Source of the DNA: a virus
Lineage: Duplodnaviria; Caudoviricetes
Reading direction: 5' to 3' (one strand)
DNA length: 39,087 bases
IMG/VR virus record: IMGVR_UViG_3300027732_000054
Coordinates: 1-39,087 of that record
In this document: positions 1 to 39,087 of the stretch, one piece after another
Position numbering within the stretch: position 1 is the stretch's first letter
Layout of the letters: each line of letters begins with the position of its first letter
Notes under the pieces: model-generated
Database searches by the model: none
What the model was told of the DNA's origin: nothing
The model's input: only the letters and a program-made list of their open reading frames with translations
Position numbers and translations under genes: made by a program

Positions 1-246
1 TTTAACCGTGCTATTTGCCGTGGGAAATTGGATTTATTCTTTCCCAAGGTTGCAGAAAGACCACAAAGACGGGCGAGGCGTGAAGCAGAAGCCACTGCGC
101 TCTGTAGGCAATGCCCCGTATCCGCAGAGTGCCGAGAGTACGGTAGGAACAACCACGAATACGGCGTGTGGGGAGGAGAAACCGAGATAGAGCGCCATGA
201 GGCTGGATTTGAATTGTCGGCAATCATTGGTCTTCGGAAAAGATAA
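1..246 (+). CDS. whiB: WhiB-family Fe-S transcription factor (5' truncated)
   Basis: Frame 1 is open from base 1 (FNRAICRGKLDLFFP); C...CxxC-x5-C plus GVWGG motif. Confidence 0.92.
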   Translation, partial: FNRAICRGKLDLFFPKVAERPQRRARREAEATALCRQCPVSAECREYGRNNHEYGVWGGETEIERHEAGFELSAIIGLRKR

Positions 247-335
247 AAGTTTTAAAGAAATCTTACTGAGGTGTTGCTTTCATAGACGCCAAGGGGCTAA
301 TCTTCTTCTAATAGATTTATCCAAAGGAGATAGCA

Positions 336-1373
336 ATGCCCCATGACCTCGATTCAACCAGAGCAGGAAAAGTCCGTATGGCTTATGCGGACCACGAAGT
401 TCCTTGGCACCGCCTTGGCACCCCCATGAATGGTCTTCAAACCGCCGAGGAAATGCTCCGAGCCGCAGAAGCCGATTACACGGTTGTACTTACCGAAGTA
501 GCCGCTGTGGACGCCTATGGAAATGTCATCATGACGACCGATAAGGACGGGGCTAGTGTTCCTTTGACTGTGGCAGATAGCCGAGCAACCGTGCGCGTCA
601 ATCATGACGGCACCTACGACAGTCTGTCAACGGTGGGTACTCGCTTTGTGGTTCAGCAGAACTCCGACTGTCTACTCAAGGCTCTTACTATTGTTGGGGC
701 GACCGAGGGCGATGCTGTCGTAGATACATGCGGAGTGCTCAATGGTGGGCGCGAATTCTTTGCATCTATTGACATGGGGGGACTCATCATTGACCCAACT
801 GGCATAAATGACAAGATTGAACGCTATCTATTGGTCCGCAATGGACATGATGGCAAGACGCCTATCACTTATGCCAACACTTCTATTCGTGCAGTCTGCA
901 AGAACACCGTTATGGCTGGAATGAATTCGGCTATCCGTGTGTTTACCGCACGACACACCCGCAATCAAGACACCGCCATTAATGAAGCACAAAAAGTTCT
1001 TGAACTTTCCACTGCATGGGCAGATGAGTTCACTCGTACTGCAGAAAAATTGCTGAGTATCAAGGTCCCTGTTGGTTCATTGAGTATTGACAAAGTTCTC
1101 AATACAGTATTCGTCAAGAAGAAAGATGAAACAGACCGCCAGCGCGACAACCGTGAAGAGGTTAACGCACTTATCCGTGGGCTCTATCTATCAGAGAAAA
1201 ATGCTGGTGGCTACGGGGCTAACGGTTGGGCGCTCTACAACACTATTGTTGAATACTTTGACCACTATCGTGACGCTAAGCCCAACGAACGCGCCATCTC
1301 TTCCATGGACCCGAATTCATGGGTTACTAAAAAGAAGCATGAGACCCAGTCAGCCATTCTTGCACTAATCTAG
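336..1373 (+). CDS. DUF932/DUF945 phage/plasmid protein (TIGR03299-like)
   Basis: PWHRLG N-terminus, YLLVRNGHDG, RAVCKNT, WALYNTIVEY; SD AAGGAG. Confidence 0.85.
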   Translation: MPHDLDSTRAGKVRMAYADHEVPWHRLGTPMNGLQTAEEMLRAAEADYTVVLTEVAAVDAYGNVIMTTDKDGASVPLTVADSRATVRVNHDGTYDSLSTVGTRFVVQQNSDCLLKALTIVGATEGDAVVDTCGVLNGGREFFASIDMGGLIIDPTGINDKIERYLLVRNGHDGKTPITYANTSIRAVCKNTVMAGMNSAIRVFTARHTRNQDTAINEAQKVLELSTAWADEFTRTAEKLLSIKVPVGSLSIDKVLNTVFVKKKDETDRQRDNREEVNALIRGLYLSEKNAGGYGANGWALYNTIVEYFDHYRDAKPNERAISSMDPNSWVTKKKHETQSAILALI

Positions 1374-1437
1374 GTTCAGGTCGTGAGACAATTGAATCGT
1401 GTGCACCACACGCGTTTCCTAGAAGGACTGATGTGCG

Positions 1438-1866
1438 ATGATGGACGACGATGAAGACAATGAGATATCCCGTGCGGATTTGGTTAATTTCCTTGGGGAA
1501 TTCTTAACTCAGAACAAAGATTCAGGGCTCATCTACAGAGGTCATCTCTGCAAGATTATCGTTGGGCGCGTCTTTGAAGAGTTCGGTCCCGAAGGTTTAT
1601 GCGAATTAATGATGCAGATTGACCGCCGTGCTGGCTGGATTTCCGACATCATCTTTGAACAATCAGACTTTAATAATGCGCTCTTTGCTAAGTACATGCA
1701 TTACGATGAGGAAATTGTTGACAAGGCACGTAATTCGCAACAACTCCTAGAACTAAACAAAAAGATTTGGAGACTTCGCAAGAAGTATGCGGGACTCATT
1801 ATCGATGAAATCATGGACGACGAACTTGAACTCGCTGAGTTAGAAAAAGAGGAAGGCGAGAACTAA
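1438..1866 (+). CDS. hypothetical acidic protein
   Basis: 142 aa ORF, SD-like AAGGA, TAATG coupling to next gene. Confidence 0.75.
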   Translation: MMDDDEDNEISRADLVNFLGEFLTQNKDSGLIYRGHLCKIIVGRVFEEFGPEGLCELMMQIDRRAGWISDIIFEQSDFNNALFAKYMHYDEEIVDKARNSQQLLELNKKIWRLRKKYAGLIIDEIMDDELELAELEKEEGEN

Positions 1867-2147
1867 TGTCTCGTTTCTGGGAAAAAATCATCAAGGTTAC
1901 TCCGCCATTTGAAGGAAGTGCCGAAGAGATAAGGAAGAACGTTGAGTCACATAGTTGGCGAAATGTTGATTTGTCAATTCGTTTTGGCGTAAAAGATATG
2001 GGCGAAGTCATTGAGTGTGCTGACTGTAGAGTATTGGCATCATCAAATGTGGCTTACTACTCATGCGACGATGTGCGTAATGGCTGCATCCCTAAAGAAA
2101 TCCCTTGGGAAGAGTACAAGTCAACTATCAAGAAAGCCGATAAATAA
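1866..2147 (+). CDS. hypothetical protein (CxxC)
   Basis: 93 aa ORF coupled to upstream stop. Confidence 0.7.
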   Translation: MSRFWEKIIKVTPPFEGSAEEIRKNVESHSWRNVDLSIRFGVKDMGEVIECADCRVLASSNVAYYSCDDVRNGCIPKEIPWEEYKSTIKKADK

Positions 2148-2149
2148 CG

Positions 2150-2184
2150 GAGCCCCACTGTCAGGGGGATGACGAGTGGGGCTC
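2150..2184. terminator. hairpin between convergent genes
   Basis: GAGCCCCACT...AGTGGGGCTC inverted repeat. Confidence 0.55.
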
Positions 2185-2258
2185 AACGCTTTGGACTCGG
2201 GGGGCTTTGTCCTCTATTGATACTACTTACATACTTTGCTTCGTGCAACCTATCTCTT

Positions 2259-4268
2259 CTAGAAATTTAAGAATTTCATTAGGATGCTACTAGCGTTGTC
2301 TTCAGTAAACACAACATCCCCTTCTACAGCCCTATTGACTACAACTCTCTTCTTGTCAATGAGTGAGTAAATGTCTTCATCTATAGTTCCAGTCGTCATC
2401 ATGTATGTAGATGTAACGGAACCTAACTGACCAATTCTATGACAGCGTGAGTATGTCTGGTCAATGTCCGCTGGTGTCCAAGGGAACTCAACAAAAAGTA
2501 CATCTTGAGCCGATGTGAGAGTGTGTCCAGTCTTAGCCGCTTGGATTGATAGGACGATAACCGGGGCTTCCTCGCAAGTCGTGTTCTGAAACTTCCACTT
2601 AGCCTCTTCAATATCTTCAATAGACATTCCACCTTGAATCTTCAAACCGCCATACTTGTTTGCAAGCATGTCTACGATTTCTCTGTGGTGAGCCGCAACA
2701 ACAACTTTCTTTCCGTCTTGCACGCGAGCGTCAATCCATTCTTCAACTGCTGGCATCTTTGCTTTAGCCGCAATCTTGCGTAAGACACTCACTTTCACGA
2801 GATGTTCGTTTGATTCAGCCCTCAAGCGAGCCGACACAGCGGCAGCCCCGACTGGGAGACCCATCTCTTTGGCTATCTGCTTGGCTCGTTCCACTAGGTA
2901 AGCAACGATGTCGTCCTTCGCCTTTGTGTATTCCTTCATCACGGCAGGAGTGCCTTCTACGACAACGGGGTTATGAATAACTGGTGGTAACTCTTTCATC
3001 ACTTGGTCTTTAGTTCTTCTGATGTAACAGTTTGCTCTCAGTTTGTCATTGAGTTCTTCTAAGTTGGAGTGCCCCTCAAGATGCCATTGACCCCATTTGT
3101 CCTTGTATGCACTGCAGTAGCGACGATAGAAGCCCCACAATCCACCAAAGGCATCAAGTTGTCCAAGGATGTCTAGTTGTGAAGCGTATTCTGCTGGCCT
3201 GTTCGTTACTGGAGTCCCGGTAAGGCAGAGAACAACTGCGTTCTTGTTTGACTTCGTCATCTTCTTGGCTGACTTCGTACGCTGTGCATCCGTTGATTTG
3301 CAGTAATGCGATTCATCAAACACATAGGCGTTGTGATTCATCAACTGATTTTCCCACGCAGTTATATTGGAGTAGCCAATGACGAGAACATCGTATGTGC
3401 CGAACATTGGTATCTCTTTACGGTTCTTTACAACCTCAACGATTTTTTCGGGTAGCCATCTGTTGTATTCGTTCTTCCAGTTGAGTACGAGAGTAGTGGG
3501 ACATACAACTACGGCTGGATATGCGGGACTAGCCTCGCCATCTTCTCGTTGCAGGTGAAGGTTCTCTAGTGTTGCAATCGCTTGCAGGGTCTTGCCAAGT
3601 CCCATCTCGTCTGCGATGAATGTCCTCTTTACCGCTGATGCGTATGCAACTCCTGCTCTTTGGTATGGAAGGAGTGTTCCCTGTAGCCCCGGGATATCTA
3701 TCTCTGCATCAACTTCACGACTAGCACTTCGTCGTTCGCTTTGGCTCGTACTAATGCGTTCTGCTTCGGCACGGACATCATTTGGGACATCAACCTTGAA
3801 AGTAGTCGCCCACTTGACTACGGTTTCAATCGCTGTCATCGGGGCCTTCCAAGCCTTGGTCTTAGAGTCCCAAGTTATCCCCTCAATTTGTTTCACTGAG
3901 CGCACCATCACAGGGTCGTACTTGAAGGAGAGGTAAACATACTTCCCCCTAACAGAGAGACCATCCCCTGGGTTTTTGTGGTCAGGAATATCAAAAGCCA
4001 AGATTTCGTTTGAGATAATGAAGTCGTACTTGATTGCGAAGTCCCGCATTTGCCTGAGACTGGTCAGCGGGGTGCGCCATACTTTGGCAACCTTGTCCCA
4101 TTTGGCTGAGGGGACACATTTAATTTCCGCAACCAAGTCGGAGTCATAAGGGAACTCTGCGACGATGATGTCGTCAACCAAAGTGAGGGTACTAACCCCA
4201 TCCCCCTTGTAATCACCTGACCGTTTCGTCATACCGCTCATCCTAGCCTCGCACTCGGGGCTCGTCAA
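2259..4268 (-). CDS. SNF2-family helicase, SMARCAL1/HARP-like, with two N-terminal HARP-like repeats
   Basis: LLPYQ, ADEMGLGKT, DESH, LTGTP, QTYSRCHRIGQ; repeats FPYD..W...KVW and FKYD..W...KAW; exact start uncertain. Confidence 0.9.
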   Translation of the reverse strand: MTSPECEARMSGMTKRSGDYKGDGVSTLTLVDDIIVAEFPYDSDLVAEIKCVPSAKWDKVAKVWRTPLTSLRQMRDFAIKYDFIISNEILAFDIPDHKNPGDGLSVRGKYVYLSFKYDPVMVRSVKQIEGITWDSKTKAWKAPMTAIETVVKWATTFKVDVPNDVRAEAERISTSQSERRSASREVDAEIDIPGLQGTLLPYQRAGVAYASAVKRTFIADEMGLGKTLQAIATLENLHLQREDGEASPAYPAVVVCPTTLVLNWKNEYNRWLPEKIVEVVKNRKEIPMFGTYDVLVIGYSNITAWENQLMNHNAYVFDESHYCKSTDAQRTKSAKKMTKSNKNAVVLCLTGTPVTNRPAEYASQLDILGQLDAFGGLWGFYRRYCSAYKDKWGQWHLEGHSNLEELNDKLRANCYIRRTKDQVMKELPPVIHNPVVVEGTPAVMKEYTKAKDDIVAYLVERAKQIAKEMGLPVGAAAVSARLRAESNEHLVKVSVLRKIAAKAKMPAVEEWIDARVQDGKKVVVAAHHREIVDMLANKYGGLKIQGGMSIEDIEEAKWKFQNTTCEEAPVIVLSIQAAKTGHTLTSAQDVLFVEFPWTPADIDQTYSRCHRIGQLGSVTSTYMMTTGTIDEDIYSLIDKKRVVVNRAVEGDVVFTEDNASSILMKFLNF

Positions 4269-4471
4269 CTATCGGCGAAGTCATCATCAGCGAAGTCTCG
4301 CAACCGTGGATACGCCCAACGAACGGCGAACACCAATCCGACGAGGAAGGCGACACCCCAGTTCACGAAGCCCGAAGCAAAGCCAAGCACTCCGAAAATA
4401 ATCTGGCTGGTCGGCAAAAACAGCCCCAACAAAATGGCTACGAACAATTTATGTTTCTTGATGAGTTCCAT
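4265..4471 (-). CDS. small membrane protein, leaderless
   Basis: Two hydrophobic stretches; ATG at +1 of class I promoter. Confidence 0.8.
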   Translation of the reverse strand: MELIKKHKLFVAILLGLFLPTSQIIFGVLGFASGFVNWGVAFLVGLVFAVRWAYPRLRDFADDDFADS

Positions 4472-4478
4472 ACCTCTA

Positions 4479-4521
4479 TATCGGCAGAAGGATTACAGTA
4501 GTTCAGTTAAGTTTATCCACA
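4479..4521 (-). promoter_or_regulatory. class I promoter + DnaA box
   Basis: TGTGGATAA-N7-TGAACTA-N14-CCGATA-N7-ATG(4471). Confidence 0.85.
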
Positions 4522-4636
4522 GGCTAAGAAGTAGACTCTACATTTCCACGAAGGCACGAACATATCAAAATGATATAAATGTGACGCTTGTGAGTACAGG
4601 GGGTAAGAGCCCCGATAAATATGTCCTCAACAAATG

Positions 4637-4650
4637 ACGGTGGCGGAAAG
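4637..4650 (+). repeat. ACGGTGGCGGAAAG motif copy 1
   Basis: Perfect 14-mer, 8 copies in window. Confidence 0.85.
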
Positions 4651-4856
4651 CAACTTGCGGATAGGAGATTCGCCCTCCCCCTCGTGCTCGTAATGGAAAA
4701 GCGCATACATCTAGAAGCGAAACGACTAGATGTTGAGAGGGAGGGAGGATGGAGCCATTTGAAAGGGTAAACCGTGGCATCTCCCACCATCCTTACGAAG
4801 AAGGCGAAACATTTCTTCCTCAATGGAAAGAACGGGGCTCACCAGCATAGAGACAA

Positions 4857-5072
4857 TCACACAGAGAGAGGACGACTAGCAAGAGAACCAAGGAACTCAT
4901 TGCCATCCATCTCCATCAACGCCCAGTAAGCATCTTTGTAAGAAGGGAACATTGATTCAAAAACAACTTCACCCGTGGCTTTATTCTCCAGCGCCCCCAT
5001 GGCCTCAGAGCCCCGCACAGGAGCGATGCGAATCAGGTAGACAAGTCCATTGAGGAGCGGCTGATGTTTCAT
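4857..5072 (-). CDS. hypothetical protein
   Basis: 71 aa ORF co-oriented with neighbours. Confidence 0.55.
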   Translation of the reverse strand: MKHQPLLNGLVYLIRIAPVRGSEAMGALENKATGEVVFESMFPSYKDAYWALMEMDGNEFLGSLASRPLSV

Positions 5073-5168
5073 GTGCGTACCTTACCCGTCAGCCCTTCGA
5101 GAAGCAAGTACCGGACAACCGGGGCTGCCCCTCACCTTTCCCCCAACGAAAGTCGGTGGGGGAAAGGG

Positions 5169-5396
5169 CTAGTCAATCCGCTGTGTACCGTCTGGTGTCC
5201 AATTATGACCAGCGCAGTCACTCTCCTGAAATCCGCAATACTCGCAAAACTCGCCAGTGGGGGTCTCCTCCGCAATCTCTATGGTCTCCTCAACAAAGCG
5301 AGATGAGAAAGAGTTCGGGCAGACCCGAAAGGCGAGGCGGACGAGGGCGGAGGCGAGCGTGAAGCGCGCATGGGCTGTGTGTGTGGGGGCTGTCAT
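5169..5396 (-). CDS. small Cys/His protein, leaderless
   Basis: ATG 5396 at +1 of class I promoter; CEYC...CAGH. Confidence 0.7.
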   Translation of the reverse strand: MTAPTHTAHARFTLASALVRLAFRVCPNSFSSRFVEETIEIAEETPTGEFCEYCGFQESDCAGHNWTPDGTQRID

Positions 5397-5403
5397 ACCC
5401 AAG

Positions 5404-5492
5404 TATCGGCTCAGTCCTTACATTAGTTCAGTAAAACTTATCCACAGATTGTGGATAAACTAGAGTGAACTAAAGTAACCGAACAACCGATA
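5404..5492. promoter_or_regulatory. divergent pair of class I promoters with inverted DnaA boxes
   Basis: TATCGG 5404, TAGTTCA 5424, TTATCCACA 5438, TGTGGATAA 5450, TGAACTA 5466, CCGATA 5487. Confidence 0.88.
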
Positions 5493-5499
5493 TACAAGC

Positions 5500-5691
5500 A
5501 TGCACCCCACCTACACCCCCTCCCCCCTTTGCGACGCTTGCGGTCTCCACGAGCCAACTATGGACTGGTACGACTACAACGAGTTCTTTTGGAACCTGTG
5601 CGACGAGTGCTTCGTGCGAGATGCCCTCATGGGGGGCGAGTGCGACTCCTCCTGCGACGGGGACTACGCCTGCGCCCACAACTCCCACTAG
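5500..5691 (+). CDS. zinc-ribbon microprotein, leaderless
   Basis: LCDACGLH...CDECF; ATG at +1; similar to 10342-10485. Confidence 0.8.
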   Translation: MHPTYTPSPLCDACGLHEPTMDWYDYNEFFWNLCDECFVRDALMGGECDSSCDGDYACAHNSH

Positions 5692-5924
5692 TGGGCAACC
5701 ACTCTGAGTGAGAAAACCACCGAGAGTGAGAGTCCCGCATCTCGAAGCGCCCCACCAACACGCTTAGATAAATCTATCTGAGCGATATTGGGGGTCGTAT
5801 GTGGCTAAAAGAGCGACAAAACTCCGAAATATTTGAAAATGCCGAAAATTCGCAAGCATTTCGTCCCCTATCAGGTCTTTTACTGCGAACGCAGAGCGTG
5901 ATTCTTCACCACTCTCCGTGAGGT

Positions 5925-6185
5925 CTAAAGGTGTATAGCACCTATTTCCTCAGGTGTGCTTTCCGACGGGGCTCGGCAAACCTTGATTTCCCATAGGGGT
6001 AGCCAGCCATTCCAGCCCTTCCCATCAACCCCCTTCAAGAGTATTTGGTCGGTGCGGTTCTTGTTCGGCACATAGACGAAGCGAGGTCCATGTTCTTTCA
6101 CTCGGTTACGGGTTCTCTTAGATGCGGTAGCCCCGTTTACTGTGACGATGAGTTCGGTTGGTTCGGTGATGTCGCTCAGGTTCAT
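5925..6185 (-). CDS. hypothetical protein
   Basis: TGATG coupling to upstream ORF. Confidence 0.7.
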   Translation of the reverse strand: MNLSDITEPTELIVTVNGATASKRTRNRVKEHGPRFVYVPNKNRTDQILLKGVDGKGWNGWLPLWEIKVCRAPSESTPEEIGAIHL

Positions 6186-6358
6186 CAGTCAACTTCTCCT
6201 ACTCTGATGCTTTCGCTGTCCCTTGTCATGCCCTTCATCAGCATCATGTACTGACCTGACCACGATATCGGGACTACCCGTGAGTGTTGCTTGTCGTCAT
6301 AGCCCGTCCATGTAATACGGAACTTGATTTGCTCTTCGTCTTCTATGTCGTTTTCCAT
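6185..6358 (-). CDS. hypothetical protein
   Basis: Probable start MENDIED; coupled downstream. Confidence 0.6.
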   Translation of the reverse strand: MENDIEDEEQIKFRITWTGYDDKQHSRVVPISWSGQYMMLMKGMTRDSESIRVGEVD

Positions 6359-6469
6359 GATGTCTTTCTGTCTCTTATAGGTAATGGAGAGTTTGCCAAC
6401 ACTGGAGTTGGTATCCATTGAGGGAAATACGCCCCGCTTCTGCGGTGTGATTGTTCCATAACTTGCGGG

Positions 6470-6769
6470 TTAGTGGACGAGGAAGCCTTCGTTGAGGACT
6501 GTAATCTGCCTCTGACCAGCAGAAATGCTGATAACGAGGTGTTCCATGCGCTCGTCGGCAAAGTAGTCCTGCCATTGGGGGTCGTAGGTTTCACGCCCGA
6601 TGTAGGCACGGTACTCACCTTCACCACCTAGCCCTTCAAGAGCAGTGATAGCAGAGCCCCGAATATCCACGAACGACTCGCCGTAGACGGTCTTGCCGAC
6701 CTGAACATCGTCCCATTGGTCGGCAGAAACCTTGACCAACTTCAGAATGTAGTGGTGATACCGTTCCAT
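6470..6769 (-). CDS. hypothetical protein
   Basis: Start MERYHH overlaps upstream stop (TGATG). Confidence 0.7.
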   Translation of the reverse strand: MERYHHYILKLVKVSADQWDDVQVGKTVYGESFVDIRGSAITALEGLGGEGEYRAYIGRETYDPQWQDYFADERMEHLVISISAGQRQITVLNEGFLVH

Positions 6770-7116
6770 CAGACGCTCACCGTTGCTCGGTAGTGAGTAA
6801 GGACACGACTCGCCATATCGCTGGGTGTCGTGGTTTCCCATTTGGTGACCTGCTCGTAGATGGCGCTGATGGCGCTGTCGTTCAGTCGTTCCGTGAGAAA
6901 CAAGTTCCAGCCAGCCCCAGCACCGTGACAGTCAAGGACTGTGATGGAGTGGAAGTGACCCTTGTAGGTGTCCATTGTGACGAACCAGCCGTCATCGTTG
7001 CCATCTTGGTAGATGCGCTCAATGTCGTTGCGGTCTGCTTCAGACATAATGTCGTCAAGCGAGTTCCATGCTGAGATAGTTCCCGTGAGTGGGCGGTATG
7101 TGATGTTGATTTCCAT
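6769..7116 (-). CDS. hypothetical protein, leaderless; paralog of 14539-14928
   Basis: ATG 7116 at +1; shared FHS.T.LD..G.GAGWNLFL. Confidence 0.85.
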   Translation of the reverse strand: MEINITYRPLTGTISAWNSLDDIMSEADRNDIERIYQDGNDDGWFVTMDTYKGHFHSITVLDCHGAGAGWNLFLTERLNDSAISAIYEQVTKWETTTPSDMASRVLTHYRATVSV

Positions 7117-7123
7117 AGTTAGA

Positions 7124-7166
7124 TATCGGTTCATTCCTTATATTGGTTCAGTCAAAGTTATCCACA
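7124..7166 (-). promoter_or_regulatory. class I promoter + DnaA box
   Basis: TATCGG 7124, TGGTTCA 7144, TTATCCACA 7158. Confidence 0.85.
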
Positions 7167-7227
7167 GGGCAGATTATCGCCCTCAGGGACACTCCACAAC
7201 CGGGGCTTCCCGTGCTACATTGGGCTT

Positions 7228-7425
7228 ATGGATTTAAACGACCGTTTCGCTGAGTTGGACGCTAAGTTGGCTGTCCTTGAGGCTGAGGTGGAGTTTTTGT
7301 GCCGTGATGTCGCCCGACTTTGGCTGGATACGACGCTGACACAGCCCCGTCCTGAGGGTTCGCAGGGTTTATTTAGATTTGTAGAGAAACCTCGCTGGAA
7401 AGCATGGGATTCGTCGGGGGAATGA
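7228..7425 (+). CDS. hypothetical coiled-coil microprotein
   Basis: 65 aa ORF with heptad-like N-terminus. Confidence 0.5.
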   Translation: MDLNDRFAELDAKLAVLEAEVEFLCRDVARLWLDTTLTQPRPEGSQGLFRFVEKPRWKAWDSSGE

Positions 7426-7438
7426 AAATCGGGGCTCT

Positions 7439-7514
7439 TGGCGTCTCAGGCAGGACTTGAACCTACAACCTTTGGGGTAGAAACCCATTGCGCTATCCAT
7501 TGCGCCACTGAGAC
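7439..7514 (-). tRNA. tRNA-Arg(TCT)
   Basis: Acceptor GTCTCAG/CTGAGAC, D arm GCGC-AATGGATA-GCGC (A20), anticodon loop TTTCTAC, T arm GTAGG-TTCAAGT-CCTGC, encoded CCA. Confidence 0.93.
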
Positions 7515-7517
7515 AGA

Positions 7518-7551
7518 AAGTGAGGGCAGGACATTCATCCTACCCCCACTT
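7518..7551 (-). terminator. hairpin immediately 5' of tRNA
   Basis: AAGTGGGGGTAGGA-TGAATG-TCCTGCCCTCACTT on minus strand (GU pairs). Confidence 0.45.
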
Positions 7552-7562
7552 GGGGCTAACCC

Positions 7563-7706
7563 CTAGTATCCGCCGTACTTCCGTTGGTCAAGTTCGTCTT
7601 GGACTTCTTGACGGCTACGGTCATTGTACGGGATACCTTCAGTGAGCCAAGCGTCTCTCATTGCCTCAAACTCACTGTCGTCATCATCATCGTATGGGTA
7701 GTTCAT
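7563..7706 (-). CDS. 47 aa acidic microprotein (not in ORF track)
   Basis: MNYPYDDDDDSEFEAMRDAW...; SD GGAGGTGA in conserved leader. Confidence 0.75.
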   Translation of the reverse strand: MNYPYDDDDDSEFEAMRDAWLTEGIPYNDRSRQEVQDELDQRKYGGY

Positions 7707-7737
7707 GTTTTCACCTCCATCCCCTGTCGTACCTAAG

Positions 7738-7780
7738 TATCGGTACAGGGATTACGATGGTTCACTGAAGTTTATCCACA
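7738..7780 (-). promoter_or_regulatory. class I promoter + DnaA box
   Basis: TATCGG 7738, TGGTTCA 7758, TTATCCACA 7772. Confidence 0.85.
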
Positions 7781-7784
7781 GGGG

Positions 7785-8069
7785 TCAGGGTATTGCTTGG
7801 TCAATGGCAAGCGCCAATAGGCGTGCTTTATCCCACTCCGCCCACCTGATAGCAGCCCCGAGTATTTCAATGAGGACTTTTGCATCGTCGCTGGTAGGGT
7901 AGACATCTCCCCCATTATCATGGTCACTGCCGAGCCACTCCAATACAGGAACGAAGGAGAAATCGGGGCTACTGGTGCGCAATACGGCGACTTCGTAACG
8001 CCCGTCAATAGCGGTCATGGAGAATGTGTCCCCATTGGGAAGGGTGTAGTGGAGATTGTCGTGCCTCAT
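7785..8069 (-). CDS. hypothetical protein
   Basis: 94 aa ORF, SD AAGGA. Confidence 0.7.
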   Translation of the reverse strand: MRHDNLHYTLPNGDTFSMTAIDGRYEVAVLRTSSPDFSFVPVLEWLGSDHDNGGDVYPTSDDAKVLIEILGAAIRWAEWDKARLLALAIDQAIP

Positions 8070-8173
8070 GAGGGTTGTCCTTTCGTTAAATCTAGGGGAA
8101 TGATAGCCCCGTTTTTATGTCCGTGCAATGGCTTTAGGGTGGGGATTGTCGCCCCCACCCCTCTATCAACCAC

Positions 8174-8320
8174 TCAGAGCCACTCAAAGAGGTCTCCGTC
8201 AGCGATTTCGCTGTAGTCAAGGTCATTCGCATCAGCGATAGCCTGCCACACGGCATCCTCCGTCAGAGGGGCATCAGGGTCAAGGAAGTCTTGCCACTGA
8301 TTGGATTTTGGTTCGGTCAT
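8174..8320 (-). CDS. 48 aa acidic microprotein (in-frame upstream ATG at 8344)
   Basis: MTEPKSNQWQDFLDPD...; conserved leader with GGGGGTGA. Confidence 0.75.
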   Translation of the reverse strand: MTEPKSNQWQDFLDPDAPLTEDAVWQAIADANDLDYSEIADGDLFEWL

Positions 8321-8351
8321 TTGGTCACCCCCATTCCCTGTCATGCCTAGA

Positions 8352-8440
8352 TATCGGAACGACCATCACTTTAGTTCAGTGAAAGTTATCCACAGCCTGT
8401 GGATAAATCTGAGTGAACTAGCGTAATGAGGAAACCGATA
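8352..8440. promoter_or_regulatory. divergent pair of class I promoters with inverted DnaA boxes
   Basis: TATCGG 8352, boxes 8386/8398, TGAACTA 8414, CCGATA 8435. Confidence 0.88.
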
Positions 8441-8447
8441 TTTAGAT

Positions 8448-8533
8448 GTAGCCCGCACGGCACGCCACCAACGCCCAGCGAACTCTGGGGGGGATATCTG
8501 GCAAGGAGGTCATTCCTCCGCAGTGTGGGCTAT
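8448..8533 (+). ncRNA. candidate structured ncRNA 1 (~86 nt)
   Basis: Starts at promoter +1, no ORF; 11 bp terminal stem GTAGCCCGCAC/GTGTGGGCTAT; internal stems. Confidence 0.6.
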
Positions 8534-8604
8534 TTTAGCGTCCCCATTTATTTCTGTTCCTGAGCCCCGGTTTTCTAAACCGATTATGTGTTCCTCAACC
8601 ATCT

Positions 8605-8618
8605 ACGGTGGCGGAAAG
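8605..8618 (+). repeat. ACGGTGGCGGAAAG motif copy 2
   Basis: Perfect 14-mer. Confidence 0.85.
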
Positions 8619-8874
8619 GAAATTGCCTACAGCCACGGAAATAAATAGCCGTTACGCTGGTCTTTTCTAACAACAAAATCAATGACAAAACACGGGGCTC
8701 CAGAGGCGTGGGAAATGGGGGTGTTGAGTGGGTTGTAGAGGAGTGCTATCACTCTGTTTTTGAGAGATATCAACCCCCAAGTAGGTCTCGCCTAGCCCCG
8801 ACAAAGCAATCAGCCCCACACCATTTGGCGTGAGGCTGACCACTGACAGGGAATTGCTTGGTTGGAATTGGCTA

Positions 8875-9129
8875 CTAGGGCAGGGGGCGTGTCGCCCCAT
8901 CTACTTCCCAGTACGAGTCTTCCCAGCAACGAACGAACTGGGGGTCAAGCCCCAACAGTGCGCCGTAACGCTGGGCAATGGCGGTTGCCTGCTCCTTGTT
9001 GATGCAGGGCATGGTCATAATGCCCGTGTCGCATTCATCACCCGTAGGTGACCGAAACCAAAAGTGGAGTTCGGTGTCAAGGATGCGGATGGCGGTGATA
9101 TCACCCTTGAGAATTGTCGTGAGTGTCAT
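8875..9129 (-). CDS. hypothetical protein
   Basis: Start MTLTTILKG via TAATG coupling, SD AGGAAAG. Confidence 0.7.
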   Translation of the reverse strand: MTLTTILKGDITAIRILDTELHFWFRSPTGDECDTGIMTMPCINKEQATAIAQRYGALLGLDPQFVRCWEDSYWEVDGATRPLP

Positions 9130-9329
9130 TACTTTCCTTTCCTGATGATGTGGAGAATGTCTTGGCTCATGTTGAGACCGCCACCGAGAGCCTTCCAAAG
9201 AGCGTCTTTCACTTCTTTGGGAGTGTCGGCGGGTAGGTCATCCCAAGCCCTGATACCAGCACGAATGTCGTCATGGGTATCAAGAGCGTACTGGGCGTAC
9301 TGTTCTTCATAGGTGGTAGTTGTTTCCAT
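9129..9329 (-). CDS. hypothetical protein, leaderless
   Basis: ATG at +1 of class I promoter. Confidence 0.8.
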   Translation of the reverse strand: METTTTYEEQYAQYALDTHDDIRAGIRAWDDLPADTPKEVKDALWKALGGGLNMSQDILHIIRKGK

Positions 9330-9336
9330 GCTTAGG

Positions 9337-9426
9337 TATCGGACTGTCCATCACCTTAGTTCAGTCAGGTTTATCCACAGCCCTGTGGATAACTTTTGGT
9401 GAACTACCGTAATACCTATCCCGATA
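9337..9426. promoter_or_regulatory. divergent pair of class I promoters with inverted DnaA boxes
   Basis: TATCGG 9337, boxes 9371/9384, TGAACTA 9400, CCGATA 9421. Confidence 0.88.
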
Positions 9427-9433
9427 CTTGGGC

Positions 9434-9547
9434 ATGGAACTACTTGATTACATACTTGAGCCAGCAATTCCGTTCTTTGTGGTCGCTGGCTTGCTGTACC
9501 GCTTATTCCGAAACGAAATCAAAGACGCTTTTAGCGACGACCAATGA
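9434..9547 (+). CDS. 37 aa single-TM microprotein, leaderless (not in ORF track)
   Basis: MELLDYILEPAIPFFVVAGLLYRLFRNEIKDAFSDDQ; ATG at +1. Confidence 0.75.
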   Translation: MELLDYILEPAIPFFVVAGLLYRLFRNEIKDAFSDDQ

Positions 9548-9558
9548 AGGGAGCAGAC

Positions 9559-9738
9559 ATGAAGTACCGAGTTACATACACTCGCCACGATGACCGACTC
9601 TTTGTCGGCGGTCAGGGAGTTTCTTTCTTTCGCACGGAACACGGGGCTGCTCGTTTCCTCGGACAGTTAGAGGACTCCTACAACATTGACCAAGACTCCA
9701 TCGTCGTTCACATCTTTGAGGATGGCGAACAGGCGTAA
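9559..9738 (+). CDS. hypothetical protein
   Basis: SD AAGGGAG then MKYRVTYT. Confidence 0.7.
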   Translation: MKYRVTYTRHDDRLFVGGQGVSFFRTEHGAARFLGQLEDSYNIDQDSIVVHIFEDGEQA

Positions 9739-9822
9739 CAAGGATAAGCGGAAGCCCCGGCTATTCTTGAGATGTAGGTGTGGTTAGCAGGTCGGAAGCC
9801 AACGCCTCCACACCACAAAACG

Positions 9823-9860
9823 AAAGCCCTCCACCCAGTCAATCAGCGGTGGGGGGCTTT
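9823..9860. terminator. bidirectional intrinsic terminator
   Basis: AAAGCCCTCCACC...GGTGGGGGGCTTT between convergent genes. Confidence 0.65.
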
Positions 9861-9963
9861 TGTGCTTGCTCGGACTTAGAAACGGGGCTCCCTCGGATTT
9901 AGAAACTTGGCTGGGCGAACGAATAGAACCCCACCGTGTGAACGGCAGGGAACTAGGGGTCGC

Positions 9964-10092
9964 TCAGTTCGGCTCCCTCATCAGTTCGTGAAGGTCAGAA
10001 CCGCATTGGTCGCATAGGGCATAGTCCCCGCAGTCAATGGTGACTCCCTCGGTTGTTTGGCATTGGTCGCAGGTGTTGTGTTCGTTGTTCAT
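9964..10092 (-). CDS. 42 aa zinc-ribbon microprotein, leaderless (not in ORF track)
   Basis: MNNEHNTCDQC...LCDQCG; ATG at +1. Confidence 0.78.
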   Translation of the reverse strand: MNNEHNTCDQCQTTEGVTIDCGDYALCDQCGSDLHELMREPN

Positions 10093-10099
10093 ACCTAGA

Positions 10100-10142
10100 T
10101 ATCGGAACAAAGATTACAGTGGTTCACCGAAGTTTATCCACA
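10100..10142 (-). promoter_or_regulatory. class I promoter + DnaA box
   Basis: TATCGG 10100, TGGTTCA 10120, box 10134. Confidence 0.85.
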
Positions 10143-10267
10143 GACCCGTTCAGCCCCCACGGATGATGAGCCCCGCATCCTCAGATGCGCCTGTAACAAA
10201 AATCGGGGCTGGCGCACCCGTGAGAGTGAGTTCGCCCGTGAGTGAGTGTAAACGAGAACAGCAATAA

Positions 10268-10324
10268 GGGGCTTATCCAGCCCCCCTACCCTGAGTCTCG
10301 CTCCGTTGCCCGTGTGGGCTATGT
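10268..10324 (-). repeat. conserved 3' structured element copy A
   Basis: Three hairpins shared with 10851 and 13421. Confidence 0.7.
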
Positions 10325-10341
10325 GGGGTGGTTGCCCGATA

Positions 10342-10485
10342 TCAGTAGATATCAAGCACCAACTCCTCCCCGAAGCCCTCAAAGGCTTCAAAGCATTCGT
10401 CGCACTCGTTGTACGCCCAACCGTCAATGACGCTCGTAAGTACAGCATTGTGAATGCCACAAATGTCGCAAAGTGAATCGTTCAT
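10342..10485 (-). CDS. 47 aa zinc-ribbon microprotein (not in ORF track)
   Basis: MNDSLCDICGIH...CDECF; conserved leader. Confidence 0.78.
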   Translation of the reverse strand: MNDSLCDICGIHNAVLTSVIDGWAYNECDECFEAFEGFGEELVLDIY

Positions 10486-10511
10486 GTTCACCCCCTTCCC
10501 TGTCACCTATG

Positions 10512-10567
10512 TATCAGTTCGGTTCTTACGATGGTTCAGTCCGTTTTATCCACAAGGGTTATCCACA
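10512..10567 (-). promoter_or_regulatory. class I promoter variant (CTGATA) + two tandem DnaA boxes
   Basis: TATCAG 10512, TGGTTCA 10532, boxes 10546 and 10559. Confidence 0.8.
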
Positions 10568-10850
10568 CCCGACACGGGCGTAGCCCCGAATCTGAACTTG
10601 CAGACGAAACAAAAATCGGGACTTCGGACAGACTTATTTGAGGGGGTTGCTTTGAGTGGTCGTAGAGCCGTCGTATTCTTACTTGCGGTAATTATCGTGT
10701 GCGTCGGAAAAACCGAGATAGCGATATTGGAACGATGAGCCCCGCATCGGAACTTGCGGGCGCAACCGAAACTCGGGGCTGTCGTGCGCTGTGGGCTGAG
10801 AACGAGAAAACCCCCACCCGTGAGGGCGAGGGCGATGGGAATGCGCTTCG

Positions 10851-10915
10851 GGGGGCTTGTCCAGCCCCCCTGCGATGGGGTCTTGCCCCTGTTGCCCCTG
10901 CGGTGGGGGCTATGT
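10851..10915 (-). repeat. conserved 3' structured element copy B
   Basis: GGGGGCTTGTCCAGCCCCC plus two covarying hairpins. Confidence 0.7.
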
Positions 10916-10925
10916 CCTGCGAGCG

Positions 10926-11060
10926 TCAGGCGAGCAATTCTGCGACTTGACGAGCGACCAACGCCTTCAGGCGATGGCAGTCGTTTCCGTGCGCTTCTTG
11001 CGCCTCAGCAAGCAGACGGAGCAGTTCCTGCGCCATCGCAACCCGATACGATACCTTCAT
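10926..11060 (-). CDS. 44 aa helical microprotein, copy 1 (not in ORF track)
   Basis: MKVSYRVAMAQELLRLLAEAQEAHGNDCHRLKALVARQVAELLA; 41/44 identical to 13495-13629. Confidence 0.9.
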   Translation of the reverse strand: MKVSYRVAMAQELLRLLAEAQEAHGNDCHRLKALVARQVAELLA

Positions 11061-11089
11061 TTTTTCACCTCGCTTCCCTGTCATCTAAG

Positions 11090-11143
11090 TATCGGCTCAG
11101 TCATTACATTGGTTCAATCGGAGTTATCCACACCTGTGGATAA
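11090..11143 (-). promoter_or_regulatory. class I promoter + inverted DnaA box pair
   Basis: TATCGG 11090, TGGTTCA 11110, boxes 11124/11135. Confidence 0.85.
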
Positions 11144-11228
11144 GTATCCACGAGCGTCAGCGCACCAGCGGGCGTGCGTGCGTGCGTGCGGGGGCGGAGC
11201 CCCGTATGTATGTGTTACGCAACAAACG

Positions 11229-11242
11229 ACGGTGGCGGAAAG
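11229..11242 (+). repeat. ACGGTGGCGGAAAG motif copy 3
   Basis: Perfect 14-mer. Confidence 0.85.
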
Positions 11243-11353
11243 GAAACGACACAAAGAAAGCGCAAACGAAAAAACGGGGCTATTCGGATTTATGACGGGA
11301 TAACACAAAGCCCCCTCACGCACTTGACGCAAGGGGGCTTGTTGGGGGGTGGG

Positions 11354-11563
11354 TTAGAGAGACAAGGCTCCGAACCGTGCGCCACCGAGAGTGGAGTCGC
11401 AAGCATCACATTGACTCCAAGAGAAGTCAGTTATGTCTACAGAGTCCACTACCAAGTGACCCGTACGCTCCATTCCCGACTTGACACGGAGTTCAGTTTC
11501 CGAGTCCATGCCTGAGAAGTCATTGTTGGCGTGCGCCATAGCGCAATCTACACAAATGTTCAT
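11354..11563 (-). CDS. zinc-binding microprotein
   Basis: CVDC...FSWSQCDAC; SD GGAGGT. Confidence 0.8.
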   Translation of the reverse strand: MNICVDCAMAHANNDFSGMDSETELRVKSGMERTGHLVVDSVDITDFSWSQCDACDSTLGGARFGALSL

Positions 11564-11584
11564 TGTTTAACCTCCATACCCATG

Positions 11585-11611
11585 TATCGGTCTAGGGATT
11601 ATTTTAGTTCA
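11585..11611 (-). promoter_or_regulatory. class I promoter without DnaA box
   Basis: TATCGG 11585, TAGTTCA 11605; -35 TGA is the stop of the upstream gene. Confidence 0.75.
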
Positions 11612-11821
11612 GTCCAAGAGTGGCTTCAATATGTTGCGCAAGTCAAGGAGAGAGTCGGTCATTTCCGATGACGAACAGATGTTCGTGTTGCCGATGTCCT
11701 TCAGTACGCCATCAATAATCGTGAGTGACTTACGGATAGCGGTGATTTCTAAGTCCCGCTCCCCGACTGCCATCTCAACAATGGTTGCGGTGTCGTCAAT
11801 GATGTTGGATTCGTTTGTCAT
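11609..11821 (-). CDS. hypothetical protein
   Basis: 70 aa ORF in minus-strand operon. Confidence 0.7.
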   Translation of the reverse strand: MTNESNIIDDTATIVEMAVGERDLEITAIRKSLTIIDGVLKDIGNTNICSSSEMTDSLLDLRNILKPLLD

Positions 11822-11844
11822 TTTGCTCAACCTTTCAGAAAGAT

Positions 11845-12255
11845 TTATTTGTACGGTATTAAGTTTTTTGCCCTAGCCGCCATGATTCTTTTTGCGGCTG
11901 TAGAGATGGTAATTCCTTGGGCATTTGCCACTGCCCGCTGTACTGGTACTCGTGCTTTATGAGCCGCCATATATATTTCTGCGACTTCCTGTAGGTCGTC
12001 ATCGGAGTGTGCTCGCCCTTGTCGTGAAGTTTTTTCACGCTTTCCTAGTATCCGTGAGAGGGCTGGCAACTTTACCGCCAGTTCATCACGAAAGATTTCT
12101 TCAAGTGAGATGCTCGACAGTGCTCTTCGTGAGACGGGCGTTGAGTCGGTTGTTTTAATTTTGACGGACATAATTTCTTGTCGTCCATTGACCAACTTGG
12201 TAGTGAGTGTGACATCCCACTTTTTCCCGATTTTGTCTGTAAATGTTTTTTTCAT
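11845..12255 (-). CDS. putative HTH DNA-binding protein (DUF6214-like C-terminus)
   Basis: Start MKKTF by ATGA overlap; LQEVAEIY..A...P.QRAVA...GITISTAAKRIMAAR. Confidence 0.65.
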   Translation of the reverse strand: MKKTFTDKIGKKWDVTLTTKLVNGRQEIMSVKIKTTDSTPVSRRALSSISLEEIFRDELAVKLPALSRILGKREKTSRQGRAHSDDDLQEVAEIYMAAHKARVPVQRAVANAQGITISTAAKRIMAARAKNLIPYK

Positions 12256-12599
12256 TCCTCGTCCTCGTCGTATTCGTCCTCGTCCTCGCACCAGTCGCCC
12301 TGCCCGATGAGACTTGTGTAGCCTGCGTTCGGGTTCTCGTGGTCTGTGGTGACTGCGTTGATGAACTTCAGTCCACAGGACTCGTCCCACCAGACTTTCA
12401 GGGTGGCGAACATTTCCTCAGGAGTCCCCGTGAAAGTGCGGTCGGTACAATTAGTTCCGTTGTAGTTCTGGCGAAACCAGTCTGCTTGTTCCTCGTCCAT
12501 TGCCACATAGATTTTGTGGCAACCGTCAAAGGCTACGAGGATTGCGTCCTCAACAGCGGTTTCTACTCGGTCAAATAGTTCGTCAAGTGTTTTGGTCAT
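12252..12599 (-). CDS. hypothetical protein, leaderless; paralog of 29341-29676
   Basis: DGCHKIYVA.D.EQA.WF, SCGL.F..AV, PNAGY.SLI.QGD. Confidence 0.88.
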   Translation of the reverse strand: MTKTLDELFDRVETAVEDAILVAFDGCHKIYVAMDEEQADWFRQNYNGTNCTDRTFTGTPEEMFATLKVWWDESCGLKFINAVTTDHENPNAGYTSLIGQGDWCEDEDEYDEDEE

Positions 12600-12606
12600 G
12601 TCTAAG

Positions 12607-12661
12607 TATCGGCTCCGTCGTTACGCTAGTTCAGTCTGATTTATCCACAGGGTTATCCACA
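12607..12661 (-). promoter_or_regulatory. class I promoter + two tandem DnaA boxes
   Basis: TATCGG 12607, TAGTTCA 12627, boxes 12641/12653. Confidence 0.87.
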
Positions 12662-12666
12662 GGGGT

Positions 12667-12981
12667 CTATCGGCTATCTATGTGTAGGTCAGCATGGTTC
12701 TGAGCAATGACCGCAGACTCAACCCATGGAGCCCCGTCTTCCCACTTGTGCTCAGGGAAGTCACATAACTTTGTTGCTTCGTCATTGAAGTACCACAATG
12801 AGTAATGCCAAGTCGGGTCGCTGTCGCCATCAAAGTAATCCCACACCTGAACAAGCAAGTAGTGGCAGATGTCAAGGTTGAAGTGAGCGCACGGGGCTAC
12901 CGCACCAAGAGAACTCTCTTGCTCGTACCCTTTTATCAAGGTGTCGTGTACAAGTTCGGTGATACATCGCAGGTCGCTCAT
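12667..12981 (-). CDS. hypothetical protein
   Basis: 104 aa ORF with SD-like GGA. Confidence 0.65.
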   Translation of the reverse strand: MSDLRCITELVHDTLIKGYEQESSLGAVAPCAHFNLDICHYLLVQVWDYFDGDSDPTWHYSLWYFNDEATKLCDFPEHKWEDGAPWVESAVIAQNHADLHIDSR

Positions 12982-13013
12982 CTGTTTTCCATCCTTATCA
13001 AGTATAGGTGAAC

Positions 13014-13235
13014 CTAGACTCGGATTTCTTTTTCAATCTCGTTGTAGATTTCTGCCATCGCTTCAACCACTCGTGTGCTGAGAATGTCTGCGAATGAGTC
13101 ATGGGCAATTTCGTCGGGTGCTTCGTTGTACCAGTTAAGGAGTGCTTGCCACTCTCCGATGTTTCTCGCATCATATGCGTCTGCGACTATTTGCCTGACT
13201 GCTTGTGTGAAGTTTGGATTTGCGGTGGTTTTCAT
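13014..13235 (-). CDS. hypothetical protein, leaderless
   Basis: ATG at +1 of class I promoter. Confidence 0.8.
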   Translation of the reverse strand: MKTTANPNFTQAVRQIVADAYDARNIGEWQALLNWYNEAPDEIAHDSFADILSTRVVEAMAEIYNEIEKEIRV

Positions 13236-13242
13236 ATCTAGG

Positions 13243-13282
13243 TATCAGGTTGGTCATTACTTTAGTTCAGTCGTTTTTTTTT
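13243..13282 (-). promoter_or_regulatory. class I promoter (CTGATA) with A-tract in place of DnaA box
   Basis: TATCAG 13243, TAGTTCA 13263, then GTCG-T9. Confidence 0.75.
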
Positions 13283-13420
13283 GAGCCTGTATGCGCTATC
13301 CGTGCGTGCGTAGAGCCCCGCACCTGCGTGCCGAGTGGAATGGGGGCGGAATGGAAACCCGGGGCTAGCGCGCCATCTGTGGGCGTGTGGGCGTGTGTGA
13401 TGTTTCGGGGAACGGCAATA

Positions 13421-13484
13421 GGGGGCTTATCCAGCCCCCCTACCCTGAGGTCGTGCCCCTGTGCCCCTGTGTCGGGGGCTATGT
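13421..13484 (-). repeat. conserved 3' structured element copy C
   Basis: GGGGGCTTATCCAGCCCCC plus two covarying hairpins. Confidence 0.7.
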
Positions 13485-13494
13485 GCGCTCGGTG

Positions 13495-13629
13495 CTAGGC
13501 GAGCAGTTCAGCCACTTGACGGGCTACCAGCGCCTGTAGGCGGTGGCAATCGTTGCTGTGGGCTGACTGCGCCTCTGCGAGCAAGCGCAAGAGTTCTTGC
13601 GCCATAGCCACTCGGTATGAGACTTTCAT
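13495..13629 (-). CDS. 44 aa helical microprotein, copy 2 (not in ORF track)
   Basis: MKVSYRVAMAQELLRLLAEAQSAHSNDCHRLQALVARQVAELLA; SD GGAGGTGA. Confidence 0.9.
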   Translation of the reverse strand: MKVSYRVAMAQELLRLLAEAQSAHSNDCHRLQALVARQVAELLA

Positions 13630-13660
13630 GTTTTCACCTCCGTTCCCTGTCATGTCTAGG

Positions 13661-13703
13661 TATCGGTTGGGTCGTTACATTGGTTCAGCGGGATTTATCC
13701 ACA
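13661..13703 (-). promoter_or_regulatory. class I promoter + DnaA box
   Basis: TATCGG 13661, TGGTTCA 13681, box 13695. Confidence 0.85.
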
Positions 13704-13810
13704 GGGTCGCCACTTGCCCGCAGGGTTCGTGTTCCCAGCGGGTGCGTGCGCGCGTGCGCCCTCATGCGTGTGCGGGGGCGGAGCCCCGATTATGTGTTAC
13801 GCAACGAGTG

Positions 13811-13824
13811 ACGGTGGCGGAAAG
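13811..13824 (+). repeat. ACGGTGGCGGAAAG motif copy 4
   Basis: Perfect 14-mer, 2 nt from stop of 13827 gene. Confidence 0.85.
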
Positions 13825-13826
13825 GG

Positions 13827-14033
13827 TTACCCTTCAACAGTTTCAATTTCATCTGAGACAGACCTGACATCCCAGCCGTAATGAAAGTTGAGCCACCTTG
13901 ACGCAAGTTCGGTTGCGACATCCAACAGTTCGTCGGGGCTCTTGCCCGCTATGTCAGGTTCTTCAAGGTCAAGTTCTACACTTGTTGTCATTGTGAAGAA
14001 GTCGCCAATGAAGGTAACGGTGTAGGGCTTCAT
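13827..14033 (-). CDS. hypothetical protein
   Basis: ATGA overlap with upstream gene. Confidence 0.72.
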   Translation of the reverse strand: MKPYTVTFIGDFFTMTTSVELDLEEPDIAGKSPDELLDVATELASRWLNFHYGWDVRSVSDEIETVEG

Positions 14034-14437
14034 TCTTCATCCCATTGGAATGGGGTGACGGTGATGACTCCTGTGCCATCGTGGTGAGAGAGAACGCCAG
14101 TCAGGTGGTCGGCATGAACGGTGAGTTCCAAACGCCATTCGGTGCCATTAGGCGTGATTGACTCCAGCAGTTTTTCGGGTGTTCGTGCGTGGAATGTTCC
14201 GCTGACTGGTCCATCCCATAGTGGGAAGCCTTCAATGCGAAACGGTTGGTTGGTTTCGGTGAACAAGTGTGCGGTGATGTTCTCAAAATCCTCAACTTGT
14301 GAGTCCCAGCAGTCTCCCCAGCATTCAGGGGCAACTTCCCAGTCTCCTGAGTCGTCGTTGTAGGTGACGCAGGTACAAGTATTAGTGATTGTGGCGGTGT
14401 ATGTTCCGCTCTCGGTGGGGATAATTTTTGTGGTCAT
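14030..14437 (-). CDS. hypothetical protein, leaderless
   Basis: ATG at +1; CTC...CWGDCW, SHHD. Confidence 0.82.
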   Translation of the reverse strand: MTTKIIPTESGTYTATITNTCTCVTYNDDSGDWEVAPECWGDCWDSQVEDFENITAHLFTETNQPFRIEGFPLWDGPVSGTFHARTPEKLLESITPNGTEWRLELTVHADHLTGVLSHHDGTGVITVTPFQWDEE

Positions 14438-14444
14438 ATCTACC

Positions 14445-14520
14445 TATCGGTATCGGCGTTATTTTAGTTCAGCGAAACTTATCCACATGGTGTGGATAAC
14501 TCTTGGCAGGGTGTGGATAA
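14445..14520 (-). promoter_or_regulatory. class I promoter + three DnaA boxes
   Basis: TATCGG 14445, TAGTTCA 14465, boxes 14479, 14491, 14512. Confidence 0.87.
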
Positions 14521-14538
14521 CCCGGGGCTTCGGCAGCG

Positions 14539-14928
14539 TCAGGCGATGAGACAGTCGCCATCAACGACAACCGTTTCCATGTATCGCATCAGCACCGCAT
14601 CACGCAAGTTGCTTGGCGTTCCCATGTTGTCCCATAGATAGACAAGTTCGTATATCTCCTCAATGGCTTCATCGGCAAGGTAGTTGCTCAGAAACAAGTT
14701 CCATCCAGCCCCGCTCCCAAACACATCAAGTGCGGTCATTGAGTGAAAGTAATCCAACCCGTCGGCGTGTCTAGTGGCGATAGCGACATGCCAGTCCCCA
14801 TTTTCGGGTGCGTCAATATACGAGCAGTCCAACCTGCCTCGCTCTTCTTCGGTCATTGTGTTATCCACATCACTCCACAGCGTGAGCGAATGTGAGAATG
14901 GGCGATAACAAATATGGATGATGGTCAT
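14539..14928 (-). CDS. hypothetical protein; paralog of 6769-7116
   Basis: ATGA overlap; GAGWNLFL motif. Confidence 0.82.
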   Translation of the reverse strand: MTIIHICYRPFSHSLTLWSDVDNTMTEEERGRLDCSYIDAPENGDWHVAIATRHADGLDYFHSMTALDVFGSGAGWNLFLSNYLADEAIEEIYELVYLWDNMGTPSNLRDAVLMRYMETVVVDGDCLIA

Positions 14929-15296
14929 GTCATCAGACTCGCTCTCCACTCAGCGTGAGTCACGATGAAGTCTTTTGCCGAGTATCGCTTATCCTCGTAA
15001 ACAATGAATGGCTCTCCAAGTTCCTGAAAGAATACCGTGGGGATAGGGTACTCATTATCGCCTGCTGGCTCTCCGACCATAATGCCGTAGCCCGTTGCCT
15101 CGCCCGTACAACCCGTAAGAGTGTCAAAGATAATGCGAGTAGCGTATGTTTCATCGTCAAGCCTGCCGTTATCGTGCGCCTTGTATAAGCCCTCAGCCAA
15201 TATGCGAGCAATGTCATCGCCGTGCCAATGCGTATAGAAGTAGATAGGCGTTGCGTTCGTACTCTGAACGATGCCGATATGTCCTCGTGAGCCCAT
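14925..15296 (-). CDS. conserved phage hypothetical protein
   Basis: MGSRG...YFYTHWHG pattern common in phage ORFs; SD AAGGGAG. Confidence 0.8.
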   Translation of the reverse strand: MGSRGHIGIVQSTNATPIYFYTHWHGDDIARILAEGLYKAHDNGRLDDETYATRIIFDTLTGCTGEATGYGIMVGEPAGDNEYPIPTVFFQELGEPFIVYEDKRYSAKDFIVTHAEWRASLMT

Positions 15297-15329
15297 GATG
15301 GGTACTCCCTTTCTGTGGGTGTATCTATC

Positions 15330-15366
15330 TATCGGATTGCTCGTTACATTAGTTCAGTCGTTTTTA
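15330..15366 (-). promoter_or_regulatory. class I promoter with A-tract, no DnaA box
   Basis: TATCGG 15330, TAGTTCA 15350, GTCGTTTTT. Confidence 0.75.
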
Positions 15367-15722
15367 TTCTTATGCCCAAACAGTCGGTTGAGCCACCCGC
15401 ACCCGCCGAGCCCCGCACCTGAGCGTGACGGCGTTTCGTTTTCTGGCAAAGAGTCATTCCAATGAGGGAGGTTTTGTTGGTGAACCATCTCTAGTAGTCC
15501 GTGTGGGTTCAGCGTATGTCGCCACACACGGTCACCACTATCCTCGTACAAGTCTAAGACGAAAGAGTCAATCTCGTAGTCGGCTGTAACCCACTCTCCA
15601 TCGGGGCTCTCAACCTGCGGGCAGTTTAGTAACTCCGCAATACCAATAGTCAAGTCACCGAGTTCCAAGTCAGTTGCGTCATCATCTGTAGTAAAGGTTA
15701 TGTTGATGTTATAGACAGCCAT
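15354..15722 (-). CDS. hypothetical acidic protein
   Basis: Probable start MAVYNINI after GGAGA; the longer track ORF runs through RNA hairpins. Confidence 0.65.
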   Translation of the reverse strand: MAVYNINITFTTDDDATDLELGDLTIGIAELLNCPQVESPDGEWVTADYEIDSFVLDLYEDSGDRVWRHTLNPHGLLEMVHQQNLPHWNDSLPENETPSRSGAGLGGCGWLNRLFGHKNKND

Positions 15723-15773
15723 TGAGTTCTCCGAGGTCCCGCTGTCACAGTAGCATTTACGGTGATAAAGCGA

Positions 15774-15892
15774 AGCACCCCCACGCCAAGTCGAGGGCGT
15801 GAGGGTGCTGTCTCCCCGACATGACAGGGATTGGGTGAAGGTTGTCGGGGGAGATGTTTTAGGGCAGGGCTTGCGCCCCACCCCCGAACAAT
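15774..15892 (-). ncRNA. candidate antisense sRNA / structured 3' UTR
   Basis: GCAA-loop hairpin, hairpin 15811-15854 with loop antisense to conserved leaders, terminator-like hairpin 15774-15809. Confidence 0.5.
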
Positions 15893-16099
15893 CTAGAGAC
15901 CGTATAGTAGGTTCCCTGTCGCTTTTCTGAGTGTCTCGGCAAGTGAGTAGTACGACTTGCCCAACTCTTGGACTGTGATTATGCCCCAGTAGCAATCCTT
16001 GTCGTGGCTTGCGATGAGTTTCTGAACCTCAGCCATTGCGCTGATGAGTTCGGAAATGGTGAGTGCCTGCGTTGTGCGCTCGGCGTAGGTGGTGGTCAT
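15893..16099 (-). CDS. hypothetical protein, leaderless
   Basis: ATG at +1. Confidence 0.8.
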   Translation of the reverse strand: MTTTYAERTTQALTISELISAMAEVQKLIASHDKDCYWGIITVQELGKSYYSLAETLRKATGNLLYGL

Positions 16100-16106
16100 G
16101 TCTATG

Positions 16107-16196
16107 TATCGGCTTAGTGATTACGCTAGTTCACTACACTTTATCCACAGGGGTGTGGATAAGTCTGACTGAACCAATATAACTCCTAAACCGATA
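16107..16196. promoter_or_regulatory. divergent pair of class I promoters with inverted DnaA boxes
   Basis: TATCGG 16107, boxes 16141/16154, TGAACCA 16170, CCGATA 16191. Confidence 0.88.
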
Positions 16197-16203
16197 TACG
16201 ACT

Positions 16204-16410
16204 ATGACAGAATCCATCTATCCCGAAGTTGGCAAGGCTCACAACATCAGAGAGTTCAATCGCTCAGGCATCAAGGCTTTCGTTAGCGATGGTGACACTA
16301 AATGTCGCCGTTGCGATAGGCTCATTGCTGAAGGCGAAACTTTTAGTTGGGTTCGTGGCAAGGGTAACTACCACATCGGGAGTTGCCCCAAACCTGAACA
16401 GGAGAAGTAA
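16204..16410 (+). CDS. zinc-finger microprotein, leaderless
   Basis: CRRC..I..GE...W......H...C; ATG at +1. Confidence 0.8.
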   Translation: MTESIYPEVGKAHNIREFNRSGIKAFVSDGDTKCRRCDRLIAEGETFSWVRGKGNYHIGSCPKPEQEK

Positions 16411-16586
16411 TGGGCATTATCACTAACATCATTGCTTACAAAATTGGCAAGAGTCGTGGAAGTCGGGACTCCGAAGTCGTCTTTGTGAACGACAGTCGTG
16501 ACCCTGAGTGTCTCAACTACGAGTCGTTCTGTAAGAACTTTGGTTCGTGCGACGGGCAGGAATGTGATTACGGCGATGACGAATGA
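16410..16586 (+). CDS. 58 aa Cys-containing microprotein (not in ORF track)
   Basis: TAATG coupling, SD AGGAG; MGIITNIIAYKIGK. Confidence 0.65.
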   Translation: MGIITNIIAYKIGKSRGSRDSEVVFVNDSRDPECLNYESFCKNFGSCDGQECDYGDDE

Positions 16587-16806
16587 CAATGCCAGCGTCT
16601 TTATTGACGGCGTCCCTAGCCCCGAGGAAATGGAAGAGTTCAACAAAGGTCCATTCATGGCTATGCGGACACGAATGGGTCCGACTGTTTACTGGGGTCC
16701 GTTCGCCACTCTTGACGATGTTCGTTCGTGGGTGTCACAGCAACACTTCAGCGTTGCGATAATCAAACTGAATGACCCGAACGGCAACCCTGACTCTTGG
16801 TGGTAA
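16576..16806 (+). CDS. hypothetical protein
   Basis: MTNDNASVF...YWGPFATLDD. Confidence 0.6.
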   Translation: MTNDNASVFIDGVPSPEEMEEFNKGPFMAMRTRMGPTVYWGPFATLDDVRSWVSQQHFSVAIIKLNDPNGNPDSWW

Positions 16807-16819
16807 AAAACGGGGCTAG

Positions 16820-17008
16820 TCACCACGCCTTGCGTATGTGAACAAAGTCCTTTTCAGTTACTCTGACTCGCCTATTCACCCGTTGCTTGGGCAATAACTC
16901 AGGTCTAACTCCTTTGAGTTCCATTACGAAGCACTCAGAGAACGGAATGTGAGCCCCGCATCCTTGGTAACGCTGATGAACGGCGTTGAGGAAGTCAGCG
17001 AATGTCAT
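16820..17008 (-). CDS. hypothetical protein
   Basis: Start MTFADFL via ATGA overlap. Confidence 0.6.
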   Translation of the reverse strand: MTFADFLNAVHQRYQGCGAHIPFSECFVMELKGVRPELLPKQRVNRRVRVTEKDFVHIRKAW

Positions 17009-17313
17009 CGCATTGAGGGGTGAGTCACGGGAATGAGTAGTGAGCGAGAACGCCCGTACCATAAGCCACTAGAAGCCCTGTATCGGTATACCTTGCTCGT
17101 TCCCACGAAGCGAACATAGCGAGGTGTCCCACCGTTGCGCCACCTGTTACGGATTGGCTCAACACAAACAGAGTCAAGACCCGTGTTCAAGTGAAACTGC
17201 GGACTGAGCCAACTGAACCTATAAGTCAAAAATGCCATAACGCCGACAGCCCCGTACACGGGGTCGTCCTTGACATCAACGATGCCGTACACGCCATTGG
17301 GAAGGGTGTTCAT
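17005..17313 (-). CDS. hypothetical protein
   Basis: ATGA overlaps at both ends. Confidence 0.65.
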   Translation of the reverse strand: MNTLPNGVYGIVDVKDDPVYGAVGVMAFLTYRFSWLSPQFHLNTGLDSVCVEPIRNRWRNGGTPRYVRFVGTSKVYRYRASSGLWYGRSRSLLIPVTHPSMR

Positions 17314-17570
17314 TTCGCCAACAGCCCTGCTATTTCGTCGTAGCCCTGCGTGTACCCATTCTCAAACATTGCGATGAGTCCAGCCTTGACTTTTTCGTCG
17401 CCGTTGGGGTTGTCATTGTCCCCGAACACAATGGCAACGAGCCATAGTTCAGAAACATAATCCCAAGGCTCGGTGTCCTCAAGGGTGAACATTCCAACGA
17501 CTGCGTCGGCTGTACCGATTTCGTAGCCACGCTCGTATGCCTGCTGTGCGAGTTTCAAGTTGTTTGTCAT
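17310..17570 (-). CDS. hypothetical protein, leaderless
   Basis: ATG at +1; AY.RG..IG..DA shared with 27878-28144. Confidence 0.8.
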   Translation of the reverse strand: MTNNLKLAQQAYERGYEIGTADAVVGMFTLEDTEPWDYVSELWLVAIVFGDNDNPNGDEKVKAGLIAMFENGYTQGYDEIAGLLAK

Positions 17571-17577
17571 GTCTACC

Positions 17578-17614
17578 TATCGGCTCGGTCATTACTTTAG
17601 TTCAGTCGTTTTTT
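17578..17614 (-). promoter_or_regulatory. class I promoter with A-tract
   Basis: TATCGG 17578, TAGTTCA 17598, GTCGTTTTTT. Confidence 0.78.
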
Positions 17615-17652
17615 ATTTACGAACATTCGGTTTCGTGTTCGTCGTGGGTTCT

Positions 17653-17919
17653 CTACAACTCCTCTTCACCCTCTTCAAGGCAGGCAACATCGTCGCTACC
17701 CATCTCAATAACTTTTACCCAAGAAAGGATAATGCGGAGAAAAACAGAGTAGTCGTTAGGCGAGTATGTATGAGTCTGAGTGCGGAACTCCTCAATTTCG
17801 TGTTGGGGAACTCCCTCTCGTCGGAGAAGGTGGATGACCTCTTCAATGATGCGAGCATCGGTCATTCCAGTAATGCCAAGACTGATGTCGTATTTGGGCT
17901 TGATGTCTGTGTATCTCAT
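17653..17919 (-). CDS. hypothetical protein, leaderless
   Basis: ATG at +1 of class II promoter. Confidence 0.78.
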   Translation of the reverse strand: MRYTDIKPKYDISLGITGMTDARIIEEVIHLLRREGVPQHEIEEFRTQTHTYSPNDYSVFLRIILSWVKVIEMGSDDVACLEEGEEEL

Positions 17920-17956
17920 AACTTCAGTAAACTCCCTATTGTTAGTAATAACAACC
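17920..17956 (-). promoter_or_regulatory. class II promoter
   Basis: GGTTGT-N12-TAG-GGA-GTTTA-N8-ATG. Confidence 0.8.
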
Positions 17957-17979
17957 TATAATGCAAACTTTCTTGCGGT

Positions 17980-18210
17980 GAAGCCCACCAGCGAGAGGGC
18001 GACTCTCCATCGGTTGCTCTCCATCTAGATAGAGAGCCGAAGCGTTCATAGTCCTTGCGGGTGCGTGTCGGGCAGAGGGTAGCGTGAGTGGTGGAGGGAC
18101 TGGGTACACCGCCTAGGACGGGTAGAGCCAGTATCGCATACTCAGAGGCGGTCGTAACCTTCAGAGGCTTGCGGTGCTATGTCCGCCCCCCGATGTTGCT
18201 GGTGGGCTAC
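17980..18210 (-). ncRNA. candidate structured ncRNA 2 (~230 nt)
   Basis: Starts GTAGCCC at promoter +1; perfect 11 bp terminal inverted repeat 17982-17992/18198-18208; nested stems. Confidence 0.68.
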
Positions 18211-18217
18211 ATCTAGA

Positions 18218-18272
18218 TATCGGGTTACTGCTTACGCTAGTTCAGTCAAAGTTATCCACAAGTTTATCCACA
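18218..18272 (-). promoter_or_regulatory. class I promoter + two tandem DnaA boxes
   Basis: TATCGG 18218, TAGTTCA 18238, boxes 18252/18264. Confidence 0.87.
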
Positions 18273-18289
18273 GCCTAACTAATTGTAAT

Positions 18290-18319
18290 AAGTGCGTTCT
18301 ACAGAAGTGCGTTCTACAG
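18290..18319 (+). repeat. perfect 15 bp tandem repeat
   Basis: AAGTGCGTTCTACAG x2. Confidence 0.85.
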
Positions 18320-18374
18320 TTCGCGATGTGTGTGAGGGCGGTGCCGAAGCCCCGGCTTCATAACGCAACCCTTG

Positions 18375-18388
18375 ACGGTGGCGGAAAG
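18375..18388 (+). repeat. ACGGTGGCGGAAAG motif copy 5
   Basis: Perfect 14-mer. Confidence 0.85.
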
Positions 18389-18408
18389 GAACTGTACGGT
18401 TATATTTC

Positions 18409-18699
18409 ATGCCGACAATCAAAGAAATAAAAAACCGCAACATTGAAGCAGGGGAACATTTCTTTGACGCAGAAGCAATCAAGTTCTTCAACAGCAAGGT
18501 TTACAAAACAACGCACGGCTTCCACTTCACAACTTCAGAGCGGGGCCCCTCAGGAGTTCGTTGTTACTCGGTTCGTGTGATTGATTGGGAAACGGGGAGA
18601 ATCAAAACCGTAGGTAAGTTCCAACAGTTCTCCACTTTGCGTGAAGCGTACAAGTTTGCTAACAAACAGAACACTTGTTCGTCACAGTTGAATGACTAA
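18409..18699 (+). CDS. conserved phage hypothetical protein
   Basis: N...G.HFFD....KFF.SKV, FTTSE, YSVR, FQQF.T..EA pattern. Confidence 0.75.
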   Translation: MPTIKEIKNRNIEAGEHFFDAEAIKFFNSKVYKTTHGFHFTTSERGPSGVRCYSVRVIDWETGRIKTVGKFQQFSTLREAYKFANKQNTCSSQLND

Positions 18700-18992
18700 A
18701 GTTTGTAGTCGCCAATACATTTGTAAGAGTCTGAGTTCAACTCCATGACATACAAGGTGTAGCCCTTGGGGAACTGCGGACGGTTGCGTTCTACCAAGCC
18801 CCGCACAATAGACACCCGTTCCATTGCTTCCTTCTTGGTTGCGTAAGAGCGATAACAGCGACCATCAGTCTCCCATTCAGACAGAACGCAAAACTCGGGA
18901 CTCTGCGGGAAGGCAACAACCTCAACCCCATTAGAAAGGGCGAAGGTTGCTGTTGGCTTTGCGCCCTTTTTGAGCGTGCCTGTGGGCTTCAT
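18696..18992 (-). CDS. hypothetical protein
   Basis: 98 aa ORF, ATGA overlap upstream. Confidence 0.6.
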   Translation of the reverse strand: MKPTGTLKKGAKPTATFALSNGVEVVAFPQSPEFCVLSEWETDGRCYRSYATKKEAMERVSIVRGLVERNRPQFPKGYTLYVMELNSDSYKCIGDYKL

Positions 18993-19162
18993 GTGTTTCT
19001 CGGTTTCTCTGATGTCCTGACATGAGGGGACTTCATGGCATGAGCATACGCCCTGCCGTGACTAAACCCGTGTATGTGCTTGCCCATTATGTATTCGGTG
19101 GCGAAGTTGCGTGACCACCCATGTTCATTGACGGCACGAAGGATAAGTAAGTCAAGGCTCAT
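18989..19162 (-). CDS. 57 aa hypothetical protein (not in ORF track)
   Basis: MSLDLLILRAV...; ATGA overlaps at both ends. Confidence 0.55.
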   Translation of the reverse strand: MSLDLLILRAVNEHGWSRNFATEYIMGKHIHGFSHGRAYAHAMKSPHVRTSEKPRNT

Positions 19163-19563
19163 CGCCATTGCCCAACCCTCATCAGACGGAAGGGAATGTC
19201 CGCCAGCCGACTAAAGAACCGACGAACCCGACGAAGGGAACGCCAACCGATACCGCTGTGCCACAGTTTGATGTCATGCTGTTCGTAAAGTGCCCAAGGC
19301 TCGTTGTCAATCCAGTTCTGAATGAAAGCGTCCAAGTCTCGTGAATACTCAGGCGAAGTGAGGTATGCGTCCGTTACCGAACCCATGAAAGGCATACCGC
19401 TGGGGCGAGCCTGAATGGCAGGCAGACAATCTCGTTGCCAAGCCTCAAAGTTCTCCTCGTACTCAGAGGACTCTAAGTATTCGTCCTCTAAGGCTTCTAG
19501 TTCCTCTCCGTGTCGGAGACTGTCTTGGAAGGGCTGTTCTAACCATGCGTCGTAGTTGCTCAT
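19159..19563 (-). CDS. hypothetical protein, leaderless
   Basis: ATG at +1. Confidence 0.8.
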   Translation of the reverse strand: MSNYDAWLEQPFQDSLRHGEELEALEDEYLESSEYEENFEAWQRDCLPAIQARPSGMPFMGSVTDAYLTSPEYSRDLDAFIQNWIDNEPWALYEQHDIKLWHSGIGWRSLRRVRRFFSRLADIPFRLMRVGQWR

Positions 19564-19570
19564 ACATACC

Positions 19571-19606
19571 TATCGGTTTAGTCGTTACATTAGTTCAGTC
19601 GTTTTT
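19571..19606 (-). promoter_or_regulatory. class I promoter with A-tract
   Basis: TATCGG 19571, TAGTTCA 19591, GTCGTTTTT. Confidence 0.78.
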
Positions 19607-19867
19607 ATTCGGGTTACGGCTGATGAGGTCTATGACTGCGTCGTTCGGCGTAGCCCCGCGCCCAATGAACTGCGCTTTCTCACTCAGCCAAAACTCTTGA
19701 CACTCAGAGTCCTCGGATATTGCTTCTTCGGGTATTTCGTGACAGTTAGCAATAGCGAACCAAGCACCATCTTCGTATGCGCCCCCATAACGGGACTGCC
19801 GAACGACAATCGGGTACGGGTTGAACGGCAACGCCCGACCACCGCTGAGTACCGTCGCTAAGGTCAT
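19595..19867 (-). CDS. conserved phage hypothetical protein
   Basis: YPIVVRQSRYGGAYEDGAW...GRGATPNDA; ATGA overlap. Confidence 0.75.
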   Translation of the reverse strand: MTLATVLSGGRALPFNPYPIVVRQSRYGGAYEDGAWFAIANCHEIPEEAISEDSECQEFWLSEKAQFIGRGATPNDAVIDLISRNPNKND

Positions 19868-20151
19868 GTGTAGAAGGGCATGACGATAATGGGAGTTGTT
19901 TCTCCCATACACGCACCTACGCAGTTGAAATCAATGTATTCCATTGCCATCTCGTCGTCCATGCCATCACGGGTCATGAGTACCTCAACCATCTTTTCGT
20001 ATGAATAGACAGCAAGGAGTGGCTCGTTCATGCGTTGTGAGTAGCCGATACAGGCTTCGTCAAAGCCGTCCATGAGAAGTGGGGTCTCTCCCATTTCCTG
20101 TAGTTGTTCTTCAATGATTGCTCTAGTAATCACGGTTGCCCCTTTCGGCAT
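19864..20151 (-). CDS. conserved phage hypothetical protein
   Basis: DGFDEACIG...AVYSYEKM...A.EYIDFN..GA..GE.TP. Confidence 0.78.
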   Translation of the reverse strand: MPKGATVITRAIIEEQLQEMGETPLLMDGFDEACIGYSQRMNEPLLAVYSYEKMVEVLMTRDGMDDEMAMEYIDFNCVGACMGETTPIIVMPFYT

Positions 20152-20201
20152 TGTGTCGTATTCGGTTGATGTGTCTTTGTAGCGGAATGAATTGAAGTCC
20201 A

Positions 20202-20297
20202 CTACCGCTTCCAATACTTGATAGCGAACATTCCCCCCACTCCAAGAGCGAGGGCGAAACATAAGACAACAGAGTCAAAGTTAAGTGTCACGGACAT
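20202..20297 (-). CDS. 31 aa single-TM microprotein (not in ORF track)
   Basis: SD AAGGAG; MSVTLNFDSVVLCFALALGVGGMFAIKYWKR. Confidence 0.55.
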   Translation of the reverse strand: MSVTLNFDSVVLCFALALGVGGMFAIKYWKR

Positions 20298-20331
20298 AGG
20301 CTACTCCTTGATAGTGATATAGACAGTAGCA

Positions 20332-20688
20332 CTAGCCTCTGTCTCTGACCGCCTCTGTTGCCATACGCAAGACACCATAGTGGTGTGCGATGAGTTCTAA
20401 GTCATGGGCAGGGACATCGTGGTCGTCCCCATCATATTCCCCGTTCTCGTTCATTGCGCCAAACACGACGCAAGTTCCGCAGAGGATACGCCCGAACAAA
20501 GCGGTAGCGATGGGGTTGATGGGGAGTCCGTCAATGAGACCCGTATCGTGGACATAGCCAATGATGGTTTCGCTACGAACGCAGTCAAACCAACCACCCA
20601 CCATTTCGTGGATTTCGCTGTGAGTCACGCCCACATCAAAGGTCTTTTTGGTTACTGAGTTTTCTGTGATAATGATTGCTGTGTTCAT
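20332..20688 (-). CDS. DUF3846-like protein
   Basis: VGGWFDCV, YVHDTG...GLP.N..AT, L.G.CVVFG. Confidence 0.75.
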   Translation of the reverse strand: MNTAIIITENSVTKKTFDVGVTHSEIHEMVGGWFDCVRSETIIGYVHDTGLIDGLPINPIATALFGRILCGTCVVFGAMNENGEYDGDDHDVPAHDLELIAHHYGVLRMATEAVRDRG

Positions 20689-21107
20689 ACTGTCTCCCAA
20701 TACTCATCGTTGGCAAGTAGTTCGTGTGCTGACGCAATAGCCTCGGTGAGAGTGTGTTGTACGCAGTCAAGGTGGTCGTCGTTGTATAAATCAAACCAAG
20801 AGTTATTTATCCAATCAATGCGACCACTCTCGGTAGCCTCAAAAATTTCGTAGTCACTCTTTAGGTCGTATTGTGCCCATTGGTCACAGTAACGAATAAC
20901 TTCGTGACCCTCTGACCAATCGCGAGGGTTGTAAGCGAGATGGACTCTTTGTTCTCCGTCGGCGTAGATGTGAACGGTGCGTTCGCCATTACTGACGCTC
21001 GCCACAATGTCGTGGTGGTCTGCCGAGTGCGTGTACCAAGTAGCGTCCTCACGCCCTTCGGTTCGTTCGTCGGGTTGGTGCCAAGTGATATTGATGGTTG
21101 TTGTCAT
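20685..21107 (-). CDS. hypothetical protein, leaderless
   Basis: ATG at +1; WINNSWFDLY. Confidence 0.82.
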   Translation of the reverse strand: MTTTINITWHQPDERTEGREDATWYTHSADHHDIVASVSNGERTVHIYADGEQRVHLAYNPRDWSEGHEVIRYCDQWAQYDLKSDYEIFEATESGRIDWINNSWFDLYNDDHLDCVQHTLTEAIASAHELLANDEYWETV

Positions 21108-21114
21108 GAGTATG

Positions 21115-21169
21115 TATCGCTTCCGTCATTACGCTAGTTCAGCGTAGTTTATCCACAGGTTTATCCACA
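21115..21169 (-). promoter_or_regulatory. class I promoter (GCGATA) + two tandem DnaA boxes inside upstream CDS end
   Basis: TATCGC 21115, TAGTTCA 21135, boxes 21149/21161. Confidence 0.83.
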
Positions 21170-21378
21170 AGACCTTGTAGGATTTTGTAGATTGCGAGGT
21201 CTGCTTGCTCTAGTTCCTCGGTGACGGGGCTCCACTCCATCTTGCCGTCGTTCCAAATGGTTCGCTGTGAGTCAATGGCTATGTCGGGCTGTACGACGAA
21301 GCGCAGTTGCCCGTCCCGCATTTCTGCCATCACGGGGAAATAGAACTGTAAGCCTTCAGGGATTTCGGGTATGTCCAT
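21139..21378 (-). CDS. hypothetical protein
   Basis: MDIPEIPEG; C-terminal VDKPVDK encodes the DnaA boxes. Confidence 0.7.
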   Translation of the reverse strand: MDIPEIPEGLQFYFPVMAEMRDGQLRFVVQPDIAIDSQRTIWNDGKMEWSPVTEELEQADLAIYKILQGLVDKPVDKLR

Positions 21379-21380
21379 TG

Positions 21381-21584
21381 CTAGACCTCGCAGTCGTGTC
21401 CGTAGAGCCACTCGGCATGGTCAATCTCGTTGGCAAGGTCAAACGCTCGCTCGCACTCAACGCAGACATTGAGTAGCAGGTTTCCTCGTCCATCGCAAAC
21501 ATCACATTGAGTAGCGTCACCGTGTCCTGCCCACACACCGCCGTGACCCGTACAGGCAGGGCAGATTTTTTTGATTGTGTTCAT
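21381..21584 (-). CDS. DnaJ-type CxxCxGxG zinc-finger microprotein
   Basis: CPACTGHG, CDVCDGRG, CVEC...HDC. Confidence 0.75.
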   Translation of the reverse strand: MNTIKKICPACTGHGGVWAGHGDATQCDVCDGRGNLLLNVCVECERAFDLANEIDHAEWLYGHDCEV

Positions 21585-21588
21585 CTGT

Positions 21589-21996
21589 TCACCATTTTTC
21601 TTTTGGAGTTCCGAAAGGGTCTTTTTTGTCGGAGTCGCATACCCAATCGGGCTTCTCGGTCGGGTCGCATGCCCAATGCTGTCGCTTCACCCAACTACCC
21701 GTTGGCATCTGTACCCATACATCGCCAACAAGGGTGGCAGGATAAAGTTTGCTTCGTCCGTCAGTTTTTACCCATACGAGGCGTTTCTTACAATGAACGC
21801 AACCCAAGAGTGTTCCTATAGAGGCGTTCATAAACTCTTTGTAATCCTTAGAAATAGCCTCACCTTTACGATGAACCTCTCGCTTGAATAGATATGCGCC
21901 CTTGCGCTTGCCGTTTGACCACGGCTCACGGCGCATGATTGGATTTAGGGTGTGCTTGTCTTGCCCTGTCAAAGAGGAGTTGACGGTGGTGGTCAT
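21589..21996 (-). CDS. hypothetical Cys/His protein, leaderless
   Basis: ATG 21996 at +1; CVHCKKRLVWVKT...HWAC. Confidence 0.78.
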   Translation of the reverse strand: MTTTVNSSLTGQDKHTLNPIMRREPWSNGKRKGAYLFKREVHRKGEAISKDYKEFMNASIGTLLGCVHCKKRLVWVKTDGRSKLYPATLVGDVWVQMPTGSWVKRQHWACDPTEKPDWVCDSDKKDPFGTPKEKW

Positions 21997-22003
21997 ATCC
22001 ATG

Positions 22004-22046
22004 TATCGGTTCTCTCGTTACGGTAGTTCAGCGAAGTTTATCCACA
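22004..22046 (-). promoter_or_regulatory. class I promoter + DnaA box
   Basis: TATCGG 22004, TAGTTCA 22024, box 22038. Confidence 0.85.
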
Positions 22047-22089
22047 GGCTCGGAAGCAGGAGCCCCGTATTCGTTGTTGGCAGGGGGCT

Positions 22090-22311
22090 TCACCACCCTT
22101 CCTGCTCCATCTCAAAGCGAATATTATCTCGCTCTCGTTCTTCAGGTGTCATATTCATGTAATAAGGCACGGGTTCTTCACCAAGAGACTGTCGCCACGC
22201 CTGTGGTGCGTCGGAAGAAGAACCGCCGCCACTCACCCATGACATGACAAATTCGGCGTATTGTTCGCCCTCGTAATCGGGTTCTTGTTCTTGTTCGTAT
22301 TCGTGTTCCAT
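22090..22311 (-). CDS. acidic hypothetical protein, leaderless
   Basis: ATG 22311 at +1 of class II promoter. Confidence 0.78.
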   Translation of the reverse strand: MEHEYEQEQEPDYEGEQYAEFVMSWVSGGGSSSDAPQAWRQSLGEEPVPYYMNMTPEERERDNIRFEMEQEGW

Positions 22312-22348
22312 AACTTCATTGAACACTCTAATAGTAATAGTAACAACC
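22312..22348 (-). promoter_or_regulatory. class II promoter
   Basis: GGTTGT-N12-TAG-AGT-GTTCA-N8-ATG. Confidence 0.8.
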
Positions 22349-22486
22349 TCTAGTGAGATTTATTTACTTACACCCACCACATCGGCGCACTTTGACAATG
22401 CGCTGGACATGGGCAGGACGATGACGCTCAGGCTTCTTAGCCTCTGTCTGTTCGGATTTATCGGGGTCATCTGCCATGTCTCTATT

Positions 22487-22759
22487 TTACACGGTGGCGG
22501 AAAGGGAACTGCGTAACAGCGAACCGCCCGTACAGCCCCGCACTTGGACATTGGCGTACCTATCTCGGTAGTAATCCACCCGTGCTTCGGCAACTTCTCG
22601 CTCCTCGGACTTTGAGATGTTATGGATTTCCCACTCAACAGGTTCTATAACGCCTTGAGTAAACTCCTCATCATCTGGATTTAGCGGATAGTGAGCGAGG
22701 ATAATGATGTGGGACAAGTCTGATGTCTCGTCGGGGAACTTGATGAATGTTTGCTTCAT
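22487..22759 (-). CDS. hypothetical protein, leaderless
   Basis: ATG 22759 at +1 of class II-like promoter. Confidence 0.62.
   Translation of the reverse strand: MKQTFIKFPDETSDLSHIIILAHYPLNPDDEEFTQGVIEPVEWEIHNISKSEEREVAEARVDYYRDRYANVQVRGCTGGSLLRSSLSATV
22491..22504 (+). repeat. ACGGTGGCGGAAAG motif copy 6
   Basis: Perfect 14-mer overlapping gene 3' end. Confidence 0.85.
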
Positions 22760-22808
22760 ATATACAGCGAACTGTCTAATCCGTCTATCCACAACCCCCT
22801 GTGGATAA
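22760..22808 (-). promoter_or_regulatory. class II promoter overlapped by DnaA boxes
   Basis: GGTTGT-N12-TAG-ACA-GTTCG-N8-ATG; CTATCCACA 22785, TGTGGATAA 22800. Confidence 0.68.
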
Positions 22809-22820
22809 AGTCTCATAGGT

Positions 22821-23213
22821 TTATGAGTCGCCCCACATCAGCCTGAGTTCATCTACCTCGTCGTTTACCAAACCCGGGGCTGTCAGCATGAGTCCCCGTA
22901 GGTCTATTTCGTCGGTGTCCCAAAACTCCTCATACTCCTCATCGTCCATTTCACGAACGCCCCTATCAAGTAAGAGCCACTCGCCAATATCGGACAGGTA
23001 ACGAAGTTCGTCCTCGCTAACACCGCTTTCCTTTGAGAGAGTCGTGATGCCTTTGGTGAAGGGGATGTTGTCGTTGAGTGCGATGGTACGCAAAAGACGG
23101 ACTGCGACATTGGCAATGACCGCACCGTTGGGTCGCCAAAGAGTCCCGTGTTCACTGTGTCGCCTGAGCGTTGCTGAGAGGTAGCGCAATCTGCGTCGGT
23201 CACTCTTGTCCAT
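22821..23213 (-). CDS. hypothetical protein
   Basis: Start MDKSDRRR via TGATG. Confidence 0.68.
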   Translation of the reverse strand: MDKSDRRRLRYLSATLRRHSEHGTLWRPNGAVIANVAVRLLRTIALNDNIPFTKGITTLSKESGVSEDELRYLSDIGEWLLLDRGVREMDDEEYEEFWDTDEIDLRGLMLTAPGLVNDEVDELRLMWGDS

Positions 23214-23425
23214 CAGAACAACGAGTCCATCGTTACGCCTATGGTGACTAGGCAATGCTCATGAAGGTAGAAGGGCAACTCGTCCTCAATCTTGATGATT
23301 GTTTTCTTGTTGGGTTTCGCCCAACCCTTGACCATCTGAAGTGTATGTTGCGACTTCAGGTCTACTTCCAGCCCACACTTGGAACAGGTGTAAAGGGGCG
23401 GTAGTCCCATTTGTGTCCGTAACAT
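23213..23425 (-). CDS. zinc-binding microprotein
   Basis: CSKCG...HEHC; overlaps 23286-23570, so boundaries are uncertain. Confidence 0.55.
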   Translation of the reverse strand: MLRTQMGLPPLYTCSKCGLEVDLKSQHTLQMVKGWAKPNKKTIIKIEDELPFYLHEHCLVTIGVTMDSLF

Positions 23426-23573
23426 TGACTCTCCTAATCTTTGGCGACCAGCGTGTTTCAGCGAACCGTTTTGTTTCTTTCAGCAGGATAGCAAACTCGT
23501 TATCGGGCAGTTCTGCTAGTTCAGGTGGACGGAATGTGTCCTTGATGGTGTTGTCTGTAATGTAAATCATCGG

Positions 23574-23768
23574 TCATACTTCCATATTGTCAGGCTTGTG
23601 TCCCTTGCGACGCAGTACGAATGAGTTAGCACACGACCTACCCTTGTATTCGGGGTCAAGCACATCAGCCTCATATAGAGAAACATCGGACGAGAGAAAC
23701 ATCTTGGCGAAGTTTTCCACTTCATCACGACTAGCGAAGTTTACGACGAGAGAGAAAGTCTTGCTCAT
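23574..23768 (-). CDS. hypothetical protein
   Basis: ATGA overlap. Confidence 0.6.
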   Translation of the reverse strand: MSKTFSLVVNFASRDEVENFAKMFLSSDVSLYEADVLDPEYKGRSCANSFVLRRKGHKPDNMEV

Positions 23769-24175
23769 TTTGTCCACCATTCGTTCAGGGCATCACAAAT
23801 TGCGCCCTGACCATCGCCACCTAAGTCTTGAGGCTCGTCAGGTTCGTCCTCACGGCGCATAATGTTTGAGAACCCGTCAATGGTTTTCATAGTTACGATA
23901 CGCACACGCATACGCTCAGGGTGCTGACTCGGACGGATACCGTCAGGATTTTCGGGATTGTGAGGCGAGGCGTATCCAACCATCACCAACGCAACGGCGT
24001 TGATGTATGAGGGTCGTTGGGTTTCCTCTAACAACTCATAGGGGTTAGGGTTTGTTCCCAACAGGTACGCACCGTCGTTGTCGCAGGCGTAAAGCAGAGC
24101 GTCTATCTCAAACGGGTCGTCCGTGTGGTTGTGAACCAAGTCGTCAATAGTCATTGCCATTGCGGTGATGTTCAT
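23765..24175 (-). CDS. hypothetical protein
   Basis: Start MNITAM via TAATG; GYASP...RPSQHPERMRVR. Confidence 0.78.
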   Translation of the reverse strand: MNITAMAMTIDDLVHNHTDDPFEIDALLYACDNDGAYLLGTNPNPYELLEETQRPSYINAVALVMVGYASPHNPENPDGIRPSQHPERMRVRIVTMKTIDGFSNIMRREDEPDEPQDLGGDGQGAICDALNEWWTK

Positions 24176-24450
24176 TATTCCGTTTCCCCTACTGCTTCTA
24201 TTTGTTCGTTGATTAGTTGTTCGTTGTATTCCGACTTTTCTACAACTGCGTCGGCAATCCATTCGGATACATCGTTTCCTGCGTTGTCCCATTCGTCAAA
24301 CTCCTTACAGATTTCTGCCCACGCTTCATCGGTGAGGGTGTGTTCGTCAATCGTTGGGTACTCCATATTCTCTTTGAGCCATATGAGAGCGCAGATGTTT
24401 TCGTCAGGGCTTTTGCCCTCTAGAATTTTTAGGAGTGATGAGACTTTCAT
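24175..24450 (-). CDS. hypothetical acidic protein
   Basis: SD GGAG, coupled both sides. Confidence 0.75.
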   Translation of the reverse strand: MKVSSLLKILEGKSPDENICALIWLKENMEYPTIDEHTLTDEAWAEICKEFDEWDNAGNDVSEWIADAVVEKSEYNEQLINEQIEAVGETE

Positions 24451-24758
24451 TGCTCTACTCCAATCCCGATGTGGGCGAGTGCTTCCTGAATGTCATGGAA
24501 GTAATATCCGTGACAGATGTACCAGCCGTTGTCGTTGGCGATAACCGTCCAAGAGGCGTAGGCGTGAAAGTTCTTACCCTCACGGACTGCCACCACTTCC
24601 CAAGTGGAGAAACTTGCGCCACCCCATTGTGAGGGTTCGGCAGGTCGGAAGTCCTGAACCTTGCGGAACGCAATGACAGTTGCCTCGTTGTAGAGGCGTG
24701 TGCCTACTGCGATGTCGGCAGTGGTGTGGTCATATTCGGTGATTGTTTCAGTGGTCAT
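24447..24758 (-). CDS. hypothetical protein, leaderless
   Basis: ATG at +1; YASW...GYYF..I.EA. Confidence 0.8.
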   Translation of the reverse strand: MTTETITEYDHTTADIAVGTRLYNEATVIAFRKVQDFRPAEPSQWGGASFSTWEVVAVREGKNFHAYASWTVIANDNGWYICHGYYFHDIQEALAHIGIGVEQ

Positions 24759-24765
24759 ACATACC

Positions 24766-24808
24766 TATCGGGTTGGTGATTTTTTTAGTTCAGTCGGAGT
24801 TATCCACA
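24766..24808 (-). promoter_or_regulatory. class I promoter + DnaA box
   Basis: TATCGG 24766, TAGTTCA 24786, box 24800. Confidence 0.85.
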
Positions 24809-24811
24809 GGG

Positions 24812-25276
24812 TCACCACGACGATGAATACTCAAAGTCCCACTCATTGGGCATAGTGAGCAACTTGTCAATGGTGTCGGCGGTATAGGTCAAGCCCTCTA
24901 TGTACCACCCGTCGTAATCGGTTGAGCCAAAGAAGAAGCCGTTAGAAGTCGGCAACAGTTCGTCAGCGAGCGTGGTATCGGCAAGAACCTTGCGACAGGT
25001 GTCTCGCAGTTCCTCTAACTTCTCACGCCCAACAAAGACCGTCTGACATTCGTCCTCGCCACCCTGACACTCCTGAACGAACCAGTTGTGTATGGCGTTC
25101 TGTTTGCGCCATTGAGCGACTTTCACTTCTATAAAAGCCGTTGGGAAGTCCGTTTCCATAAACTCCCCAACCTTACTGAGAGCGACAAGCGTGGCAAACA
25201 GTTGCTTGCTCTCGTCATTGCCCCAGTCTCCGCTGTGAGCGAACTTCTTTGCGTACAAGTATTGGTCAAGACCCAT
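24812..25276 (-). CDS. conserved phage hypothetical protein
   Basis: MGLDQYL, WRK.NAIHNWF, LPT..GFFFGSTDYD.WY, Y.SSW. Confidence 0.85.
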   Translation of the reverse strand: MGLDQYLYAKKFAHSGDWGNDESKQLFATLVALSKVGEFMETDFPTAFIEVKVAQWRKQNAIHNWFVQECQGGEDECQTVFVGREKLEELRDTCRKVLADTTLADELLPTSNGFFFGSTDYDGWYIEGLTYTADTIDKLLTMPNEWDFEYSSSW

Positions 25277-25294
25277 TTTCTATTCCCCCTATTC

Positions 25295-25636
25295 TCAGAC
25301 CGCTACGAAGCGGTCACGGACTTTGCTACGGAGAGTGCTGTCAGCACTCACGACCTTGAGGCAGTTGTTATCTTTCTTGATGAAAGCATTGACCCACTTG
25401 CCAATGGATAGGTTCTCAGACGAGAACAGGCTCGCCAAGATGTTTGAGTAGGTCAGGTTCTCGCCCGTATAGGCATAGACCGAACCGTCTTTCATAGCCA
25501 CGACAACCAACATCTTGTCGGTATCGGGCATAGCGTGGAGATGGATACCAGCCACGAATGACGACTTCTCGCTGTCAATGAAGTAGCCCGTGTCGGTTTT
25601 GTTGATGGTGATTTCTGTGGTGGTCATAGTGTTCAT
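25295..25636 (-). CDS. KTSC-domain-like protein, leaderless
   Basis: SSFVAGI...LVV.MKDGSVYAY...SIGKWVNAFIK. Confidence 0.65.
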   Translation of the reverse strand: MNTMTTTEITINKTDTGYFIDSEKSSFVAGIHLHAMPDTDKMLVVVAMKDGSVYAYTGENLTYSNILASLFSSENLSIGKWVNAFIKKDNNCLKVVSADSTLRSKVRDRFVAV

Positions 25637-25673
25637 ACTTTCAGTGAACAGGCTAACTACTATAACTACAACC
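25637..25673 (-). promoter_or_regulatory. class II promoter
   Basis: GGTTGT-N12-TAG-CCT-GTTCA-N8-ATG. Confidence 0.8.
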
Positions 25674-25730
25674 TCAATATAGATTTATTTGAGATTGTTT
25701 GCTGAGTAGGTAGCGGTGGATATGTCTAGG

Positions 25731-25785
25731 TATCGGTTTGATGATTACGCTAGTTCAGTAGTATTTATCCACAGCCTGTGGAAAA
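25731..25785 (-). promoter_or_regulatory. class I promoter + DnaA boxes, tandem upstream of class II
   Basis: TATCGG 25731, TAGTTCA 25751, box 25765, TGTGGAAAA 25777; ATA at +1. Confidence 0.8.
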
Positions 25786-25838
25786 CCCCCAGAGGCGAAC
25801 GGGGACTCGGAGCCCCGCCCCTATATACGCAACAGGTT

Positions 25839-25852
25839 ACGGTGGCGGAAAG
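25839..25852 (+). repeat. ACGGTGGCGGAAAG motif copy 7
   Basis: Perfect 14-mer, 2 nt from stop of 25855 gene. Confidence 0.85.
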
Positions 25853-25854
25853 GA

Positions 25855-26277
25855 CTAGGGAGTCAAATAGCGCAGGGCGATTGACTCAGCCTTAGCGAAC
25901 TGGTCTTTACACAAGTTCTCTCCGCCTGACATAACCATTGAGTAATGAAGTTTGGCATCGTCGTTATCGCTTGCGCCTTCGTTGATACGACTAATCACAT
26001 CATCGGCAGTCATACCATCAGTCATCAACTGACACCACAACTCACCCATCTGAACAACTTCGTCGTCAGACATCGGTGGCGTAGCCCCGTAGAAGAAGTA
26101 CACATCATCTAAGTAGGATGTTTGCTCCTCTGTGAAAGGTCTGTCCGTAGTTGGGATTGTCTCAAAGACAGGGACTCCCGTCGTGGGGAGTGGAGCAAGG
26201 GTACTCTCCCCGTCAGTCGCCCCCGACGAGCAACCGACGAGGAGAAGTGCTGTTAGTGGTAATAGGTGGAGTTTCAT
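25855..26277 (-). CDS. lipoprotein, DUF732-like
   Basis: Lipobox LVGC; YL..V....DD.....G...C..M..G...LC. Confidence 0.7.
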   Translation of the reverse strand: MKLHLLPLTALLLVGCSSGATDGESTLAPLPTTGVPVFETIPTTDRPFTEEQTSYLDDVYFFYGATPPMSDDEVVQMGELWCQLMTDGMTADDVISRINEGASDNDDAKLHYSMVMSGGENLCKDQFAKAESIALRYLTP

Positions 26278-26552
26278 TGGTGGTTACCTTCCGTTGTAAG
26301 GGGTGTAAGTGTTGCGTCCCATTCGTTGATGGCATCGCAAGTATCGCAAACAGTATATTCATCGCCACGAAACTCGTAGCGAAGCCAAAGCAAGAACCGT
26401 TGTTCGGGGCTGGTGGCTTCTAGGGTTATCTTGTTCATAAAGGAAAGATACTCCGCATACTCGGAAGTCGGCACACAACTACAAGCACGACTAGTCAAGA
26501 GCAAGTCACGGAGTCGCTGTCCTTTGTCAGCCAGCAATATCGGGTCGGTCAC
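26274..26552 (-). CDS. hypothetical Cys-containing protein
   Basis: CSC, CDTC; ATGA overlap. Confidence 0.55.
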   Translation of the reverse strand: MTDPILLADKGQRLRDLLLTSRACSCVPTSEYAEYLSFMNKITLEATSPEQRFLLWLRYEFRGDEYTVCDTCDAINEWDATLTPLTTEGNHQ

Positions 26553-26910
26553 GACCTGCTACCTCACGGGCTTTCCACGACTGAATGTCTGCGTCAAGCA
26601 GACCATCCATACTTCCGTCAGGGTTGGGAGTGTACGAAACCCAAATGTCAATCAGACCATTGTCGTTCTTGCGTGAACACCATCGGAGTTGCTTGTATTT
26701 AGACAAGGCTGAAGCGAGAGTGGTGCGGTTGGGTGAGTTTCGCCGTGCGAGTACCCACTTGTTCGGGTGTAGGACTACCTCGCTGATGATTTTCTGAACC
26801 ACACCAACACGATAGGTGTAGCGATTAGACCCATTGCCATTTCTGCGAGGTACTTCATCAAGAATGACGAGTCCATCGTGTTCGTTTTCTGTTTCGTAGT
26901 CAGGGGACAT
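26527..26910 (-). CDS. hypothetical protein
   Basis: 127 aa; P.KW motif like 34582-34923. Confidence 0.65.
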   Translation of the reverse strand: MSPDYETENEHDGLVILDEVPRRNGNGSNRYTYRVGVVQKIISEVVLHPNKWVLARRNSPNRTTLASALSKYKQLRWCSRKNDNGLIDIWVSYTPNPDGSMDGLLDADIQSWKAREVAGRDRPDIAG

Positions 26911-26976
26911 TGTTTGCTCTTTCGTTTAGGCAGTTAGCCTCAAGTGTTGATTATGTCTGATGTTGCTCAAACGAGC

Positions 26977-27002
26977 AGTGGGGCAGGTCTCCCTACCCCA
27001 CT
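26977..27002 (-). terminator. GNRA-capped hairpin after gene
   Basis: AGTGGGGTAGG-GAGA-CCTGCCCCACT. Confidence 0.55.
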
Positions 27003-27010
27003 CACTCATT

Positions 27011-27421
27011 TCAGACTGACAGTTCCTCAGCCGTTGATACAGCGTTATCGCTGACACGGACTGCTGTGTAGAAAGTTGGCTTCACGACTGCCTGCTCAAT
27101 CTCAGGAGCAATGAGTCCTTTTTCCATTGCCTTGTCAAAGGCTTTGCTTTCAACGCTGGTCTTGGTGACCATTGTGAAAGTGTCCTCGCTGACGAGGCTA
27201 CGGAGTGCCTTAGCGTCAAAGTTGCGACGCACCGCTTCTACGGCGACAACTCGCTTGCCCTCAACGACGCACTCGTCAATGCCAGCAGAAGCGTAGGACT
27301 CAAGCATTAGGGACTTCGCAGTCTCCATTGCCTTTTCTACGGACTCTTTCATCTCCAAAGCACGGAGATACTGGATGGTCGCCTTTTCAGCGTCGGATGT
27401 GGTTGATGTAGTAGTTTCCAT
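27011..27421 (-). CDS. hypothetical protein, leaderless
   Basis: ATG 27421 at +1 of class II promoter; RRNFDAKAL. Confidence 0.8.
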   Translation of the reverse strand: METTTSTTSDAEKATIQYLRALEMKESVEKAMETAKSLMLESYASAGIDECVVEGKRVVAVEAVRRNFDAKALRSLVSEDTFTMVTKTSVESKAFDKAMEKGLIAPEIEQAVVKPTFYTAVRVSDNAVSTAEELSV

Positions 27422-27458
27422 AAGTTCAGTGAACTCCCTATTCGTAACTTTCACAACC
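27422..27458 (-). promoter_or_regulatory. class II promoter
   Basis: GGTTGT-N12-TAG-GGA-GTTCA-N8-ATG. Confidence 0.8.
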
Positions 27459-27523
27459 TGTACGGCAAACTTTCTTTAGGAATGTTTACCTTGGTTATGT
27501 GGGCGTTCGGTAGCCCATCTATG

Positions 27524-27579
27524 TATCGGTCTAACTCTTACATTAGTTCAGTGAAAGTTATCCACATAGGTGTGGACAA
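27524..27579 (-). promoter_or_regulatory. class I promoter + DnaA boxes, tandem upstream of class II
   Basis: TATCGG 27524, TAGTTCA 27544, box 27558, TGTGGACAA 27571. Confidence 0.8.
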
Positions 27580-27649
27580 CTTAGTAGACACATATGCGGT
27601 CACCCGTATGTCGCCTATGAGCGCACCCGTACGGATGCTTCTACGAGTT

Positions 27650-27663
27650 ACGGTGGCGGAAAG
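27650..27663 (+). repeat. ACGGTGGCGGAAAG motif copy 8
   Basis: Perfect 14-mer, 2 nt from stop of 27666 gene. Confidence 0.85.
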
Positions 27664-27665
27664 GA

Positions 27666-27878
27666 CTAGTCAACAACCGTCCAGCGGTCACCAAACTCAG
27701 AGTTCAGCCCCAAAGACGAACCATCGTCCCATTTCACAGAGACAGTACCCGTGTCGTCCACGAAGTCAATGACCCCTTGGTTGCCTTGGCGCAGTCCCGT
27801 GTACGGGTCGTTCGTGTATTGGAGTTGGACTCGCTTGCCGATGAGTGCTTGTAAGTGGGGATAGGGGTGTTTCAACAT
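27666..27878 (-). CDS. DUF4314-family protein
   Basis: G.RV.L....DPY..L..G..G.I..VDD.GTV.V.WD.GSSLGL. Confidence 0.85.
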   Translation of the reverse strand: MLKHPYPHLQALIGKRVQLQYTNDPYTGLRQGNQGVIDFVDDTGTVSVKWDDGSSLGLNSEFGDRWTVVD

Positions 27879-28144
27879 TAGATGTTCTCGCCAGTCCCAT
27901 AGAACGCACAGGCGTGTCCAAGTAGAAACTCCGAGACAAGATAATCTATCTCAATCTGTGATGCTTCCTCGTTGTAGTTTTTCATGTCCTCTACGAACAC
28001 CATGTAAAGCAAGATGATGTCCGAGATGTCTTTACGAGGGTTTTCCTCACTCCTATCCACCCCACCAAGAGCGTCATGCTCTCCGATTTTTACGCCTCTT
28101 GCGTACGCTCTTTCAGCAAGCGTTTCTAATGTCTGAACACTCAT
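27878..28144 (-). CDS. hypothetical protein
   Basis: Coupled both sides. Confidence 0.72.
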   Translation of the reverse strand: MSVQTLETLAERAYARGVKIGEHDALGGVDRSEENPRKDISDIILLYMVFVEDMKNYNEEASQIEIDYLVSEFLLGHACAFYGTGENI

Positions 28145-28395
28145 AAGTCGTTCCCGTCCTCGTCTTGGAATACAAGTTCACTCAATCGCATACCAGCGAA
28201 GTCGTCCTCTACATATGACTCAACACGGTCAATGATTTGCTCAATCGTGAATGGTTCGTCCGCTGATAGACGATGAGAACCGTCTTTGTCGTAGATGATT
28301 TCGGAGTCACGCTCGTCTTGGAGTTGCTGAATGATGCCAGCAACATCGTAAGAAACGACTTTCATAACATTTATTCGTTCAGGTAAGTCGCTCAT
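28141..28395 (-). CDS. hypothetical acidic protein
   Basis: ATGA overlaps; LPERINVMKVVSYDV. Confidence 0.75.
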   Translation of the reverse strand: MSDLPERINVMKVVSYDVAGIIQQLQDERDSEIIYDKDGSHRLSADEPFTIEQIIDRVESYVEDDFAGMRLSELVFQDEDGNDL

Positions 28396-28514
28396 CGGTT
28401 ATTGCTTCTCCATTCGCAGTAGGCGTTGTAGGTTTCGTCATTATCGGGGTCAAGACCATTGGCTTCGCACCATTGGTCGTAGGACGGATTGGACTCAAAG
28501 ACTTGGATTGTCAT
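28392..28514 (-). CDS. 40 aa microprotein (not in ORF track)
   Basis: MTIQVFESNPSYDQWCEANGLDPD...; TAATG and ATGA coupling. Confidence 0.68.
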   Translation of the reverse strand: MTIQVFESNPSYDQWCEANGLDPDNDETYNAYCEWRSNNR

Positions 28515-28792
28515 TACCACTTCTCCAATTCTACGACTTTGTATTCTTGTTCGCCAGCCTCGTCGTCCAAAATCTTGTCAAAACCATCATCGTCGTCGCA
28601 CTCAACCCAGCCCTTGACCCAATGACAGTTGGTGCTTTCGTTGAGATAGAACGCCTTGTCATCGTTAGGCATCGTTGCCCAATCTGAGGGCAGGAGTGCC
28701 TCGTCATTGACCGTGTAGTAGTTCCACTCAAAAGTCTTGACACCCGACAACGGGTAGTTCTGTTCGGCGCAAACCTTGTAGCCGAGAGTCAT
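28514..28792 (-). CDS. hypothetical acidic protein
   Basis: Start MTLGYKV by ATGA overlap. Confidence 0.7.
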   Translation of the reverse strand: MTLGYKVCAEQNYPLSGVKTFEWNYYTVNDEALLPSDWATMPNDDKAFYLNESTNCHWVKGWVECDDDDGFDKILDDEAGEQEYKVVELEKW

Positions 28793-29094
28793 ACATTCGC
28801 TCCGTTCATCGTTGCTTCTAGTAGTTGGAAATGGTAGAGAAGGTCGTCCCAATCGGACTCAGACCAATCAGGATGGTCGCCCGTAGCGTCTGCGTACTTG
28901 AGCAGGGCGAGAGCGTCGTTAGCAAACCAACCCAAGTTGAGTAGCGTGTTCACCATGAATGGCGAGTGTCCACGAAACATCTCAGGGAGACAGGTGTTGT
29001 CGTATTGGAACATATGAACTTTCGTTCGCATATCCTCATTCCACACACTTCCCCGTGAACGCTTCATCACTTTGTATTTATTATTAGTGGTCAT
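28789..29094 (-). CDS. hypothetical protein, leaderless
   Basis: ATG at +1 of class II promoter. Confidence 0.78.
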   Translation of the reverse strand: MTTNNKYKVMKRSRGSVWNEDMRTKVHMFQYDNTCLPEMFRGHSPFMVNTLLNLGWFANDALALLKYADATGDHPDWSESDWDDLLYHFQLLEATMNGANV

Positions 29095-29131
29095 ATAATC
29101 AGTAAACTCCCTAGTAGTAGCAATAACAACC
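29095..29131 (-). promoter_or_regulatory. class II promoter
   Basis: GGTTGT-N12-TAG-GGA-GTTTA-N8-ATG. Confidence 0.8.
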
Positions 29132-29155
29132 TCAGTTGAGATTTATCGGAAAGAT

Positions 29156-29344
29156 TTATTCCTCATAGGTGTCAAACCCGTCAAGGGCTTCGGGGTACTC
29201 AGAGGAAGGCGACCCAAGTTGAGCAAGGCGTTCGTATAGCCCCGCCATCACTAGTGCCTTCTCGTTGGTGACACATTCCGTCCAGTCCTCGTATTGCGAG
29301 CCACTGACAGAGAATGCGATGGTGAAAGCGTGGTTGTAGGTCAT
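29156..29344 (-). CDS. hypothetical protein
   Basis: YNHAFTIAFSV...FDTYEE; ATGA overlap. Confidence 0.72.
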   Translation of the reverse strand: MTYNHAFTIAFSVSGSQYEDWTECVTNEKALVMAGLYERLAQLGSPSSEYPEALDGFDTYEE

Positions 29345-29676
29345 TCATCATCCTGTTCGTCGTCGTAATCCCAAGAGTCACCCTGACTAATGAGACTGAT
29401 GTAACCAGCGTTCGGGTCGGCGTGATTAGTGGCGACTGCGCTAACAAACCTCAGACCGCAAGAGTTGGTGTACCAACAGTCAAGTGCGGTAAGCATTTCG
29501 TCGCTCGTCCCCCGTACGGAGTATTCGTAGTTTTCCTCAAACCACTGTGCCTGCTCGTCGTCTAGAGCCACATAGATTTTGTGGCAACCGTCCCAAGCGA
29601 CAAGGAGAGCATCGCACATAGCGTCTGCGACTTTATCGGCAACCAGTGGGTGTAAGTCTCGGAGTTCCATCAGCAA
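29341..29676 (-). CDS. hypothetical protein; paralog of 12252-12599
   Basis: DGCHKIYVALDDEQA; start may be 29670. Confidence 0.85.
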   Translation of the reverse strand: MLMELRDLHPLVADKVADAMCDALLVAWDGCHKIYVALDDEQAQWFEENYEYSVRGTSDEMLTALDCWYTNSCGLRFVSAVATNHADPNAGYISLISQGDSWDYDDEQDDE

Positions 29677-30188
29677 ATCTCAAATCCACCGCAGTCAAGC
29701 AGGAACTCAGCAAACTCTTGGACATTTTCCGTTGAGAATGGATAGTTAGTTGCGAAGTGTTCTACCTTGCCGTGTCCACGACAGGCATTACACCACCCGT
29801 GAGTGCGTCCGAGAATGATTGCGTCCGCTTCCTCTAGTTCTTTATCGGGCATACCGTTATCAACGCCGACAGTATCCGAACGGATACCCGTACCTTGACA
29901 GTATTCACAGTCCGATGTAGGAAGCGAGGCAAGGTGTTCACGGTATTCGGTTTCGTACTTGGCGGTTACGCCATTCGCAATGTCGTCAAGTAGTCGCTTG
30001 CCAAGTTCTAGAGCGTTCTCTGCGTCAAGACCATCACCGTCATTGGAGTATCCACTCTCAACGGTATGAGTAATGTCGCCGTGAAGTTCCTCACAGTAGT
30101 TCCATAGTGGTCGCCACCACCAAACATTGTTCCTGAAATACGAACCCTTTTCGCTCGTTTGGTTCTTGCCGTATACATCCATTCCCAT
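29670..30188 (-). CDS. conserved phage protein with CxxCxGxG zinc-finger insert
   Basis: MGMDVYG, YFRNNVWWWRPLW, CEYCQGTG, CNACRGHG, FL.DCGGFEI; SD AAGGA. Confidence 0.85.
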   Translation of the reverse strand: MGMDVYGKNQTSEKGSYFRNNVWWWRPLWNYCEELHGDITHTVESGYSNDGDGLDAENALELGKRLLDDIANGVTAKYETEYREHLASLPTSDCEYCQGTGIRSDTVGVDNGMPDKELEEADAIILGRTHGWCNACRGHGKVEHFATNYPFSTENVQEFAEFLLDCGGFEIC

Positions 30189-30210
30189 TGGAGTTTCCTT
30201 TCGTCGTTAT

Positions 30211-30323
30211 ATTTACAGTGAACAGCCTAATGTTGAGTAACACAACCCGTTCGGTGGATTTGTCTAAGTATCGGTTAGGGAATTACCGTAGTTCACTGAA
30301 ACTTATCCACAGCGTGTGGATAA
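30211..30323 (-). promoter_or_regulatory. tandem class II (30211-30247) and class I (30269-30311) promoters + inverted DnaA boxes
   Basis: ACAACC 30242, TATCGG 30269, TAGTTCA 30289, boxes 30303/30315. Confidence 0.82.
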
Positions 30324-30479
30324 CTGAGGACTACCGTCTGTAGCCCCGTTTTGCGTCATCGGTAGATACTTGTTCGCAACGATTGCTAATCTACAACGAT
30401 TGCTAATTGGATGGCTTGACGCAGTTTCGGAATATAAATGCGGGACTCTGTCTGCGCCTTTGGATAAATCACTTGGCGA

Positions 30480-30559
30480 TGTTGTGATTGCTACTAATAG
30501 ACAGTTCACTGTTGTAGGAAATAAAAAACGACTGAACCAAAATAATCACTAATCCGATA
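30480..30559 (+). promoter_or_regulatory. tandem class II and class I (A-tract) promoters
   Basis: TGTTGT-N12-TAG-ACA-GTTCA at 30480; AAAAAACGAC-TGAACCA 30533-N14-CCGATA 30554-N7-ATG. Confidence 0.8.
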
Positions 30560-30566
30560 GGGAGTT

Positions 30567-30950
30567 ATGAACACACTTACTATGCCCGAAGCAACAGCCA
30601 TTGCCATTATGGAATGGGCTAAGAATAAACTTGCCACCGTCGGCTACTTGGAGTTCTCCGACGATTGGTGGGAGTCCTACGACAACGATTGGGATATCAA
30701 CATTTGGCGTTCCGATATGAGCGAGGAAATCCGTGTCAATGCCTACCCGATGACATTCACTAATGGTGAATGGAATACTGACTTCTCTAACTGGGTGAGT
30801 TTGGGGACTCTCCGTGAGCCTGTTTCTTGGCAAGACGGACATTCGTGCGACCAATGCGGTGACCCGATGGGTGGCAAGTATGACGGTGACCAGCCAACTT
30901 TCTATGGCGAAGATGGTGTTGCTCATCTCCGCTGTACGCCCATTGAATAA
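30567..30950 (+). CDS. hypothetical protein, leaderless
   Basis: ATG at +1; C-terminal CDQC...HLRC. Confidence 0.8.
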   Translation: MNTLTMPEATAIAIMEWAKNKLATVGYLEFSDDWWESYDNDWDINIWRSDMSEEIRVNAYPMTFTNGEWNTDFSNWVSLGTLREPVSWQDGHSCDQCGDPMGGKYDGDQPTFYGEDGVAHLRCTPIE

Positions 30951-30962
30951 ATCTAAATCGCA

Positions 30963-30999
30963 GGTTGTTATTACTACTATTAGGGAGTTCAATATAACT
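30963..30999 (+). promoter_or_regulatory. class II promoter
   Basis: GGTTGT-N12-TAG-GGA-GTTCA-N8-ATG(31000). Confidence 0.82.
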
Positions 31000-31344
31000 A
31001 TGACCACTACACTCTTACAACGAACCAAAGACGCTATCGCTGACGGGAAAATCATTGGCGACGGGCATACCATCTTCAATCCCTCGTTCTACGCCCCTCA
31101 CTTCTCTGAGGACGAACTGCGTAAGGCGAAACTCATTCACACCTACAAGTCAGACAAGTCTGACCACAAGTCCACCATCTTTGGCAAGGACGGTAAGCCG
31201 ATGGAGAAACTCAAGGGCGTGTACAACCTCACTTTCTTGTATTGGCTCTGCGGTGCGCTCGGTATCAACTCGCACAACGACTACAACGGGCGTGGCTCAC
31301 AGGCAGACGAACTCGCTCGCCGTATCCGTAAGGAACTGGCATGA
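31000..31344 (+). CDS. hypothetical protein, leaderless
   Basis: MTTTLLQ; GVYNL.FL..L...LG......GRG.QA. Confidence 0.82.
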   Translation: MTTTLLQRTKDAIADGKIIGDGHTIFNPSFYAPHFSEDELRKAKLIHTYKSDKSDHKSTIFGKDGKPMEKLKGVYNLTFLYWLCGALGINSHNDYNGRGSQADELARRIRKELA

Positions 31345-31586
31345 GCGACAAAGCCCCATTCACCATCACCATCCACGATGAAGGCTCGTCATGGCACGAC
31401 TCATCCGTTCTAAAGGGATTGGTCAATCAGACCGTCTTGGTCACTACAAAAGATGGCTACATCTTTGACGGTGAAGTCACCTCGCTTGACGAGGGAACTA
31501 TCACTCTCTCTAACTCAGTTGTTGGCAACTCATGGACTGAGATGACGCTCGCACTAACGAGTATTACAAACATTCATTACTGCTAA
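31341..31586 (+). CDS. small beta-barrel (Sm/LSm-like) protein
   Basis: L.GLVNQTVLVTTKDG.IFDGEVTSLD...ITL; SD AAGGA. Confidence 0.6.
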   Translation: MSDKAPFTITIHDEGSSWHDSSVLKGLVNQTVLVTTKDGYIFDGEVTSLDEGTITLSNSVVGNSWTEMTLALTSITNIHYC

Positions 31587-31603
31587 ACAAATCTCACCCG
31601 TGA

Positions 31604-31640
31604 GGTTGTTATTACTAACAATAAGGAGTTCACTGTAACT
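31604..31640 (+). promoter_or_regulatory. class II promoter
   Basis: GGTTGT-N12-TAA-GGA-GTTCA-N8-ATG(31641). Confidence 0.8.
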
Positions 31641-31820
31641 ATGACCACCTACCACATTGAGTACATCATTCACCTAGAGGTTGAGGCTGAGAGTGAGGAC
31701 GAGGCATTGAAACTCGGCTCACAAGAACTTCACGACCTTGATGGTGACGGACTCGCCAACTGTTGCGAGTTCTTAGATATGGAAATCGTAAACAACGACG
31801 ACTTAGGAGAAACCGAATGA
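31641..31820 (+). CDS. 59 aa acidic protein, leaderless (VEAESEDEA motif; not in ORF track)
   Basis: MTTYHIEYIIHLEVEAESEDEALK. Confidence 0.8.
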   Translation: MTTYHIEYIIHLEVEAESEDEALKLGSQELHDLDGDGLANCCEFLDMEIVNNDDLGETE

Positions 31821-32014
31821 AGTATTACCGTGTAGGCATTTTTGCGTCCGTGAATGTGGAAGCAGAGAACGAGGACGAGGCTATACGCCAAGCCCGTGAC
31901 ATAGTTATTGACGGAGCAATCAAGACGCACGATTACGAGTTTGAGGCTCAAGACCGTGAACTTGACCCCGACCTGAACTTCCTAGAAATGATTGCTCAGG
32001 AGAAGGCAAAATGA
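31817..32014 (+). CDS. acidic protein (VEAENEDEA motif), tandem paralog
   Basis: SD AGGAG, ATGA overlap. Confidence 0.78.
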   Translation: MKYYRVGIFASVNVEAENEDEAIRQARDIVIDGAIKTHDYEFEAQDRELDPDLNFLEMIAQEKAK

Positions 32015-32439
32015 CGAAACTCATTGTTCATATCGGCACAGGCACGATTATTGACGCTGACGAATGTGTCATCGTTGATGTGGAAAAACTAGACGACCAC
32101 GACACGACTCTCGTAAACGATGGGGACGACTCCGATGTTGTTGAGGTTGCTGAACGACTCGGAAAGCCACTCAACCTGACGGACTTGACCTATCGCAACA
32201 CGGTTGCGTTCTCTCCGTCTGCTCTCCGTAGCGAAGCAGAGGAACAGTTGAGCAACGGTTACGCCACTGATGATGATGTTATTGCGTATCTGACTTGGAC
32301 TACCGAAGTAGCCACTGATGACGAACTGAACGAGGTCGCTGGTTACATTCTGAACGACGACGGGCTGTGGGGCGAATACAACACGACGGTAATGGACGGT
32401 ATGCGACAGGGTTTCGCTTGGTCTAAGGAGAAGAAGTAA
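32011..32439 (+). CDS. hypothetical acidic protein
   Basis: SD AGGAG, ATGA overlap. Confidence 0.8.
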   Translation: MTKLIVHIGTGTIIDADECVIVDVEKLDDHDTTLVNDGDDSDVVEVAERLGKPLNLTDLTYRNTVAFSPSALRSEAEEQLSNGYATDDDVIAYLTWTTEVATDDELNEVAGYILNDDGLWGEYNTTVMDGMRQGFAWSKEKK

Positions 32440-32717
32440 TGGAACTTATCAAGTTTGTAACGCCTTCAGACTTTTGGCTCAATGGCGTTGAGGCTGAGAT
32501 TGTATGGGACGACGCTCCCGAGGCAACCGAAGGCGTACACATCATTGTGGACGACAATGCCTCACGGGTGACCGACATCTTGGCAGACCCCGACCACCCT
32601 GAACACGACGAGTGGTCTGTGTGGGACGAGGACATCTTCTACTACTGCGAGTCCGAACAAGAATGGAAAGACCTTCTCGTCACAGGACATCACGACGGGT
32701 GGAGAGTTCTCCAATAA
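32439..32717 (+). CDS. hypothetical acidic protein
   Basis: TAATG coupling; DEDIFYYC. Confidence 0.78.
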   Translation: MELIKFVTPSDFWLNGVEAEIVWDDAPEATEGVHIIVDDNASRVTDILADPDHPEHDEWSVWDEDIFYYCESEQEWKDLLVTGHHDGWRVLQ

Positions 32718-32729
32718 ATCTGTCCGACA

Positions 32730-32766
32730 GGTTGTTATTACTACTAATAGAGAGTTCAATAAACTT
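32730..32766 (+). promoter_or_regulatory. class II promoter
   Basis: GGTTGT-N12-TAG-AGA-GTTCA-N8-ATG(32767). Confidence 0.82.
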
Positions 32767-32973
32767 ATGAGCATCACACTTGACCAACACACTTGCCCTC
32801 GTTGTTTCGGGGGTATCCCCAATGACCTACAGCGAGGTCGGTACATCGGAGCATTGTCACGCACCGACAACAAGACCTACATCTGTTCAGACTGCGGAAC
32901 GGCAGAGGGACTAGAGGACTATTTTGACCTTGGCTGTTCACCTCAATCCGAATGGCGAGTGAACCAATCGTGA
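32767..32973 (+). CDS. zinc-finger microprotein, leaderless
   Basis: CPRC...GALSRTDNKTYICSDCGTAE. Confidence 0.82.
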   Translation: MSITLDQHTCPRCFGGIPNDLQRGRYIGALSRTDNKTYICSDCGTAEGLEDYFDLGCSPQSEWRVNQS

Positions 32974-33308
32974 CCACCATCATTGACCCTTGTATCCATT
33001 GCGGAGAACCCACTGCGTTTGGCTCTGTCCGTGAGGACGGAACGCTCGTCGGCAAGTTTGTGAACCGTATCCCTGCCGACACTGAGGACGAGGAAACGGG
33101 CGAATACAAAGACGGGTATGCGTGTGCTGAGTGCGCTGGGTATGGGTGCGACGAATGCGATAAGCCGATTTACCTTGACTGCGAAACCCGTGTGGATTAT
33201 CAGGACGAGAGTGGCAAGTTCCACTACGGCAACTTTCACGCCGAGTGTTACAACGAAGCGAAGCACGGCAAAGCCGAATACGGCGAGAACATCAAGGAGA
33301 CTCTGTAA
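32970..33308 (+). CDS. multi-CxxC zinc-finger protein
   Basis: GTGA overlap; CIHC, FVNRIPAD, CAEC, CDEC, HAEC. Confidence 0.78.
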   Translation: MTTIIDPCIHCGEPTAFGSVREDGTLVGKFVNRIPADTEDEETGEYKDGYACAECAGYGCDECDKPIYLDCETRVDYQDESGKFHYGNFHAECYNEAKHGKAEYGENIKETL

Positions 33309-33622
33309 TGCGTGAAATAGACCTATCCGTACGGAACGCCGACAACTCTTGGTATTGGCAACAAATCCGTGAGTACAGCAACAAGCAAGTCCATCGGCTA
33401 CGAGCGAACATTCGTCGTAATGCCTATGACAATCAGTCGCACGCCAACATTGAGAAATGGTCTGACGAGCGAGGCTGGGTCATCATCTCTTCTCACCCCA
33501 TCACAGACTATCCGTGCGTCAAGGTTTCGTATGTCACGAAAGAACTCACCGACAACGACCATGAGTGGTTCATTCAGACCGCCGAGGAACTGTTCACTAT
33601 TGGGGTGACATTCGCACGATGA
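33308..33622 (+). CDS. hypothetical protein
   Basis: SD AAGGAG, TAATG; IRRNAYDNQS.A.IE.W. Confidence 0.75.
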   Translation: MREIDLSVRNADNSWYWQQIREYSNKQVHRLRANIRRNAYDNQSHANIEKWSDERGWVIISSHPITDYPCVKVSYVTKELTDNDHEWFIQTAEELFTIGVTFAR

Positions 33623-33894
33623 GAACTATCACCGTTACACAAACATACGAACTCATCGTATCCATTGAGACTCAAGTCCCCGACGACTACAAGTACGAGG
33701 ATATGGAAAACTCATTCATTGACTTCCCTATTCGGGTTGATGTGAACCCCGTATGGGAAGATACCGAGAATGTCAAGGTCGTTGGAGTATGCGTGGACGC
33801 TCTTGTATCTCTAACGGGCGAGGACGCTTTCGCTCTTTATGAAATGAAAGACGACGAATACACTCGTTTGGTTGAGGAGAGTGACAATGAGTGA
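33619..33894 (+). CDS. hypothetical acidic protein
   Basis: ATGA overlap. Confidence 0.7.
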   Translation: MRTITVTQTYELIVSIETQVPDDYKYEDMENSFIDFPIRVDVNPVWEDTENVKVVGVCVDALVSLTGEDAFALYEMKDDEYTRLVEESDNE

Positions 33895-34117
33895 CTCTCA
33901 CGACTTCACTGGTGTTATCCGTATGGACTTTGATTGTGCGACAGACTCTCGTAAGGAAGTCATCGTACAGTTACCCGTGGACAAGAATGACCCTCAGCAA
34001 AATGTATGCGTCGTCGTGTTCACTGACGAGGGAGTCATCTTTGACTTCTACGAGGATGGCGAACTCTCTCGTACGCTTGGTCGCACTTATGAAGAGTGGT
34101 CTGACCTAGCACTATGA
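33887..34117 (+). CDS. hypothetical protein
   Basis: SD GAGGAG; FTDEGVIFDFY. Confidence 0.72.
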   Translation: MSDSHDFTGVIRMDFDCATDSRKEVIVQLPVDKNDPQQNVCVVVFTDEGVIFDFYEDGELSRTLGRTYEEWSDLAL

Positions 34118-34192
34118 GTGTCGTTAGTCACTTAGGTTGTGATTACGCCTATCTGTTCTTATTATCAACTATCAAGTAAACGAAAGGGAAAT

Positions 34193-34585
34193 ATGACTAC
34201 GACGAACATTGTCCGCAAGCCAAGTGGTGTTATTGATTTTGACGCATACAAAGGGCTAGAGGGAAGTATCGGACTAACGGGCATGACCTTCACCGTCAAG
34301 GTGATTGACGCTCGCCAGTCCTTTGGACGACTAGACCTCTGCGTTGAGCCTCTTCACGGCGAAGGCTCTCGTTGGATGGAATACCGCAAGGTGGAACTCA
34401 AGAGCGAGCCAGTGCGTTCAGAAATCACCACAACAGAAGTAACGACAGTCCGAGAGCAGGTTGCTCAACGAGCGATTGAGGCTTCTCGGGGAAATGGGTC
34501 AAGTAACACTGACCTCATTCAGCAACTGCTGAACCAAATAAACAACGGCAAGATTGCCACACAAACAAAGGAAACAATCAAATGA
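34193..34585 (+). CDS. hypothetical protein
   Basis: SD AAGGGA; V.VIDARQSFGRLD..V.P..G.G..W. Confidence 0.75.
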   Translation: MTTTNIVRKPSGVIDFDAYKGLEGSIGLTGMTFTVKVIDARQSFGRLDLCVEPLHGEGSRWMEYRKVELKSEPVRSEITTTEVTTVREQVAQRAIEASRGNGSSNTDLIQQLLNQINNGKIATQTKETIK

Positions 34586-34923
34586 AGCGTATCGTATTTG
34601 AGAACCCCACCGTCGCCAAGCGTGGACGCAGTGGCGGGGCTGTACAAGAGTTCATCACCAAACTGAGCGAGACTCCTGATAAGTGGGCTGTCTATACCCG
34701 TAGTGCCAACCACATCTCCTACTACTACACAGTGGCGAGCAAGATGGGTAACCTCAAAATCGCCGTTCGTGCGAATAGCGATGGCAAGACTCATACCGTT
34801 TACATGATGTACTTGGGAGTGGAAGCAACCAAGACTCGTGTTGCGGAGAAGGCGAACAAGAAGGCGAACAAGATGGTAGTCGTCAAGAAGGCGACTGCTA
34901 AGAAAGTCACCGTCAAGAAGTGA
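34582..34923 (+). CDS. basic protein with Lys/Ala-rich tail, putative DNA-binding
   Basis: P.KWAV; C-terminal KKANKM..KKATAKKVTVKK. Confidence 0.7.
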   Translation: MKRIVFENPTVAKRGRSGGAVQEFITKLSETPDKWAVYTRSANHISYYYTVASKMGNLKIAVRANSDGKTHTVYMMYLGVEATKTRVAEKANKKANKMVVVKKATAKKVTVKK

Positions 34924-34928
34924 TTGTG

Positions 34929-34954
34929 TCAGGGGTGGGGAAACCTGCCCCTGA
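34929..34954 (+). terminator. GNRA-capped hairpin after gene
   Basis: TCAGGGGTGGG-GAAA-CCTGCCCCTGA. Confidence 0.55.
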
Positions 34955-34970
34955 TAAATCCATCTAGTCG

Positions 34971-35007
34971 GGTTGTTATTACAATAACTAGGCTGTTCAC
35001 TGAAGGT
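34971..35007 (+). promoter_or_regulatory. class II promoter (leadered)
   Basis: GGTTGT-N12-TAG-GCT-GTTCA; SD AAGGGGA before ATG 35036. Confidence 0.78.
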
Positions 35008-35035
35008 ATAACCACTACTACTAAAGGGGACTACT

Positions 35036-35770
35036 ATGCCGAACTGGTGCTATAACCGAATGAATGTTACGGGCGACCGTGACTCACTAGTCAAACTCAC
35101 TGAAGCGATTACTCGTAAGCACGACTCGTCGCTCGCTGAGACAACGATGGGCGTTGAGCAAGTGGACTACGACCTATCTGTCTTGTTCCCCGTTCCTGAT
35201 GAACTCCGAATAACGGCGATGTTCTTTAATACCGAAACCGACGACCCTGAATACCAAGAACTTCTCAAGAAGTACGAAGCGAACAAGGCGAAGTACGGTC
35301 ACACTACTTGGTACGACTGGGCTATCAACAACTGGGGTACGAAGTGGTCGCCTCGCATTGAGGAGTGGACTATCAACGACTACCCTAATGGTAGCGAAAT
35401 CTATGCGTACTACGAGACTGCGTGGTCGCCTGCTGACGGACTTATCCGTGAAGTGAGTAGGCAGTTCCCCACACTCCTATTCACAGTTTCGTCTGATGAG
35501 GAAGGTCGCTCATTCTCTTGCGTAATGGCGTTCAGTAAAGGCGAGATGGTCGCTGAGGCTGGTTGCGAACTAGACGCTAATAAAGTTCCTGAGCAGTTCC
35601 GTGAGGCTTATGCGAGGATAGACAAGGAAATAGAGACTGGCACAAGTGACAGAAACTATGACGCTTGGGACGAGATGAGCGAACTTGACAGCGATGTTCT
35701 CGGCTGGTTGGAGACTCAAGTGAACAACCGACTGGTTGAGTTGGGGCTATTACCGAAGTTGAGCGTATGA
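35036..35770 (+). CDS. DUF1281/YubB-like (Api92-like ferredoxin-fold) protein
   Basis: MPNWCYN, WYDW...NWGTKW, YETAWSP. Confidence 0.85.
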   Translation: MPNWCYNRMNVTGDRDSLVKLTEAITRKHDSSLAETTMGVEQVDYDLSVLFPVPDELRITAMFFNTETDDPEYQELLKKYEANKAKYGHTTWYDWAINNWGTKWSPRIEEWTINDYPNGSEIYAYYETAWSPADGLIREVSRQFPTLLFTVSSDEEGRSFSCVMAFSKGEMVAEAGCELDANKVPEQFREAYARIDKEIETGTSDRNYDAWDEMSELDSDVLGWLETQVNNRLVELGLLPKLSV

Positions 35771-35785
35771 CCCGTAGGTCACCCG

Positions 35786-36043
35786 TCAGTATTTGGGAGC
35801 AGACTTCTTCTTGGGCTTACCCTCTACGACGGCTTCTTCAGCAGGGGCTTCCTCTGCTACGGCTTCTTCAGTGACGACTTCCTCACTAGGTACTTCAGCG
35901 GACGGGGCTTCCTCTACTACGGGGACAGTCTCGGCAACGGGTGCTACCTCTAAGTGTCCACAGTTCTCGTCGTGGGTGTGTTCCTCGGCTACGGCACGGG
36001 CCAAGTTCTTTGCCTCTCGCTCTTGGGGGGTAAGTTTACGCAT
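35786..36043 (-). CDS. low-complexity Glu/Ala/Val-rich protein
   Basis: Start MRKLTPQE after GAGG; EEAP/EEAV repeats; HTHDENCGH. Confidence 0.62.
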   Translation of the reverse strand: MRKLTPQEREAKNLARAVAEEHTHDENCGHLEVAPVAETVPVVEEAPSAEVPSEEVVTEEAVAEEAPAEEAVVEGKPKKKSAPKY

Positions 36044-36102
36044 GATAGAAACCTCGCTAGTTGTAAGTGTGGATACCATGATACCTAACTTATCCCCAAC
36101 CC

Positions 36103-36145
36103 TGTGGATAACCGCCACTGAACTAATGTAATCACCAAACCGATA
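36103..36145 (+). promoter_or_regulatory. class I promoter + DnaA box
   Basis: TGTGGATAA 36103, TGAACTA 36119, CCGATA 36140; degenerate boxes at 36068 and 36090. Confidence 0.86.
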
Positions 36146-36152
36146 GGAAGTT

Positions 36153-36650
36153 ATGACCACCCAGATGACACAAACTGAAGCAGAAAATCGCTACAAACAG
36201 GGCATTCGTGACCTTATTGAGAAGTGGGGTGGGCATAGCAATATCCCGTCCGCTGAGTTGCGAGATATATCTGAGGAACTACGGGCGTACTACATTGTCC
36301 TGAAGCATGAGGGTGCTGTCACACGGCAGATACTTAGTCAATACATGGTGTCACCAACCATCATTGAGCGTGTCATGTCAAGTATCGGAGTAGACGGGGA
36401 AGTGGGGGCTATTACCCCTAGGACTAGTCGCTCTGACCAATACAAGGCGTTCACTAAGTGGGCGTGTGAGCATGACCGTGAGCAGTTCACTACCGACCAA
36501 CTGGTTGAGGTATCGGGCTTCTCGTATCAAACGACGCTGAAGTTCGTGGACTCTGACCCCAACTTCATTCGTATCAAGAAGGGTCTGTATGAGTGCCGTG
36601 ACTACAACGCCTTACGCATTGAGTCAAAGAAGTTAGAAAAATCTCAGTAA
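36153..36650 (+). CDS. putative winged-helix DNA-binding protein, leaderless
   Basis: ATG at +1; FTTDQLVEVSGFSYQTTLKFV...FIRIKKGLY. Confidence 0.72.
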   Translation: MTTQMTQTEAENRYKQGIRDLIEKWGGHSNIPSAELRDISEELRAYYIVLKHEGAVTRQILSQYMVSPTIIERVMSSIGVDGEVGAITPRTSRSDQYKAFTKWACEHDREQFTTDQLVEVSGFSYQTTLKFVDSDPNFIRIKKGLYECRDYNALRIESKKLEKSQ

Positions 36651-36652
36651 TA

Positions 36653-36689
36653 GGTTGTTGTTATAACTAATAGCCTGTTCACTGTTACT
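36653..36689 (+). promoter_or_regulatory. class II promoter (leadered)
   Basis: GGTTGT-N12-TAG-CCT-GTTCA. Confidence 0.78.
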
Positions 36690-36729
36690 ACAAGGGCAAA
36701 TGCCCACTACTACAAATAGGGAGAAAACA

Positions 36730-37446
36730 ATGACCACCATTGACTTGCCAAAGTGTTGGCAGAAGTACAAGAACGCACTTGAGGGCGGTATTGACCGCAT
36801 CATTCTGTTCGGACCATCGGGTACGGGCAAGACCTACGGGGGACTCAACTACGGGGATACCCGTGGTGGTGCTTTCAGACTCGTATGTACTGAGGATATG
36901 ACGAACGCCGATGTATCGGGTTCATTCATGCCTTCCGCTAATGGCGGTTTCTCATGGGTTAGCGGTTCAGCACTGAGGGCTTGGGAAGGTAATGGCTACT
37001 CAGGTGGACGAGTTGTTGCTGACGAGATTGACAAGGCTGGTGGCGATGTACTTGCTACCCTGCTTTCGTTCTTTGACTCACCTGAGTCTGCCTCATGGGA
37101 ACACCCTGAGACTGGCAACATCCATAAGCCTCGTAACGGCTTCTCTGTGGTGATGACCACGAACATTGAGAACATGAGAGAGTTGCCAACGGCACTCACT
37201 GACCGCTTCCCTGTTCGTATTCGCATTGACGAACCGCACCCTGATGCGATTGCTCGCTTGTCGGCAGACCTGCGTGGTGTCGCTGTTCGTATGGCTGATG
37301 CTGGTAAGGAGCGTATCTCACTGCGAGCGTTCTACGCCTTTGACCAACTGCGTTCATCCCTCTCTGTTGAGGAGAGTGCGGAGATTGTGTTCGGTGACCG
37401 TGCTGGCGCAATCATGGATGCCATGCGAGTGGACTCATTGTCATGA
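36730..37446 (+). CDS. MoxR/CbbQ/CobS-like AAA+ ATPase
   Basis: Walker A GPSGTGKT, Walker B VVADEIDKA, sensor TTN, ALTDRF; SD AGGGAG. Confidence 0.9.
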   Translation: MTTIDLPKCWQKYKNALEGGIDRIILFGPSGTGKTYGGLNYGDTRGGAFRLVCTEDMTNADVSGSFMPSANGGFSWVSGSALRAWEGNGYSGGRVVADEIDKAGGDVLATLLSFFDSPESASWEHPETGNIHKPRNGFSVVMTTNIENMRELPTALTDRFPVRIRIDEPHPDAIARLSADLRGVAVRMADAGKERISLRAFYAFDQLRSSLSVEESAEIVFGDRAGAIMDAMRVDSLS

Positions 37447-38927
37447 GCACCAAGGTCAAACATGATATGTCACGGCGACCACTGCCTGAAGCATTGGGTC
37501 GTGGCGATGTAGACAAGGGTGGTGCGTGGACTGTAGAAGCCTGCCCACCTACCCGTGGACTACCCGCAACCTCTGTTGAGGGTCGCTTCATGAATGTACC
37601 TATGTCGGGTGACGCTCTCTCTACGGCTATTCGTATTCATGAGATGGTTCATGCGAAGGTGTCGCCTAAAGACTTGCGTCCATTCATTGCTAGGGGTTTC
37701 GCAACTGAGGAGTCACTGCGTTCTGTTGAGGAGATGCGAGTGAACTACCTCGCCACTCAGTTGGGCTACGACATGGGCGTACTCAGTGATGGTGCTGAGA
37801 AAGAAGTGGGCGAACGCTTTGTTGCTATGGGCGATTGGAATGGTGCTGTTCAGTTCGCTGTTGCCACCGTTGGTACGGGCGGTCATAAGAAGTTCATTGC
37901 TGGAGTACGCCGACATAACAAGGTGTGGGGCAGTGTGCTTGCTGACATCAGTAAGCGAGCAATGAAGGAGATAAAGAAGGTACAACGGCGAGCACTCTCT
38001 AGTACCTCTCCTACTACTGATGGTTTCATAGAAGGCTTTGGTTATACCGAAAGTATCGCCTCTTGGATTGACCGCTTGTGCGATAAGCAACCTGATGACA
38101 AGAGTGACAAGCCTGATGGTGATGATGGTTCTGATGGTGATGACATTAGTGACTCTGATACTGATGGGTCAAAGAAGGATGAGAAGGGCGAGATAGATAA
38201 GGCTCTTGCTGAGTTTCGTAAAGAGACTCTCGTTGATAGGACTCCTATCCCCTCTTGGTTCCCTCTCAAGGTGGAACGGTTGCCTATGCCTGAAGTATTG
38301 AGTGGGTCATTGGGTAAGAAGCGTGTCGCATCCAATAGTGGCAAGCATCCTCGTCGCCTTCATCGTTACTTGACTGACCCTCAGAAGCGTGTCTTTGATA
38401 AGACGGTTCGTGGTCAAGGTGGCATCGTTGTTATTGACACTAGTGGCTCTATGCGTCTTGACCGTGATGATGTAATGGGGATAGTCAAGGCATCCCCTGG
38501 ATGTACTGTGCTGTCCTATAGCGTCCCCTCGTTCGCCATTGACGATAATGGCGAGGCTGTTGAGACCAATGCTTATGTCCTTGCTAGTCGTGGTCGTATG
38601 GTTGATGAGATGCCTGAGTTCGGCTCTGCTAATGCTGTAGACCTACCTGTGCTGAAGTGGGCAGTGAGTGAACGACAAAGTAGTCGCACTCCTGTCGTGT
38701 GGGTATGTGATGGGTATGTGACTGGTCATGGCGATGTAGGTCACGAAGCACTGACGCTTCAGGCGGTTGAGTATTGCCTCGCTCATAGCATCGCTATCGT
38801 GCCTGATGCTGAGTCGGCAGTGAAGTACCTGACTGAGTTGGGCATGGGTACACGACCTGCTAAGTCATTCCCTCATGTTATGAAACGGGCATACGAGTTG
38901 GCGACTGGAGATAGGTTGGTCGCATAG
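37443..38927 (+). CDS. vWA-domain partner protein with N-terminal HExxH motif (CobT-like architecture)
   Basis: HEMVH, acidic linker, MIDAS DTSGS, CDG; ATGA overlap with ATPase. Confidence 0.85.
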   Translation: MSTKVKHDMSRRPLPEALGRGDVDKGGAWTVEACPPTRGLPATSVEGRFMNVPMSGDALSTAIRIHEMVHAKVSPKDLRPFIARGFATEESLRSVEEMRVNYLATQLGYDMGVLSDGAEKEVGERFVAMGDWNGAVQFAVATVGTGGHKKFIAGVRRHNKVWGSVLADISKRAMKEIKKVQRRALSSTSPTTDGFIEGFGYTESIASWIDRLCDKQPDDKSDKPDGDDGSDGDDISDSDTDGSKKDEKGEIDKALAEFRKETLVDRTPIPSWFPLKVERLPMPEVLSGSLGKKRVASNSGKHPRRLHRYLTDPQKRVFDKTVRGQGGIVVIDTSGSMRLDRDDVMGIVKASPGCTVLSYSVPSFAIDDNGEAVETNAYVLASRGRMVDEMPEFGSANAVDLPVLKWAVSERQSSRTPVVWVCDGYVTGHGDVGHEALTLQAVEYCLAHSIAIVPDAESAVKYLTELGMGTRPAKSFPHVMKRAYELATGDRLVA

Positions 38928-38974
38928 TTCTCGCCTTCCCTATAAGGTGAGTGAAGGGTAGTCCTTGAGTTGGT

Positions 38975-39012
38975 GGTGGTCATCGGCTTGAGTGACTGCC
39001 CTTCTTTTTTTA
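38975..39012 (+). terminator. intrinsic terminator
   Basis: GGTGGTCAT...GTGACTGCC followed by T-run. Confidence 0.6.
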
Positions 39013-39024
39013 TGTACTGAGTGA

Positions 39025-39065
39025 TGTATATGTATGTATATATATGTATGTGTGTATATATATAC
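39025..39065. repeat. alternating purine-pyrimidine (TA/TG) tract
   Basis: ATGTATATGTATGTATATATATGTATGTGTGTATATATATAC. Confidence 0.75.
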
Positions 39066-39087
39066 CCATAGCATTACCCGTAGGCAC

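What the first reader, a model, noticed from the sequence alone, without database searches (positions are those of the whole stretch)
4479..36145. Regulon of 31 fixed-geometry promoters, 25 with a perfect DnaA box at -42 to -50: candidate DnaA-coupled phage expression system
Seen: TGTGGATAA-N7-TGAACYA-N14-CCGATA-N7-[+1] recurs with invariant spacing. The -10 elements are at 4479, 5404, 5487, 7124, 7738, 8352, 8435, 9337, 9421, 10100, 10512, 11090, 11585, 12607, 13243, 13661, 14445, 15330, 16107, 16191, 17578, 18218, 19571, 21115, 22004, 24766, 25731, 27524, 30269, 30554 and 36140. The spacer usually has RTAA 2 nt after the -35. In 25 of 31 a perfect box sits exactly 7 bp upstream of the -35, always in the same orientation relative to transcription. 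Established: TTATCCACA is the high-affinity DnaA box, and DnaA can act as a transcription factor (e.g. Caulobacter gcrA, lambda pR). TGAAC resembles ECF sigma -35 elements; CCGATA is the core of the sigma28/WhiG -10 (GCCGATAA). Inference: the phage uses host DnaA (or its own DnaA domain IV-like protein) as a position-specific activator with an alternative sigma factor, tying dozens of accessory genes to host replication state. I know of no described phage regulon built this way.
Basis: partly seen in the sequence, partly recalled or inferred. Interest (0 to 1): 0.93.

Follow-up and report, generated by a model that had tools for sequence, protein, structure and literature searches.

The report
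DnaA-boxed WhiG-type promoter array in phage
An uncultured phage, likely of Acidimicrobiia actinobacteria, repeats one promoter-like sequence 31 times before its small accessory genes, 25 times with a perfect site for the host replication starter DnaA at the same distance, so these genes are likely read by the host's WhiG (sigma-28) polymerase and likely tuned by DnaA, while related phages carry ordinary housekeeping-type promoters before some of the same genes.

Summary
Observation confirmed: 31 cores TGAACYA-N14-CCGATA; 25 have TGTGGATAA exactly 7 bp upstream; 22 have ATG 7 bp downstream (predicted leaderless). The window is a 39-kb piece of a ~150-kb WhiB-carrying phage family, likely infecting Ilumatobacteraceae. 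The core has WhiG (sigma-28) geometry. WhiG is in 50 of 53 small host-family genomes; SigD/ShbA, the ECF alternative, passes its cut-off in 0 of 53. The host family shows CTCAAC-N16-CCGATA before c-di-GMP genes, but I found no such promoter in the small genomes. The window has 35 perfect DnaA boxes; five host genomes have 1-11 each. A near-identical phage has the same array rewritten throughout (-35 changed, box shifted 1 bp); other relatives use sigmaA-type cores. The box is optional and overlaps a conserved A-tract, so activation is unproven; a DnaA sink or a phage-coded factor remain (about 60% of the genome is unseen). No start-site or binding data. The scan has already noted DnaA-boxed phage promoters and sigma-28 phage promoters separately on other DNA. 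I found no paper on either as a phage regulon.

The parts
4469..4521 (-). cassette 1: box + core + ATG (68-aa gene, then SNF2 helicase)
5394..5446 (-). cassette 2: box + core + ATG; divergent pair with cassette 3
5450..5502 (+). cassette 3: box + core + ATG
7114..7166 (-). cassette 4: box + core + ATG (115 aa; its G003 orthologue has a TTGACA promoter)
7728..7780 (-). cassette 5: box + core, 24-nt leader with SD-like GGAGG
8342..8394 (-). cassette 6: box + core + ATG; divergent pair with 7
8398..8450 (+). cassette 7: box + core, no ATG at +1
9327..9379 (-). cassette 8: box + core + ATG; divergent pair with 9
9384..9436 (+). cassette 9: box + core + ATG
10090..10142 (-). cassette 10: box + core + ATG
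10502..10567 (-). cassette 11: box + core (CTGATA), leadered; tandem second box 10559-10567
11080..11143 (-). cassette 12: box + core, leadered; inverted second box 11135-11143
11575..11627 (-). cassette 13: no box; core + ATG of a 5-codon frame, gene at +14
12597..12661 (-). cassette 14: box + core + ATG; tandem second box 12653-12661
13233..13285 (-). cassette 15: A-tract instead of box; core (CTGATA) + ATG
13651..13703 (-). cassette 16: box + core + ATG
14435..14520 (-). cassette 17: box + core + ATG; inverted boxes 14491-14499 and 14512-14520
14861..14869 (-). perfect DnaA box with no core behind it
15320..15372 (-). cassette 18: GAATAAAAA instead of box; core, 26-nt leader
16097..16149 (-). 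cassette 19: box + core + ATG; divergent pair with 20
16154..16206 (+). cassette 20: box + core + ATG
17568..17620 (-). cassette 21: A-tract instead of box; core + ATG
18208..18272 (-). cassette 22: box + core, no ATG at +1; tandem second box 18264-18272
19561..19613 (-). cassette 23: GAATAAAAA instead of box; core + ATG
21105..21169 (-). cassette 24: box + core (GCGATA) + ATG; tandem second box 21161-21169
21994..22046 (-). cassette 25: box + core + ATG
22800..22808 (+). perfect DnaA box with no core behind it
24756..24808 (-). cassette 26: box + core + ATG
25721..25773 (-). cassette 27: box + core; leader holds a second-class (sigmaA-like) cassette
27514..27566 (-). cassette 28: box + core; leader holds a second-class cassette
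30259..30323 (-). cassette 29: box + core, no ATG at +1; inverted box 30315-30323
30517..30569 (+). cassette 30: A-tract instead of box; core + ATG
36103..36155 (+). cassette 31: box + core + ATG (165-aa protein with HTH-like leads, then AAA_5 ATPase)

Best explanation
The 31 copies are likely promoters read by the host RNA polymerase carrying WhiG, the sigma-28 factor of Ilumatobacteraceae, and the box at -50 to -42 likely binds host DnaA, which would boost these promoters and at the same time draw DnaA away from the host origin. Shown: the sequence, its fixed spacings, the ATG at the predicted +1, the match to the published WhiG spacing, and WhiG, RsiG and diguanylate cyclases in the likely host family. 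If so, these genes would fire when c-di-GMP is low (WhiG free of RsiG) and DnaA is available, and would fade as new phage genomes, each with 35 or more boxes plus an oriC-like cluster, dilute DnaA. The array appears to derive from the family's sigmaA-type leaderless cassettes and to be kept uniform by copying between cassettes.
For: Geometry: TGAA-N16-NCCGATA equals the reported WhiG2 spacing T(A/C)AA-N16-GCCGATAA (bioRxiv 10.64898/2026.01.14.699351). Host: WhiB in 12 of 12 related records; the sister phage's ferredoxin has 52 of its 80 best genome hits labelled Acidimicrobiia or below and 18 more labelled Actinomycetota. WhiG over cut-off in 50 of 53 small host-family genomes, RsiG and GGDEF in 5 of 5, SigD/ShbA over cut-off in 0 of 53. 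In 61 host-family genomes CTCAAC-Nx-CCGATA peaks at N16, the phage's spacing: 32 against 21 and 12 at the same codon phase (p=0.006; p=3e-5 after removing 13 copies of one conserved sequence and one duplicate each), with copies 7 nt before starts of GGDEF, HDOD and glycosyltransferase genes. SigmaA-type sites are not above chance in 4200-24000 (13 against 16.5). DnaA: 35 boxes in 39 kb against 1-11 in five whole host genomes; 15 boxes in 330 bp just beyond the window's end in the sister phage; host oriC boxes and DnaA RDHTTV signature fit (the meaning of the signature is recalled). Spacing is kept while the spacer sequence is free: 47% identity at free positions of 21 orthologous cassettes against 81% at four-fold sites, yet one box distance per genome.
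Against: No transcript start or binding data (contigs only). No native leaderless promoter of this form in small host genomes (0 of 30 loci looked like gene starts); their N16 hits lie mostly inside ORFs and TGAAC shows no N16 excess (11 of 48); none before RsiG or GGDEF genes there. Before 25 host flagellin genes, 6 have TGAAC with a spacer 2 bp shorter than the phage's, 4 have N16-17 type sites, 15 neither. The box is absent from 6 of 31 (9 of 30 in G001) and toggles at orthologous promoters while the ATAA stays in register. G002 has box-like sites on only 8 of 43 cassettes, overlapping the -35 or inverted, and lacks the C of the conserved CGA. Five larger relatives have 1-4 boxes in 130-160 kb. 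Each genome is pure for one cassette type, as a phage-coded reader would give. About 60% of the genome is unseen; the host rests on one gene of the sister phage, whose best hit is labelled Kiloniellales.
Confidence: 0.45

Rival explanations
1. A phage-coded, lineage-specific factor (a sigma-28-like sigma, or a sigma-region-4 / WhiB-like adaptor) reads the core; DnaA boxes are added on top. Each lineage keeps its own promoter dialect because only that dialect works with its own factor.
For: Window 31 of 31 TG-type, G001 30 of 30 (A/C/G)C-type with the upstream element 1 bp further out, no mixed contig among those examined, although 15 conserved genes are 94% identical. The phage core has extra fixed bases (YA..RTAA) not seen in the host examples. 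G002 and G036/G037 keep AA-N19-GA(C)A but change both hexamers, and G002 encodes two stand-alone sigma-4 proteins. The WhiB at the window's left end is a divergence outlier (69-76% against 87-99% for neighbours).
Against: No sigma region 2 in 31 related records, 6 of them at least 90% complete, nor with a host-sigma profile over 3.6 Mb of phage loci; no WhiG relative in viral contigs, though with only two peptide patterns; no stand-alone sigma-4 in the window or G001. The complete records that I read or saw in part carry other cores, so their lack of a sigma says little.
Confidence: 0.25
2. Host WhiG reads the promoters, but the fixed element is an A-tract (UP-like, for the RNA polymerase alpha tail); the DnaA box is written over it as a sink that starves the host origin, and DnaA is neutral or represses.
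For: Box-less copies keep (G/A)AATAAA in the box's register in both strains; sigmaA-type relatives have A-tracts upstream of the -35, as PeSL cassettes do (PMC2839356). Ten further boxes, tandem, inverted or free, add capacity. In G002 the box-like site overlaps the -35. The window alone has three times or more the perfect boxes of a host chromosome.
Against: A sink needs no single orientation or promoter link, yet 33 of 35 boxes lie at or beside cassettes and 25 in one register.
Confidence: 0.22
3. A host ECF40 sigma (SigD/ShbA type, GTAAC-N17-18-CGAT) reads the core.
For: AAC to CGAT is 17 bp, which fits the consensus in PMC12019637.
Against: 0 of 53 small host-family genomes pass the SigD/ShbA cut-off, 9 weak hits; three of five genomes listed have only three group-1/2 sigmas and WhiG.
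Confidence: 0.04
4. The 9-mer is bound by a phage protein with DnaA-like specificity, not by host DnaA.
For: Relatives carry their own repeated words, such as GTAGATAAGT 67 times in G007.
Against: No DnaA domain IV over cut-off in 31 records; the one weak hit is a shadow frame over a 488-aa ORF. The word is the exact bacterial consensus and recurs with variants in an oriC-like cluster.
Confidence: 0.04

Closest known systems
WhiG/FliA (sigma-28) promoters of Actinomycetota (WhiG2 T(A/C)AA-N16-GCCGATAA; WhiG1 CTCA-N16-17-GCCGAACT; bioRxiv 10.64898/2026.01.14.699351, passages and section 5; PMC8325347, passages)
   Same: Same -35 to -10 spacing, central CGA in all but 2 of 31 copies, NNAA at -35; the likely host has WhiG, RsiG and GGDEF proteins.
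   Different: On a phage; -35 is TGAA (not T(A/C)AA or CTCA); no G before CCGA and no final A; extra fixed YA..RTAA; mostly leaderless; DnaA box upstream, which those passages do not describe.
DnaA as a transcription factor (E. coli dnaA, nrdAB; Caulobacter gcrA, ftsZ; lambda ori activation; PMC8203912, passages; lambda pR seen only as a reference title in PMC3017604)
   Same: Perfect DnaA boxes in promoter regions; activation or repression both have precedent.
   Different: Here 25 promoters share one exact position, the core is not sigma70-type, and nothing has been tested.
PeSL cassettes of T4-type phages RB49/phi1 (PMC2839356, abstract and section 13)
   Same: Dozens of repeated promoter cassettes before small unknown genes in a variable region, with an AT-rich upstream part and signs of exchange between copies.
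   Different: PeSLs are sigma70-type, carry stem-loops and Shine-Dalgarno sites; these are sigma-28-type, mostly leaderless and DnaA-boxed.
ECF40 SigD/ShbA promoters (PMC12019637, passages)
   Same: AAC-N17-CGAT spacing.
   Different: -35 is TGAAC, not GTAAC; the sigma was not found in the likely host family.

Membership tests
WhiG (sigma-28) promoter | 16-bp spacer between a 4-bp -35 and the 8-bp -10 | tested here: met
   TGAA-N16-NCCGATA in 31 of 31
WhiG (sigma-28) promoter | central CGA of the -10 | tested here: met
   CGA in 29 of 31, TGA in 2
WhiG (sigma-28) promoter | -35 equal to T(A/C)AA or CTCA | tested here: not met
   TGAA in the window, (A/C/G)CAA in G001: one base off; CTGAAC not enriched at N16 in small hosts. 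So it is filed as WhiG-type, not as a proven member.
WhiG (sigma-28) promoter | WhiG present in the host | tested here: met
   50 of 53 small Ilumatobacteraceae-family genomes; the host itself is inferred
WhiG (sigma-28) promoter | same motif at native host targets | tested here: inconclusive
   N16 excess and GGDEF/HDOD examples in the family; none in small genomes; flagellin sites mixed
WhiG (sigma-28) promoter | WhiG-dependent transcription from the predicted +1 | not testable with these tools
   only assembled contigs of two runs were available
DnaA-regulated promoter | consensus DnaA box in the promoter | tested here: met
   25 of 31
DnaA-regulated promoter | host DnaA uses this box | tested here: inconclusive
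   host oriC holds TTATCCACA and one-mismatch variants; RDHTTV signature kept; binding not measured
DnaA-regulated promoter | output changes with DnaA | not testable with these tools
   needs bench work
ECF40 (SigD/ShbA) promoter | GTAAC -35 and cognate sigma in the host | tested here: not met
   -35 is TGAAC; 0 of 53 over cut-off
sigmaA promoter | TTGNNN-N17-TANNNT | tested here: not met
   no TANNNT register fits the column profile and the ATG; 13 sites against 16.5 by chance
PeSL cassette | sigma70-like promoter | tested here: not met
PeSL cassette | stem-loop terminator within each cassette | tested here: inconclusive
   28 terminator-like sites against 18.4 in shuffles over 4200-24000; not mapped cassette by cassette
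PeSL cassette | exchange between copies | tested here: inconclusive
   best within-window match 10.6 of 16 free positions against 9.65 +/- 0.19 in 500 shuffles; weak in G001

The most novel reading that the evidence does not exclude
A phage AND-gate built only from host parts: about 31 transcription units need both free WhiG (low c-di-GMP) and DnaA bound one fixed distance upstream, so the accessory programme runs only in hosts in the right lifestyle and replication state and shuts itself off as replicating phage genomes titrate DnaA. Lineages of this family swap the whole array between sigmaA and sigma-28 wiring, and between sigma-28 dialects, while keeping the genes.
Probability: 0.25. Interest if true: 0.88.

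Novelty: new variant of a known kind. Interest (0 to 1): 0.66.

Why it matters
Phage early genes are assumed to use the housekeeping sigma. If these run on WhiG with DnaA, the phage reads two host state signals with no regulator of its own, and DnaA acts with a sigma-28 holoenzyme, for which I saw no precedent in the papers read. The 31 natural variants and the sister phage's shifted set are a ready test panel for DnaA position effects and for what WhiG does in streamlined, unflagellated Acidimicrobiia. Even as a mere sink, 35 boxes in 39 kb would be a way to block host replication. Interest is tempered because both halves recur elsewhere in this scan and nothing is tested.

Tried and rejected
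ECF40 was my first reading and was dropped. Phage sigma or DnaA: none by Pfam in 31 records, by host-sigma profile, by WhiG scan (weak) or by a profile of the sigma-like family of L141; the conserved sigma70_r4_2 hit beside the primase is an N-terminal HTH. The first host counts were chance-like and the reversed-pattern control is biased; the first N14-18 test (p=1e-7) ignored codon phase and was replaced by the N13/N19 control. RsiG, GGDEF and pilin upstream regions of small hosts gave no convincing motif. Two RNA-labelled runs held only 0.05 of the words and are contigs; they say nothing on starts, expression or habitat. Attempts to extend the genome past G001 failed. Collection scans for the bare core (40 and 33 of 64 parts) gave singletons, except G001, G032 and one coding repeat. 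No isolate phage matched the AAA protein.


Full report
1. Observation. Every listed site is present. The 31 cores read TGAACYA-N14-CCGATA (28 exact -10s); 25 have TGTGGATAA ending 7 bp upstream; 28 have RTAA two bases after the -35; 22 have ATG exactly 7 nt after the -10. The whole pattern occurs 23 times against 0 in 100 shuffles, the box 35 times against 0.25. The ten other boxes are four tandem, four inverted and two free copies. Column information is high at the box, -34 to -28, -25 to -22 and -13 to -8, and low in the two spacers, whose lengths do not vary. The cassettes head short genes, nearly all without a family; of 42 proteins scanned, Pfam names DUF932, SNF2, DUF1281_C, AAA_5, DUF3846 and a weak DUF732.

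2. What the DNA is. The record is a 39-kb virus contig. Its AAA and DUF932 proteins find 80 and 40 loci in viral contigs, with complete relatives of 148-160 kb. WhiB occurs in 12 of 12 records and at the window's left end; WhiB marks actinophages (PMC6802176, passages). The ferredoxin of the near-identical G001 has 52 of its 80 best genome hits labelled Acidimicrobiia or below (mostly Ilumatobacteraceae), 18 Actinomycetota, 10 other or unlabelled, the best one Kiloniellales; the scan covered 9 of 64 parts. The host is therefore an inference from one gene. The exact pattern was found in one other viral contig and in 15 metagenome contigs besides the window's own.

3. Which sigma. No sigmaA register fits. 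Two published consensuses fit the spacing: ECF40, GTAAC-N17-18-CGAT (PMC12019637, passages), and WhiG, T(A/C)AA-N16-GCCGATAA or CTCA-N16-17-GCCGAACT (bioRxiv 10.64898/2026.01.14.699351, passages and section 5; PMC8325347, passages). Three of five host-family genomes list just four sigmas, three of group 1/2 and one WhiG. WhiG passes its cut-off in 50 of 53 small genomes, SigD/ShbA in 0 of 53; RsiG and GGDEF are in 5 of 5. In 61 family genomes CTCAAC-Nx-CCGATA gives 21, 3, 12, 32, 7, 11, 12 matches for N13 to N19. N13, N16 and N19 share codon phase; N16 exceeds them with p=0.006, or 3e-5 after dropping 13 copies of one conserved sequence (recalled as 16S rRNA, not tested) and one duplicate at N16 and at N19. 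Some N16 copies stand 7 nt before GGDEF, HDOD, glycosyltransferase and CoiA starts, the kind of target reported for WhiG. Against: in 54 small genomes the N16 hits inspected were mostly in ORFs, CTGAAC had no excess, and 0 of 30 leaderless candidates looked real; flagellin promoters were mixed. So the core is WhiG-type with a -35 one base off; that the host's WhiG reads it is likely, not shown.

4. Relatives rewrite the array. G001 aligns over most of the window, at 82-96% in the longer blocks, and has 30 cassettes (A/C/G)CAACYA-N14-CCGATA, with the upstream element one base further out in 30 of 30; 21 carry a box. At 21 orthologous promoters the free positions are 47% identical (33% for any pair) while four-fold sites of 15 genes are 81% identical. 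Boxes are gained and lost between orthologues, but ATAA keeps its register. Window cassettes resemble one another more than shuffled columns do (10.6 against 9.65 +/- 0.19 of 16), a sign of copying. The 15 other contigs, chosen by the TG pattern, held no G001-type copy. G002 has 43 cassettes AAATCC-N15-17-GACA(G/A)-N7-ATG, and G036/G037 a similar set; AA-N19-GA(T/C)A peaks in the window (24), G001 (27) and G002 (44) and not in G003. G003 has TTGACA-N17-TANNNT before orthologues of cassettes 4, 26 and 30, and several more distant lineages have sigmaA-type leaderless cassettes. In the AAA tree (31 rows picked from 81) window+G001, G002+G036, G003+G004 and G035 form one supported clade, unresolved inside; sigmaA-type cores in several other branches suggest they came first, which I did not test formally.

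5. DnaA. The window holds more perfect boxes than five host genomes of 1.7-4.8 Mb (10, 10, 11, 1, 3). Five larger relatives hold 1-4; G001 33, G002 18, G003 10, G004 3, G005 10. About 400 bp past the window's end G001 has 15 boxes (up to one mismatch) in 330 bp, and four relatives have similar clusters: an oriC-like site that makes host DnaA the natural ligand. No DnaA domain IV was found in 31 records. DnaA can activate or repress (PMC8203912, passages). One orientation and one distance per genome, kept under free spacer sequence, argue for a contact with polymerase; the optional box, the persistent A-tract and the different geometry in G002 (8 of 43, overlapping the -35) and G005 (3 of 26) argue that the position may belong to the A-tract.

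6. Phage-coded reader. No sigma region 2 was found, but only about 60 of some 150 kb of this phage are known. Genome-wide purity of dialects, the stand-alone sigma-4 proteins of G002 and the divergent WhiB keep this rival alive.

7. Literature and scan. Full-text searches gave 0 papers for DnaA box + phage + promoter + leaderless, DnaA boxes + bacteriophage genome + titration + promoters, DnaA box + phage + actinobacteriophage, phage + promoters + sigma28 + host alternative sigma and phage + WhiG + promoter + early genes; two searches listed 3 and 16 papers, seen as listings (one, PMC3017604, read in passages), none describing such a regulon by title or abstract start. The library lacks most subscription journals. 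PeSL cassettes are the architectural precedent (PMC2839356, abstract and section 13). PMC9205884 (passages) added nothing. Earlier notes of this scan report DnaA-boxed phage promoters (64 findings) and sigma-28-type phage promoters (43 findings) on other DNA; a word search for the combination gave none. These notes are unchecked and are not counted as support.

8. Verdict. Real and far beyond chance. Best reading: a host-WhiG-type, mostly leaderless promoter array with host DnaA bound upstream as booster and sink (0.45). New variant of known kinds; interest 0.66.

Noticed in passing
window 17926-17957, 22318-22349, 25643-25674, 27428-27459, 29101-29132 (-); 30962-30993, 31603-31634, 32729-32760, 36652-36683 (+): Second cassette class, 9 copies (0.02 by chance): AGGTTGT..GTTYAMT, with ATG 6 nt behind in the 8 inspected. 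SigmaA spacing, but the -11 base is T instead of A; also in G001.
   Followed up: partly
window 548-35909: AGCCCCG occurs 60 times against 3.3 by chance, densest in 4-20 kb.
   Followed up: partly
L141 2501-2543: A cellular-looking contig (DeaD helicase, UDP-glucose dehydrogenase, glycosyltransferase) holds one complete window-type cassette, 31 of 32 nt equal to a phage copy, upstream of a Macro-domain gene and two divergent sigma-like genes with no relatives in the phage loci: a captured phage cassette, or possibly a host sensor of infection.
   Followed up: partly
L004 12900-13230 (G001 about 11950-12280), L005 10880-11200: oriC-like DnaA-box cluster behind the AAA gene and its 494-aa neighbour, followed by a gene with HA and HTH domains.
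   Followed up: partly
L160 5832-6086 and L158 13866-14084 (G002): Two stand-alone sigma region-4 proteins, one 46% identical to host RpoD region 4.
   Followed up: partly
window 11848-12255 (-): DUF6214-like gene (atlas score 0.92) present in the window and missing at that place in G001.
   Followed up: partly
window 28-243 (+): WhiB-like gene, far more diverged from G001 than its neighbours.
   Followed up: partly
G007 27-61 kb; G004 36-58 kb: Other lineage-specific repeats: GTAGATAAGT 67 times (two mismatches from a DnaA box) and GTGAACGCAT 12 times.
   Followed up: no
L051 (G031): A third non-sigmaA leaderless core, TAGGAAACTCCAGCC..GGTATAG, 8 copies.
   Followed up: no
L704, L709-L712, L714: Host flagellin genes with TGAAC-N14-CCGA upstream, a possible second sigma-28 dialect.
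   Followed up: no

Follow-up and report, generated by a model that had tools for sequence, protein, structure and literature searches.

Does a structured segment behind one phage gene encode an RNA that acts on other genes of the same genome? The question is raised by a row of three hairpins on the minus strand of a 39,087-nt virus record (IMGVR_UViG_3300027732_000054), the whole of which was analysed and is called the window here. The loop of the middle hairpin is antisense to the leaders of five small genes located 2.2-8.1 kb away, and a first-pass annotation had proposed that an RNA derived from the 3′UTR co-represses these genes in a manner reminiscent of type I antitoxins.

Source phage and promoter architecture

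The window encodes a DUF932 protein, an SNF2 helicase, an AAA ATPase and a tRNA-Arg, its sequence was found in freshwater metagenomes, and it is a fragment of a large freshwater phage. A promoter-like motif, TGAACYA-N14-CCGATA, is present in 31 copies, usually downstream of a TGTGGATAA box. Seven bases after the motif stands an ATG in 20 copies, the GACAGGG leader in five and some other sequence in six; from this constant 7-nt spacing, the position 7 nt past the motif is taken as the putative transcription start (+1). The five leaders read (AU)GACAGGG…GGUGA at their predicted 5′ ends. Two Actinomycetota MAGs, one of them labelled acIV, which we take to be Acidimicrobiia, contain one copy of the motif apiece, suggesting an Acidimicrobiia host, and this class is probably the host of the phage. 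The lone copies in the two MAG contigs (L121:2945-2987 and L122:10001-10043) may perhaps be a host promoter that is mimicked by the phage.

Orthologous gene cassettes in relatives carry a wholly different promoter motif at all sites. The sets compared were the 31 sites of the window (TGAAC/CCGATA), G001 (L198-L200; CAACTA/CCGATA, at 90% genome identity), L210/L211 (AAATCC/GACAG), L202-L203 (TTGACA/TAnnnT) and L283 (GAAACTCTTACCCC), and the differences among them represent a genome-wide concerted replacement of promoters. In the window, G001 and L210, the examples counted have 42 nt between TGTGGATAA and the ATG. A second promoter-like class, AGGTTGTTATTAC-N12-GTTCA/GTTTAC, was found by motif match in 10 copies in the window (17957, 22349, 25674 and 29132 on the minus strand; 30479-36652 on the plus strand). 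Whole promoter-gene cassettes have been duplicated recently (10851-11243 versus 13462-13954, and 12252-12599 versus 29341-29676), and others have been swapped or lost between strains. Three promoter-driven units without an ATG, at 8448-8535 (plus strand), 18210 and 27516 (both minus strand), are candidate non-coding RNAs; that at 8448, which L126 also retains, folds as a multi-stem RNA closed by GUAGCCC...GGGCUAU (-43 kcal/mol), and G001 has preserved the starts at 18210 and 27516. A repeat, CAAC..ACGGTGGCGGAAAG, occurs at 4628, 5144, 8600, 11220, 13802, 25830 and 27641 and also in distant relatives; being asymmetric, it is possibly a protein-binding site.

The five leaders and their products

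The leaders and the genes that follow them are these:

13630..13653, minus strand: target leader 1, predicted +1 at 13653, then a 44-aa ORF (13629-13495)
11061..11082, minus strand: target leader 2, then a 44-aa paralog ORF (11060-10926)
10486..10504, minus strand: target leader 3, then a 47-aa Cys-rich acidic ORF (10485-10342)
8321..8344, minus strand: target leader 4, then a 48-aa acidic ORF (8320-8174)
7707..7730, minus strand: target leader 5 (GACAGGGG variant), then a 47-aa acidic ORF (7706-7563)

A sequence search of the window returned the leaders as first quoted, four of them exact and a weaker one at 7.72 kb, and ORF translation gave products of 44-48 aa, again as annotated. The products fall into four unrelated families. 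Three of the five are strongly acidic, and hydrophobic segments are absent from all of them (best Kyte-Doolittle mean over 19 residues, -0.77 to 1.03). The 44-aa family was modelled as a helical hairpin (pLDDT 91), for which no fold match was found at E<=0.001; the target proteins had no Pfam match at E<=0.01, no NCBIfam match at the curated cut-off and no match in PHROGs or the Atlas. The 48-aa acidic family is widespread among related phages.

A conserved N-terminal peptide, with the leader ATG in frame (MTGxGGE), was considered as the main constraint on the leaders and rejected, because two of the leaders begin only past the AT, one reads ACG, and homologs use other frames. The target genes share a 3′ module, ACAUAGCCC..GGGC..GGGGGGCUGGAUAAGCCCC, across lineages (13497-13400, 10928-10830 and 10344-10250 on the minus strand of the window; L126:703-800; L210:804-890; L211 near 9260), within which ACAGGGG partly matches the leader tag. 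A tRNA-Arg(UCU) gene (7439-7514, minus strand) lies directly 3′ of the 3′ hairpin of target gene 7706.

Element A and its predicted pairing

The structured segment, designated element A, comprises the following features:

16107..16133, minus strand: predicted promoter (TGAACYA-N14-CCGATA) for the A transcript
15893..16099, minus strand: 68-aa leaderless ORF with A in its 3′UTR; its 3′ end is replaced in relatives
15765..15885, minus strand: element A, the whole structured 3′UTR RNA as folded (covariance model (CM) hit, 15767-15887)
15861..15884, minus strand: hairpin 1, with a GNRA (GCAA) tetraloop and G-U pairs; GAAA in relatives
15811..15854, minus strand: display stem around the anti-leader loop (arms 15811-15821/15843-15854)
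15822..15842, minus strand: anti-leader loop of 21 nt, with an anti-SD block (UUCACCC) and an anti-5′-end block (UCCCUGUCA)
15765..15809, minus strand: terminator-like hairpin (15774-15809) with compensatory changes, and a U-rich tail

The three hairpins were thus recovered where they had been annotated. The fold z-score of A is -6.65 on the minus strand and -3.0 on the plus strand, and its G-U pairs and GNRA loop work on the minus strand only. In the full transcript, the loop is predicted to be mostly 0.8-0.9 unpaired. Low-depth contigs of RNA run X20 cover A but also most of the stretch.

When loop A was ranked against the 31 predicted 5′ ends of the window, the five leaders took the top five places (-23.1 to -27.5 kcal/mol), with the best non-target 5′ end at -14.2 kcal/mol. 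The predicted duplex consists of two blocks, one of 8-10 bp on (AU)GACAGGGA at the extreme 5′ end of the leader and the other of 6-7 bp on GGUGAA, over the SD. None of 3,000 shuffled versions of loop A paired as well with the five leaders. Exact TGACAGGGA occurs six times in the 39 kb, namely in four leaders and in two antisense copies, one in A and the other at 8844 in a second element described below. Among 139 seed matches, no other unpaired non-self site scores as well as A (unpaired, 0.88), and A ranks fourth of 220 among windows after stop codons.

Energy alone, however, fails to isolate A: when 26,042 windows were scanned in reverse, the score of A (-25.2) was slightly exceeded by that of a minus-strand coding site at 29328 (-26.6) and equalled by that of a site at 37195 on the plus strand (-25.1). 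A third element at 29328 was rejected, since this site is coding (FSVSG codons) within a conserved gene and shows synonymous changes in the ortholog from G002, a phage without the leaders. A CM search (R1) found no third copy of these elements in the window.

Element B, a paralog of A

A paralog of A, absent from the first-pass annotation, lies in the 3′UTR of another gene:

9337..9363, minus strand: predicted promoter of the 9329-9129-B transcript
8875..9129, minus strand: upB, an 84-aa ORF with B in its 3′UTR
8802..8903, minus strand: element B, with the seed AUUCCCUGUCA at 8844-8854 and a terminator at about 8806-8846

Elements A and B have CCCUGCCCUA and the terminator in common. B also ranks the five leaders first among the 31 predicted 5′ ends, and 7 of 3,000 shuffled B loops paired as well with them. 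Its predicted pairing lies mainly on leader nt 1-11, the SD pairing being short and irregular. The B seed is predicted to be open in an RNA ending at the U-tract and paired in a transcript that reads on. Among the 220 windows after stop codons, B ranks fourteenth.

Conservation in close relatives

The phage G001 (about 90% nucleotide identity), whose promoters differ from those of the window in the -35 box, retains A (95%), B and two leaders. The second half of the ORF upstream of A has been replaced in G001, yet A has been retained. Its loop A carries two C-to-U changes, one yielding a G-U pair and the other a Watson-Crick pair with GGAGGUGAA, so that the DNA motif is broken while the RNA pairing is kept through G-U; the two leaders of G001 rank first and second among 30 5′ ends for its own loop. 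In the linker of B, there are 4 changes in 10 nt, whereas the following 24 nt are unchanged and the seed is invariant.

Assembled contigs from four runs show GCAA changed to GAAA in hairpin 1 and two further upstream gene ends; in their terminators, one G-C to A-U compensatory change and one single G-U change were seen. In the terminator alignment, 65 of 65 cells are paired and two pairs are changed on both sides between A and B, a covariation signal that is weak because it comes from five related sequences. One contig loop variant differs by three substitutions and the loss of 3 nt, yet by eye agrees with leader 8344 at 16 of 17 positions; it is represented by a single 106-nt contig (depth, 4.2).

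The strict leader pattern had no match in viral contigs, and the 119 loci matching a loose pattern were rejected as chance matches, none having two promoters. A relaxed promoter pattern matched more than once in L120 only, and a hairpin-terminator pattern was found in G001 only. The eight rows returned by a metagenome scan comprised the window's own contig (three), an unrelated AT-rich contig (one) and three close relatives, L126 appearing twice. The CM search R1 gave nothing significant in other loci or in five whole records, the INPHARED phages searched yielded nothing useful, and neither leaders nor an anti-leader hairpin are present in the 36.7 kb of G002 that were examined.

Matched hairpins in other lineages and the origin of the leader tag

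Phages at about 73% helicase identity, as well as G013, use the promoter AAATCC..-N11-GACAG-N7-+1, in which GACAG is the -10 box, and their SD-led genes begin with (AU/GU)GGAGGUGA. This suggests that the GACAGGG tag of the window probably began as a captured -10 box of the sister clade's promoter, and the loop probably tracked the captured tag. Capture of the -10 box could by itself explain why the tag is common to the five leaders.

In G013 and G008, the 3′UTR of the upB ortholog contains a long stem with the loop UCACCUCCA; in G008, this placement is provisional, since a short masked stretch in L266 obscures the end of the ortholog. Ranked against 46 predicted 5′ ends of G013, 43 of which begin with ATG, the G013 loop placed the four SD-led leaders of this phage at the top. 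Three of the four encode homologs (48-50%) of window ORFs 13629/11060. The SD makes up nearly the whole of the paired region. In G015, which has yet another promoter, a stem after the upB ortholog bears the tip UCGCCCCCUCG, with an 11-bp match to one of its own leaders; this leader ranks first of 17 (-24.1 versus -12.7 for the next), and the pairing segment lies partly inside a 4-bp apical stem. Among windows after stop codons, the G013 hairpin ranks second of 342 and the G015 hairpin fifth of 246. The covariation of loop and leaders in relatives for which the first-pass annotation had called is seen in the matched pairs of G013 and G015. Besides fold, complementarity and conservation, the sequences thus show matched loop/leader pairs in three phage lineages.

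A cross matrix gave -19 to -27 for window loops with window leaders and -5 to -15 for window loops with sister leaders, indicating that the window loops are fitted to the extended 5′ end and make poor anti-SDs in general. The sister loops are near the plain 16S anti-SD and carry UCACCUCC. Sequence homology between the sister hairpins and A/B is not demonstrable (54% column identity; no CM match), and the link is one of position, architecture and, for G013, target family.

An anti-leader hairpin is absent at eight other upB loci, namely those of G002, G012 and six of the seven further loci examined (of eight; L278 was left out). L160 has a hairpin without an anti-SD loop, and its targets lie off the contig. 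A C-rich loop in G016 was rejected since its best partner (-30.2) is not a leader; together with site 29328, it indicates that chance produces such matches. Directly after the upB ortholog of G002 stands the ortholog of the gene that lies downstream of A in the window, a gene order which suggests that A and B may have arisen from one ancestral locus.

Comparison with known systems

The c4 RNA of phages P1 and P7 is cut from a longer transcript and uses two pairing blocks, one over the RBS and one upstream for specificity, which differs between related phages (PMC5320573, PMC12197685). Element A resembles it as a phage RNA predicted to act in trans on the phage's own mRNA through bipartite, lineage-specific pairing with the RBS and an upstream block. 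However, both blocks of A lie in one 21-nt loop within three consecutive hairpins, whereas c4 has a three-stem fold with separate a′ and b′ loops; A is located in a 3′UTR and faces five dispersed monocistronic targets rather than one antirepressor operon; and no sign of an immunity region surrounds it. The Rfam C4 model gave no match at E<=1 in the window, L197, L268 or L126. A and B are thus like c4 in working, yet outside the C4 family by Rfam and fold.

As a structured non-coding segment that ends in a terminator and is conserved as RNA, A also resembles trans-encoded sRNAs of the 3′UTR type, with an accessible seed, imperfect pairing to several unlinked mRNAs and covariation of seed and targets, as predicted. 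FasX of Streptococcus pyogenes likewise places a CU-rich segment on the extreme 5′ end of a target and blocks an RBS with a second segment, but it is chromosomal, has its own promoter and stabilizes ska by 5′-end pairing (PMC4691137); no Rfam match relates A to the FasX family.

In cluster K mycobacteriophages, a conserved SD-containing motif (SAS) precedes some of the non-structural genes, and one further copy, inverted, lies apart from the starts of genes; its authors left open whether an RNA or a protein is the partner (PMC3203893), and a 2025 paper, as far as its available text goes, likewise leaves open the role of SAS and of the inverted copy (PMC12699233). The window shares with them an actinobacterial phage setting and an asymmetric SD-containing repeat before a subset of genes, here five leaders with two inverted copies. 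The 13-bp SAS consensus, GGGATAGGAGCCC, differs by eye from the GACAGGG..GGUGA of the window leaders. SAS has 11-19 copies and ESAS inverted repeats, and a hairpin context or covariation of the inverted SAS is not described in the available text (PMC3203893).

Described phage sRNAs that act on the phage's own genes mostly control one gene or operon in the lysis-lysogeny switch, according to the portions of PMC12197685 available. In the open-access literature searched, we found no phage RNA that gates several dispersed early genes of its own phage via a shared 5′ tag, and the accessible parts of the phiKZ and 201phi2-1 papers describe no such RNA.

Proposed mechanism

The first-pass reading of A as a minus-strand 3′UTR RNA that pairs in trans with five leaders and their SDs is borne out by folding, target ranking, conservation and cross-lineage matching. 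We think it probable, with some reserve, that A acts as a c4-like translational repressor of a small early-gene regulon. Of the co-repression first proposed, the predicted pairing with leaders and SDs stood; repression itself and processing to a free sRNA are putative. From the sequence evidence, we infer the expression, processing, sign of effect and timing of the A RNA as follows. One promoter class would fire both the gene upstream of A and the targets, and the RNA would therefore accumulate together with the targets or later than they do. Bounded by the 5′ GNRA hairpin and the terminator, a stable 3′ fragment of about 120 nt would remain; alternatively, the RNA may act as part of its mRNA. 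Each target would insert its free 5′ end into the A loop and form the two helices described above, of which that on GGUGAA would hide the SD and block translation. A few SD-led small proteins would thereby be made in a short burst and then shut off within a mostly leaderless early programme. B, covering mainly the first ~11 nt, may assist, stabilize or compete.

Five other readings were weighed against repression by A. The pairing might instead activate the same leaders, the duplex at the 5′ end protecting the mRNA from 5′-end-dependent decay. This would fit B best, whose invariant seed pairs with nt 1-11 and only briefly and irregularly with the SD, and the action of FasX on ska offers a precedent (PMC4691137); the hairpins of A, G013 and G015, however, all cover the SD, which in G013 is nearly all that is paired, and we regard activation as unlikely. 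It is quite improbable that no RNA pairing is involved and that the loop is an inverted, decaying promoter/leader copy or a DNA operator between ordinary 3′ hairpins. In favour of it, sister phages use GACAG as a -10 box, a 13-nt stretch of A (GACATGACAGGGA) recurs at the promoter-leader junction of 13653, and the leaders may owe their common tag to descent alone. Against this, no plus-strand promoter of either type, as judged by the -35 box, was found upstream of A or B, the G001 change spares the RNA pairing at the expense of the DNA motif, A is kept while its neighbours are replaced, and different matched pairs occur at the orthologous site elsewhere.

A general anti-SD decoy, directed against SD-led host mRNAs and sparing the mostly leaderless messages of the phage, would suit the ATG starts at 20 of 31 window and 43 of 46 G013 predicted 5′ ends and the UCACCUCC of the sister loops. 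This reading is nonetheless very improbable: loop A pairs poorly with plain GGAGGUGA leaders (-9 to -11) and B more poorly still, and two candidate-host MAGs show no enrichment of the leader pattern (0 and 3 matches versus 1 and 1 in controls). Type I toxin-antitoxin systems comprise small ORFs under antisense control of translation, the toxin being a small hydrophobic membrane protein and the antitoxin overlapping or adjoining its gene. The size of the products and the predicted SD occlusion recall such systems, and early phage proteins are often toxic to the host. That A is an antitoxin of small toxic peptides is still hardly credible, and the antitoxin likeness first proposed finds no support here, since the five products lack hydrophobic segments, fall into four unrelated families and have no matches in Pfam and NCBIfam at the above cut-offs, and the RNA is not encoded at their loci. 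Finally, a resident phage could use the RNA to silence the SD-led early genes of an incoming sibling, as in the heteroimmunity determined by c4 in P1/P7 (PMC5320573, PMC12197685). The loop/leader pairs are lineage-specific, as such a role would have it; but the RNA and its targets depend on one and the same class of promoter, turnover of promoters is enough to explain the change of leaders, and no integrase or repressor match was found among the 39 proteins scanned of this incomplete genome, which makes exclusion of siblings a distinctly improbable function.

Repression by A may be part of something broader. We put forward, tentatively and as a possibility that we would not yet favour, a heritable phage riboregulon with a swappable barcode, in which one 3′UTR RNA gates the few SD-led early genes of a large-phage family with a mostly leaderless early gene set. 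When the promoter type is replaced, the 5′ ends of the mRNAs would change, the captured old -10 box becoming the tag, and the loop would be rewritten to match. The natural lineage-specific loop/leader pairs make a swap matrix testable without the host, and they may provide a source of small orthogonal RNA repressor-leader pairs for actinobacteria. The model also offers a concrete hypothesis for the role of SAS in cluster K mycobacteriophages. If true, the riboregulon would explain the lone inverted SAS of these phages, and anti-leader RNAs would represent a general, overlooked layer of phage early-gene timing.
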